Shown here piece after piece: positions 1 through 64,000 of a stretch of DNA of 64,000 nt (its first letter is position 1; every line of letters starts with the position of its first letter). A program made the position numbers and the translations under genes. Below the pieces are notes generated by a model. The model searched no databases. It was not told the origin of the DNA and was given only the letters and a program-made list of their open reading frames with translations. Origin of the DNA: Eledone cirrhosa (taxonomy: Eukaryota); assembly GCA_964016885.1 (NCBI GenBank), contig OZ024740.1, positions 220,782,001 through 220,846,000 of the forward strand, in the 5' to 3' direction.

Positions 1-780
1 CTGACTAGGGAAAGGGCCTGGGACTCAAAGTCAGCATCTCGGCTACAGAGGCGGCGGATCCTGAGGAGTTGGGAGTAGGGAATAGAGTGTTTAGTGTGTG
101 TAGGGTGGGAAGAGGTGAAGTCGAGGTAGGAGTGGAAGTCGGTGAGTTTGAAGAAGGCGGAGGTGACGAGGGAGTGGTGGGAGGGGTCGAAGGCGACGGA
201 GATGTCTAAGAAGTGGACGTGGGTGGTGGAGATAGAGGTGGTGAAGTGGAGGGAGGGGTGGAAGGAGCAGAAGAAGCAGAGAAAGGAGTCGAGCTGTTCT
301 CGGGTGAGGGTCGTGGCTCCGATAAAGTCGTCGATGAACGACCGTACAGTTCGGGCGTGGGGCCGGTGTACTGGGCAAAGATTTGGGCCTCAACATGGCC
401 AACAAAAAGGTTGGCATAGTTTGGGCCCATTCTTGTACCCATGGCTACCCCCGTGACCTGTTGGTAAAACTCACCCGAGAAGGAGGAACAATTGAGGGTG
501 AGGACCAGCTCGGCGAGGCGAAGGAGGGTGGGGGTGGAGGGGATGAGGGAGGGGCGAAGGTCGAGGTAGTGCTTAAGGGCACGTAGGCCGTCGGCGTGGG
601 GGATGACTGTGTAGAGGGACTTGATATCTAGGGAGAAGAGGAAGGGCTGTGGGTCGGGTGGGAAGGTGAAGGAGTCGATTAGGCGCAGGGCGTGGTTGGT
701 GTCGGAGATGTGGGAGGGGAGGGTGGTGACAAGGGGGCGAGGATGGAGTCAAGAAAGGCGGAGATGAGTTCGGTGGGGCA
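1..780 (-). mobile_element. Penelope-like element (PLE) reverse transcriptase fragment, degenerate
   Basis: Minus-strand translation contains [19 protein letters not shown] and GVAMGTRMGPNYANLFVG, typical PLE RT motifs; frameshifted; runs off the window start. Confidence 0.8.
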
Positions 781-907
781 TAATGTATATATGTGTGTAT
801 ATATATATGTATATATGTATATATATATGTGTGTATGTATGTGCATATGTATGTATATGTGTATATATATATGTATATATATATATGTATATATATGTAT
901 ATATATG

Positions 908-994
<87 letters not shown>

Positions 995-1143
995 ATATAT
1001 ATATATGTATATAAATATATATATATATGTATATATATGTGTGTGTGTGTGTATATATATATATGTGTGTATATGTGTATATATATATATATGTGTATAT
1101 GTATATATATAAATATATATATGTGTATATGTGTATATATGTA
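781..1143. repeat. Compound (TA)n/(TG)n microsatellite
   Basis: Direct reading; explains the YIYI ORFs. Confidence 0.98.
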
Positions 1144-1439
1144 TCGAGCTGATAAACTCCGACATCACACACTTACACCTCTCCAAGACAATGTCACTGG
1201 ACCGAGACCTTTGGCGGTACTCAGTAACAGAGAAGACCCGCCTTACCTAAATATATAGTAAAACCTACTCCAGCCAGTAGGCATCTCTAACAAAATACAC
1301 CCCGTCCCACCACTCCCACCCCATCCACACCACCCCATTCTATGTAAAGTTATGTTGGTGCCGCGCCATCCAGGCCGAAACAAATGAGATCGTGTAGGTG
1401 TCACGACAAAAAAACACACAGTCCACGCTGTAATGTGGC

Positions 1440-1643
1440 CGTGTAGGCAACACGGTAAAAACCTCCCAGACCCACACTGTAAATGTGGTTGGTGTTAGGA
1501 AGGGCATCCAACTGTAGAAAACCTGCCAGACAGTCCTATGCGAGCAAGACAATCACTCTTGCCTCAAGTGGGACTACCCCCGTCCAAACCCATGCAAGCG
1601 TGGAACACGGACGTTAAACGTTGATGATGATGATGATGATGAT
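1440..1643 (+). mobile_element. SINE-like repeat ending in (GAT)n; diverged relative at ~24440-24645
   Basis: TGGTTGGTGTTAGGAAGGGCATCCA...CCCATGCAAGCGTGGAA...(GAT)n tail; similar motifs at 24480-24645. Confidence 0.6.
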
Positions 1644-1723
1644 ATATGTGTGTATATGTGTATATATGTGTGTATATGTGTATATATGTGTGTATATATG
1701 TATATATATGTATGACAAACCAC

Positions 1724-1813
1724 ACCCCTGATGTTACAGCCAGTAAACCGCCAAGCCCTTTGGCAATCAGTCTGGAACAAGCTGTTGAAATGGCAAGAGC
1801 TCAACCATCGGGT
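1724..1813 (+). ncRNA. Degenerate type I hammerhead ribozyme (C3-G8 member of the 6140/51294 family)
   Basis: ACCC CTGATG(T) ..CAGC...GCTGTT GAAA TGG-CAAGAGCTCAA-CCA TC GGGT; A9 lost. Confidence 0.6.
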
Positions 1814-1908
1814 CCCAACTCTTAATAATATAACCATACTCTTCTACACCAAGTATTGAGTACTCTGTTGAGTAATGGTCTAACCAGTTTCAAACTGGAT
1901 CCAGCTCG

Positions 1909-1976
<68 letters not shown>

Positions 1977-2058
1977 GTTATTCCGGGTTGAATCGGAGGT
2001 AACCACAGTAAGTAAGGTACTCAATACATAACAGAGTATAAAAGTTTTAATATAGATG

Positions 2059-2109
2059 AGATTCTACAGGACTAGAACTGTTTCATTCTTTAGAAATCAT
2101 CAGGAATCT
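2059..2109 (-). ncRNA. Minimal type I hammerhead ribozyme, intact core
   Basis: Minus strand AGATTC CTGATGA TTTCTAAAGAAT GAAA CAG-TTCTAGTC-CTG TA GAATCT; 6-bp stem I. Confidence 0.85.
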
Positions 2110-2540
2110 GGCTTTCCAAAAATAAATGTTGTGGTATTTATATCTTTTCATGTGGTAGGAGAGGGTGGGGAGTGGGATGAGTAGAGGTCATTGGTTGAAA
2201 GAAAAGGGAATTCATTAAAAGCTAATTCTTTAAGGCTATAATTTATATTTAGAGTGACAAAGGCAGAAAGAATTCTATAAACATGTTCAGAATGGGGTGC
2301 CACTCCTTATTTTTAAGTTTCTCTTAGGCTAACAATGTCTATATTTCAGGTGTATATAAGATGGTTGGGGGTCGGTCATGGTTGATGGATTTAAAGAAAA
2401 GGGAAATTCTTTAAAAGCTAATTCTTTAAAGTTCTACTGAGAGTGACAAAGGCAAAGAGAATTCTATAAACCAGTTCAAAATATTGGGTGCCTATCATAT
2501 CATTATCTTCAAATTTCTCTTAAGCCATATTCCAGGTGTC

Positions 2541-2628
<88 letters not shown>

Positions 2629-2807
2629 AATACAATATCGGAGAAAGCTTTTTAGCGATACTCCGGCCAAATTCCAACTCACTCAACAAACATTAGGAAA
2701 TAAGTGAGTATATTCCTAATTAAGCGTTCGGGGTGCTAACTAAATGGAAATTGCGTGTAAAATTGGGTGTATTATTTCATATGAGACATATCGAATATAT
2801 ATCTCTT

Positions 2808-2934
2808 CCCAGACGGACGTCTCGTTTCATTATAGGATTCCTACAATTTGGGTGAAATTATACCAATTTATATAGGAGCTTGTATACCATCAATAGATAT
2901 ATATTCAAGTGGGCTCCTATAATTCATCAGTGGG
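2808..2934 (-). ncRNA. Type I hammerhead ribozyme with long loop II, copy 1
   Basis: CCCA CTGATGA ATTATAGGA...TCCTATAAT GAAA CG-AGACGTC-CG TC TGGG; 9-bp stem II. Confidence 0.85.
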
Positions 2935-3189
2935 TGCCCCAATAATACTAATATTGATAATCTAACCAACATCAGCATTTAGCGATAATTATCAATAGTG
3001 CCTGAGGTATCTGTTAGGTTGCTAGTCCAGCAGTTCTAAAGAAATACTCAAACTGATTCAAAAATGAGGAAATAAATTACCGCCAAAAAAACAATACATG
3101 CGCATGACAATGAACTCTAAAATGAATTCAGGCCACGTGCTAGAACTCAATTGGAACTTGAAAAAATATCTATCTTGAAAAAATATCTA

Positions 3190-3222
<33 letters not shown>

Positions 3223-3399
3223 AATACAATATCGGAGAAAGCTTTTTAGCGATAATCCGGCCAAATTCCAACTCACTCAACAAACATTAGGAAATAAGTG
3301 AATATATTCCTAATTAAGCTTTCGGGGTGCTAACTAAAAGTATTGCGTGGAAAATTGGGTGTATTATTTCATATGAGACATATCGAATATATATCTCTT

Positions 3400-3526
3400 C
3401 CCAGACGGACGTCTCGTTTCATTATAGGATTCCTACAATTTGGGTGAAATTATACCAATTTATATAGGAGCTTGTATACCATCAATAGATATATATTCAA
3501 GTGGGCTCCTATAATTCATCAGTGGG
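3400..3526 (-). ncRNA. Type I hammerhead ribozyme with long loop II, copy 2
   Basis: Same motif as 2808-2934. Confidence 0.85.
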
Positions 3527-3720
3527 TGCCCCAATAATACTAATATTGATAATCTAACCAACATCGAATATATCTCTTATATATATATGTGTGTGTGTAG
3601 GAGGTGAGTTTTATTGTAGCACAATAAAGCAATGCAAATATCGGATAAGTAGCACTCCACAATTTATAGGACTGGAGTATAAATAATATAAGATCAAAAG
3701 ATGGTTAAAAGAGTTCCAAG

Positions 3721-3791
3721 TATTTTATTATGCGCATTTCAAAAACAAATATCATCATGGGATGACATTTGCGTTCTCATCAGATAAAATA
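3721..3791 (-). ncRNA. Type I hammerhead ribozyme with palindromic stem III
   Basis: TATTTTAT CTGATGA GAACGCAAATGTCATC-CCAT-GATGATATTTGTTTTT GAAA TGCGCA TA ATAAAATA. Confidence 0.85.
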
Positions 3792-4543
3792 GGGAGACAT
3801 GATATGAAGCTTAAAAAAACACTTGCAAGCAGTGAAGTGTTAAATCAACATATGAAAAATAAAGTAAGATGGATATATGAGATTGGGGAAAAAGGAGGGG
3901 GGGGGGTAGGAAAAGGTAAGGAAGAGGAAGAAAGAAAATAAAGGATGACGGGGGAGGAGTATAAGAAGGAAGGATGAGAGAGGAGGAGAAATGAGTGATA
4001 GAGAGAGAGAAATAGCCTTTACAACTGAGAAAACATTGTCTCACAGAGAGAAATTAAAAAACCGTTGAAAGATAATGGATAATTTAAAAAGATTTTGAAA
4101 TTAAAAGTTAATGAGGTTTATGAATGGTGATGTTTATGATTAAAGAAAAAGGAATTAAGAATAGTATTTATTTAAGGTTTATATATTGAAGGGTTTAATA
4201 ATATGTGCGAAAAAAAGAATTTATTAATATGTATTATTAAAATAAAAATATTAAGGATATGAAAGAAGGAGAGACTGAATGAAATATGAACTTAGAGGAA
4301 TTAGTTAGGGTTTAAGTTTGTTTTTATGTATTGTAATATGTAAAAGTAAATAATAGGTTTAATACGAGCACGGAAGGAGAGAAGAAGGAAGAAAAGTATA
4401 TATGTTTACAAAAATTTTCTAATGGTAATATTATTATATATTAAAAAAAAAAATATATATATAGTTTCTATGGCCAATAATATAAGGAAAAATGGAAAAA
4501 TGGAAAATGCTATAGTGAGTAATATGAATTAAGAAGTAATCCT

Positions 4544-4676
4544 CCAAATTACTTTAGTCGATCTAGCTTATATCCAAAAAGATTTTGGCTTAAGTTTTGG
4601 CTAATATATATATAATATATTAAAACTTATGCCAAAATCTTTTTGGATATAAGCTAGATCGACTAAAGTAATTTGG
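4544..4676. repeat. Long inverted repeat (hairpin, ~55-bp arms)
   Basis: CCAAATTACTTTAGTCGATCTAGCTTATATCCAAAAAGATTTTGGC and its reverse complement. Confidence 0.9.
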
Positions 4677-4789
4677 TTTTACTTATATAGTTCCTCAACC
4701 ATGGTTTGGGGAATTCAAAAAACAACATTGACCATTCTTAGCAAGGATTAGACAAGCCATCACAGACTGATTCAGTACAAAGTAGAGCT

Positions 4790-5160
4790 AATGGCCACAC
4801 AGACAGGCTGGGGGTTCACATCTCACACATGTTTCCATATTCTACTGAGTGTATTTAATTGTGATACCAGCACTATGGAGGTTGTCCTGTCTTTGATAGA
4901 GCTGAAGAGTTCTCCGAACCAATTGTTTGGTGGGTTTTCTATTGTTGGATACCCTTCTAATCAGCAACCACTTTACAGTGTACTGGCTATGTTTATTGTG
5001 TAGATCGCCAATACTAAAAATGTTGTCACATGCTTGACACAACTGAAGAGTTCTTTGTCCTCTTTTTGCAGGGTTTCTACAGCGGGATGCCTTTCTTATC
5101 ACCAACCACCTTACAGGATGTACTGGATATATTTTCATGTCACCAGAGGTTGTTGGTCAT
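4790..5160 (-). mobile_element. Possible degenerate PLE endonuclease-region remnant
   Basis: Frameshifted Cys-containing segment (CQAC) and an LNTL C-terminal-like motif; weak. Confidence 0.3.
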
Positions 5161-5167
5161 TAATTAA

Positions 5168-5352
5168 TATAATTGTTTCTACTTTAGGCACAAGGCCAGC
5201 AATTACCCAGTGCATTACTGGTACTTTATTTTATCGACCCCGTAAGGATGAAAGGCAAAGTCAACCTCGGCGGGATTTGAACTCAGATCGTAAAGGGACG
5301 TAACTATGCTGGAAAGCATGGCGTCCGACCCTCTACCGATACTGCCAATCCA
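5168..5352 (-). mobile_element. tRNA-derived SINE (Meta-domain-like core), full length
   Basis: Reverse complement of 24748-24935: A box TGGCAGTATCGG, B box GAGTTCAAATCC, core GCCTTTCATCCTTACGGGGTCGATAAAATAAAGTACCAG. Confidence 0.9.
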
Positions 5353-6139
5353 TCAATAATGAGTCCTTTCTAACATATGGAAGATGGATGTGTTGAGAAG
5401 GATGATAAGTATGATGGTATTTGACAAGGTGATTAGTAGGAGGAGGAGAAGGGTGATCTCTGATAGCAGTACTGTCATAACAGTAGCTATCAAATAGTTA
5501 TAACTAGTGTGTCAGGATTTTAGAGGGTCTCACTTAGACAGAGGCTGCAAATGCCAGATTTACCTCCATCTGAGTGAGACCCTCGAGATACTCAGGAGGG
5601 GAATAAATATAATCAATCATAGGGCAGATTTCTTTGGTGCAAGTCGATACTTAAGGACAGGAACTTTCCTCAAGCTATATGGATAGCGACCCTACCACAC
5701 TGTGTCTCAGATACACCAACCCGCCCAATGCCCCTATCTTTTCTCTTCTTGTCTCTATTAGCAGCTAAGCATATCCCAGAGCCACACTAACTTAGCTGTT
5801 GAGCCCACACCTTACTTCACTTTGGATTTCCCCTCTTTCTCACTTCTTTAGTTCTACTCTACGTCTGTAACCACTAGCTATTTAGCAAGATAATATACGT
5901 TGGCAGAATCCAATCTTGCGTATCTCCACGCACCCCACATTTCTGATCCATCTACCCGCTGTCTATAATTTGGTTTTCCTAAGGACAAACTATCTCCAGC
6001 CTAATTCCTTTCATCCATAAACGTCAATACAAACCGTGATAAATAGGAATGTTATTTCTATTTTCTTTCTTCCAAAGGGTCCACATGTGTGTGTGTGTGT
6101 ATATATATATACATATATATATATAGGAAAAGAGTCAGG

Positions 6140-6235
6140 ACTCCGACGGCTGAGCTCCGGCCGTTTCGACAGCTAGGTTTGAGCTAACGCTGTAGTGTCA
6201 GGATGGCAGTAGTCTAGCTGAACTTATCAAGGGGT
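6140..6235 (-). ncRNA. Hammerhead ribozyme variant with UUGAUAA core (U3-A8)
   Basis: ACCCC TTGATAA GTTCAGCTAG...CTAGCTGTC GAAA CGGC-CGGAGCTCA-GCCG TC GGAGT. Confidence 0.75.
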
Positions 6236-6514
6236 AATTCCATATATGGGCATGCAATGAGAGCGTAGTAATATTCTCATATCAAACAATTCTAAAAGTT
6301 GTTGTTTTTCATTTGTCACTGGGAGTGGTCAAAGATTTTGTAAACACAGTTGAATTCCTTCCTAGCATCAGGTGGGGGTGGCTGAACTTGCCTGTAGAAC
6401 AAGGGGAGGGAGTAAGATGACAATCTGGCCTGTGGATGCAGGCCAGTCATGCGTTAAGAGAGAATTCTATACAGCTACCTCTGGCATGTACAGAATAACC
6501 AGGTAAGAAACAAG

Positions 6515-6566
<52 letters not shown>

Positions 6567-6713
6567 AAAGTTATATTTAAATTGTTGGGTTACAACTAGT
6601 AAATATTTATAACTGATATAAAAGCACTCAACAAGTATTTGGAGTATATTTACGATATTAAATAAATGGAAACTATATTTATAAAACTATTATCTATAAA
6701 ACTGTCTATATTG

Positions 6714-6779
6714 TATTTTGTCTGAAGAAGGCATAACATATTGTTAATATGATATCCCTGAAATATATATAATGAAATA
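6714..6779 (+). ncRNA. Type I hammerhead ribozyme enclosed by a 37-bp inverted repeat (6651-6687 / 6786-6822)
   Basis: TATTTTGT CTGAAGA AG...CT GAAA TATATA TA ATGAAATA; the flanking arms are perfect reverse complements. Confidence 0.75.
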
Positions 6780-7571
6780 AATATGGTTTTATAAATATAG
6801 TTTCCATTTATTTAATATCGTATATATATATATATATATATATATGTGAAAAAATGGGGAGAAGAATACTGCAGGTTGCACATGGATAACATGTTATAAA
6901 ATGAGTCCCTCATCAGTGATTTACCAACGGTCATAGGTATTTCATTGCATTAAAAATCATATACCTCACGTTGGCGCAATAATAACTAAAATAAGTTATT
7001 AGGACAATTAAAACGCGTAAAGCGAGTGAGACAAGTAAACAACACAGGGGAAAGCTAACCGAAGATAGGAAAGACACAAGCTACATAGTTATTCTATCAG
7101 TATAAGCTGGGTGAATATATGAACGAATAGAAAATAGACCTTTCGAGATGAATCCAATGTAAGAAAGAAGGAAAATCGTTAACATCGCGAACGGGGGGAA
7201 GTGAGAAGGGGAGAAACAGTGAGTGAGTGAGTGGAAGTGTGAGGAAGAGGTCAGTAGAGAGAAAGTGTTAACTGACATGACAGAGGGGACGAAAGAAAGT
7301 AAGAGAAACAGAGAGAACGAGGGAGCAGTAAGAGAGAGAGAGAGAAAAACAGAATCGCAATTTAGGTAAATATATGTGAAAAAATATGAATAAAGTTAGT
7401 CCTTCATCAGTGATCTTCCAACCATCATTGGTATTTCATCGCTTTAAAGACCATATACCTCCAGTTGGTGCGAGCAACGGCTAAAAAAAGTCGTTGGGAC
7501 ACGTAAATAAAGGGGACAGGAGAGTGTAAACAAACAAAGATGGTGAAGCAACGAAAAGTGAGGAAGAAAGA

Positions 7572-7636
<65 letters not shown>

Positions 7637-7959
7637 CGTGTATATAGATATATATGCGTGCATGTGTGTATATATTTACAATATGGATTATAATTTTAAC
7701 ACCTTCTTTTATTATCTTGACTCTTAATTTTGATACGCATACACTTTTCTAAATGAACCCATACATGTTTATATATTTTAAATTTTCACTAACAACTCTG
7801 CTTTTCACGCGCGCGCGCACCCCCACCCCCCACACACACTCACACACACTCACACACACACACAGACACACACACACACACGCGCATATGTTACCAGTAG
7901 CATTAACATCGCATGATTCATAACAGAGGTGTACATGAAAGCATATACAATATGTTTAA

Positions 7960-8180
7960 TCCTTTAGCATTTAAACCGGCCGTATCCGGCTAGAACTCTA
8001 TCACCGCTTTCTGTTCGAACCGGCTGTAACTGGCCACTCATACCTACATTAAGGTATTGTTCTCAAAATAAATAACATCAAAATCTATTAGATTCGATAT
8101 TACGTGAGATAATTATGTAAGATAAAGCCTTTACTGTGAAAATACAATAGTAAATATAGAATAATGTAAATGTTAAAGGG
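7960..8180. mobile_element. piggyBac-type MITE
   Basis: TTAA at 7956-7959 and 8181-8184; TIR TCCTTTAGCATTTA / TAAATGTTAAAGGG. Confidence 0.75.
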
Positions 8181-8599
8181 TTAAGTATAATAAACATTCA
8201 TATATCTCATAGTCGATATGCAACTGAGTATCTCCATAACTATATCATCTGAAAAAAAATCTATATAAGCTATAGCTTATTTTGCCACAGTTTCGAGTGA
8301 GTAAACATGACTGAAGACGGATAAAAATCCTGAAATATTAGTGTTTGGCATTCCCCTATGGCTACTGCGGTAGCTGTGACATAATCACATGGGCTCCAGC
8401 AGGACAAGCTGAAGGTTGCATGTTGTTGATGTATACGTTACTTTCTGATAGGTTTGTTGTTGAACCTGTAGTGGTAGAGATTTATAGCACTCTTGGTTCT
8501 GCATACCGGAGAACATTCTCTCACGTTGTCCAGGCATATATCACTGGAGCAGGGGCCTCGTTTGCCTTAAAAATGTGAGGGAGACAAACCAACATTTGT

Positions 8600-9290
8600 T
8601 GATTCTTAAAGGAGCATGTTAGTATTGCTTATGGTGCCTTTCCCGCACCCTATCACATAAGTAACATTTTACACTAATTAAATTTTATATATTCAAATGA
8701 AGTTCAGATATAAAAAAATAAGCTTAAAAAGAATTTATTATATCAAATGAACAAAAAATAAAACATAGACGTTTGAATAAAAAAAATATAAAGTAAATTA
8801 ATTTTCTTTTAGAACTTTCCAAATGTATTTATATCTCGCATCATTGCTGTCAATAAATAATTTAACAACTTCTTCACAACTAATCTTTTTCAAAGCATCC
8901 CTATGAACGTGGCATAGTAGAATTGTAACACATATTTCCTAGAAACTAAATGGTTATTTCGTGGAAAGCCTGGGTGTATTGACATTCATAAAATGTATTG
9001 GTACTAGGTTGTGAGTCCAACAGTATTGGCTAGCAGGGTGTTGCCATTCTTAAAAGAGCATTGCTTATGGTGCCTTTTCTGGACCCTATCACATAAGTAA
9101 AATTTTACGCTAATTAAATTTTATATATTCAAATGAAGTTCAGATATAAAAAATAAGCTTAAAAAGAATTTATTATTATATCAAATAAACAAAAACTAAA
9201 ACACGTTTGAATAAGTTGTGAGACGGTTGAATAGGTTGTGAGACGGTTGAATAGGTTGTGAGTCCAACAGTATTGGCTAGCAGGGTATGG
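8600..9290. repeat. Local direct duplications (~180 bp 8603-8780 vs 9046-9215; ~35 bp 9005-9040 vs 9252-9287)
   Basis: Direct sequence comparison. Confidence 0.75.
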
Positions 9291-9672
9291 CCTGTCTTTA
9301 TATGTAAGAATACCTGATGGAATGTGTATACAGGTTTGACTGCATGCCATTAGCGGTTAAGCAGATGTATGATTAAAAGCATTTATTACCATCACCATTA
9401 AAAGGCCATTTTCTCTGCTAGTGAAGTTGGACAGCTCTTCACAGATGACTCAGTACTGAAGTGGGGTTTCTGACTCCCCAGAAAGGCCAGGGGTTCTAGT
9501 TATAAATCTGAATACTTGAGTGTTTTTTCGGAAACCTTTAATTAACCTTTAATTTATATATATATATATAATAATATATACAAATTCAAACGATATAGGA
9601 AAAAGTCTCTTTCATATCCTGTACATACATGTAGAATTACAAATAATAAATCTATTCACACATAGAAAGAAT

Positions 9673-9804
9673 CACTTATACGGCCGTTTCATGATAAATT
9701 CCAGAAAATGATGCCTATAATCGATTTAATGATTGGGCTCAATCCCCAATCATCGATCTTAGTAACAAGTATCAAGACCAGGGAACAACATTTGTCAGTA
9801 AGCG
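9673..9804 (-). ncRNA. Decayed hammerhead ribozyme (G8A, long loop II)
   Basis: CGCTTA CTGACAA ATG...CAT GAAA CGGCCG TA TAAGTG. Confidence 0.6.
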
Positions 9805-9974
9805 CTGAAGGTCTTACTATATATCTCTCACTCATTAGCTAATCTACTGCCTAAGGAAGACGATGAAATAAAACCGATATCTCCCAGAAGACAGATATTA
9901 CGTGACTGACTCAACAAGAAAATCTCAATGAACCTTAAGTTCAGAGCATAATTTATATATCTAGTTGAGAGACA

Positions 9975-10210
9975 GCCGGTATTATGTACAACCTGTCCAC
10001 GGTCGGGTCGTCAGTGACTAAACCGGCAACCCCACCAAAAGGGTGATTCTGGATACCTTGCGGGATGAAAAACAGAACTCGTCAAAGAGCGGAGGAACTG
10101 CAACGCTTAATAATTTTACGGACAATGTGGTATTGACTGCAATGCCGTGGTTTTCGTAAGAGAACACAGCTATCTCTTTGACAGTAAAGTCTTCTTCTTC
10201 TTCTTCTTCT

Positions 10211-10278
<68 letters not shown>
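9975..10278 (+). mobile_element. Short RTE-related non-autonomous element with (TTC)n/(TC)n tail
   Basis: 5' part TACAACCTGTCCACGGTCGGGTCGTCAGTGACTAAACCGGCAACCCCACCAA matches the 5' part of the element at 55540. Confidence 0.55.
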
Positions 10279-10280
<2 letters not shown>

Positions 10281-10549
10281 CTTCTCCGTTATTTTCTTCT
10301 TCACGCACTTATTTCGGAGAGGGCTGTGGGGGACAAGTCCTCAAACACTCCTTCCAGCGGCGCGTGTCAGAAGCAACCGACTTCAACTGATCTGGCTGAA
10401 TGCCCGACCGAGACCAACCAAGCTCGTGGATGTTGTCCAACCATCTTGCTCTAACCCTGGGTCTTCTGTAGGTTGGTTTTACTGTCCAGCGATTCTTTCC
10501 TGAGACATTCTAACCCCATGCTCATAGTATCGGAGCTGTGATCTCTCAC

Positions 10550-10682
10550 GGCCCTTGCCATTCTGAGTTCAAATCCCGCCGAGGTTTACTTTGCCTTTCA
10601 TCTTTACGGGGCCGATAAAATAAAGTACCAGTAATGTACTGAGTAATTGCTGGCCTTGTGCCAAAAGTAGAAACAATTATTT
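10550..10682 (+). mobile_element. SINE (Meta-like family), 5'-truncated
   Basis: B box, core and AAGTAGAAACAATTATT tail. Confidence 0.85.
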
Positions 10683-10813
10683 TCATGAACAGTAAAAAGT
10701 CTTTATTAAAAATATTAAAATTGATTTATAGATTTATTGGGCTTTATTTTCAGTTTGGTTAAAATAACAGTATGCTATATATTCATCTAAAAAATCATTT
10801 TAAAATTCAATTA

Positions 10814-10958
10814 TAACATCTAGTATTACTGTATACTGCCAGTAATACGTACAGTATATATACACTGTAATTAGTAAAAAATATAGGTTTTTTTTTACTA
10901 ATTACAGTGTATATATACTGTACATATTACTGGCAGTATACAGTAATACTAGATGTTA
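10814..10958. repeat. Near-perfect hairpin, ~68-bp arms (foldback/MITE-like)
   Basis: TAACATCTAGTATTACTGTATACTGCCAG... mirrored by ...CTGGCAGTATACAGTAATACTAGATGTTA. Confidence 0.9.
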
Positions 10959-12239
10959 TTTTTTTTTCGCAAACATTTTAATTGCACCTTTTTGTTTCCA
11001 CTTTACATTTATTCGTTATACAAATTAAATGATAGCACTGTAGTTGTGGATGGGCCCCTCTTTGTCTTCTGGCAAGCAATATTTTTAGACCCAGTCCACC
11101 ACTATCCCGTTAAGGGTGAAAGCAGCGATTATTTGCTTAAACTTTAATCTGTTATTTTAATAAACACACACACACACATATATATATATATGTGTGTGTG
11201 TTGGACTTCCGTCTGTTCCAAGGATGAGTATTCCAGTTGTTTGACCGATGGAGCAACTTGCTCATGAAATTAACGCGCAAGTTGCTAAGCATGCCACAAA
11301 CACGTGTACCCTTAACGTAATTCTCGGGGAGATTTAGCATGATAGAGCTTGTAGCAAGAATCAGAGTTACAACTATTTTTTTCCAGATGAGCGGACTAAA
11401 GTAACAGGAAATAAAGTGTTTTGCAACACACCGCAGGGAATGGAATTCACAATTGTAAGCCGAATCCCCTTACCACTGAACGACACAACTTCTCACCCTT
11501 CTCTCTTTCTCACAAACATACTTGCTGGCATCACAACAGGATGGCATTACGTGATCAGTGACATATATCCCCATCATTGCATAACTGCACATAATGGTTG
11601 TATGAGCATCTGATGAAGCCACATGCGTAACTATGTCACAGAAATATATACCACGTAATAAAGTATTACGATGAAGTAACCCTGTCTTAACTACTTTTAA
11701 TTAATAAATGAATACTTTGTCACTTCTAGTTACTAACTTTTAGCTGGGATAAACTACTGACGTGAAGTGCTTTTAGGTCGCTTGAGCCGGCTTAGCCTCG
11801 TGGCGTTACAGCGTAACATCCATGTATAAGCACCCTAATCATCTGCAATTATACGTATACATACATATATGTATGTTTGGCGGAAGTAATTGAAATAGCG
11901 ACCGGAAAGGACCTCTTAAATTCCCGGCACGATAGGATATTTAATTTCAAACACAAGGTTCTAAAAACCTTCGTTAAATACAAACTGGACTAGAACAAGA
12001 TTCGATCCCTAATATCTAGGTCTTACTATATCCTATTTGGTACATTTTCTATGGCATTTGAACTTTTCCTTACACTCACTCCCTTTCCTCTCTACTCTCA
12101 CATTAACTGACTGTATTTTATGCTATTTTAAAATTATTTACATTTTCTTAAACGAAAATCTCATCACTGAATTTTACTTCGTAGTGAACAATTGAATTCC
12201 ACTACTATAAGCTTTAAGTATTGCATATGATTGCTGACC

Positions 12240-13348
12240 TCGATACTTGTATCCGGGCAGCAACCGAGGAGATATGCAACGTCAAGTTTGACGACATAGA
12301 GTAGCAACAGGCCACTTTACCTGTCAGGTATGGCGGCCTTGGCCTCCGGTCCCCGATCTCACTAGCTTTGCCGGCGTATCTTTCGTCGGTAACCTCGTGC
12401 CGCGTCCTCGTCAGCAGGGTTCTTCAAAACACAACAGAACCCTCTGTGTTCAGAGAACGTGAGGCCACTCGTGATACGTGGGACCGGCTGGGACTTAGCT
12501 CAGTGTACGTCCCTCCTCCTTCTCCCCCTGTTGACGTCAAGTCCCCCCAACGCACTTGGGATGCCATCCAGTGCAGCTTGGCTTCAGACAGGCTCACGCG
12601 CCAGCTCGACCAGCACCGCCTTGCTTGTTTTCGTGCGGCCTCCAAATCACACAGTGGTGTCTGGCTCCATGCCCTGCCCTCCTTCTCCACTGGCACGCAG
12701 CTAGACAACCATAGCCTGCTCATCCGTGTTTCCCCGAGGCTCGGCCTCCGGACCTGCCAGCCACACCAATATCGCTGCGGTTCCACCGTGGACTCTTTAG
12801 GCCTCCACCGTGGACTCTTTCGGCCTCCACCCGCTTTCCTGTCGCCACAGTGCAGACGCATTCCACGCCATGCTGCCTTCAACGAGGTCATTAAGAATGG
12901 CTTGGACGCTGCAGGCTTCCTCTCCCAGCTCGAGCTGGTGGGGCTGGATCGAGGGCACGGCAAAAGGCCAGATGGCATGACCATCTTCCCGTTCCGCGGT
13001 GGAAAACCCTTCGTCTGGGATGCCACTTGCACCGACATTTTCTGCAGCCGCAACCTGGTGCAGTCTACGACTGACCCAGGTTCTGCTGCATGTCGGGCCG
13101 AGGAGGCCAAACTCCTCAAATACCGGTCGCTCTCCGACAGGTTTGGGGTCGTTCCCCTAGCAGTGGAGACTTCTGGTGTCCTCGGCCCCAGGGCTACCTT
13201 CTTACTCATCACCATAGGCGCTGAGCTGGCCAGCCGCAGGTGTGTACCCTGCGAGTTGGAGTGGCTTTTCCAGCGCGTCTCCCTTGCCGTTCTCCGGGGA
13301 AACGCCTTCTCCATTCTGTCCGCCGGGGCTGTGGGTGGGCCCCATCGC

Positions 13349-13350
<2 letters not shown>
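12240..13350 (+). mobile_element. CRE-clade non-LTR retrotransposon, 5'-truncated (thumb, Zn-knuckle remnant, restriction-like endonuclease)
   Basis: LPVRYGGLGL, SGVWLHALP, RH, KRPDG..WD, VPLAVETSG, QRVSLAVLRGNA motifs in and upstream of ORF 12368-13441; ends in (TA)n. Confidence 0.85.
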
Positions 13351-13383
<33 letters not shown>

Positions 13384-13386
<3 letters not shown>

Positions 13387-14671
13387 GGTGCGGGCGATAT
13401 TTGTTCGCAAGATTACTGTCTATGAAAAAATAACACAGTAGTTTTATTTTTTAAGATATATTTATCAAACATGGGTCAGTTTGTCTTCATGACTTGTTCT
13501 TTCAATCTCACTAGATAAACCCCCCATTGGTTTTGATGACGGCCTCAAGGCGGCATCGGAACCGGCTACAGGCCTTCGTCACTGTCCCCCGACTTAGGCC
13601 CCTAAAGGCACTTGTGATCTTGGTCTTCAGATCGTCTTTCGTATTGCAGCTAGATCTGTTGGTGTCTCGTTCCACTGCGCCCCACACAAAGAAGTCGAGG
13701 GGGTTGCAGTCAGGCGAGCTGGGAGGCCAGATGTCAGGTGAAGTGTGGTCGACGAAGTTCTCTGACAGCCAGGTTTGGGTCTTTCGGCTGGTATGGCAGG
13801 GCGCTGAGTCTTGCTGCCACACGCACGGCCTACCTGCAGCTACCTGGTCGATCCAGGGCTTTACTACCTCGCTCAGAACGTGGATGTAGCCATTGGTGTT
13901 CAGCTTGAAGCCCTCAGGGAAGAAGTGAGGTGGCATGACGACACCTAAGACCAATGTTGTCGCTGGAAACTTTGTCTGTATGTCTCTGGGCACGTCTATG
14001 GATGAGACAGCGAGCCACCTGTTGTTCTGGGAGTTGATCTTCTGGTCTTGGCAGAAGTTTTTCTCGTCGGAGAAAAACCACAGCATGTCTGGCTCCAGTG
14101 GGTGTTTCAACTTGTTGAGCAGCTTCTTTGCGTACTTCAGTCGCTTTTCTTGCATCGCCTTTGACAGAAATTGTCTTTTCCTCATCTTGTATGAAACGTA
14201 GCGAATGTCTTAATGTACCACCAGCCTAATGAGCTTTTCATCCACGCCTTTCTCCCTTGCAATGGCACGCATCGATTTGCTAGGTTCATTGTTGATGATA
14301 TCCTGACATTCAGCGACGAACTCGGGAACTCGGGAGTTCTGAAGGCGTCAGATCGTCGATCATGTGTTTTCCTCTCTGATGTTGCTTCGTAGTCGAATCC
14401 TGAATCTTCCAATTCCTTTCTGACCTTTTCCACCATTTTTCTGCTGACGCTGAGAAAGTCTGAAATTTCCTTATTTGTCCTCCCGGCGCGGATTCCAAGA
14501 AGAACTCCGTGTCTCTTCCACAAATTTGGAGGTTCAAAATTATTTATAATCAATTATTCTGAAAATAAATAATGGAAATATAGTCACTGTTTTTATGAAG
14601 ACAACGGAAGTAAAAAAAAATTGCATAAAATTAGCAGTTGAAAATTGCGAACAAATATCGTCCACACCCTG
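13384..14671 (-). mobile_element. Tc1/mariner DNA transposon, DD37D (maT-type), full length with broken ORF
   Basis: 27-bp TIRs CAGGGTG(C/T)GG(G/A)CGATATTTGTTCGCAA, TA flanks; FSDEK...QQDSAPCH...SPDCNPLD with 37 residues between the 2nd and 3rd Asp. Confidence 0.95.
13511..14553 (-). pseudogene. DD37D transposase, frameshifted (ORFs 14182-14553 and 13511-14185)
   Basis: HTH-like N-terminus and catalytic domain in different frames. Confidence 0.9.
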
Positions 14672-14934
14672 TATATATATGTAGATAAATCTACCAGAAT
14701 AAACGGTAGTGTCCAATCGGTATGAAGAACTCACAATGTAATCCAAATATAGAAGATATCAGGAAAAGAGAAGATGCATTCAAAATTTAACGATAAAAAT
14801 CATAGGAAAACAGAGTCAAGATAAATTAATAAAAACAATGAAATAAAAAGAAAGAACAGGTTCCTTATATTGAAAAAAAAATCATCATTTTACGATCGTT
14901 TCTGGGATATATATGTGTGTTGGTATGTATATCA

Positions 14935-15193
14935 TATATTCTAAAATCCCGGAGAGCTCAATTTGCTGGCCACTGTCACCGTGCCAGCAATGAAATCATA
15001 TCCGCTCTCTTGCTCTGGAACCCTGACTCCAGCCTGACAAGGAATAGGAAGCTGTCATTCCCTGACGTTATCTCTAGGGATACGGGAATCAGTAGACAGG
15101 ACCTGGGGGAAGCGATGGGGGACAGGGAATTCTGGGGCATGAGAGTGAGATCCATCATCTCGACAGTAGTCGACGAATGATGATGATGATGAT
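14935..15193 (+). mobile_element. RTE-clade LINE 3' fragment with (GAT)n tail
   Basis: RRAQFAGHCHR...LLLW.P...DR..W typical of the RTE C-terminus, followed by (GAT)n. Confidence 0.8.
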
Positions 15194-15246
15194 ATCATAT
15201 TTAAGATCTATGTAAAAAAATATTACAAATTATCAGAGCAGATATA

Positions 15247-15318
15247 CATACCTTCACCTATACATGCCATCTTCAGAAAATGGCATTTCTGAAGATGGCA
15301 TGTATAGGTGAAGGTATG
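15247..15318. repeat. Perfect 33-bp inverted repeat with 6-nt loop
   Basis: CATACCTTCACCTATACATGCCATCTTCAGAAA / TTTCTGAAGATGGCATGTATAGGTGAAGGTATG. Confidence 0.95.
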
Positions 15319-15657
15319 ACCAGCAGAAACCCCCCACTCCTAGTACAACACTGCACTCTTTCATATCCTTTCACGCACAGCTCAACCACATCCACACCAC
15401 CACACAGCACATCCGCCTCACCACATAGCACCTCCGCCTCACCACATACACGTCGACATGTCTATGGCTGGCTAAAACACCACACCCCGCAACTCACATC
15501 AACCACCGCTCCCTACCACCACTACCTCGTCATTATGCTCCCTTCCCCACCAATCACACATGCCAAAACATTCCTCATAAATTGACCATCATATGAACGC
15601 GAAACGTTACATACATTTCTATGCTTCATATGTTCATTCTGTCATTACAACAGCAGA

Positions 15658-15742
15658 GGTCCGACGAGCTTTTGATTCCAGAGTCAGACCAGATCGATAC
15701 AGACCGAACCTTGAGCTGATCCATAGCGAAACGCGCGTCACC
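15658..15742 (+). ncRNA. Hammerhead ribozyme, U4C variant or decayed, followed by AATAAA
   Basis: GGT CCGACGA GCT...AGC GAAA CGCGCG TC ACC. Confidence 0.65.
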
Positions 15743-15802
15743 AATCAATAAACATAAAGAGGGCTTAACAAATCGTCCTTGTATATATATATATATATAC
15801 AT

Positions 15803-16280
15803 ATGATGGATGCCAACTCGTTTTCGAGTACGGCCACTACTTTATATCCATGTAGGAGAACCCCTACTGATGCGCTGAACGAGTGTGACTTTTTAGTCCA
15901 GCCAACGACTTGAAAACTCTGGTACAAACACTACACTTGTGACAATTATTGACATATAGTGCTGGGCCCATGGTACCATGTGACGACAAGTGCAGAGAGA
16001 TCTCCAGATATCAAGCAATGCCTGTACCGTGAAGCTTTTATAGTGAGCAAAGGCACTGCACAAAGCCAGTCCCACTCTCTTAACCAAGATGATATTTACC
16101 AAAAAGAAGAACAAGTCAACATCATTGGATACCATCAGGGTTGCAGGTGTTATATCAGAGTTTTCCTTCTCCTAGAATTCTGCCTTGACAAAGGTTAAGG
16201 GGTCATCTCTCCCGGTGATTTTGGATGGCCATTGACTCTTAAGAGCTCCTTTGCCCTTTGACAGGTTTTGTTTTTAGTCC
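15803..16280 (-). mobile_element. RTE-derived non-autonomous element (same family as 55540-56108)
   Basis: Near-identical reverse complement of 55632-56108. Confidence 0.9.
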
Positions 16281-16289
16281 TATATATAT

Positions 16290-16536
16290 ATATATAATAC
16301 AAGGACGATTTGTTAAGCCCTCTAACCATAGATACGATAGGATCATAAATAAGAATAACGTCAAAATCTCATACGCAACTACACCTAACCTAGCTGATCT
16401 TATAATGCTTAGTAACCACACGAAGCTCCTTAGAATCAAACCTCCTTTTAATGTCAATATTAGAACTTCTGGCAACCGTAATCATTATAACAATACCGAT
16501 AGTCATAATAGCAATAATAGTAACCAGGATAATAAT
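16290..16536 (+). mobile_element. PLE fragment, left half (RT C-terminal linker)
   Basis: INKNNVKISYATTPNL motif, typical of PLEs just upstream of the GIY-YIG domain. Confidence 0.7.
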
Positions 16537-19500
16537 GGTTTCTTTATTGGCCACAGAGGTTAACATGAAGAAAAACATTACAGATGGCATGAACAGTACA
16601 GGTTGATACAAAGTGGGTTTTGGTCGTGTAAACAGGTTATAACAAAATCGGGCTAGAAATAAAAAAAATTCAAACAACAAAAATTCCCCCAATAAGGGGA
16701 AACCTCCGAGGGTCACTCGTGGCGAAAACCACACAAAAAAGACCACGGCCACCCTGACCACCAGGGCAAGCGCCCTCTCTCAGTTTTCCCACCCCTCAGT
16801 CTACAGGCGCATACTCAGAACGGGCCCGTTCACTCGGACCAGACTCGCCACTTTCACCCACCTTTCAACAAACTTACTAGAAGACAGCACTTGCCTCTCC
16901 GCCCTGATATTCCTCTTCAAGTGAAACTAGAAAAAGTTAATCAGGGATTGGCCGAAGAGGAAAGTGTCCGTCTTCAACCCTTTCAACCTTGTCCACCACA
17001 CAATCTCTTTCGTCATGGCCACCAGGCAGATGAAGACTGCTTTCCCTTCCTCCTCTTTAAAGGAGGATGGCGGGGCTATCTGCACAATGGACTCAGTCGA
17101 TAACCGGATCCGTCCTACACGCGACAGCAGCTGTTCGACATAGCTCCACAAGTCAGCAATCCTCAGGCACTGAATGAGTGCGTGCAGGACGGTTTCATCG
17201 CCCTGCACGCATCTCGGACAGGCTCGACTGACAGCACCTCCGTGCCTGTAGAGCTTATCCCGAACCGGCAACGCTCCCCGGTAGCACTGGCAGGCCAGGG
17301 ATTTCTGGAAGTTGTCCATAGGCCCCGTCTGAAAGTTCTCTTGAAGAGAGCGAACAGCTGATCGTCTTCGACGCCCAGGGTCTCCCCGAGTATGTCGTCG
17401 CTCTTCCCCTCCACTAGCCCTCTATATAACGCCGAGGTAGATGTTCCACCGATACTAGTTCCCAGCTGGTAGAGGGCGGTGAGCACTTGGAGACATTCCA
17501 GCTTCCAAACGCTATCCCTCGGTCTTTTCCTGATCCAGGACTGCAGCTCCGTCAAGGAGACGAGCTGGGGAAATGCGCGTCTGGCAAACAGCGACCACAC
17601 CTGTTCACCGTCAAGGAAGCAAAAGATATGTCGCAGCCTCAGCGCATGTTTGCGCATCATCAGCCACGGCATGCTTAGTCCTCCACGCATCGGGTGTTGG
17701 CAGCAAATGGATCGTCTGACCATGGGAGCACGTCCCTTCCACAAAAAGTGGAAGAGAAGGCGCTCCATTTTGGTCAGAGTTGGTACGACGGTCAGGCGGT
17801 AGCAGATGGCGGAGGCTATGTATGCATTCGCCACCTCCGCCTGACCTTTCAGAGACAGTCTCCTCTCGGCCCATTTCTGAGTGAGAGAGGCCACCCTGCT
17901 CGTCACCTCGTTCCAGTTTTCCTCCATCTGGAGGTCCGGACCGAACCAGACCCCGAGCAATTTAACCGGTCCTTCCGTCCAGCGCCCCGCGACGCTGTCG
18001 GACGGCATGGACTTGTCTCTCCAGGTGCCGAGTTGCAAGCCCACCGACTTTTCCTGGTTTATCTTTGCTCCTGTCACCGCTTCGTATTCCTTGAGAGCGG
18101 TGCCGAGCATCTGGACGTGTTTGGTGCTCGACACCACCACGGTGACGTCGTCGGCGTAAGCTGACACGGATCTCCTGCATCCCAGTTCGCGTGGGACCCC
18201 CCTCATCGTCTCCAATTTGTGCAGTAATAGCTCGAGGGCCAGTACGTACAAGAGAGACGAGAGGGGGAAACCCTGTCGGACCGAGCGCATGATTATGAAA
18301 GGTTGCGACAGGTGACCATTCACCCTCACAATCGAGCAGATGTCGCTGTGCATCGCAGCGATCCAGCCCCTAAAAACGGTCCCGAAGCCGGCCGCCTCGA
18401 GGACCGCAGCCAGGTACCGATGGTCGACCCTATCAAATGCTTTAGATTGATACAAGTTGATCAGGGCCCCACTCGTGCTAGGTTCCTTAACCACCCTGTC
18501 TATGATGTATCGCATGAGATGGAGGTTGTCGTGGATGGATCTGTCCGGAATGGTGCATGTCTGCGCCTCTCCCACCAGATCACCGACGACAAGCACCAAA
18601 CTCTTTGCTAACATCTTGGCCAAAATCTTAAACTCTGCGTTTAGCAGAGTTATGGGCCTGAAGTTGTCTATAACGTCCCCCTTGTTCGGGTATTTTCTCA
18701 GCAGCGCCACCGCTCCCCGGCTCACAAAACTGGGAATGCTCTCGTTCTGCTGCCAGTTGCAGTAGACATCTGCCAAGAGGTCGCCGAACTAGTCTGGCAT
18801 ATACGCATAAAGCTAGTAGGGCAGACCATCCAAACCTGGCAATTTACCCCTCGTGCAGTCAGACATCGCTTCCCGTATTTCACCTGCTGTCATCGGCTTT
18901 TCGCAGCACTGCGCTGTGGTCGTCGAGAGCCGCGGCAGTCCGTCGAGATATGCACCGAAGTTCATACTCCGATCCGGCCCACCGCCGCTCCTGAACATCT
19001 GCTCGGGTTCGAGCAACATGCGCCCGTTTTGATCAGGCAAAGACCGTATTGTGGACTTGTTGCCACGTCGCACCTCCACCACCCAGGCCCATTGAACGGC
19101 TTTCTTCTCCTCTTGTCTTATAGCACGAGCTCTAGCTCTGACAACGCAGCCTTCATGCGTTGTATTGAAGAATTGGTCGAGTGCCAATCTTGCCGCAAGC
19201 ACGTCGGTTGTGATGCCTGTCCTAAACGCCTGTTTTAGCTTTCTAACTAACTCTCCCTCTACTCTATTTTCCTCTATCACTACTCCTTTGTTAAACCTTA
19301 TCGATTCTACTCTAATAGCCCTCCCCAGGGTAAACCACCACCTGTTGTTGACGATCGCACCCGTCACCGCACGTTTAACTAATTCGCTAATCCGGTCTCT
19401 GTAAGCTTTGCGCGCCGGTAACAACGCGTTCAACTTTCAGTAACCGAGCCCTTACCTATGGAGTCTATCAAAGTCAACTTCCGTGTAGTTGACTACTTTA

Positions 19501-22455
19501 AATTGTGGACAACCCACACTGGCCTTATCTGTTCCCCTTCAGAATACCCTATCTAAATACAATCTGGATGACCCGATGCGGTTTGCCCATGTCCACATTG
19601 GCACATTCGGATAATCCAGTCTATATCTGTCAGACAGTTCAAAACGTCTGAGCAGGTTGTTGAGGCTTTTACACCCTCCTGCTCTGTCTACTAGCCCCAC
19701 ATAATCCCAGCCTGCATCTAAGATACCGTTCCAGTCGCCCACTAACACTAAAGAGCGGGGCGTTCCAAGAAAGGTCTCTAGACGTCTGAAGAAATATGGC
19801 CGTCCTACCCCTGTTGGGGCGTAGACGGCTACTAGCCTGCAAGCATTGGCTTCGCTGCCGGTCTCGTCCAGCACCACCGACTTACCTTCTGGGTTCAGGA
19901 AGATGGCCCGTATGGCGAGATCTAAGCCTCTCTGAAAAAGCACAGCACCCCCCCCCCCCCGATCCTGGACGGCTGGGAGATGCGTATACATCGTAGCCGC
20001 CGAAGATCGGTGCGAAGGCTCGTGCTTCGGAGATTCTGGTCTCGCTGATGGCCACCACATCTATGTTTAGTGACCTGAGGAACGGGGTAAGTGAGAAAGG
20101 ATCACTTACCTTGATTGTGTGGGGAAGGGACAGTAGAACCGTCCCTTCGGCTGGTCATGGGTGTCTCCAAGATGATATTTGTATAAATTCTCTTGGAAAG
20201 TGACCCTCTGAAATCCCCAACCACGTTGGGGAATTTTTGTTTTAATTGTTTGTAATCTTCGAGTTCAATTTCCACAATGTTAATATTTTTTGGTAATGTT
20301 CTTGGTGTTGGTGGGGTGTGTTAATTTACGTCTGAAATATCGGTGTGGTGTTTTATGTGTTCCATTAATCCTCGGTCTGCAATGTTTATGGCTGTTTACT
20401 TTTTTGGGGGAGGAGTGGTTTTGTTGCTGTTTTTTTTGCTGTTGATGTTGGGTGTGTGTGCTTTGTTGTGTTTGCGATGTTGCTGTTTGTGGTGATGCTG
20501 GTGGTGATGTGATTGTTGTTGGTGGCGATGCTTGTGGTGGTGATGGTGGTGGCGTTGCTGCAACTCGCCTTGTAGCCTTTACCCTTCTTTGTTTGTCCTC
20601 GCCTTTGGAGAGCGAAGCTAAGTGGTTCTTTCGTTTTTGTTTTTTGTGGCAGACCTTTTGCCACTTCACTCCCACCTCATACTCCATGTCGGATTCCATG
20701 GTGTCTGGCAGGGTTATATGCTCCACGGCTGTTGGTGGTGGTAGTATAGCACTCTCCGGCGATTTTGTTGCTGGTGCAGCTACTGCAAATGTAGCTACTG
20801 GTGTTGCCACCACTGCTGTCGCTGTTTTAGTTGTCCGTAGCCTTGGTATGGTTGCCACGGACGTTGCCCTCCTACTCACCGTTTAGATTGATCCAAGTTG
20901 ATCAGGGCCCCACCCGTGCCAGGTTCCTTAACCACCCTCTCTATGATGTATCGCATGAGATGGAGGTTGTCATGGATGGATCTGTCCGGAATGGCGCATG
21001 TCTGCGCCTCTCCCACCAGATCACCGGCGACAAGTGCCTCTGTTGCCTGCCCTGCTCTTCGTAGCAGCGGATCAGGCGTCTGAAGGAGGGGTACCCTCTT
21101 CTTGGCTGTTTTATGCGGGCAAAAGGCCCTGAGGTAACCCTTTTGCCCACAGAGATAGCACTTTGGGTGCCTTCCTTCCACGCTCATAGGGAGTTGCAGT
21201 CCTTCCTCGAGGTCTATGATATCTGGGATGGCCTCGATACACTCCTGGTCAGTTTGTATTAGCATTTACATGCCTATTCCTGACCAGTTCTCTCTTCTCA
21301 TTCTCTGTATTTGTTGTATGGTGGTCCTGTCCTCGATTCCAGCAAAGACAGACGCAGCCAGCCAAGGAGTGGGCACGTCGGGCGGGACCTGGGTCACTTT
21401 GACCCTCACAATTTTCTGCACGCAGTAGGAGAGCACCAAGACTATCTCCTCACTCTTTAGGGTTTCCAAAGAGTGAGACTTCTTCTTGGGGGCTGGCGAA
21501 AAGTACGTCTACTGTGGCATACTTTTTGTCTCGGGTGATGTGGGTTTTACGCGCCCAGACGCACCCCAAGGCCTTTTGGATTTCAGCCTCCGTAGCTCTC
21601 TCCTCCCGATGTGACATTTTGCTTACGGTGCGGTAAGTCACCGTCCGTAGTTGCTGGTCCTTGAAAAAATCGGGTGGAGGTTTCAGGAAAACTCTATTGT
21701 CATTTCTTGTCACCATGGCCCTTGCGACTGATATCTCCTCCGCCTTGACTAGCATTTTTTCTATATTTCGGGCCACACCTGCGAAAGAAGTGGCCCCTTT
21801 TTCACCGGCACCATTATTACTGTCGCTACTGCTGCTATTGGTCTTGTTGTTGGTGCTGTTACTGTTGCTACTGCTACAAACGGTGTTGTTGGTGTTGTTG
21901 CTGTTATCACTGTTGTAGTTGGTTGTGTTTTTGGTGCCACCGTTGTTGTTGTTCTCGGTGCAATTTGTATTGTTGCTGTTGGCGTTGTTGTTGTTTATTT
22001 TCTTGTTAGTGGTGTTAATATCGTTGTTGCATTTTTTTCTGTTGGCTGTATTTTGGTTGTCGCTGTTACTGTTGTAGTTGGTGTAGTAATCTTTTCAAAA
22101 TTAGTGTTCTCAGTGTTGTCATTGCTGTCTTTGTTCACGTTGTTTGTTGTGTCAATTTCTGTGTTCACCGTAACCCTCCTCACAACTTTTACACCGTTGT
22201 CACACGACAGAAGGTATATCGCTGGGGTGGGGGTGGGGGTGGGGGGCATGACTCAGCCATGTGTTTTGATAATTTTTGAAAGTAGAATGTTCAAATATTT
22301 GGGCCAATAGGCCCAAATATTATACTTTCCCCTTCACAGGGCAAAGTCCAAGGGCTTATGTCCCTTACACAATAACAAAAATTTAACAATAATAATTTGT
22401 GACAGGTAAATAAAGCAACTTACTGGGAGCGAGCAAAAAGACGTCCGATCAGACC
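16537..22455 (-). mobile_element. L1/Tx1-type LINE copy A, full length, degenerate
   Basis: ORF1 with CCHC knuckle (CYLCGQKGYLRAFC), APE (VAVYAP, GDWN, YLDR), RT (PGLDGLP, FRPITLLN, KAFDRV, SVRQG, YADD), C-terminal CPRC..H....C; 3' end GTGGCCAATAAAGAAACCATTATT; 5' flank (AAT)n. Confidence 0.95.
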
Positions 22456-22499
<44 letters not shown>

Positions 22500-22507
<8 letters not shown>

Positions 22508-23430
22508 GTAATGATAACAATAGCCCTTACCACAATAGAAATAACAACAAAAAGCATTGCAATTGCCGAAACCCTAACAACTGTCCACTTCAGGGCCACT
22601 GCCTGATTAGAAATGTAATCTACAAATGCACAGTGACGACTAAAAATAGCACTAAGTCTTACATAGGCGCCACTTCTAATGAGTTCAAGACTAGATTTAG
22701 ATCGCATCTCCACTCTTTTATAAACAAGAAACTCAGGTTTTCTAACTCCCTTGCTAATTATATCACACTATTAATAGAATCTAGCATTAGCTACACAACA
22801 CAGTGGAGTATAGAAGATCAAGCAACGCCTTGCAACTTTAAGAAGAATTGTCAGCTTTGCCTAATGGAAACGTATTATATAGTAAGCTCAACCCCCACAC
22901 TCATTAATAGTAGAGCTGAGACGGTAATAAATTGCAGCCACAGGCTACAACACTCGTTCTACAACTGGCCTCTAGACCAATGATAACCTCTTATCCCACA
23001 GCTATCTACATTACACCACCATTAAGTTCTTCATACGATAGTTCGGCTTAAGTACAGTATTTAATGATGCTCTTAACCAGCCACCTAACGTTTGCCTAAG
23101 CACTGTCCATCACCTACTGAGTTAGACTCACCCTGCTAAACCATCCCTTTAGCTGGGATATACAAAATGTTCTAGGGTGCTTTTCTGCCTTTTCACCGTG
23201 CAGTTGCCTCCCTTGGGGGATTATGCCCCTTTCACAGTCACCATTAATATTTTGGTCTACTATGCATGGAGACGTGAATCTATTGTGAATATTTTCAACC
23301 AGCTCTGACGGTATATTTATTGATGACATTATATTAACAAACATTTCTCTGAAGAGCCCGCATGCGGGTGAAACATTATGCAAGATTTATATAAAGAACT
23401 TGTTATAACGGCTAGTAACTCCTTCATTCA
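22500..23430 (+). mobile_element. PLE fragment, right half: GIY-YIG endonuclease and 3' region
   Basis: VIYKCTV...SYIGAT..FKTRF..H..SF...CQLCL.E motifs (ORF 22633-22983); HHR-like motif downstream. Confidence 0.85.
23346..23385 (+). ncRNA. Minimal hammerhead motif in PLE 3' region, cleavage triplet mutated
   Basis: TCT CTGAAGA GCCCGC-AT-GCGGGT GAAA CATTATG CA AGA. Confidence 0.6.
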
Positions 23431-23438
23431 TTCATTTG

Positions 23439-23504
<66 letters not shown>

Positions 23505-23579
23505 CAAAAGAATGAAGAATAACATGGTCGGTTGTACAAAGGGTTTATATAAGTATTAACGATGCCTAGAGTCCAGTAT

Positions 23580-23940
23580 GGTATACCTATGCACTATTAA
23601 GTCTGGCAATCTGGCATAGAACTACATAGGTTCTACGGCTGGTGGCTTCAAGAAACGATGGTATGTGCATCGACACTCCATAAAAAACCGAAAACTCAGT
23701 AACACAACAACGTTGGCCAATAAAATCTGGTAGCTTAAGGACATTAATCAAGGATATGAAATTAGCTGGCCGAAGTTATTAAATGCAAAAGCCTACATGA
23801 ACGGAATGGCCCACTGTGGACTCTGCAAATGGAGCTACTCCATATTCTGAAATATAACAAAATGTTGCTCAATAGCAAGATCGAGCAAACAATTTTCTGT
23901 AGGTACAAATCCGCCACTAAATTCTCTAACTACAAATCGT
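23580..23940 (+). mobile_element. Second PLE GIY-YIG remnant
   Basis: NYIGSTAGGFKKRWYVHRHS...TTLANKIW*LKD...CGLC with stops. Confidence 0.75.
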
Positions 23941-24747
23941 GACGAGCATGATTCGATCCGGCAATCTCACTATCCATTCAAAGCCACCTGGATTTAAAAT
24001 GTCTGCTATACTGACGCCAATGGACAAAACTTTACACATCTTCACTATAGTTAACTGTCAGTTGACCAATCGGACATTAAATCAATTGGCATCCCTCTAC
24101 TTTTTTATAGACACATCCTCTCATACACAACGCTACCATCAATCTTCACTTCCATTAAGATAATTCCTTCAAAATACCCAAACCTTAATCACCCGTCTGT
24201 TATTGTCTTTTTATTTTTTATCTTTTGTTTTTTTTTAAAATTATTTTTATTATTTTTTATTCTTTATTTCATACTCCGTCGATTCATGAATTTAACCCAC
24301 TGTATTGGAATGGCGCTAATTCGCCATCATCCCATTTTATTACACTGACCAGTATCTTGCTTATCATACCATCTCTTCATACCACTTCCGTCACTTTTTC
24401 CATGTTGTTATTATTATTAAGGTAGTGAGGACTATCAAGTGGTAGTGGCAGTGCCACAACAAAATGCTCAGTACACTGTAAAGTGATTGGCATTAGGAAC
24501 AGAATCCAGCAACAGAAACCATGCCAAAATATGGAATGTATATATGGGCAAGACAAGGTAATCTGTCCTGTCAAGTCTTGGAGTATGACAGCACATCCAA
24601 CCCATGCCAGCATGGAAAACAAATTTCTGATTAGGATGATGATATAAATAAAAGTATCAACACAATCAGAAGGTTAATAATCCTTTCTAATTTAGGCACA
24701 AAGCCAGCAATACGAGGTTGTAGAAGTTGATTAAAGTAAAAAAAGGA

Positions 24748-24935
24748 TTGGCAGTATCGGTAGAGGGTCGGACGCCATGCTTTCCAGCATAGTTACATCC
24801 CTTTACGATCTGAGTTCAAATCCCGCCGAGGTTGACTTTGCCTTTCATCCTTACGGGGTCGATAAAATAAAGTACCAGTAATGCACTGGATATTTGCTGG
24901 CCTTGTGCCTAAAGTAGAAACAATTATTATTATTG
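24748..24935 (+). mobile_element. tRNA-derived SINE (Meta-like core) with (ATT)n tail
   Basis: A/B boxes, core, tail GGCCTTGTGCCTAAAGTAGAAACAATTATTATT. Confidence 0.9.
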
Positions 24936-24947
24936 TCATTATTATTT

Positions 24948-27900
24948 GGACGCACATGTGTGAAGACGTACAAGTCGGCGTGGGGGAAAAGGTTCGTAAT
25001 TTTAAGCTGTTTTAAAGTATCATTTTTTGTATTTTCTTGTCGATAACGAAGCATAAGGTACTAACCTTGGTTCCAAGGAAGGGAGACCTCTCAATATTCG
25101 GACTTTAAGCCCGAATATTCAGATTTATTTTTAAAAACTTCGAAAACAAATCCCCCCCCCCCCCCCCCAATGGAAATTTTCGACCTTGAAACGGCAAACA
25201 ACGTACAGTTCAAAAGTTCAAAAACAGCCACGATAGATCTCACCACAACTACTACTACTACTACTACTACTACAGACATGTCTGTCGTCCACTCCACTGA
25301 ATGTGAAGGCAAAACACAAGAGTTACCATCACTTCTCCGTTCTGTGATAGTAGCAGTACCATCTCAAAACGACATCACCACCACCACCACCACCACCGCC
25401 ACAACAACTCAGAACAACAACGACAATAACACCGACAGCCTCAATGTAAACACTGATGGCGGTGGCAACAGCAACAACAAACAACAACAACAACAACAAC
25501 ACCAACAACAACAACAAGAACGACAACACCAACAACAAGAGCAACTGAGGCGCCACCTTTGCAGATGCAGCAGCGAAAACAAAGCGCTTCTTCAATGTAG
25601 ATATTAACGATAAGGATCCACAGTTGGCCCAGGCGTGGAGGTTAATTAAACGAGAGAAGTCCTGGGCAAACCTGACCATCCCGGACGGGGCAATAGCGAC
25701 CATGCAAAGGAGGACGATGTACTTTCGATGTCAAGCAGAGGTCGAGGCTGCTTTAAAGTGCATCGGAAGTGACATCGAGTACAAAGCAAAGGCCAAGCAG
25801 TTCGGTACCATCTCGGTACTGTTCAAAACCGAGGCCCTTGCTATTAAGTACTCGGTGACCCACTGCAGAACGGAACGCATTATCATGCACCTGTCCTACA
25901 TGGGCTAAAGGACAGTTAAGGTCTGCATTCCCAGGATACCACCAGGAACGAACATATGGTGGCTCCTGGGATGTATAATCGAGGAGGGGACAGACACTAC
26001 CCTCCTGGATATCAAAAGGACAGACAGAGAAGACTGGTCCGGAATGGATTTGGAGATTTTTCTCCAAATGAAACCAAGGACATCAACAACATACCGGATT
26101 TTGCCCGCCTGCAGGACGGGACAACAATCCAATTAATCACTGAGGGAAGAAGGCCGCACTGCTTCGTCTGCGGGGAAGCAACGCATCTGCAAGCCTTCTA
26201 CCCTCAGCTCAAAAATGCAGGGGATCAGAAACCTCTTTTGTAGCCAACGCCAGTGTCAGCACGGAAAGTTGCACCACCACCACCAAAAACAACACCAGCA
26301 ATGACACGGGTAACCTCACCAACATCAAAAACAGTCGGACCACCACCGACATGGAACCAATCAAAGAGGAAAACGGGGAAATCTTTCCCACTTCCCCTAC
26401 CCCTCCCATTATACACATAGACAAAACAATAAATGCACACACAGACACAGATACACTCACAGCCACACACCCTTTGTCTTCCAGCAGTGAAGATGAAGGA
26501 AAACCAAAAAAGTGCAAAAAACAAAAAAACAAAAGAGAAAACTCACCAAAAAAAAGCCCCAACAAAAACACAAAAACATACACAACAAAATATACAGACA
26601 CCACTAACGCAAACACTTCCCCAATAACATCAACATGAACACCACCCCACAATCCCCGAAACGCAAACAACCTAAACAAAGACAAGAACAAATAAACACA
26701 CAGACACCTGAAATTGCAGACACCACACCTACAACAAACACAGACATACCCGAAACAACACCACACAGTCACCAAAACGAAAACAAATAAAACCACACCA
26801 AAAAAACATTAAAAACTACGTGCTAGTCAGAAGGGCGATATAAATTGATGGTCCTCTTAGCACGAAGCGAGGACATCCAAACAGAGGGAGAGATCTTTGA
26901 ATTGAGCACATTTTGCGTGCCAGAAGATTTGCATCTGGTGCCAATGTCGCTCGATTCCTACAAAGAAATTCGAGAGAGCTTTCCTTTAGACGTGGGAACC
27001 CCGAATGTGAAACCCACATCGAGACCTTTAAAGAGATCCCCAAAAGAAACCCCACCAACCATCGAGATCGAACCACCCGACCTTCACAAGACCCCGGGAG
27101 GTAAGTAAACCTCCCCTCTCTCTTTTAGCTTGCCAACATGGCCATACTAAGAGTAGTAAGTTTAAATGTTCGCCGCCTGGGGTCACCTTGGAAGCAGGGT
27201 CGCCTGCTCAACGACCTCATGTCTCTGGAAATGGATGTGATTGCCGTCAGCGAGACCAGGATTTCCGATACGCGCGCACTAGCCCCAATTTTCGACGACT
27301 ATCAGATCTTCGCATCTGTTAGCAGGCCGGGAATGGGAGGTGTGGTGACAGTGCTGTTTAGGAAAGGCTTGGATCTCGAGGTAAGGTCGATCTTCCGGGA
27401 CCCGGACGGTATGTCGGTGGTCCTGGATGTGAGCAGTAGCGAAGGTGGTGCCTTTAGACTGCTGGCCGTTTACGCCCCTACTGGAGCCGGACGACCGGAC
27501 TTCTTTAGGCGCCTGGAAACCTTTCTGGGTACGTCTCGCCCTCTACTGTTAGCGGGGGTCTGGAACGGCATCTTAGACACACGCTGGGATTGTGTGGGAG
27601 TAGCTGATAGGAGTGGGGTGTGGTGCAAAGGCCTCAAACACCTAATCAGCTAGTTCCAATTGTCTGACAGGTATCGACTAGATTTCCCTAATGCGCTAGT
27701 GTGGACGTGGACCAACCGCAAAGGGTCATCTAGATCGTATATAGACAGGATCTTCATTAGGAAAATAGATAGAAATAGTGTAGGCTGCCCCCTTTTTAAA
27801 ACGGGCGCCTATTCAGATCACAAATTTGTGATCTGTATAGTCGACCTAGATAAAACGCGTAGGTTGGGACCGGGTTACTGGAAGCTGAACATGTCATTTC

Positions 27901-30852
27901 CGGCACGTAAGGCTTACAAGGACCGAGTCAACAATTTAGTTAAGCAAAAGTTGACAGGGGGATCATCAGCAACAGATGGTGGTGGTGGTGGTGGTGGTGG
28001 TGGTGGTAGTGGGCTCTCAAAAGAGAGATTAGAGTAACTTCGATAGAGTTCAGCAAAGAAGTAGCGTTAGATAAAAATGGAAAGAAGGAGCTGGTAGATA
28101 AGTTAGACGAGGCTATTTGATGTGGCATTGCAACTGACGTGCTAGCGGCGAGAATGGCATTAGACCATTTCTTCAATGCGAAACACGAAGGTTGCATTGT
28201 CAGAGCTAAGGCGCGTGCGCTGAGAAACGAGGGAACCAAAGCTGTTCGATGGGCCCGCGTGGCAGAGGCGCACCGTGGTAATAAAACCACAATTCGGTCT
28301 TTGGCAGACCGAGACGGACACGAGGTAAGCGATTCCAAGCGGATGTGTGAGGCCTTTCGCCAGAACTTTGCTCGGTTGTTCGGGGAGAGTGGCGGGTCAG
28401 AGAGAGTAGCGGATGTCAGTACCTACCTTGATGGCTTGCCGAGCACCTCTACGGTCGACGCTGAGTGCTGCGAAAGGCCGATTACTTCAGCCGAAATTCA
28501 GGACGCCCTTGTCGGCTGCATGAGGCGCAAGACACCCGGTTTGGATGGCCTGCCCTACGAACTTTACGTAAATATGCTAGATTTGTTCTCTGATCTCCTC
28601 GAAGCACTCTACAGCAACTGGCAACATAATGGGATTATTCCCAGTTCTGTGAGCAGGGGAGTGGTGACGCTGATAAGGAAAGACGAGAACAAGAGGGATA
28701 CACTGGACAACTTCAGGCCCATAACTCTGCTCAACACAGAGTTTAAGATTTTGGCCAAGATGTTAGCAAATAGATTGGCGCTTGTCGTCGAGGATTTGGT
28801 TGGGGAGGCGCAAACTTGTGCAATCACAGCCAGGTCAATACACGACAATCTTCACCTCATGCGATACATCATAGAGAGGGTAGGGTGTAAACCTGGCTTC
28901 GGTGGGGCACAAATCAATTTAGATCAATCGAAAGCATTCGATAGGGTCGACCATCGGTATCTGGAGTTTGTCCTCAAAGCAGCTGGCTTCGGTCCTGTCT
29001 TCAGAAGCTGGATCGCTGCAATGCACAGCGGCACATGCTCGGTGGTCAAGGTTAATGGCTACCTCTCGGAACCATTTCGGCTCTCCCGATCGGTCCGTCA
29101 AGGGTGCCCTCTCTCTTCCCTTCTGTACGTATTGACTCTCGAGCCTTTACTGCGGAAGCTGGAGCTGTTGCAGGGCATTCCGCTCGAACCGGGACGTGGA
29201 AAGGCTGTATCGGCTTATACGGACGACATCACCGTGATGGAGTCGGAGACCTCAGAAATCGAGGTGGTCGGCACCTTATTGAAGGAATATGAAAGGTTGA
29301 CAGGAGCGAAACTTAACCCGGAAAACTAGGTGGGCTTGCAACTCGGCACCTGGCGAGGCAAGTCCATTCCGTCCAACACCGTCGTTGGGCGTTGGACGGA
29401 CGGACCGGTAAAGTTGCTCGGTGTTTGGTTTGGACCAGACCTCCAGGTGGAAACGGATTGGGACGAGGTAACGAGCAGGGTAGCCAGTCTCACGCAAAAA
29501 TAGGCTGCGAGGAAGCTATCACTGAAATGTCACGCGGAGGTGGCGAATGCGTAAATCGCGTCCGTCACATACTACCGCCTGACCGTCGTGCCTTGCCCCC
29601 GTCCGCGCCTCGTCAAGTTGGACCGGCTCCTCTTCAAATTCTTGTGGAGAGGACAAGTTCCGTTGGTGAGGCGGTCCATCTGCTGCCAGCACCCTCTACG
29701 CGGAGGGCTGGGCATGCCGTGGCTAATGATTCGCAGACATGCGCTGTGGCTGCGACATCTCCAGATCTTCTGCCTAAACGGTGAACAGGTGTGGTCGCCG
29801 TTTATCAGACGGGCCTTTCTGCAGCTCGTTTCTTTGACTGAGCTGCAGTCCTGGGTCAAGAAGAGACCGAGACTGGGTGACTGGCACCTGGAATGTTGCC
29901 AGGCACTCACTGCCTTCTACCAAGTGGGCAATGCGATCAGTGGAACTTCCACTCTCGAGTTCTATAGAGGATTAGTGGTGGGAAAGTGCGATGACGCACT
30001 CGGAGAAGCTTTGGGTCTCGACGTAGTCGAACTGTCCAGTCTGTTCCGGAGGACTTTCGAGCCGGGGACGATGGACAATTTCCAGAAATCCCTCGCTTGG
30101 CAGTGCTACAGGGGGGCACTGCCGGTTCGGGATAAACTCTACAGGCACGGAAATGCTGTCAGACGGACCTGCCAAGATCCGCACAGAGCGACGAAACCGT
30201 TCTGCACGCACTTGTCCAATGTCCATGCACTACTGACTTGTGGAATTATGTCGAACAGCTACTGTCGCGTGTGGAACGGATCCGGCTATCGACCCGCCGC
30301 CTTCCTTAGGTCAGGAAGAGCAGGCAATTTTCCTCTGTCTGGTGGCAGTTGCGAAAGAGGTTATATGGTGGACCAAATTGAAAGGACTGAAGACAGACAC
30401 TTTTCTCTTCGGCCAATCCCTCATCAACTTTTTCAAGTTTCACCTGGAAAGGAAGGTGAGGGTGGAGAGAGAAGTGCCCCCCCCCCAGTACATTTGCTAA
30501 AAGGTGGATAAATGTGACGAGAATGGCCCGTGTGAGTGGGCCTATTCTGACCATGTGCCTATAGGTTAGCTAATTTGAGGAGAGGGGTGCTCTCCCTGGG
30601 TGCCCCAGATGCGCTGGGTGGTTCAGGATTGGTGGGGTACCTGAGTCACCCCTGGGTCGTCCACCCCCTATAGGGAAATTTATTTTGTTATATTTATGCA
30701 TAGTTTATTTTATATTTTTATATCTTCATTGTTAAATTAGTCTTGCCATTGTGCACTTTTACTCGACGTTATTGTAAAGCCCCACTGTCCCTGTCTTTGT
30801 ATTGTCCCCTACATGTCGGCCCTTGTGGCTAATAAATGAAAATATTATTATT
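24948..30852 (+). mobile_element. L1/Tx1-type LINE copy B, full length, degenerate
   Basis: ORF1 remnants with CFVCGEATHLQAF, ORF2 ATG 27138 (SLNVRRL, YSDHK, RT motifs); ends CCTTGTGGCTAATAAATGAAAATATTATT. Confidence 0.95.
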
Positions 30853-30891
30853 GTCATTACTATTTTACGCTTCTATCCACTCATAATTGCA

Positions 30892-30973
<82 letters not shown>
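30892..30973. repeat. (ACT)n microsatellite
   Basis: Direct reading. Confidence 0.95.
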
Positions 30974-30975
30974 TT

Positions 30976-32810
30976 GTTATTATCAACAAATGGTGGTTTG
31001 CCCTGAAAAGAGCGATTAGAATAGAGTCCATTAGGTTTAGTAAAGCGTTAGTAATAGAGAAAAATAGAGCAGAGGGAGATCTAGTTAGAAAATTAGACGA
31101 GGCGCTTAGTAAAGGCATCGCGACCGACGTGCTTGCGGCGAAATTGACTCTAGACCAATTTTTCAACGCAAAGCTGCTTTGTCAGAGCTAGGGTGTGTGC
31201 TCTCAGACACGAGGGGGCGAAAGCCGTTGAATGGGCCCAGGTGGCGGAGGCGCGTCGTGGCAACAAAGCCACGATCCGGTCTTTGGCGGACCACGACGGG
31301 CGCATGCTACTCGATCCCGGGCAGATGTGTGCGGCTTTTCAGCAGCACTTTGCTCAGCTGTTCGGGGGGAAGTGGCGAGCCACATCGCGGAGTGGACTTT
31401 AGTGCCTACCTCGACGGACTGCCGCGGCTCTCGGCCACTGAGGCGGAGTGTTGCGAAAGGCCGATATTAGCTGCTGAAGTACGGGAGGCAATGACTAGCT
31501 GCACAATGGGTAAATCGCCTGGTTTGGATGGTCTGCCCTACGAATTTTACGTACATATGCCAGACTTGCGTACATATGCCAGACTTGCAACGTCTACTGC
31601 AACTGGCAACAGAACGGGAGAATTCCCAGCTCTGTAGGCCGAGGAGCGGTCGCGCTGCCGAGAAAGGATCCGAACAAGGGGGATACCATAGATAATTTCA
31701 ACCCCATAACTCTGTAAAACACAGACTTCAAGATTTTAGCTAAGGTGCTAGCAAAGAGGTTGGCGCTTGTCGTTGGTGGTCTAGTGGGAGAGGCGCAAAC
31801 ATGCATCATTCCAGATGGATCCATCTACGACAACCTCCACCTCATGTGATACATTGTAGAGAGGGTAGCTAAGGAACCTGGCATGGGTGGGTCCTTGATC
31901 AATTTAGATCAGTGGAAAGCTTTCGATAGGGTCGACCATCGTCATCTGGCGGCAGTCCTGAGAGCCTGTCTTCAGAGGCTGGATTACTGCCATGCACAGG
32001 GAATCTGCTCTGTGGTGAGAGTGAACCGTCACCTTTCGGAACCGTTAAACATCATGCGCTGGGTCCGCCAAGGATGTCCCCTCTCGTCCCTGTTGTACGT
32101 ATTGACTCTCGAACATTACTGCACAAACTGGAGACGTTGAGGGCGGTCCCGCACGAACTAGGATGCGGAAGAACCATGTCAGCATATGCAGACGACGTCA
32201 CAGTAGTGGTGTCGAACGCCAAACACATCGAGGCGATCGGTACTACACTAAGAGAATACGAGGCGGTGACAGGAGCAATGATCAACCAGGAAAAATCAGT
32301 GGGCCTGCAACTCGGCACCTGGAGAAGCAGGTCCATGCCATCCAACAGCGTCGTCGGGCGCTGGACGGACGGACCGGTTAAATTGCTAGGGGTCTGGTTC
32401 GGTCCGGACATCCAGACGGACAAACACTAGGACGAGGTGACGAGCAAGGTGGCTTCTCTCACCCAGAAATGGGCCGAGAGGAAGCTATCCATGAAAGGTC
32501 GAGCGGAGGTGGTGAACGCGTACATCGCGTTCGTCATCTACTACCGCCTGACCGTCATGCCTTGACCTAAGCCTCGCCTGACTGCACTGGAGAGTTTGCT
32601 CTTTCGCTTTTTGTGGAAAGGACGTGCTCCGATGGTCAGGCGGTCCATCTGCTGTCAACACCCGCTACGCGGAGGGCTGGGCAAGCCGTGGCTGATGATG
32701 CGCAGACACGCGCTCAGGCTACGACATCTCCACCTCTTCCTCGACGGTGATCAGGTGTGGTCGCCCTTTGCTAGACGCGTGGCCAATAAAGAAACCATTA
32801 TTATTATTAT
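30976..32810 (+). mobile_element. Tx1-type copy C, 5'-truncated, internal deletion joining RT C-terminus directly to the 3' terminus
   Basis: RT motifs (YADD); ...GACGCGT|GGCCAATAAAGAAACCATTATT at ~32780. Confidence 0.9.
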
Positions 32811-33911
32811 TTGCTCGGGGTCTGGTTCGGACAGGACCTCCAGATGGAGAAAAACTGGAGCGAGGTGACGAGCAAGGTGGCCTCCCTCACCCAGAAATGG
32901 GCCTTGAGAGGAAGCTGTCCCTGAAAGGATGGGCGGAGGTGGCCAATGCGTACATCGCATCCGTCATCTGCTACCGCCTCACCGTCGTCCCTTGACCCGG
33001 CCCAACTCTCACCAAAATGGAGCACCTCCTCTTCCGCTTTTTGTGGGCGTCGAAGAAGATCAGCTGTTTGCTCTTTTCCGGAGAACTTTCAGCCCAGGGC
33101 CTATGGATAACTTCCCAAAATCCCTGGTCTGGCAGTGCTACCAGGGAGCGTTGCCGGTTCGAGATAAGCTCTACAGACACGGAAGTGCCGTCAGCCGAGC
33201 CTGTCCGAGATGCGCGCAGAGCGACGAAACCGTCGTGCACGCACTCGTTCAGTGCCCGAGCATTCCTGACTTGTGGAGCCATGTTGAGCAGTTGCTGTCG
33301 CGTGTAGGACTGATCCGGTTATCGACTGAGTCCATTGTGCAGATGGTCTCGCCGTCTTCCTTCGAGGGGGAAGGGCAGGCGGTTTTCATCTGCCTGGTGG
33401 CCATGGCTAAAGAGATTGTGTGGGGGACAAGGTTGAAAGGGTTAAAGACAGACACTTTCCTCTTCGGCGAATCCCTAATTAACTTTTTCAAGTTTCACTT
33501 GAAGAGGAAAATCAGGGTGGAGAGGCAAATGCTGCTTTCTAGCAAGTTTGTTGAAAGGTGGGTTAATGTAGCGAGAATGGTCCGAGTAAACAAGACCACT
33601 CTGAATATACGTCTGTAGTTTGAGAGATGGGAAAAATTGAGAGAGGGCGCTTGCCCTGGTGGTCAGGGTGGCCGTGGTCTTTTGTGTCGTTTTCGCCACG
33701 AGTAACTCTCGGAGGTTTCCCCCCTATTGGGGAATTTTTCATTGTTTCAATTTTCATTTTTATTGTTTATATATATATGTTTCTATGTCTTTTTCTTTTT
33801 CTTTTCTTATATAAATAATAAAAATATTTACACGAACAAAACCCACATCGTACCGTCCTGTGCTGTCTGTGATGTTTTTCTTGATGTCAGCCCTTGTGGC
33901 CAATAAAGAAA

Positions 33912-33952
<41 letters not shown>
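32811..33952 (+). mobile_element. Tx1-type copy D, 5'-truncated, internally deleted
   Basis: C-terminal ORF2 incl. CPRC..H....C; 3' UTR similar to copy A; (ATT)n tail. Confidence 0.9.
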
Positions 33953-35665
33953 GTTCTTTGAGTCTCAGTCATTGATGTTAGTTAACTGGAAAGTTTGTTG
34001 AAATGAATATCAAGCCACTATCTGCAGCCTCAGATATTCAGGACGTATCGGAGGGTTCTTGCCGTTCCCAGCAAGCATGCCTTTTGAAGTGTTCCAAAAA
34101 GCGGGGCGGGGCCAATTTTCTTTAACCATCCCTGGAAACTTTTTGAGATAGTACCTAGTGCGCCTATGACAATCGGGACCACTTTGACTTCATGGCAGTT
34201 CCAAATCCTTTTTACCTCCCACTTTAAGTCCTGGTATCGGTTAATTTTCTCCCTCTCCTTCTCTTGTACTCTCGTGTCGAATGGGCAGGCCACATCCACA
34301 ATCAGGCACGATCTTTTTTCCTTGTCCAAAACCACCAGGTCAGGTCTATTGTGTTCCAGTTTCTTGTCCGTCTGTATCCTAAAATCCCACAGCACCTTCA
34401 CCTGATCGTTCTCCATCACCGCTTCTGGCTTATGCTCATACCATTTCTCAGAATGTTGTAACTTGTTTACTTTGCATAGATGCCAGTGGATCACCCTGCC
34501 CATCACATCATGTCTCCAACCTTTATCGTGAGTCTGGGCTAGGTGTTTACACTCGGATACAACGTGAGCCACAGTCTCCTCTCTCTCTCCACAGATCCTG
34601 CACAGTGGGCTAGCCTCCTCCTTGTAAATATGGTGTTTCAGCCACTTCGTTTTGAGGGCCTGCTCCTGCGCAGCCATTAGCATTCCTTCTGTAGCCTTTT
34701 TAAGGTCTCCTCTTCTCAACCAGTTCCATGTCTGTGGATCTCTGAATTCCGTTTTCTCAAAGAAGGTACTATGAAGGGATTTTTCATGAAGGTTGCTCTT
34801 TCTCCTTGCTGTTATTTCCTCCTTGGACATCTCCTGGTCTATTGTCCTCTCCTTCAGTACAATTCTGAGCATTGGCTCCTTACTATCGGTCACGTATTTG
34901 TGTAGGTTGTTTTTCTCCATTTGAACACAGTCCTCTATGCTGATAAGACCTCTTCCACCTTCAGATCTCCTTAAGTAGAGTCTATCGACATCATTCCTCT
35001 TGTGGAACATGTTGTAGATAGTCAATAGCTTCCTAGTCTTCCTATCCATTTCTTTTTGTTCAGCAACATTCCATCTCAGAATTCCCGCACTGTACCTAAT
35101 AATAGACACAGCTCGGGAATTTACTGCGCTTATGGCATTTCTGCTGTTCAGATGTGACTTCAATACGCTCCTTACTCTCCGAATGTATTCAGTTCTTAAC
35201 AATTCCTTCATTTTTTTGTTCTTTATGCCATCAGCCTCCAGAACGCCCAAATACTTGTATCCTTCCTCAGAGTCAATTTCCTTTATCATCTCACCTGTTG
35301 GTATCTGGATTCCGTTACTTCTGCTCAACCTACCCCTCCTCATCACAAGGACTCCACACTTACTAATACCAAATTGCATATATATATCACTGCTGAAAAT
35401 ACGGACAGTGTCAACAAGCACATCCAACTCCTTCTCACTCTTCCCGAAGAGCTTAAGATCGTCCATGAAGAGGAGGTGATTGATGGTAAGCCCTCCCTTT
35501 CCCAACCTGTATCCTGCTCTCACTTTTCGCAGTACACTGGTCAGGGGCATCAGGGCAAGAACAAACAACAGAGGGGACAGACTATCTCCCTGGAAGATAC
35601 CTCTCTTGATCTTCACGCTTCCCAAGGATTCTCCAGTTGATGTCAACTCTGTTTCCCAGGACCTC
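33953..35665 (-). mobile_element. R4/Dong-clade RLE retrotransposon copy 1, 5'-truncated, ORF still open
   Basis: GIFQGDSLSP, HLLFMDD, EGGRGL, CRICGEREETVAHVVSEC, RHD, RPDLV..D..P.D (RLE); flanked on both sides by (AAT)n. Confidence 0.93.
34030..35665 (-). CDS. RT-thumb-CCHC-RLE polyprotein fragment of R4/Dong element
   Basis: Uninterrupted ORF in the track (34030-35721; the first residues derive from the microsatellite). Confidence 0.85.
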
Positions 35666-35700
35666 ATTATTATTATTATTATTATTATTATTGTTGTTGT

Positions 35701-36020
35701 TATTCCTTGAATCTCAGTCATTGATGTTGGTTAACTGGAAAGTCCGTTGGATTGAATATCAAGCCACTACCTGCAGCCTCAGATATTCAGGACGTATCGG
35801 AGGGTTCTTGCTGTTCCAAGCAAGCATGCCTTTTGAAGCGTTCCAAAAAGCGTGAAGGGGCCGATTTTCTTTAACCATCCCTGGAAACTTTTGGAGATAG
35901 TCCCCAGTGCGCCTATGACAATCGGGATCACTTTGACTTCATGGCAGTTCCAAATCCTTTTCACCTCCCACTTTAGGTCCTGGTATCGGTTAATTTTCTC
36001 CCTCTCCTTCTCTTGCACAC
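35701..36020 (-). mobile_element. R4/Dong copy 2, short 3' fragment
   Basis: Nearly identical to the 3' end of copy 3; (AAT)n both sides. Confidence 0.9.
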
Positions 36021-36050
36021 TATTATTATTATTATTATTATTGTTATTGT

Positions 36051-37215
36051 TATTCCTTGAATCTCAGTCATTGATGTTGGTTAACTGGAAAGTCCGTTGG
36101 ATTGAATATCAAGCCACTACCTGCAGCCTCAGATATTCAGGACGTATCGGAGGGTTCTTGCCGTTCCAAGCAAGCATGCCTTTTGAAGCGTTCCAAAAAG
36201 CGTGAAGGGGCCGATTTTCTTTAACCATCCCTGGAAACCTTTGGAGATAGTCCCCAGTGCGCCTATGACAATCGGGATCACTTTGACTTCATGGCAGTTC
36301 CAAATCCTTTTCACCTCCCACTTTAGGTCCTGGTATCGGTTAATTTTCTCCCTCTCCTTCTCTTGCACTCTCGTGTCGAACGGGCAGGCCACATCCACAA
36401 TCAGGCACGATCTTTTTTCTTTGTCCACAACCACCAGGTCAGGTCTATTGTGTTCCAGTTTTTTGTCCGTCTGTATCCTAAAATCCCACAGCACCTTCAC
36501 CTGACTGTTCTCCATCACCGCCTCTGGCCTATGCTCATACCATTTCTCAGAATGTGGTAGATTGTTTACTTTGCACAGGTGCCAGTGGATCACCCTGCCC
36601 ATCACATCGTGTCTCCAGCCCTTATAGTGGGTCTGGGCTAGGTGTTTACACTCGGACACAATGTGAGCCACAGTCTCCTCTCTCTCTCCACAGATCCTGC
36701 ACAGTGGGCTAGCCTCCTCCTTGTAGATATGGTGCTTCAACCACTTCGTTTTGAGGGCCTGCTCCTGCGCAGCCATTAGCATTCCTTCTGTAGCCTTTTT
36801 GAGGTCTCCTCTTCTCAACCAGTTCCATGTCTGTGGATCTCTAAATTCAGTTTTCTCAAAGAAGGTACTATGAAGGGATTTTCCCTTAAGGCTGCTCTTC
36901 CTCCTTGATGTTATTTCCTCCTTCGGTATCCCCTGGCCTACTGTCCCCTCCTTCAGTACAGTTCTGAGCATTGGCTCCTTACTATAGGTCACGTATTTGT
37001 ATAGGTTGTTTTTCTCCATCTGAACACAGTCCTCTATGCTGATAAGACCTCTTCCACCCTCAGATCTCCTTAGGTAGAGTCTATCGACATCACTCCTCTT
37101 GTGGAACATGTTGTAGATAGTCAATAGCTTCCTAGTCTTCCTATCCATTTCTTTTTGTTCAGCAACATTCCATCTCAGAATTCCCGCACTGTACCTAATA
37201 ATAGACACAGCTCGG

Positions 37216-37216
<1 letters not shown>
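36051..37216 (-). mobile_element. R4/Dong copy 3, 5'-truncated
   Basis: ORF 36129-37208 with CCHC and RLE; (AAT)n both sides. Confidence 0.93.
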
Positions 37217-37266
<50 letters not shown>

Positions 37267-40200
37267 GGCGACCTACGTAGGAAATCGTATTATCGTGAGC
37301 TCCGCAAAGGTTTGTTGTTTTCGTTTTTTTAAAATTGCCATTTATGGAAAATTTTTGTTGTTAAATATTTATAAAGTCACAAAATTTGCTTTCGGAAAAG
37401 GACACTCAAAAAGATTGGGGCCTTGAGCTCAAAATTTAAACTTTTATAATTATCAAATAAAAAATTTCTTTGAAAAAATCATGGACGACTCACAGCTACA
37501 CCAAGTAGCTGAGAGCCTTCCTCATAAACTAACACCTCACACCAACACCACCATTGTAAATATTACTACGTTTGCCAACACTAAAAATATAAGCAGTAGC
37601 AATAATTTAAATTTGTCTCATGCAGACATTCATTTCCCGCCCTTACCAATGACGCAGGTGTTGAGGCCGCCACCCCCACCACAGCGACAACAGAAACAAA
37701 AGAAAAAAATAAATTATCTCGTGACATCGAAATGGATTCTCCCAGAATGGACTCTTCCACACCGAACACCACTGACGCCACCACCACCACAACTGAAACT
37801 AAAAATAACAATAACAAAAGTAACAATAACAACAACAGCAACAACAACAATGAGAATAACAACATCGTATCTTTTGCTAAAGCAGTTAAATCATGCGAAA
37901 CAATCCAGGTAACTCAGGAGGAACTAGATGAAGCCAAGGAAATGGTAAAGAAAGATGGGTACAGGGTCAGCCTCACCCCTCCCACCAAATAAAATGGAGC
38001 ATCGGCGCCTATGCACCGTGTCTTATCGGACGATTAACATAAAATCGCGCCGAGTGGAACGGGCATCCGAGTCACAAATCCAAAAAGCTTTGGGACATGT
38101 GTGGGCCAAAAAAATCCACATCAGACGTGCGCAGAAATATGGAACCGTGGACGTGTTCTTTGGAACACCACAGGAGGCCAGAGAACACTCCATGGCTCCA
38201 TTAAGAAGTGACGACTTCACACTCGTCCCAAGCTATTGTGGCCAGAGACTCGTGAAGATCAGGGTGACCCACGTTCCACCGGCCATCGAAATTCCCTGGC
38301 TAATGGCTGTCGTCTAAGCAGGAGAACTGGTCCGGATCTGGGATGGAGCTCCTGATCCAAGCGGACCAAAAAAGCATTGAGGAGATCCCAGAGGTAATAG
38401 ACCTCACTGACGGCGGCCACCTCACCGTAATCGTCGAGGGCAGAAAGGCCTAGGTGTGTCGTTTGTGGTGAAGGAACCCTCCTAAGGGCTTTCTGCCCTC
38501 AGGCTAAAAGGTTGAGGCCACCTCTCTTACCCACCCCAGTGACACAACCATCAACACCACCAGCTGAAGAAATGGCAGCAACAACTGTAGCAGCAACAAC
38601 AGAAGCAACTGTAACAACAACAACCCCAGCAACAGTAGCAAAACCAACACCACCACCACCACCCAACGCGCCAGAACTAGTACCAGCGCCTACACCATCC
38701 ACCACGCCACAACCAAAACCAACGCCTGTGGAGGATTTTCCACTCCCCGACCTATCGCAACTGGAGACAGATTGTGACGACGAGGAGTGGGAAATGGTAC
38801 CAGAAAAAAAGAAAAAAAGAAAAAGAAGCCAAAAAAGAAAAAATCCCCTTCCTTCCCCCCAAAAAAAACAAAATACAGAGGGAAACAAATAAACTATCAA
38901 ACAAAAAAGTTAGGACAGCTATGCCACCATCCACACCAGCATCACCAACCCCATCACCACAAACACCAACACCATCACCATCACCATCATTAACCCCAAC
39001 ACCACCATCACCAACACCACAAAAGTCACCAAAAAGCGAAACAGAAACAAACCCACAACAAACGCAAACAAAACAAAACAATCAAAACGATACACACTAC
39101 ACAGCATTAAATTTGAACAACAACTAATTATTACACTACATCCAACACAACACCAGCATCACAGAAAAAGACTACACAACAGCCCAAAAGTTCACACCAC
39201 CTCCACACATATAAATCACTCGCATCACACAGAAAACGTACACGACACTAAAACAAAAATTCCCCAAAGACATCGGAGACTTCCGACAAGCACTCTCCAG
39301 GAGGATTTATAAGGACATCCTTCCGGAGGAGGCCACAAGCAGTGACAAGGATGGAGAAACCATCCTTCCTCTACGAGAAGTAAGGTAAGTGGTCTTTCCC
39401 ATCTTTTGCACTCCATTTCAACATGACCTCACTCAGAATAGGCAGCATAAATGCGCGTGGCTTGGGGTCGTCATGGAAGCAGGGCCACCTGCTCAACGAC
39501 CTCATGTCACTAAACATAGATGTAGTGGCCATCAGTGAGACCAGAATCTCCGAAGCACGGGCCTTCGCACAGATCTTCGGCGGCTACGATGTGTACGCAT
39601 CTCCCAGCCGTCCTGGATCGGGGGGAGGAGTTGCTGTGCTTTTTCGGAGAGGTTTGGATCTCGCCATACGGGCCATCTTCATGAACACAGAAGGTAAGTT
39701 GGTGGTGCTGGACGTGACCATCGGAGACGGGTAAGCTTTCAGGCTAGTGGCCGTCTATGCCCCGACAGGAGCAGGGCGGCCTGATTTCTTCCGGCGTCTG
39801 GAGACCTTTCTTGGAACATCCCGCTCTTTAGTGTTAGTGGGCGACTGGAACGGGATCTTAGATGCACGCTGGGACTGTGTGGGATTAGTGGATAGGGGAG
39901 GATGGTGCAAGAGCCTCACCAACCTGCTTAGGCGTTTTGAACTGTCTGACAGGTACCGATTGGATTTCCCGAATGTGCCAATGTGGACTTGGACAAACCG
40001 TATCGGGTCATCCAGATCATATCTAGATAGAGTATTTTGTAGGGAAATAGATAGGTCTAGCATATGCTGTCCACAATTCAAGATATTCAGCTACACGGAC
40101 CACAAATTCGTGATCTGTGTGGTTGACTTAGATAGGCTTCATAGACGAGGACCCGGCTACTGGAAGCTAAACGCGTCCTTACCAGCGCACAAGGCATACA

Positions 40201-43105
40201 GAGACCGGATTAGCGAACTAGTTAAGCGGGCGTTGACGGGGACCATCGTCACCAACAAGTGGTGGTTTGCTCTGAAAAGAGCGATTAGAATAGTGTCCAT
40301 TAAGTTTAGTAAGGCTTTAGCAATAGAGAAAAATAGAGCAGAGGGAGAACTAGTTAGAAAATTAGACGTACTTGCGGCGAAATTGGTCCATGACCAATTC
40401 TTCAATGCAAAGCACGAAGGCTGCGTTGTCAGAGCTAGGGTGCATGCTCTCAGACACGAGGGGACGAAGCCGCTCAATGGGCCCGAGTGGCGGAGGCGCG
40501 TCGTGGCAACAAAGCCACGATCCGGTCACTGGTGGACCACCACGGGCGCATGCTACTCGATCACGAGCAAATGTGTAAGCTTTTCAGCGACACTTCGCTC
40601 AGCTGTTCGGGGGCAGCGGCGGGCCGGATCGAGGCGGAGTGTTGCGTAAAGCCGATAACAGCCGCTGAAGTACGGGAAGCAATGACTGGCTGCAGAAGGG
40701 GAAAATCGCCTGGTTTGGATGGTCTGCCCTATGAACTTTACGTACAGATGCCAGACATGTTCGGAGGCCTCTTGGCGGACGTCTACTGCAACTAGCAACA
40801 GAACGGGAGAATTCCCAGCTCTGTGAGCCGAGGAGCGGTGGCGCTGCTGAGAAAGGATCCGAACAAGGGGGATAACAGATAATTTCAGGCCTATAACTCT
40901 GCTAAACGCAGAGTTCAAGATTTTGGCAAAGGTGCCAGCAAAGAGGTTGGGGCTTGTCGTTGGTGGTCTGGTGGGAGAGGCGCAGACATGCGCCATTCCC
41001 GACAGATCCAGTCACGACAACCTCCACCTCATGCGATACATCGTGGAGAGGGTAGCTAGGGAACCTGGCACGGGTGGGTCCTTGATCAATTTAGATCAGT
41101 CGAAAGCTTTCGATAGGGTCGACCATCGTTACCTGGCGGCAGTCCTGAGGGCGGCTGGCTTTGGGCCCATCTTCAGAGGCTGAATCGCTGCAATGCACAG
41201 CGACATCTGCTCTGTGGTGAGAGTGAACGGTCATCTTTCGGAACCGTTGAACATCATGCGCTCGGTCCGCCAAGGATGTCCTCTCTCGTCCCTCTTGTAC
41301 GTATTGACTCTCGAGCCATTACTACACAAACTGTAGACGTTGAGGTGTGGGGGGGGGGGGGGGCGAACTAGGATGCGGAAGATCCGTGTCAGCATATGCG
41401 GACGATGTCACCGTAGTGGTGTCGAACGCCAAACACATCGAGGCGATCGGCACTACACTAAGAGAATACGAAGCGGTGACAGGAGCAATGATCAACCAGG
41501 AAAAGTCAGTGGGCCTGCAGCTCGGCACCTGGAAAGGCAGGTCCATGCCGTCCAACAGCGTCGTCGGGCGCTGGACGGACGGACCGGTTAAATTGCTAGG
41601 GGCCTGGTTCGGTCCGGACCTCTAGACGGACAAAAACTGGGACGAGGTGACGAGCAGGGTGGCTTCTCTCACCCAGAAGTTGGCCGAGAGGAAGCTATCC
41701 CTGAAAGGTCGAGCGGAGGTGGCTAACGCGTACATCGCGTCCGTCATGTACTACCGCCTGACCGTAATGTCTTGTCCTAAGTCCCGCCTGACTGCGCTGG
41801 AACGTTTGCTCTTTCGCTTTTTGTGAAAGGGACGCGCTCCGATGGTCAGGCGGTCCATCTGCTGTCAACCCCCGCTACGTGAAGGGCTGGGCATGCCGTG
41901 GCTGATGATGCGCAGACACCCGCTCAGGCTACGACATCTCCACCTCTTCCTCGACGGTGATCAGGTGTGGTCGTCGTTTGCTAGACGCGTCTTTCCCGAG
42001 CTCGTCTCCTTGACGGAGCTGCAGTCCTGGGTCAAGCGAAGACCTAGAGGGAGCGCTTGGAGACTGGAATGTCTTCAGGCACTCACAGCCCTCGACCAAT
42101 CGGGAAATGTGATCGGTGGAAACTCCACCTTGGCGTTCTATAGAGGATTAGTGGAGGGGAAGAGCGACGACGTACTTGGGAAACTCTAGGCGTCGACGAA
42201 AATCAACTAGCCAATCTCTTCGGAAGAACTTTCGGGCCGGGGCCTATGGATAACTTCCAGAAATCCCTGGCCTGGCAGTGCTACCGTGGAGCTTTGCCAG
42301 TTCGGGATAAACTCTACAGGCATGGAGGTGCAGTCAGCCGGGCATGTCCGAGATGCGCGCAGGGCGACGAAACCGTCCTGCACGCACTCGTCCAGTGTCC
42401 GAGCATTGCTGACTTGTGGGTTTATGTCGAACACCTGCTGTTGCGTGTAGGACGGATCCAGCTATCAGTTGAGTCCATCGTGAAGATTTCCCCGCCCTCT
42501 TCCTTTAGCCGAGAAGGGCAGGCAGTTTTTATCTGTCTGGTGGCCATGGCGAAAGAGATAGTATGGTGGACACGTTTGAAAGGGCTGAAGACGAGCACTT
42601 ACCTCTTCGGTGATGCCCTGATTAACTTTTTCAAATTTCATTTGAAAAGGAAAATCAGAGTAGAGAGGGAAGTGCTCTCTTCCCAGCATTTTGTTGAAAG
42701 ATAGGTGAGAGAAGCAAGAATGGCCGGAGTGAATGGGCCTACTCTGAGTATGTGTCTGTAAATTAAAGGTGGAAAACTGGGAGAGGGCACTTGCCTTGGT
42801 GGTCAGGGTCACTGTGGCCTTTTACTGGGCTTTCTCCACAAATGTCCCTCGGAAGTCTCCCCCGTATTGGGGAATTTTTCATTGTTAATTTTTTTGTTAC
42901 ATCCTCTGTTTTTGTTTTTTACACGCAGAAATGCCCATTTGTACCGCCCTGTATTGTCCTGTACTGTCCTTAATGTTTACTTTATGTAAACCCTTGTGGT
43001 TAATAAAGAAAGTATTATTATTATTATTATTACATGTCCTGTACTGTCCTTAATGTTTACTTTATGTAAACCCTTGTGGTTAATAAAGAAAGTATAATAA
43101 TTATT
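37267..43105 (+). mobile_element. L1/Tx1-type copy E, full length, degenerate, with duplicated 3' terminus
   Basis: Starts GG after (ATT)n; ORF1 remnants; ORF2 ATG 39423 (SINARGL, YTDHK, YADD); last ~70 bp repeated (42955-43030, 43036-43105). Confidence 0.95.
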
Positions 43106-43435
43106 AGGGCTGTGTATTGACAGTATCGGTAGAGGGTCGGACGCCATGCTTTGACGCATAGAGTTACGGCCCTTGCCATTCTGAGGTCAAATCCCGCCGA
43201 GGTTAACTTTGCCTTTCATCCTTACGGGGTCGATAAAATAAAGTACCAGTAATGTACTGGGTAATTGCTGGCCGTGTGCCAAAAAGTAGAAACAATTATT
43301 ATTATTATTGGTCTAAACAATTATTATTATTATTATTGGTCTTGCCTTTCATCCTTACGGGGTCGATAAAATATAGTACCAGTAATGCACTGGGTAATTG
43401 CTGGCCTTGTGCCTAAAGTAGAAACAATTATTATT
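43106..43435 (+). mobile_element. SINE plus partial SINE duplicate with (ATT)n tails
   Basis: Same family as 24748. Confidence 0.9.
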
Positions 43436-45125
43436 GGTCGAAGCGGACGTATTTTGCTCGCTCCCAGTAAGTTGCTTTATTTGCCTGTTAAAATTATTTG
43501 TTGTTAAATATTTCTTGTTGTGTAAGGGATATAAGCCCTTAGACTTTGCCCCGTGAAAGGGAAAGTATAATATTTGGGCCTTTTGGCCCAAATATTTGAA
43601 CTTTTTTTACATGTTAAAAAATTTACGGAGAAAAAAAAACATGACTGAGCCACGCCCCCCAGCGATATGTCGGCTATCGTGCAACAACGACGTAGAAGTT
43701 CAGAGGAGCGCTACAGCGAAATTAACACACATTGATAACACAAACACCACCACAAACAATGTAAACAAAGACACCAATGATACCAATGAGAACTCTAATT
43801 TTGACAAAAATGACAGTAACAGCGACAACGAAAATACAGATAACAAAAAAAAAAATAACAAATGCAACAATATCAACACCACTAACATGAAAACAAATAG
43901 CGACAACACCAACACCAACAATACCAACTGCACCGAGAACAACGGTGGCAACAAAGACAACAATGATAACAGCGACAGTGATAACAACAACACCAACAAG
44001 AACAACGACAACGACAACAACACCCCCCAACGAAAACAAGAAGAAAACTTTCGCTGCGGCAGCAGCAAAAGAGAGGCCATGCTTCAACATGGACCTCTCA
44101 AACAAAGATGAAAAGTTGGCCAAGGCATGGAAGCTCATCAAGCAAGAGCAAACCTGGGCCAACGTAACTGTCCTGGTAGAAGCTATTGAGGCAGTGGAGC
44201 GCAGAACGGTGCATTATAGATGCATCTCAGCACAAACCAAAAGGGCAGCTTTAATCCCACAAGCAGATGTCGAAGTCGCACTGAGGTGCATCAGAGAAGA
44301 TACCGAATACATAGAGAGGGGCAGACAGTACGGCACCATTTCGGTGTTGTTCAAGTCAGAAGCCCTCGCTATGAAACACGCTATGACTCCTTGCAAAACC
44401 AGCAAGGTCTTAATGTACCCCTCCCACATGGGAAAAAGAACGGCCCGTCTCCGCATTGCCAGAATCCCACCAGGACTTGATATGTGGTGGCTTCTGGGAT
44501 GTGTGATTGTGGAGGGGACGGATACCGTCCCTATAGAAGTGACCAGAACGACCAGAGAGGACTGGTTCGGGGTTGACCTGGATATCCTTCTCCAGATCAG
44601 ACCTGGATATCCTTCTCCACATCCGCCTTCAGAATGAGACGGTCATTCACATTATGACCGAAGGTAAAGGGCCGCAGTGTTTTGTTTGTGGGGAAAAACC
44701 CATTTGCGAGCCTTCTGCCCTCAACTGCTGAAAGAGGCCAGGGGTCGAAAGGCTCCACTGCTGCCGACGCCGGCGCGAGGACCACAACCAACACCAGCAC
44801 CGGAAAAACCACCAACAACAACACCAATAGAAAGACCACCACTAACATTGACCACCCAGGGGGGAAACGAGGAAAGCTGTCAAATGCCCCCCCCCCCCCA
44901 AAAAAAAATACACACACCAATAAAAACATAAACATACATACAGACACACTTACAGACACAGACCCCTCATCTACCAGTAGCGAAGATGAGGGAAAACCCA
45001 AATCCCTCAAAATACAAAAAAGGAAACACAAAAAGAAAAAAAAAATTCAACAAAGCCCAAAATCACCCACAAAAAAAAACGCAGACACCACCCACGCAAA
45101 CATCTCTCCAATAACACCTTCATTT
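43436..45125 (+). mobile_element. Tx1-type copy F: 5' UTR and ORF1 only (3'-truncated)
   Basis: 5' UTR matches copy A; ORF1 core similar to copy B; CFVCG..HLRAFC knuckle. Confidence 0.85.
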
Positions 45126-45199
45126 TCCAAGAAAAGTAGAATTGTACTAGAATTATGAGTAATCATAACATTTCCATTCATTCAACGTTTATATTATTT

Positions 45200-45385
45200 G
45201 GATTGGCAGTATCGGTAGAGTGTCGAACACCATGCTTTGCAGCATAGTTACGGCTATTTACGGTTTGAGTTCAAATCCCACCGAGGTTAACTTTGCCTTT
45301 CATCCTTACGAGGTCGATAAAATAAAGTACCAGTAATGTACTGGGATAATTGCTGGCCTTGTGCCAAAGGTTAAAACAATTATTT
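45200..45385 (+). mobile_element. SINE (Meta-like family)
   Basis: A/B box, core, tail. Confidence 0.88.
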
Positions 45386-45559
45386 TTGTTATGATCACAA
45401 TATATATATATATATATATATACGTGTGACGGTATTTTAACGATAGTTATAGCTCTGATTTATTTGAATTATAGAGCCCTTTGCCGCTCATCTCGAATTT
45501 TGTTTATCGTGAACTCGTGCGCCGATTTTTCGATACTCGATTATTTTACTATATATATA

Positions 45560-45717
45560 TATGGCATACGTTAAGACGGGCGGTCTGGAAAGTGAAAGTA
45601 ATTTTTGACACTGATTTTTTTTTTGATTTTTTTACAACAGGTCTCAATAGTGTAATTTACGATACACACGCAATTGTATGGATTTCTTAATATATATATG
45701 TGTGCCCGTCTTGACGT

Positions 45718-45790
<73 letters not shown>

Positions 45791-46228
45791 TGAAAGATTA
45801 CTAAAAACTGGACATCGATTGATATTAGTTAGATGTAGCAAGGGCTCTGTGTATGGCGAGGACAGAAGTAGACTTTTTAAATAACTATATATATATAAAT
45901 ATATATTAGATATTATAATTCGGTTCTTCCTAGTTAGACGTTCAAACGATGTAATAGTATAGGGTTTGTTTTCTCATAGTTCTGACTTATAATGATGTAG
46001 TGAGAGACAGTAGATTGTAAACAAATATATAAAGAAAAACACACACATTATATATATACACACACACACATATATATATATACACACATATATATATATT
46101 AAGAAATCCATACAATTGCGTGTGTATCGTAACTTACACTATTGAGACCTGTTGTAAAAAAAACAAACAAACAAATTCACAGTGTCAAAAATTACTTTCA
46201 CTTTCCAGACCGCCCGTGATGACGTATG

Positions 46229-46232
<4 letters not shown>
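45560..46232. mobile_element. MITE-like element in (TA)n: 21-bp TIR unit (45561-45724) plus inverted ~140-bp copy (46092-46230)
   Basis: ATGGCATACGTTAAGACGGGC / GCCCGTCTTGACGTATGCCAT; 46092-46230 is the reverse complement of 45564-45703. Confidence 0.7.
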
Positions 46233-46297
<65 letters not shown>

Positions 46298-46859
46298 TTG
46301 AAAAGGCTTGCTGAACACACACCCATAAAAAACCTAAACAAAAGCAAACCAAAAAAATAAAAAAAAACCCTAAAACAACAACAAAAAAAACAAAGACAAT
46401 ATAAAATTAACATCAATAAAAAAATGTAAACCGGATCTAAATGAAACCTAGCCATCGAGTCAGTTTGCTTGATATACGTGCACGTACACCAACTTCACCT
46501 TTATCTGCCCTTTCATCTGACTTCACTCCCACCAACATAACGTTACGTAACCACCACTAGACATGAGCTCATGGCCCCCTCCCATCTACCGCCACCAATC
46601 TCATTGTGTGCACGCCGACACGTAAAAATAAAGGCTCCGTTGGTTTAAGCTATTTTTATAAAGGATGCCACAGTATGTACGATATATAATGATTACAATA
46701 TTTTTTAGCAACAACTCTAGTCCCACACTTTTGAAGGTTTATTATAACATTCTGTGGCACTTTTGAGCTTGCGCATTTTTCATGTCTAGTATATATATGT
46801 ATGCACACGTATATATTTAACGAAGGGTATTTATAAATTGGCAACGAAGATATTAGTGG

Positions 46860-46893
46860 TGGTTCATGAGGTTGGTGTAGTCTGAGACCAGGT

Positions 46894-46960
<67 letters not shown>

Positions 46961-47101
46961 ATGGTCTGTAGTTGACTGTAGACCACTGTGTTGTTGGTTC
47001 ATGAGGTTGGTGTAGTCTGAGACCAGGAGAGAGAGTAATGGTCTGTAGTTGACTGTAGACCACTGTGTTGTTGGTTCATGAGGTTGGTGTAGTCTGAGAC
47101 C

Positions 47102-47134
<33 letters not shown>

Positions 47135-47297
47135 ATGGTCTGTAGTTGACTGTAGACCACTGTGTTGTTGGTTCATGAGGTTGGTGTAGTCTGAGACCAG
47201 GAGAGAGAGAGAGGGAGAGAGAGAGAGAGAGTAATGGTCTGTAGTTGACTGTAGACCACTGTGTTGTTGGTTCATGAGGTTGGTGTAGTCTGAGACC

Positions 47298-47335
<38 letters not shown>

Positions 47336-47500
47336 AATGGTCTGTAGTTGACTGTAGACCACTGTGTTGTTGGTTCATGAGGTTGGTGTAGTCTGAGACC
47401 AGGTGAGAGAGAGAGAGAGAGAGAGAGAGGGGAGTAATGGTCTGTAGTTGACTGTAGACCACTGTGTTGTTGGTTCATGAGGTTGGTGTAGTCTGAGACC

Positions 47501-47536
<36 letters not shown>

Positions 47537-47704
47537 AGTAATGGTCTGTAGTTGACTGTAGACCACTGTGTTGTTGGTTCATGAGGTTGGTGTAGTCTGA
47601 GACCAGGAGAGAGAGAGAGAGAGAGAGAGGGGGGGGAGTAATGGTCTGTAGTTGACTGTAGACCACTGTGTTGTTGGTTCATGAGGTTGGTGTAGTCTGA
47701 GACC

Positions 47705-47770
<66 letters not shown>

Positions 47771-47838
47771 AGTAATGGTCTGTAGTCGACTGTAGACCAC
47801 TGTGTTGTTGGTTCATGAGGTTGGTGTAGTCTGAGACC

Positions 47839-47915
<77 letters not shown>

Positions 47916-47922
47916 AGTAATG
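46860..47922. repeat. Tandem array: 69-bp conserved unit separated by variable (GA)n spacers
   Basis: Full units start at 46958, 47035, 47132, 47231, 47334, 47434, 47538, 47638, 47772; partial units at 46860 and 47917. Confidence 0.97.
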
Positions 47923-48122
47923 NNNNNNNNNNNNNNNNNNNNNNNNNNNNNNNNNNNNNNNNNNNNNNNNNNNNNNNNNNNNNNNNNNNNNNNNNNNNNN
48001 NNNNNNNNNNNNNNNNNNNNNNNNNNNNNNNNNNNNNNNNNNNNNNNNNNNNNNNNNNNNNNNNNNNNNNNNNNNNNNNNNNNNNNNNNNNNNNNNNNNN
48101 NNNNNNNNNNNNNNNNNNNNNN
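47923..48122. other. Assembly gap (200 N)
   Basis: N run. Confidence 1.
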
Positions 48123-48194
48123 TTTCTTCAGCCCACAAGTTTTGGAGGTCCTGAAAAGAGTGATGGACACTGCTCTCCTTCTTCACTAATAAAC

Positions 48195-48231
<37 letters not shown>

Positions 48232-48404
48232 TTTAGTACGTTAGAAAATGGCTTCAATTTTTTTTTATATTCGTATAAATTCAGTTTAGTGATTCTTGTC
48301 TTCGATTATATTTCTTCACAACCATTTTTTAATAATGTATATTTTTAAAGAAATTTTGTAGTTTCAAAGGTGTATATTATGTTCATGAAATTTTAAAAAG
48401 GTAT

Positions 48405-48487
<83 letters not shown>

Positions 48488-49739
48488 CAATTTAGAGTTA
48501 CAGAAATGACATTACGTTCCAGTATAAATTCTACGGCATTATCATAATTCAAGTCAAGGCTTGATGAAAATAAAGCCGTGTTTAGGTTTAGCTTTCTTCA
48601 AATACAGATCAATAGTATTCAGTAAATGAAAGCATGGAAGTATACAATAATGAAAGCCTTAAGAAATAATCATAATGTACATCTTTGAAATCATATCTTT
48701 ACAAAATTTGATTAAAAAGTATGCATTCTTAAGAAAGTAATTCTTTTTTTTATGCTTGCAAATAAATATATTTGGTAGTTTCTACTCATTGACTTTGCTT
48801 CAAGGAATGCCATGTTTTTTTATGGCAAAAACCAAGAAATATTTATTTGACAGCATAACAGGAAGAAAACTAAAATATTTCAGACATTACTATAAATTGG
48901 TCAAACATACAGAAAAAGAAAGCAGTATTGTAAATGGCATAAGTGAGTGAAAAAGGAGGGAAAGAGCAAGGGCCACTAGGCAATGGAAGAAAGAAAGGGA
49001 AAAACGGAGAGGGTGACAGACCCTACACCAAGGTCAGAGGGGGTGTTTCGGCTGTGCCTCGCGGACAAAATGGGAGGGCACTAAACTTGTTATGTGTGGA
49101 TGAACGAAATGTAATTTTCTTTAAAATTTTCAAAGAGATTAATCACTATGAGCGAACAAATTCAGTTGTGTATACCAGAATAATTATTAAAAACCATTCC
49201 ATTTACCCAACACTTTTCTTTTTCAGTAGTGGACGGTGACATTTACCCATCAATTATTCCGAAAAGCCGTACTAAGAAACCAAAATGTATCCTTTATCTT
49301 AATTGTATAAGTCATTCAAAATATCTAAAACCAAAAAGAACCCAAGTGACAGAAAATAGTTATTTGTAACAATTACTATATTTTTCGAAGAAAAATATTT
49401 TTCAAGATATGCTATTGTTTACGATTGTTATTGGGTAAAAGTTCAATATGATATTCAAAATAGTTATATATATATATCAATATACCGTATATGCCCACGT
49501 ACAAGTCGGTCCGGCGCATAGGTCGACTTCTAAAATGCTGAGGTGTAATTCAGGTTTAGGCCTATATTCACCTGATAAGATGCCCCCCCCCCCCCATCCA
49601 CAAAAAAGCAGTACCATCTCCCCAGTCATAGATGCGCTTGCCATTCTTTATTCTTTATTCACCGAGTAAACCAACCTAGCCTAACCTTCAAAAACCTATG
49701 GTAACCTACCCTATGAGCTACAGCAAGTTGGCAGCCAGA

Positions 49740-49955
49740 AGGCTCATTTGGCTGGTGCTTATCCCTGTTTCATGGCGTGAAGCGACTGAGAGTACAAGAC
49801 CCCCCCCCCCTCCCCTGACAGGACGTCAGTTCATCGCAGGGTTTAAACCTCCAGTTATTGCTGGTACTCATTTTCAGCTGAGTATACTGGAACAACATGA
49901 AATTAAGTGTTTTGCTCAAGAACACAACACCCTTACCACTAGGCCACGTGCCTCC
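49740..49955 (-). mobile_element. Second tRNA-derived SINE family (relatives ~60030-60240 minus, ~63420-63540 plus)
   Basis: Shared TTCTTGAGCAAAACACTT..TTTCA...CCAGTA..CTCAGCTG motif; B-box-like GGTTCAATTCC/AGTTCGATTCC in relatives. Confidence 0.6.
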
Positions 49956-49974
49956 ACACACACACACACATATA

Positions 49975-50113
49975 TAATTGTTTCTACTTTTGGTACAAGG
50001 CCAGCAATTATCCCAGTGTATTACTGGTACTTTATTTTATCGACCCCGTAAGGATGAAAGGCAAAGTTAACCTCGGCGGGATTTGAACTCAGAATGGCAA
50101 GGGCCGTAACTCT
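49975..50113 (-). mobile_element. SINE (Meta-like family), 5'-truncated at Helitron boundary
   Basis: Reverse complement of core and tail. Confidence 0.85.
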
Positions 50114-50123
50114 ATTAACTATA

Positions 50124-51095
50124 TCTATATATATAAAACTGTGGTTGTCTGTCTGTCTATCGATTTTTGGCACACATCTCCTCTTAGAATCTCTCACGGA
50201 ATTGCACCGAAATTGCTATACTTGTACATTGAGCCCTAGCGAAGACATCGGAAAAAAAAAATTTCAAATTGACCCACCCTATGTGACGAAATCGAATATA
50301 ATGTATCGATTTTTGAGCGTAAGTTATCAGTTATTTCCCTTTGTTCTGTTTACATTGAGCGTCTTACGTAAAAAATTACGCTGGCTTTAACATTTGTCGA
50401 GCCAGCAAAATATTGACCTGCAAAATTCATCAGTTCGAACACTAAGCTTCCGTTTTGCTTCATTTCCATTTAAAAGCATTTTAAAACAATATTTTTACTT
50501 GAAAACAAGTCTATTTAAAGACTACGTAAAACAAGCAAATATTTCGTCGTTAGGCGTGCAGACAGATAGTCGTGCAGAGAGGTGATATAGGCGTGCAGAC
50601 AGATAGTCGTGCAGAGAGGTGATATAGGCGTGCAGACAGACAGTCGTGCAGAGAGGTGATATACGCGTGCAGACAGACAGTCGTGCAGAGAGGTGATATA
50701 GGCGTGCAGACAGATAGTCGTGCAGAGAGGTGATATAGGCGTGCAGACAGACAGTCGTGCAGAGAGGTGATATAGGCGTGCAGACAGACATAACTGATAA
50801 TTTGGTTACGCTAATGTTTTTCTCTGCGTTGCAGTGTTTACATTTTCGATCTTTGTTAATAAATAACCAGTGCAGTTTCTATCCCCAGCATCCTCTTTTG
50901 TTATAACATTCGGGTTATCGTTATGTTTTCTTAACTTCATAAGGCATATTGTTGGTTGAGGGAATATTAATCAAAAACACCACATGCAAGTCTGCACAGT
51001 AGACACTACAGTTTTTAAGCCAAAAAAGAAACTTAACATTGTAACTTTAACACAGCTACTGAGCGACCCCGAGCAACGCCGGGCTTTACTGCTAG
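50124..51095 (+). mobile_element. Non-autonomous Helitron
   Basis: A|TCTATATATATAAAACTGTG 5' end; 3' hairpin CCCG-AGCAACGC-CGGG then CTAG|T. Confidence 0.8.
50553..50790 (+). repeat. 37-bp minisatellite (~6.4 copies) inside Helitron
   Basis: GGCGTGCAGACAGA(T/C)AGTCGTGCAGAGAGGTGATATA repeated. Confidence 0.95.
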
Positions 51096-51136
51096 TATAA
51101 TATAAAAGAGAAATGTTTCTAGGCTGGTTGGTTTAA

Positions 51137-51197
<61 letters not shown>

Positions 51198-51293
51198 AAA
51201 CAAAGAAGGCGTGGTAAGATACCAGATGGACCATAACGCACCAGAGTACTCGATGCTCAGGGTAGTAGAGTGGGTAATAGGAAAAGAATCAGG

Positions 51294-51389
51294 ACCCCGA
51301 CGGCTGAGCTCCTGCCGTTTCGACAGCTAGATCCGAACTAACCCAGCAGCATTAGGACGGCAGGGACGTAGCTGAACTTATCAAGGGGT
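51294..51389 (-). ncRNA. Hammerhead ribozyme variant with UUGAUAA core (U3-A8), perfect stem I
   Basis: ACCCC TTGATAA GTTCAGCTA...TAGCTGTC GAAA CGGC-AGGAGCTCA-GCCG TC GGGGT. Confidence 0.8.
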
Positions 51390-52161
51390 ACAGTCCATAT
51401 ATGGGCATGCAAGTCAAAATAAAAATAGCAGAAGTACCAAATCAAACAATCTTAAAAATTTGTTGTTTATCTTGTCTGCCACGGAGTATTGTTTCACCGC
51501 GGTATTTCTTTTTTAATTGAAATAATTTTCGTCATTAGTAGATTAAAAATCTACTTGCAACAACCACAGGACATTTCTTTTTTTTTTTATTTCAATATTT
51601 TTTCCTGGACAATTTTCCTTTACCAGTATAATCAGAAAAATGAACAACTCTGTGAACGAGGTAAGAACTCCGTTTGGTATAGTCTAATCTTGTAAAGTGA
51701 CATAACAATTAGAATTTATTATTATTTTTTATTTGTTTATTTATTTTATTATTTGTAATAAATTTTATTGAAGGAGATAAAAATACACGAAATAATACCA
51801 TAGAAAGGAAAAAAAAAAATTAAATAATAAAATATCTACCATTTTGACGAAATTATATCTACTACACATAGACTACATCAAATTTTATTTATTTACGCCG
51901 TATTTTTGGCTAAAGAAATTTGAGCCTAATGGTGTTGTTTAGAATCCTCTAAGAAATGGAAAAAGATGAGTATTGACGTACATGGGAGTTGAACTCACAT
52001 CTTTGGTTATCCAGACCACTGTAATACCATTACTAACACATCACTCATAGAGGGTTCTAAAACCCAATATCAAGCTAAAATTTCTTTAGCCAAAAAATAC
52101 GGCGAAAGCTTCTATTTCTATTTTCAAACTCGCTCGTAGTTTCAAACTTTATTTATTTATC

Positions 52162-52202
<41 letters not shown>

Positions 52203-52251
52203 CATAGTGCCGAAACATAAGTCAATTGCATGAACTCATAATCCTTTATTT

Positions 52252-52307
52252 ACTGATATATATATTTCGATGATAGCCATTGAATGGCTCTAACCTCATT
52301 AGACAGT
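52252..52307 (-). ncRNA. Decayed hammerhead (G5A), possibly downstream of a PLE 3' remnant
   Basis: ACTGT CTAATGA GGTTAGAGCCATTCAATGGCTATCATC GAAA TATATA TA TCAGT. Confidence 0.55.
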
Positions 52308-52781
52308 TAGTCAGTTCTTAGATATGCCAGCTCTGTGTTTATAGTGTTGATGCTATCAGAGCCTTGGGACATATGAGCTTGTTAGGAATAATTTAATGTT
52401 TTCAGCAGGAATAGTCTTGATTCTCATTGGTCAGTTTGTAGATGGTAGTAGGGTTGGTATTTGACCTCAATGAGGCAGGTGGTGTTGTAAAGTTCAAACC
52501 GTCAGGCAATATGACAATGGTTCCATATGACTGATTTTCACAAAAAGCATTCCTGGTGAGATATATATTCAATTAAGGTTAATAGTATGAAATAGATACT
52601 ACAGGTCATTCTTAAATTGAGGAATTTATGTGGAGTGGTGCTACTGAAATTTATGGTTGGAGTAGAAAATTTACAAATAAAAAGATTTATGTAGGTTGGC
52701 TTGCACTACACTCACACCCACCTCCACAGACACACACACACACATCCACACATACAAAATGTCGGGTGGTAATACTTAAAA

Positions 52782-52912
52782 TAATTGTTTCTACTTTAGG
52801 CACAAGGCCAGCAATTACCCAGTGCATAACTGGTACTTTATTTTATCGACCCCGTAAGGATGAAAGGCAAAGTCTACCTCGGCGGGATTTGAGGTAGACT
52901 TTGCCTTTCATA
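52782..52912 (-). mobile_element. SINE fragment with terminal inversion
   Basis: Core and tail; ATGAAAGGCAAAGTCTACCTC is followed by its reverse complement GAGGTAGACTTTGCCTTTCAT. Confidence 0.8.
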
Positions 52913-52999
52913 CTTAAAATAATGGTTAGAGTCCAATACTTAGATAGTTTAGAAAATTTAGAAATAAAAGGTTTATATGCTGGTTGACTTGTACATACA

Positions 53000-53412
53000 C
53001 TCGCTCGAGTCGGTGGGGTTGGATCGAGTGGACGGCAAAAGGCCAGATGGCATGACCATCTTCCTGTTCCGCGGTGGCAAACCCCTTGTCTGGGATGCCA
53101 CTTGCACCAACACTTTCTGCAGCCGCAACCTGGTGCACTCTGCGACTGACCCAGGTTCTGCTGCACGTCAGGCTGTGGGGGCCAAACTCCTCAAACACCG
53201 GTCGCTCTCCGACAGGTTTGCGGTCGTACCCCTGGCAGTGGAGACTTCTGGTGTCCTCGGCCCCAGGGCTCTCCTTACTCACCACCCACTGGCCAGCCGC
53301 AAGTGTGAGCCCCGCGAGTTGAGTGGCTTTTCCAGCGTGTCTCCCTTGCCGTCCTCCGGGGAAACGTCTTCTCCATTCCGTCCGCCGGGGCTGTGGGTGG
53401 GCCCCATCGCGT
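53000..53412 (+). mobile_element. CRE-clade element, second 3' fragment
   Basis: Highly similar to 12925-13350, same 3' end GGGCCCCATCGCGTA. Confidence 0.88.
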
Positions 53413-54440
53413 ATCATTTTTGTAAATATGACAACGATCTCTCCAACTAACGACGTATTATCTTCGCTTTTTTTCCGTTCTTTCTGTATTAAGATATTCT
53501 AAATAAATTAGTCCATTTAACAAAAAAAAAAAAAAAATCAAAATATATATATTGTAGTCAAAGCAATTATTCGAAGACCTAATTCTTGACTAACCATTTC
53601 ATTACACGTAGCTTTAATTAAACTGTTCATATTTTTTTCTTATTTTCTGTCGAGTTGTCAGGACTTCTGTGTTTTTAGTAACACTAAACATTTCAATGAT
53701 ATATTTACACCCAACGCCATGTATGTATGTATGTATGCATTTATGCATGCATGCATCCATGCATGAATGATGTGTATGTGTGTGTATGTATGTATGTATG
53801 TATGTATGTATGTATGTATGTATGTATGTATGTATGTATGTATGTATGTATGTATGTATGTATGTATATGTGTGTATATGTGTGTGTATATATGTCTATA
53901 TATATATATAGTGTAGGTAGTATAATGATATACTGGTGTTGATACCAAATTAAGCACTCTATGCATAGGCAGAGTATATATGACAGAAAAAACGAAGTTT
54001 CGTTCACATATGAAAAATATTTATTGCATATTCACCTGTTACGCCTATTTCGCAGAGGATTGGCTCAGGGTGACCCATAGGAGTTATTGACTCGACTCCA
54101 GTATCGATCTGCTCCTCAGGGAGTAAAGCTTTAGTTCTTTCAGCCTCTACCAGTAACTCATGCGACAAAATATATATTGTTGTTGTGGTAGTTGGGCCGA
54201 GAAGGAATATATAGGCGTCGGCCCTATTTCTTTGTGTGTGGGCATTTGTATGCATTTTGGTGTAATTGGTGGTGGTGGGGGGGGGGGGAAATGCGGGTGT
54301 GTGACATTTTTTGCGATGCATGGCATTGCCATAGACAAGTACCTAACAGGACTAAAAGGCCACATCCGTGATGCTCATGCTTAAGTAGCTAGCGATGGCA
54401 TTACTCGAAATCGAGTTGCAGTCATCATGTATGTATGTAT

Positions 54441-55450
54441 GTTCTCTTCTTTGTGCCTGCGAGACCTGGGTCACATATCGACACCACCTTAAGCAATTGG
54501 AGCGTTTCCATCAGATGTGTCTCAGACGGATCCATGGCGTTCACTGGAGGGACCACATCAGTGATGTCGCGATTTTGGAAAGCTCTATGTGTGACAGTAT
54601 AGAAGCTCTTGTGCTTAAGCAACGACTCCGTTGGAGTGGTCACCTTGCCAGGATGAAGGATTCTAGAATACCAAAACAACTCTTTTATGGAGAGTTGGTT
54701 AAAGGAAAACGACCGCCACATAAACCAAAAAAGAGGTATAAGGATTCCTTGAAAGCCTCTTTAAAAGACGCTAACATCTCTGCTGATACATGGGAAAATA
54801 TTGCTGCTGATCGTAATAAACGGAGAAAGACTGTATATGAGGGAAAAGTTGCCTTTGAGGCATCTCGAATCGCATACGAGAAAGTAAAGCGGGATGTGAG
54901 GAAGGGCATTGCTGTTGCACTTTCAGACGGCGAAGGTCCTCCTATGGTGCTGACATGCAGCGTCTGTGCGAGACTCTGCCTAAGCAAAGCTGGACTCGAA
55001 AGTCATCTTCGCAATCATAAAGTAAGACCAGTGGTTGACTACCAGGCTGCTGTTGGAGATGCTACTCATCATGCTTGCCAAGCATGTGGTAGAGAATGTA
55101 AATCAGCAGGAGGGCTCAAACGACATGCAAAAGTACACAAACTCCAACCACAGCCGGCTATTCCCAGTAAATGTTTTGGTTGCCGACTCTGTGCAAGACA
55201 TTTTAGATCATTGGCTGGGCTAGAAAGCCACATTCGATCGCAGCGCTGTTAGTTGCTATCGTGTGTGTGTGTCTGTGTATAGATATGTTTGTGTGTGCGT
55301 GTATGTGTGTATATATATATATATGTATATTATTATTATTGTTGTTGTCGTTATTATTATTGTTATTATTATTATTATTGTTATTATGATGTTTTTTTCT
55401 TTCTCGTGCAATGGCCATACTCGATAACGAGGGGGCAGCCATCATCATCA
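54441..55450 (+). mobile_element. RTE-clade LINE 3' part with three C-terminal C2H2-type zinc fingers
   Basis: CETW..., RLRWSGHLARM, PKQLFYGEL, DR; fingers CSVC..H...H, CQAC..H...H, CRLC..H; 3' stem-loop then (ATC)n(ATGT)n. Confidence 0.88.
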
Positions 55451-55500
55451 TGTATGTATGTATGTATGTATGTATGTATGTATGTATGTATGTATGTATG

Positions 55501-56108
55501 TCAGGTCACCAGTTGGTGCTACTGGTAACATGTATCCCAGTACAACCTGTCCCATGGTCGGGTCGTTGGCGACTAAACTGGCAACCCCACCAAGGTTTCT
55601 TGGTGAGGAGGGTGACTTTGGACATCCTGCAGGACTAAAAACAAAACCTGTCGAAGGGCAAAGGAGCTCTTAAGAGTCAATGGCCATCCAAAATCACTGG
55701 GAGAGATGACCCCTTAGCCTTTGTCAAGGCAGAATTCTAAGAGAAGGAAAACTCTGATATAACACCTGCAACCCTGATGGTATCCAATGATGTTGACTTG
55801 TTCTTCTTTTTGGTAAATATCATCTTGGTTAAGAGAGTGGGACTGGCTTTGTGCAGTGCCTTTGCTCACTATAAAAGCTTCACGGCACAGGCATTGCTTT
55901 ATATCTGGAGATCTCTCTGCACTTGTCGTCACATGGTACCATGGGCCCAGCACTATGTGTCAATAATTGTCACAAGTGTAGTGTTTGTACCAGAGTTTTC
56001 AAGTCGCTGGCTGGACTAAAAAGTCACACTCGTTCAGCGCATCGGTAGGGGTTCTCCTACATGGATATAAAGTAGTGGCCGTACTCGAAAACGAGTTGGC
56101 AGCCACCA
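55501..56108 (+). mobile_element. RTE-derived non-autonomous element (~600 bp)
   Basis: Contains C2H2 remnant CSVCTRVFKSLAGLKSH and 3' stem-loop CTCG-AAAA-CGAG like the RTE at 55410; (ATGT)n on both sides. Confidence 0.8.
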
Positions 56109-56147
56109 TGTATGTATGTATGTATGTATGTATGTATGTATGTATGT

Positions 56148-56705
56148 ATTACTCTATTATGTGTTCCAGTCGACAGGCCGAGGACATGCTGGGGCACTGC
56201 CATTGATGCAACACCCTCTATAGCCAGCTTTCCTTGGTAGGCCAATGATGTAAAAGCGAGTTTGCTGCTGCCCTTATTTGCCCTTCATCTCGTGCTGTGG
56301 GTTCATCCGGGATCTTGGCCAGCAGGGTGTTGAGAGACTTTTGAAAACATCTACATGTACACAATGTAGATCTCTCAGATATTTTGGCAATTTATTAAAG
56401 AGATGGGGGTCATTTGAACCTGCTATTGCAGTATACGGTCCTTATTCTTGATGCGATGGATGGGACCTTTGGCACTACACAGTAGCATCTTGTTCGTAGG
56501 CTGGTTCTCCCTTCAATGCTAAAGTTTGGTGCTAACCCTTCCAGGATCTTCCATATGTATACCACTGCGTATCTCTCCCTTCTTTGCTCCAGGGAGTAAA
56601 GCTTTAGTTCTTTCAGCCTCTACCAGTAACTCATCTCTTTCATTGAGGCAATACTCTTGGTGTAGCTTCGTTGGATTGCTTCAAGTTCTGCAGTTAGTTT
56701 GACAA
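56148..56705 (-). mobile_element. CR1/L2-like LINE 3' fragment
   Basis: ELEAIQRSYTK...RLKELKLYSLEQRRERY..YIWKI; 45-bp piece also at 54118-54162. Confidence 0.75.
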
Positions 56706-56855
56706 GGCCTTTCCCCACGTAAAAAACATTCAAAGCACAGACATTGCTTGTTCAGGATCTGTTACAGGTTCGTGTGGCTGGCCGCAGCCTAAAAGTGCAC
56801 CAAACTCTATAATCTGACAAGCGATTGCAATACTCTTAGCAGAGTTTGCAGCCAT

Positions 56856-56899
<44 letters not shown>

Positions 56900-56901
<2 letters not shown>

Positions 56902-57422
56902 GTATGTTATCTCTTTCTCTTAATTTCGAGTATATTTTTTTTGACCGGCCACCTTCCTGGTGGCAAGGTTGTAAAAGAAAAGAAATTGTCATCCCTTGAA
57001 TCGCAAGAATGTTTTGCAAATTTTGAAGGTGCCAGCTATCGCAGCCATTTGTAGACTATGAATTAGGGAGCTGCGCTCTTTGTCCGCAAATCCAAGTTCA
57101 GTCATACTTTGGTCCAAGCGGCTGGGTATATAACCCGTAGCTCCAATAATGATGGGTATGAAGCTAAAGGTGTATCTTGGGTACTGGATTTGTAAACTCC
57201 TCATCAATGGTCCGTAGATGTCCTCCTTCTCCTGTATTTTTCTGACAACGTTTACATCAAGAGGGCAGTTGATCTCCACAACAGAACACGTTTTCAATGT
57301 GTGGTCCCAAACAACAATATCAGGCCGGTTGTGCTTTAATTTGGTGGCAGTTTTTATTTTCAGGTTCCACCAGTATTCCTTAGTGCCATCTGTCTCAATA
57401 TATTCTTCCTCGTTTGTTGTTA
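56900..57422 (-). mobile_element. RLE-type (R4/NeSL-like) non-LTR 3' fragment
   Basis: HNRPDIVVWD...VEINCPLD...K...Y..L...IPIIIGATG...LQ; both ends in (ACAT)n. Confidence 0.8.
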
Positions 57423-57749
57423 AGTATGTATGTATGTATGTATGTATGTATGTATGTATGTATGTATGTATGTATGTATGTATGTATGTATGTATGTATG
57501 TATGTATGTTCTTCTGGTTTTATAATTTCACAAAGTTTTACCAATAGAGAGAGAGTCGGCTTCTAACATAGACACAAGACTCTCTCATTGGAATTTACAC
57601 AACATCAACTAGGTAGATATGTATGTATGTCTGCATGCATGCATGTGTAGATATGGATGTTATTGTATGTGTGGATGTTTTGAGTTGTATGTGTGCATGT
57701 GTATATGCTTTGTATCTGTACATGTGTATATGCAGTTATTAGATATTAC

Positions 57750-57780
<31 letters not shown>

Positions 57781-57820
57781 TGTATGTATGTATGTATGTA
57801 TGTATGTATGTATGTATGTA

Positions 57821-58064
57821 TGCTCACTATAAAAGCTTCACGGCACAGGCATTGCTTTATATCTGGAGATCTCTGCACTTGTCGTCACATGGTACCATGG
57901 GCTCAGCACTATGTGTCAATAATTGTCACAAGTGTAGTGTTTGTACCAGAGTTTTCAAGTCGCTGGCTGGACTAAAAAGTCACACTTGTTCAGCCCATCG
58001 GTAGGGGTTCTCCTACATGGATATAAAGTAGTGGCCGTACTCGAAAACGAGTTGGCAGCCACCA
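57821..58064 (+). mobile_element. 3' fragment of RTE-derived short element
   Basis: Matches 55864-56108. Confidence 0.85.
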
Positions 58065-58134
58065 TGTATGTATGTATGTATGTATGTATGTATGTATGTA
58101 TGTATGTATGTATGTATGTATGTATGTATGTATT

Positions 58135-58690
58135 TTTAGTCGCCAACGACCCGACCATGGGACTGGCAACCCCACCAAGGTTTCTTGGTGAGGAGGGTGA
58201 CTTTGGACATCCTGCAGGACTAAAAACAAAATCTGTCAAAGGGAAAAGGAGCTCTTAAGAGTCAATGGCCATCCAAAATCACCGGGAGAGATGACCCCTT
58301 AGCCTTTGTCAAGGCAGAATTCTAGGAGAAGGAAAACTCTGATATAACACCTGCAACCCTGATGGTATCCAATGATGTTGACTTGTTCTTTTTGGTAAAT
58401 ATCATCTTGGTTAAGAGAGTGGGACTGGCTTTGTGCAGTGCCTTTGCTCACTATAAAAGCTTCACGGCACAGGCATTGCTTTATATCTGGAGATCTCTCT
58501 GCACTTGTCGTCACATGGTACCATGGGCCCAGCACTATGTGTCAATAATTGTCACAAGTGTAGTGTTTGTACCAGAGTTTTCAAGTCGTTGGCTGGACTA
58601 AAAAGTCACACTCGTTCAGCGCATCGGTAGGGGTTCTCCTACATGGATATAAAGTAGTGGCCGTACTCGAAAACGAGTTGGCAGCCACTA
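58135..58690 (+). mobile_element. RTE-derived short element with 29-bp 5' inversion
   Basis: Matches 55578-56108; 58135-58163 is the reverse complement of 55549-55577. Confidence 0.88.
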
Positions 58691-58808
58691 TGTATGTATG
58701 TATGCATGCATGCATGTATGTATTTATGTGTGTATGTCTCGTAAGTTAGCGGTTTAACGAAAGAGTTCGATGAAATAAGTACTCGACTTGAAAAAAATAT
58801 GTATTGTG

Positions 58809-58902
58809 TTGATATTATCGTGATAATGATATTATCGTGATAATATTGATATTATCGTGATCATATTGATATTATCGTGATAATATAAATATTATCGTGA
58901 TT
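58809..58902. repeat. ~20-bp tandem repeat of a near-palindromic unit (ATATTATCGTGATAATAT)
   Basis: About 5 copies. Confidence 0.85.
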
Positions 58903-59020
58903 GTATTGTGCACATGTTTTGTGGTGGGGGTTTCTATCTCTCCGATATGTTCATAAATCTTTCGATCTATTTTTCTTTCTTCAATGTAGTTAGATGATTG
59001 CTCTACATGCCCTGTGTATA

Positions 59021-59031
59021 TCTATATATAT

Positions 59032-59062
<31 letters not shown>

Positions 59063-59886
59063 CATTTGAATCCCTAAAACTCGAGAAATACCCAAATGAT
59101 TTTTTTCAAACTTTATATGTGTATTACTTATGTTTCAGGGAGTGTTATGCACATAAAAAATTCAACATTTTGATCCCCTAGGGCCCGCATTAGGTGAAAA
59201 ACTGCGTTTTTTCAGCTTCTTAGGGGTTTTTTGAGGCGTTATGTCAAACCGATTTCCTTGAAATTGTAACTATGTATTAGTCAGTCTCGTCTTCATACCG
59301 TGAGCAAAGAAAATCCAACTTTTTTATGGCCAGGGCCCGCATTAGGTGAAAAACTTCATTTTTTCAGCTTTTTAGGGCTTTTTTGAGGCGTGACGTCAAT
59401 CGCATTCAGAATTATTTCCCTTGGACTGCTTCCAGAATTATTTCCCTTGGAATATATTGTATTATTAGAAGTCTAATCTAGGCATATGGCAGTATCGGTA
59501 GAGGGTCGGACGCCATGCTTTCCAGCATAGTTACGTCCCTTTACGATCTGAGTTCAAATCCCGCGGAGGTTGACTTTGCCTTTCATCCTTACGGGGTCGA
59601 TAAAATAAAGTACCAGTAATGCACTTGGTAATTGCTGGCCTTGTGCCTAAAGTAGAAACAATTATGCACAAAATTCATTTTCTTCATTCCCCAGGGCCGG
59701 CATTAGGTGAAAACCTGCATTTTTCCTGCTTCATCGAGGAAAATCTTAAAGATTATCCAGCCATCAGAGTATTCGGTTTATTTTCTTTACATATTGTCGA
59801 GGCATGCAGTTTTCCCACGATTTGATCTGTTAGCGGCCCGCGTTCCAAAATACCTTATCCCGTGCAACGCCGGGTATCACTGCTAG
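59021..59886 (+). mobile_element. Non-autonomous Helitron (same termini as 50124) with nested SINE at 59487-59665
   Basis: TCTATATATATAAAACTGTG start; CCCGTGCAACGCCGGG...CTAG end; three internal AGGGCCCGCATTAGGTGAAAA-like repeats. Confidence 0.8.
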
Positions 59887-60714
59887 AAATATATAAATTC
59901 GTTTCTCTATACGATGTTTTATTACTGAAGATCAGTTCTTTAGAAATGTATGTTAAAGCCTGTTCTTTAACGTATGTTAAAGTCTGTTCACGTAAAGTTG
60001 AAGTTTCACCAGGCCGGTTCTTATCCACGTTAAGCGACTGAGCGTACAAGACTCTCCCTGAGTAGGATTAACTCCCCAGTTACTGCCGATACTCACTCTC
60101 AGCTGAGGGTACTGGAGTAATGTGAAATAAAGTGTTTTGTTCATGAATATAACACAGCACTGAATCAAGAACACAGGAATTGAACCGATGACATTATGAT
60201 CGAAGTTCAACATCCTTACCATTAGGCAATGCGGCTTCACACAGAAACGTATGCATATGAATATATTGTTATGGTTGATCAAAACAATTAGTTTAGGTAC
60301 AGTTAGTGTAAATAGATAAGTGAAATATGGTTGATGGCCTAGAGAAAGGGGTATTCAATACAGAAGTAGAGTTTTAATATTCAATATTATTGTTTTAAAA
60401 GGCCTGCTGTTGACAATTGAACTGTTAAATCCTAGGCTCTCTCTTCAAGACATCCAACCATACAATAGAGTCCAACTGCATAAAGTTGTTTATTTCATAC
60501 AAAACAGAGTAGTTATAGTAAAGACAGAGCATGCAAGCTATGTGGACATGTGAGTCATCCCTCATGAGACACACAAACATAGAATAGTTCATTGTCACTT
60601 GATAGTGAAGTGGGGTGAACATATGCATTATCAGACAGGCATGCCAGTCGCATTCAGTCTTCCTCACAATTATTATACAAATAATAATATTGAATATATA
60701 TATATATATATATG

Positions 60715-60895
60715 AAAAAAGTCAGGACCTCTATGGCTAAGTTCCAGCCGTTTCGAAAGCTAGACCCGATCTAGCTGTCGAAACGGCTGGAACTCAGCCG
60801 TAGGGGTCCTGACTCTTTTCATATTACCCACTCTACTATCCTAAGTATTGAGTACTCTGGTGTATTATGGCCCACCTGGTATCTTACCACACACT
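60715..60895 (+). mobile_element. Foldback remnant of the HHR-bearing element family (3' half of hammerhead plus inverted copy)
   Basis: CTAGCTGTC GAAA CGGCTGGAACTCAGCCG TA GGGGTCCTGAC preceded by its diverged reverse complement; downstream matches 51205-51290. Confidence 0.7.
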
Positions 60896-61178
60896 CTTTG
60901 TTTGATATATATATATGCAAACAAGAAAGTAGGACCATCAAACACAGAAATCCAAATACAAGAAATCATTGAATGCCCTATACATATTATCAGCAATGAA
61001 TGTAAAGGAAAGGGATGTTTCTCTTTGTCGAATAAATAAATGAACAATCAAGTCTAACAATCATTTTATTTAATGCAATAATTTAGTAAATTTCCTACAA
61101 CGTCAATATTTTGAGGAGCGGATCTTTCCACGTCTGTTCATGTCCGTGGTCCAAAAAGAGTGAGTGAACCTGTGGCTG

Positions 61179-61949
61179 TGTCCGGGTGTATTTTTGCCTC
61201 CGCTCTCTGAAGGGTTGTTAAGGGGAGGCAACTGCTAGTTGCTAAGCGACCATCTCAGCCACTACATTCACCTCGGAGCAGATTTTTTGTCGAAAAATCG
61301 TTAACAATGAAGCGAAGGTAGTTTACAAAATGTAGAAGAATGTATCAACAAATTAAAAAAAAAAAAAATAAATAGGTTCATGTCTGCAAGCATTAACACA
61401 GAGAAAAAACAAAAAAAAAAAAAAAAAACATACAGTAAAAGATGCAAAATGCATGAAAAGATAACACTCTTCGCAATAAAGGGGCCCCCAGATGCGATAA
61501 ACAAGAAAAAAAATGTTTTGCTAGGCAATGAAAATGCCTTATGTAGCATAGTTATAAAAATGCACTCCAAAAAAATGGACTGTGTCAGAATTGACAACAG
61601 TCGTAATGTTACGCAAAATATAATATATTGACACTGCCGTAGGCAGTCAAGAATCAAAAAGTAACAAAATGCAATGTACAACAAAAACAATTGGAAGGAA
61701 AAAACAAAAAAAAAATACAATTCAGTTTATATTACTGCATAGCTTACGGGGCCAATGCACCCAGAACGGGTCGTAGTTCTGTGTGTTGATGGTGGGGGGG
61801 GGGGAGAAATAGGCCCGTGTGGCAAAGAAAAAGAAGGGGGCATTTGAGTTTCAAGTGTCATTGTCCAGGTGTATTTTTGCCTCCGCTCTCTGAAGGGTTG
61901 TTAAGGGGAGGCAACTGCTAGTTGCCAAGCGACCATCTCAGCCACTACA
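61179..61949. repeat. 88-bp direct repeats with TG...CA ends (61179-61266, 61862-61949)
   Basis: Two near-identical copies 683 bp apart. Confidence 0.75.
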
Positions 61950-62231
61950 AATGATTTTGCTAAAAATCGAATTCAACTTTGAGGCAGTTAGAATCCAAAA
62001 TATTCTAAGGAGCAATTGGCTTGACCTGGAGGAACTTGGAATATGCTTAGGCAACGATTTTCAATAAAAGTATATCTCTACAGTATCATGATTTCAAAAA
62101 CAACACAAAAACTGGTTATATTCTATAACACAGAATAAGAAACAAAACTATTGTAACATTACGATAACAACTGTGTATTTGTTTATTTATTTGTTTATTT
62201 GTTTGTTAATTTTGTTGTTAAACTTATTCAA

Positions 62232-62540
62232 TATAATCATTTTTTATTGGCCACAAGGGCCGGCATATAGGGGACAGTACAAAAACTGTGACAGTGTGTG
62301 TGTGGGGTTTACAATAAAATCGAATCGAGTACAAAAAAGAGAACAAAATACATAATAACCATTCCCCAATAGGAGGGAGGACCACCCCGGGGGCAACTCA
62401 GGAACCTCACCAATCCTGAACCACCCGATACTCCAAGAGCACCCGAGGAGGGTGCACCACTTCTCTCCAAACCAACCAGTCTACAGGCTCATGGTCAGAG
62501 TAGGCCCATTTCCATTCACAAGGGCCATCCTCACAACAAT
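62232..62540 (-). mobile_element. Tx1-type 3' terminal fragment (copy B-like)
   Basis: Minus strand ends GGCCCTTGTGGCCAATAAAAAATGATTAT; UTR similar to 30540-30850. Confidence 0.8.
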
Positions 62541-62779
62541 TATACAATATGATGAAACAAACACTAAATGAAAATTAAAATAAAAGGTGCCTCTTTTAAT
62601 CTTCTTCTTCTTAGTCCCATAACTCCTGAGGGAATCATAGTAGCACTGTATTAACACAGTGTTTCTAGGGCATTTTTAAACCTGACAGACCCCATCTCCT
62701 CTCCTAGTCTGAATACAGCAGATTTCTTCCAGACAAGGATAGGGAGTGAGAAAAAGGAAGCAAGAAAGAAGTAAAAAGG

Positions 62780-62932
62780 AATAATCAACCCCAGTACTAG
62801 CCTGGTACCTTTTTAATCGACCTTAAATGGATAAAAGACAAAGTTGAGCTTGGCGGAATTTGAAGAGAGCAGAGAGCTGAAATGAATACAGCAAAGCATT
62901 CTATCTGACGTTCTAACGACTCTGCCAATTCC
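62780..62932 (-). mobile_element. Old diverged Meta-like SINE
   Basis: TTCAAATTCCGCCAAG..ACTTTG.CTTTTATCC...GGTCGATTAAAAAGGTACCAG. Confidence 0.6.
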
Positions 62933-64000
62933 CCACTTAGAACTCCACATAGTCTTTGTAAACCATACCATTTGAAAACCTATACAATGTGGACACAATT
63001 AACTGAACTAAAAACTACATTTAGTTGAAACACTTTCCTTCTAAAATGTTTTCAAATTTTTATTTTTTAGTATCTAACTCTCGATGGCGTTACACTGTCA
63101 TCCAAAGACTTGCTTAAATTGGGAAAAGGGCAATGTGGTATTAAGGTTAGTAAATATTTTAATTAATTAACAGAATTTTAACATTAATTATACATGCAAA
63201 ACTAAGAAGGCAAATGTATTATATTTCCCTAACTAAAGAAACAATATTCTATTCAAACTTCACTTGTATATATTACCCTCTATTCTCAAATAATCTTATC
63301 TCAGATTTTATCTTATATCTCAGATATATTATTTACAAGTTTATGGCTTCTAACCTTTTACACTATTCTCCTTTTACATTAATATATGAATATCAAAGCT
63401 GGTTTACTTTTCAGTGAATGTGCCTGTCTTAGTGGTTAGAGAATTGTATTTGCAACCATGAGGTTGCAAGTTCGATTCCTGGACAGGGTGATGTGTTATG
63501 CCCTTGAGCAAGACACTTCATTTCAGGTTGCTACTTCTACCATGAATTGTGACTGGTAGACAGTATCAGCAATGGAATGACTAATGGAAACATTGTTTTC
63601 TTGATCTGATTTGATGAATTCCATCTCACCCAGTAAGTGAATGAGGTCTGGGATCTTGTCGAATGATACTTTCTTCTTTCTTCTTCATTTTCTGAAATAA
63701 TCTACAGATTCTATTGGTACTCAAACTCCCTAAACTATTAATAAATCATATGTCATCAATAACCCCTCCAGTTTTCTGATCTGAGAAATAAGACATAGTT
63801 GTCTGTTAAATTGATGATCATACATATTGTTGAATAACAAATAAAATTAGGACACTTTTATCCATCAATGGAGTTTATTTTCTTGCCTACAGTTTCTCAT
63901 GTGTTAAGCAGTTGAAATAAATTTTACCTTGGAAGGAGTACTAGATACCTTCAAATATTTCTCAGTTGAGATGTTTAGCTCAGCCCTGTTACCTAGCTGC

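Follow-up and report, generated by a model that had tools for sequence, protein, structure and literature searches.

Why do retroelements of unrelated classes lie packed along one set of ATT microsatellites, and were the microsatellites there before the elements or left behind by them? The questions are raised by a stretch of Eledone cirrhosa contig OZ024740.1 (220,782,001-220,846,000), a window of 64,000 nt whose own positions serve as coordinates below. The original prediction saw in 16537-45385 a single hub in which Tx1, R4/Dong and SINE elements share (ATT)n with opposite polarities. We dissected the window by self-comparison, Pfam and BLAST against full-length genomic copies, and searched the 3.0-Gb genome for further copies; L-numbers denote the genomic loci used in comparisons. 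Our preferred reading, to which we give a probability of about 80%, is that the span is a stack of independent insertions, in which Tx1-like elements entered pre-existing (ATT)n in one direction and R4/Dong-like elements in the other.

Anatomy of the array and identity of its elements

The span 16537-45390 has two parts, an inverted Tx1-like element (16537-22455) and a 20.6-kb array (24745-45390), with 2.2 kb of unrelated sequence between them. The inversion and this intervening sequence rule out the 16.5-22.5 kb copy as an array member; the predicted hub therefore stands as an array at 24745-45390, but not as a single unit that includes the first element. The features are as follows.

16537-22455, minus: decayed full-length Tx1-like element with a type D 5' end (APE, RVT_1 and zf-RVT by Pfam; BLAST to genomic copies)
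22456-22522, minus: (ATT)16 and further degenerate units, adjoining the 5' end of the 16537-22455 element
24745-24922, plus: tRNA-type SINE (A-box/B-box-like motifs by eye), whose ATT tail region received the next element
24923-24947, plus: interrupted ATT tract, with a copy bearing a GTC marker at 30843-30865
24948-30842, plus: full-length Tx1-like element, family C, older (RVT_1; 81-92% to L392/L401)
30892-30973, plus: (ACT)27 microsatellite, a spacer in the array
30975-32796, plus: Tx1-like copy with a 5' truncation and an internal deletion (a B-like body followed by the 3' terminus)
32797-32811, plus: (ATT)5
32811-33913, plus: 5'-truncated Tx1-like element, family F, with an internal deletion at 33046 (zf-RVT; 93% to L111)
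33914-33952, plus: (ATT)13 where Tx1-like and RLE 3' ends meet (tail to tail)
33953-35667, minus: 5'-truncated R4/Dong-like RLE element (RVT_1; CCHC and PD..D..K in translation; 95.9% to full-length L240)
35703-36021, minus: short RLE 3' piece, an independent insertion or a local duplication of the next copy's end
36053-37216, minus: 5'-truncated R4/Dong-like RLE element (97% to L240)
37217-37266, plus: (ATT)16 joining the 5' junction of an RLE copy to the 5' end of a Tx1-like element (head to head)
37267-43012, plus: full-length Tx1-like element, family B (APE, zf-RVT; 89.6% to L221)
43034-43104, plus: local duplication of the last ~60 bp of the family B element and its tail (80-bp repeat)
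43106-43309, plus: full SINE with an (ATT)5 tail
43310-43435, plus: very short and 5'-truncated SINE pieces, with duplications that take in the first 4-5 bases of the downstream family A element
43436-45118, plus: 5' part of a Tx1-like element, family A, its 3' part lost (92.8% to L212)
45199-45390, plus: SINE outside any ATT tract
55328-55390, plus: empty paralogous site, an ATT/GTT microsatellite in an RTE-like 3' UTR

From left to right, the array holds a SINE, a full family C element, (ACT)27, two truncated Tx1-like copies, three minus-strand RLE pieces, a full family B element, a SINE with SINE pieces, the 5' part of a family A element and another SINE. Neighboring copies belong to different families, only 66-85% alike in the self-comparison, and the array contains two repeats, of 350 bp and 80 bp, which are or may be local duplications. 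The RLE piece at 35703-36021 is 98.9% identical over 351 bp to the end of the 36053-37216 copy and may be a local duplication rather than a separate insertion; of the three R4/Dong pieces predicted, all do lie on the minus strand between ATT tracts, but this one may not be independent. The 80-bp repeat at 43034 is ruled out as an independent insertion, as it carries the family B copy's own terminal variant. Because their duplications include the first bases of the family A element, the SINE pieces at 43310-43435 arrived after it. Within the inverted element, 20882-21038 is an insertion of 157 bp from its own RT region. Five SINE copies are found in the window outside the hub, on both strands and mostly without an ATT tract.

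The four Tx1-like 5' ends said to start right after ATT all do so: 22455 (minus strand, 16 units), 37267 (16 units) and 43436 (3 units), together with 24948, which is preceded by the interrupted tract and one extra T. Six 3' ends match the expected motif GTGG(C/T)(C/T)AATAAA followed by 6-7 nt and ATT (16554 on the minus strand; 30825, 32779, 33896, 42996 and 43076), with a degenerate ATT tract at 16554 and 43076, the latter lying in the 80-bp local duplication. A seventh, older Tx1-like 3' end at 62254, outside the span, is without a clean tract.

Of the predicted (ATT)-specific, APE-type Tx1 lineage, the target has been borne out (see below), and the elements appear to be Tx1-like by their architecture; the tree behind them holds unnamed homologues and no named Tx1 families. 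Pfam detects Exo_endo_phos and RVT_1 in ORF2 of L220, RVT_1 and zf-RVT in that of L212, and the same domains in the window pieces. Human L1 ORF2 is matched over EN and RT (E 3e-39), and R2 over the RT only (E 2e-21), which places the elements nearer to L1 than to RLE elements. Translations of L218 and L221 include a separate ORF1 with a CCHC knuckle (C-X2-C-X4-H-X4-C), and Pfam gave no match to Transposase_22 in two ORF1s; ORF1s of this kind are consistent with Tx1 (PMC5203782; here and below, papers are cited from the available parts of their text). The target preference combined with target site duplication that marks Tx1 was also found. No named Tx1 protein occurs among the homologue matches listed, and the one close homologue among them that carries a species name is from Argonauta hians (59% identity); the ESM Atlas returned generic APE-RT clusters only. 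Eighty metagenome relatives (25-41% identity) have no common flanking repeat, a few having (CT)n ends and one ending in (ATT)4, and are too distant to be used as a target comparison.

The RLE elements are represented in full length by L240 (4543 bp, one frame with one stop); they have a single ORF with an RT followed by CCHC and PD..D..K motifs, as read from the translation, and no APE. The protein is closer to R2 than to L1, and its Pfam REase match reaches only E 0.37. We take the element to be R4/Dong-like from its motif similarity and (TAA)n target; no named reference is present among the listed homologue matches of its protein. An HDV-like ribozyme is expected at the 5' end of R4/Dong elements; the window's RLE copies are without that end, and an Rfam scan of 16000-46000 yielded nothing at gathering level, only chance matches.

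ATT repeats as an insertion target

Intact 5' ends were collected genome-wide with the first 185-203 bp of families A, B and C, starting at GG, as queries. Taking the best 30 of 40 scored for each family, out of 504-3096 candidates, we found that the 20 nt upstream hold three or more ATT units in 30/30 family A ends and 30/30 family B ends; the older family C has at least three units in 20/30 and at least two in 27/30 (the window's own copy is counted in every set, and two of the C loci appear to be duplicates of a single locus). At least three AAT units were found upstream of none of the 90 ends. The chance level, 85 of 52,080 23-nt windows (0.16%) with three or more ATT units, comes from a background sample of 60 fixed-position 10-kb stretches (600 kb, unbiased), in which two-unit motifs, at 2.5%, are ~15 times commoner. 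As the loci are best-scoring matches, old copies are under-sampled. Full-length genomic copies measure ~5.9 kb, and two further 5'-end types also follow ATT, which indicates at least five or six sub-families in the ATT niche.

Since a transcript could carry the upstream repeat along, 5'-truncated copies were also checked. Among 90 loci gathered from Tx1-like 3' ends, the copy extended beyond the retrieved flank in 60 and had its 5' boundary inside the element in 30. Three or more ATT units precede 13/30 of the latter by script and 15/26 after a review in which L096, L292, L323 and L340 were dropped (rearranged or at the locus edge) and the boundaries of L102 and L115 corrected. A further 3/26 have two ATT units or a duplication; the remaining 8/26 are without upstream ATT, two of them adjoining an RLE 5' break directly and two following (CTT)n. 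On the other side of the element, at least three ATT units are found at 80/90 3' ends, with a median perfect tail of 5.5-9 units.

The repeated tract with the GTC marker at 30843-30865 is a target site duplication of ~22 bp with one mismatch, and the off-tract insertions L297 and L110, which start at a short ATT-like motif, have duplications of 15 bp and 12-17 bp, respectively. The RTE-like 3' UTR at 55252-55440 of the window contains an empty ATT/GTT microsatellite; in L392/L401, a 92.8%-identical copy of this RTE is interrupted at that site by a near-full-length family C element and a SINE piece, with ~17-20 bp duplicated and the RTE continuing beyond the insertions. A second repeat has an empty (ATT)3 in several loci (e.g. 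L052, L131, L154 and L174) and is split at L006/L284 by a SINE piece and a full family A element. The Tx1-like duplication length, 12-22 bp, is based on four cases. Marker-bearing duplications, together with the comparison of filled and empty paralogous sites, show that the ATT repeat predates the insertion. Thus the flanks bear out the predicted target, with ATT upstream genome-wide, truncated copies strongly enriched and two pre-insertion sites already ATT: (ATT)n is a target beyond being a mere tail. The outcome named beforehand as refuting, flanks and empty sites without ATT across the genome, did not occur.

In the RLE sample of 70 loci, one of which ran past the locus edge, 22/23 distinct full-length 5' ends follow at least three AAT units, as do 30/45 truncated or alignment-limited boundaries; some of the 15/45 without three units are alignment ends in diverged copies. 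ATT was also seen at 1/69 RLE boundaries. The 3' ends are followed by AAT or AAC-AAT, and a second RLE family (34% protein identity) likewise ends in AAT-sense tracts. This half of the finding is expected, as TAA targeting is established for Dong: Dong, DongAg and DongBg of the R4 clade target TAA microsatellites, including in a snail (PMC3812793), and TAA repeats precede the element on its sense strand (PMC3774820). Nothing essential differs between these and the RLE element here, and no account of tracts shared with an APE element turned up in the available text. Octopus is known to have Dong-R4 families with recent activity (PMC13282606, PMC9115989), and for Octopus vulgaris L1-Tx1 is listed beside Dong-R4 among the recently active families (PMC13282606); the words "target" and "nested" have no occurrence in the available part of PMC13282606.

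The opposite polarity predicted for Tx1-like and RLE elements is upheld. Among 731 tracts in loci gathered around the elements, 5' ends adjoining tracts have the expected versus opposite orientation in 138:2 (Tx1-like), 101:2 (RLE) and 102:3 (SINE) cases, and 182 of 187 tracts with a recognized element on both sides are concordant. Because the loci were picked around elements and interrupted tracts may count twice, these figures are to be read as ratios and not as totals, and by them polarity is near-strict. In the unbiased 600 kb, 15/77 ATT tracts of at least three units adjoin one of the three element types, and 9/11 tracts of at least five units adjoin some retroelement (five by script, four by eye). 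The genome also contains an element with an (ATT)n tail, which we presume from its motifs to be CR1-like.

The unbiased sample further revealed related Tx1-like elements (67-75% DNA identity) flanked by (ATCT)n. Their 3' ends have at least two ATCT units in 16/30 genome matches and ATT in 0/30. Truncated 5' flanks contain at least two perfect ATCT units in 9/22 (background 0.2%) and at least two TCTA within 40 nt in 12/22 (background 1.6%); two TAGA or two ATT units were found in 0/22. In a tree of the ORF2 C-terminal part (37 rows, some of them short or frameshifted pieces), the genome copies group with one database protein in a single clade (100/99), which splits into an ATT group of 22 rows (93/88) and an ATCT group of 9 rows (94/93), bootstraps 93 and 94 falling under the tool's star threshold. 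The two lineages are ~60% identical in the part compared, and the use of (ATCT)n by a sister lineage suggests that target and tail changed together.

The SINE and its likely partner

The SINE does not share (ATT)n as a target in the way that had been predicted. Of 56 SINE-type tails scored in the unbiased stretches and the window, 5 have at least three upstream ATT units, on which count microsatellite specificity is rejected, and 24 have at least two (background 2.5%). Duplications of 8-18 bp accompany 24/56 copies, and 23 of these 24 begin with ATTA or TTAT. The SINE uses a minimal ATTAT motif and seeds tracts through its own ATT tail.

Its 3' end has a hairpin with the loop CTTGT, as do Tx1-like 3' ends, with a G-C stem in families A and F and an A-T stem in family B (in the ATCT family the hairpin pattern caught an upstream CTTGT in 27/30 ends, and pair counts for this family are left out). 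In two SINE copies the terminal 29 nt match four Tx1-like ends (shuffle p <0.0005 to 0.037) and none of five other LINE ends (p 0.15-0.86). SINE and Tx1-like elements also agree in the length and start of their duplications. On these grounds it is probable, short of the confidence given to the array itself, that Tx1-like machinery mobilizes the SINE. The tail match is short, ~29 nt, which counts against the partnership.

The start of the SINE is usually separated from ATTAT by unique sequence, and full-length A and B elements start at the tract itself, a difference not obviously predicted by one common enzyme. Among 315 tail matches, no LINE carrying the SINE tail was found; the 24 without a SINE core are, by eye, truncated SINEs or chance matches.

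Mechanism, rival explanations and precedents

In target-primed reverse transcription, the orientation of an insertion follows from the strand that is nicked. The opposite orientations are likely produced by unrelated endonucleases that nick opposite strands: the APE endonuclease would nick the AAT strand, the freed 3' end pairing with the (AUU)n RNA tail, and the restriction-like endonuclease would nick the ATT strand. Duplication, tail and slippage would leave repeat on either side of an insertion, so that one target becomes two and arrays could grow with their elements mostly left intact by one another. Likely borrowing Tx1-like machinery through the shared hairpin, the SINE would land at ATTAT and seed tracts, as may CR1-like tails and RTE UTR microsatellites.

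Could (ATT)n be only element-encoded, as a tail or a transcript-carried upstream repeat, with the array a product of adjacency or local duplication? Most 3' ends do have ATT tails, many upstream tracts are tails of earlier elements, and the window has its two local duplications. However, copies truncated at internal positions still follow ATT, the marker-bearing duplications and empty paralogous sites place ATT before the insertion, and neighbors come from different families, so that this explanation is largely refuted and very improbable. We give more room, while holding it unlikely, to a mechanism in which a loose, L1-like T/A nick is followed by pairing of the (AUU)n RNA tail with the target, and this pairing, not endonuclease recognition of the microsatellite, supplies most of the specificity. 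It would fit the short motif that suffices for the SINE and for the off-tract L110 and L297, the identity of tail and target in both sister lineages, and a predicted specificity loop that is modestly different in the ATCT lineage (one copy compared). Yet 60/60 young full-length copies lie in tracts of at least three units, though two-unit motifs are so much commoner, and endonuclease swaps alter the target in TRAS1/SART1 (PMC7265360).

Slightly less probable still is that another ATT-tailed LINE, such as the CR1-like element, moves the SINE and that its co-occurrence with Tx1-like elements is coincidental. Such an element does exist in the genome, the SINE 5' junctions are unlike those of full-length Tx1-like copies, and L2/CR1 partners are reported for bivalve SINEs (PMC4824008); against it, the SINE tail finds no match in the last 29 nt of the CR1-like element (p 0.15 and 0.44) and the 315 tail matches contain no LINE with that tail.

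Each ingredient of the preferred reading, independent insertion into pre-existing (ATT)n from two directions, is precedented. Teleost Kibi and Koshi, of the Tx1 clade, and Tx1 families of crocodilians are likewise APE-type, L1-group elements inserted in microsatellites, namely (TC)n, (TTC)n and (TTCC)n/(TTTC)n (PMC4494074, PMC3812793); the (ATT)n and (ATCT)n targets found here do not appear in the available text. The original prediction knew of no description of the combination; entry into one repeat from opposite directions has a precedent in TRAS1 and SART1 (R1 clade), which do so in the Bombyx telomeric repeat with specificity mainly by the endonuclease (PMC7265360). Both of these are APE-type and telomeric, whereas here APE and RLE elements, plus a SINE, occupy dispersed microsatellites. 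Crocodilian SINEU is likely mobilized by the Tx1 family Tx1-Mar (PMC4494074), a link drawn from a common target, while the tRNA-type SINE here shares a 3' hairpin and tail with its LINE. Microsatellite targeting also produces linear, non-nested arrays of unrelated elements in the SaTar arrays of guayule and rice (PMC5907723), which, unlike the LINEs and SINE here, are non-autonomous Mutator-like DNA transposons of plants.

What is new are the (ATT)n and (ATCT)n targets, the sharing of dispersed tracts by APE and RLE elements, the switch between sister lineages and the SINE link. An ATT- or ATCT-specific Tx1 family, or shared tracts, were not found in the available text of the literature covered (including PMC4640811, PMC4758252 and PMC8967140); there is a real, if minority, chance of a Tx1 family that targets ATT being listed already in Repbase, in Kojima and Fujiwara 2004 or in Figure 3 (targets of further Tx1 families) or the supplements of PMC4494074. 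The widest claim is that a Tx1-like lineage of octopods, so far undescribed, diverged into sister groups specific for (ATT)n and (ATCT)n, drives one of the most abundant SINEs of the genome through the 3' hairpin and, with opposite-strand Dong-like elements, makes and occupies most long ATT microsatellites; we put it forward tentatively, at slightly worse than even odds.

If true, it would describe a self-renewing niche common to APE and RLE elements and a natural enzyme pair for the study of target switching. The findings add (ATT)n and (ATCT)n to the targets of APE-type site-preferring LINEs. Control by endonuclease or by RNA tail would be directly testable by swaps between the ~60%-identical sister lineages. 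A partner LINE is proposed for an abundant SINE, and a mechanism is offered by which repeat hotspots and microsatellites arise in cephalopod genomes; ATT microsatellite markers in such genomes would often fall in element junctions. The 5' region of family B is also present in three other organisms (four sequencing runs compared).

Tx1-like 5' ends, 3' ends and relatives

Two additional types of Tx1-like 5' end were observed to follow ATT in the loci compared with the window (L218, from 6447; L340, from about 1644), and one of them begins with GA instead of GG. Among the Tx1-like families, the 5' UTR/ORF1 types are paired differently with the ORF2/3' types, as seen in the full-length window copies at 16537-22455 and 24948-30842 versus the family A copy L212; these differing combinations suggest that 5' regions may have been exchanged among the families. 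The window also retains one old Tx1-like 3' end:

62229-62546: on the minus strand, matching family A at 68% and lacking any clean tract of ATT

A sister Tx1-like lineage is marked by (ATCT)n tails and (ATCT)n 5' flanks (L199, L204, L186, L155; L251-L280), with copies arranged head to tail in L199; a genome search for this lineage gave 3096 first-look candidates. More distant relatives on metagenome contigs (L454, L455, L468, L469) have (CT)n at the contig ends, recalling the (TC)n target of Kibi.

An (ATT)n-tailed CR1-like element and the SINE

Five loci (L027, L158, L172, L200, L205) contain an (ATT)n-tailed element with an RVT_1 domain (Pfam), which we take from its motifs to be CR1-like. 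Its (ATT)n tail is a landing site of both Tx1-like elements and SINEs. In L142, the 3' 78 bp of the SINE is present in about a dozen tandem copies, constituting a SINE-derived minisatellite.

Further RLE-type elements

A second R4/Dong-like family (L179, 5248-6915) shares 34% protein identity with the R4/Dong-like element of the window. Its 3' ends likewise adjoin AAT-sense tracts, and its 3' end motif has 27 matches in the loci compared. Other RLE-type sequences occur in the window:

12305-13441: C-terminal part of an RLE retroelement, ending in (TA)n
53003-53429: piece related to the preceding
56940-57430: a further 3' fragment of RLE type on the minus strand, its 5' break following (CATA)n

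The retroelement at 12305-13441 has no Pfam match; its motifs presumably place it near the CRE clade. The (CATA)n preceding the fragment at 56940-57430 could reflect a further microsatellite preference.

Other repeats and remnants in the window

13511-14209: Tc1/mariner-like transposase remnant, with weak DDE_3 and HTH_Tnp_Tc3_2 matches (Pfam)
22520-22900: remnant just past an ATT tract, without a Pfam match, whose motif we assume to resemble the GIY-YIG endonuclease of Penelope type
46857-47907: compound (GA)n/77-bp tandem array, adjoining the only assembly gap (Ns, 47923-48122)
54389-55440: RTE-like element with C2H2 fingers at the C-terminus
55412-58737: several short repeats with RTE tails, terminating in (ATGT)n
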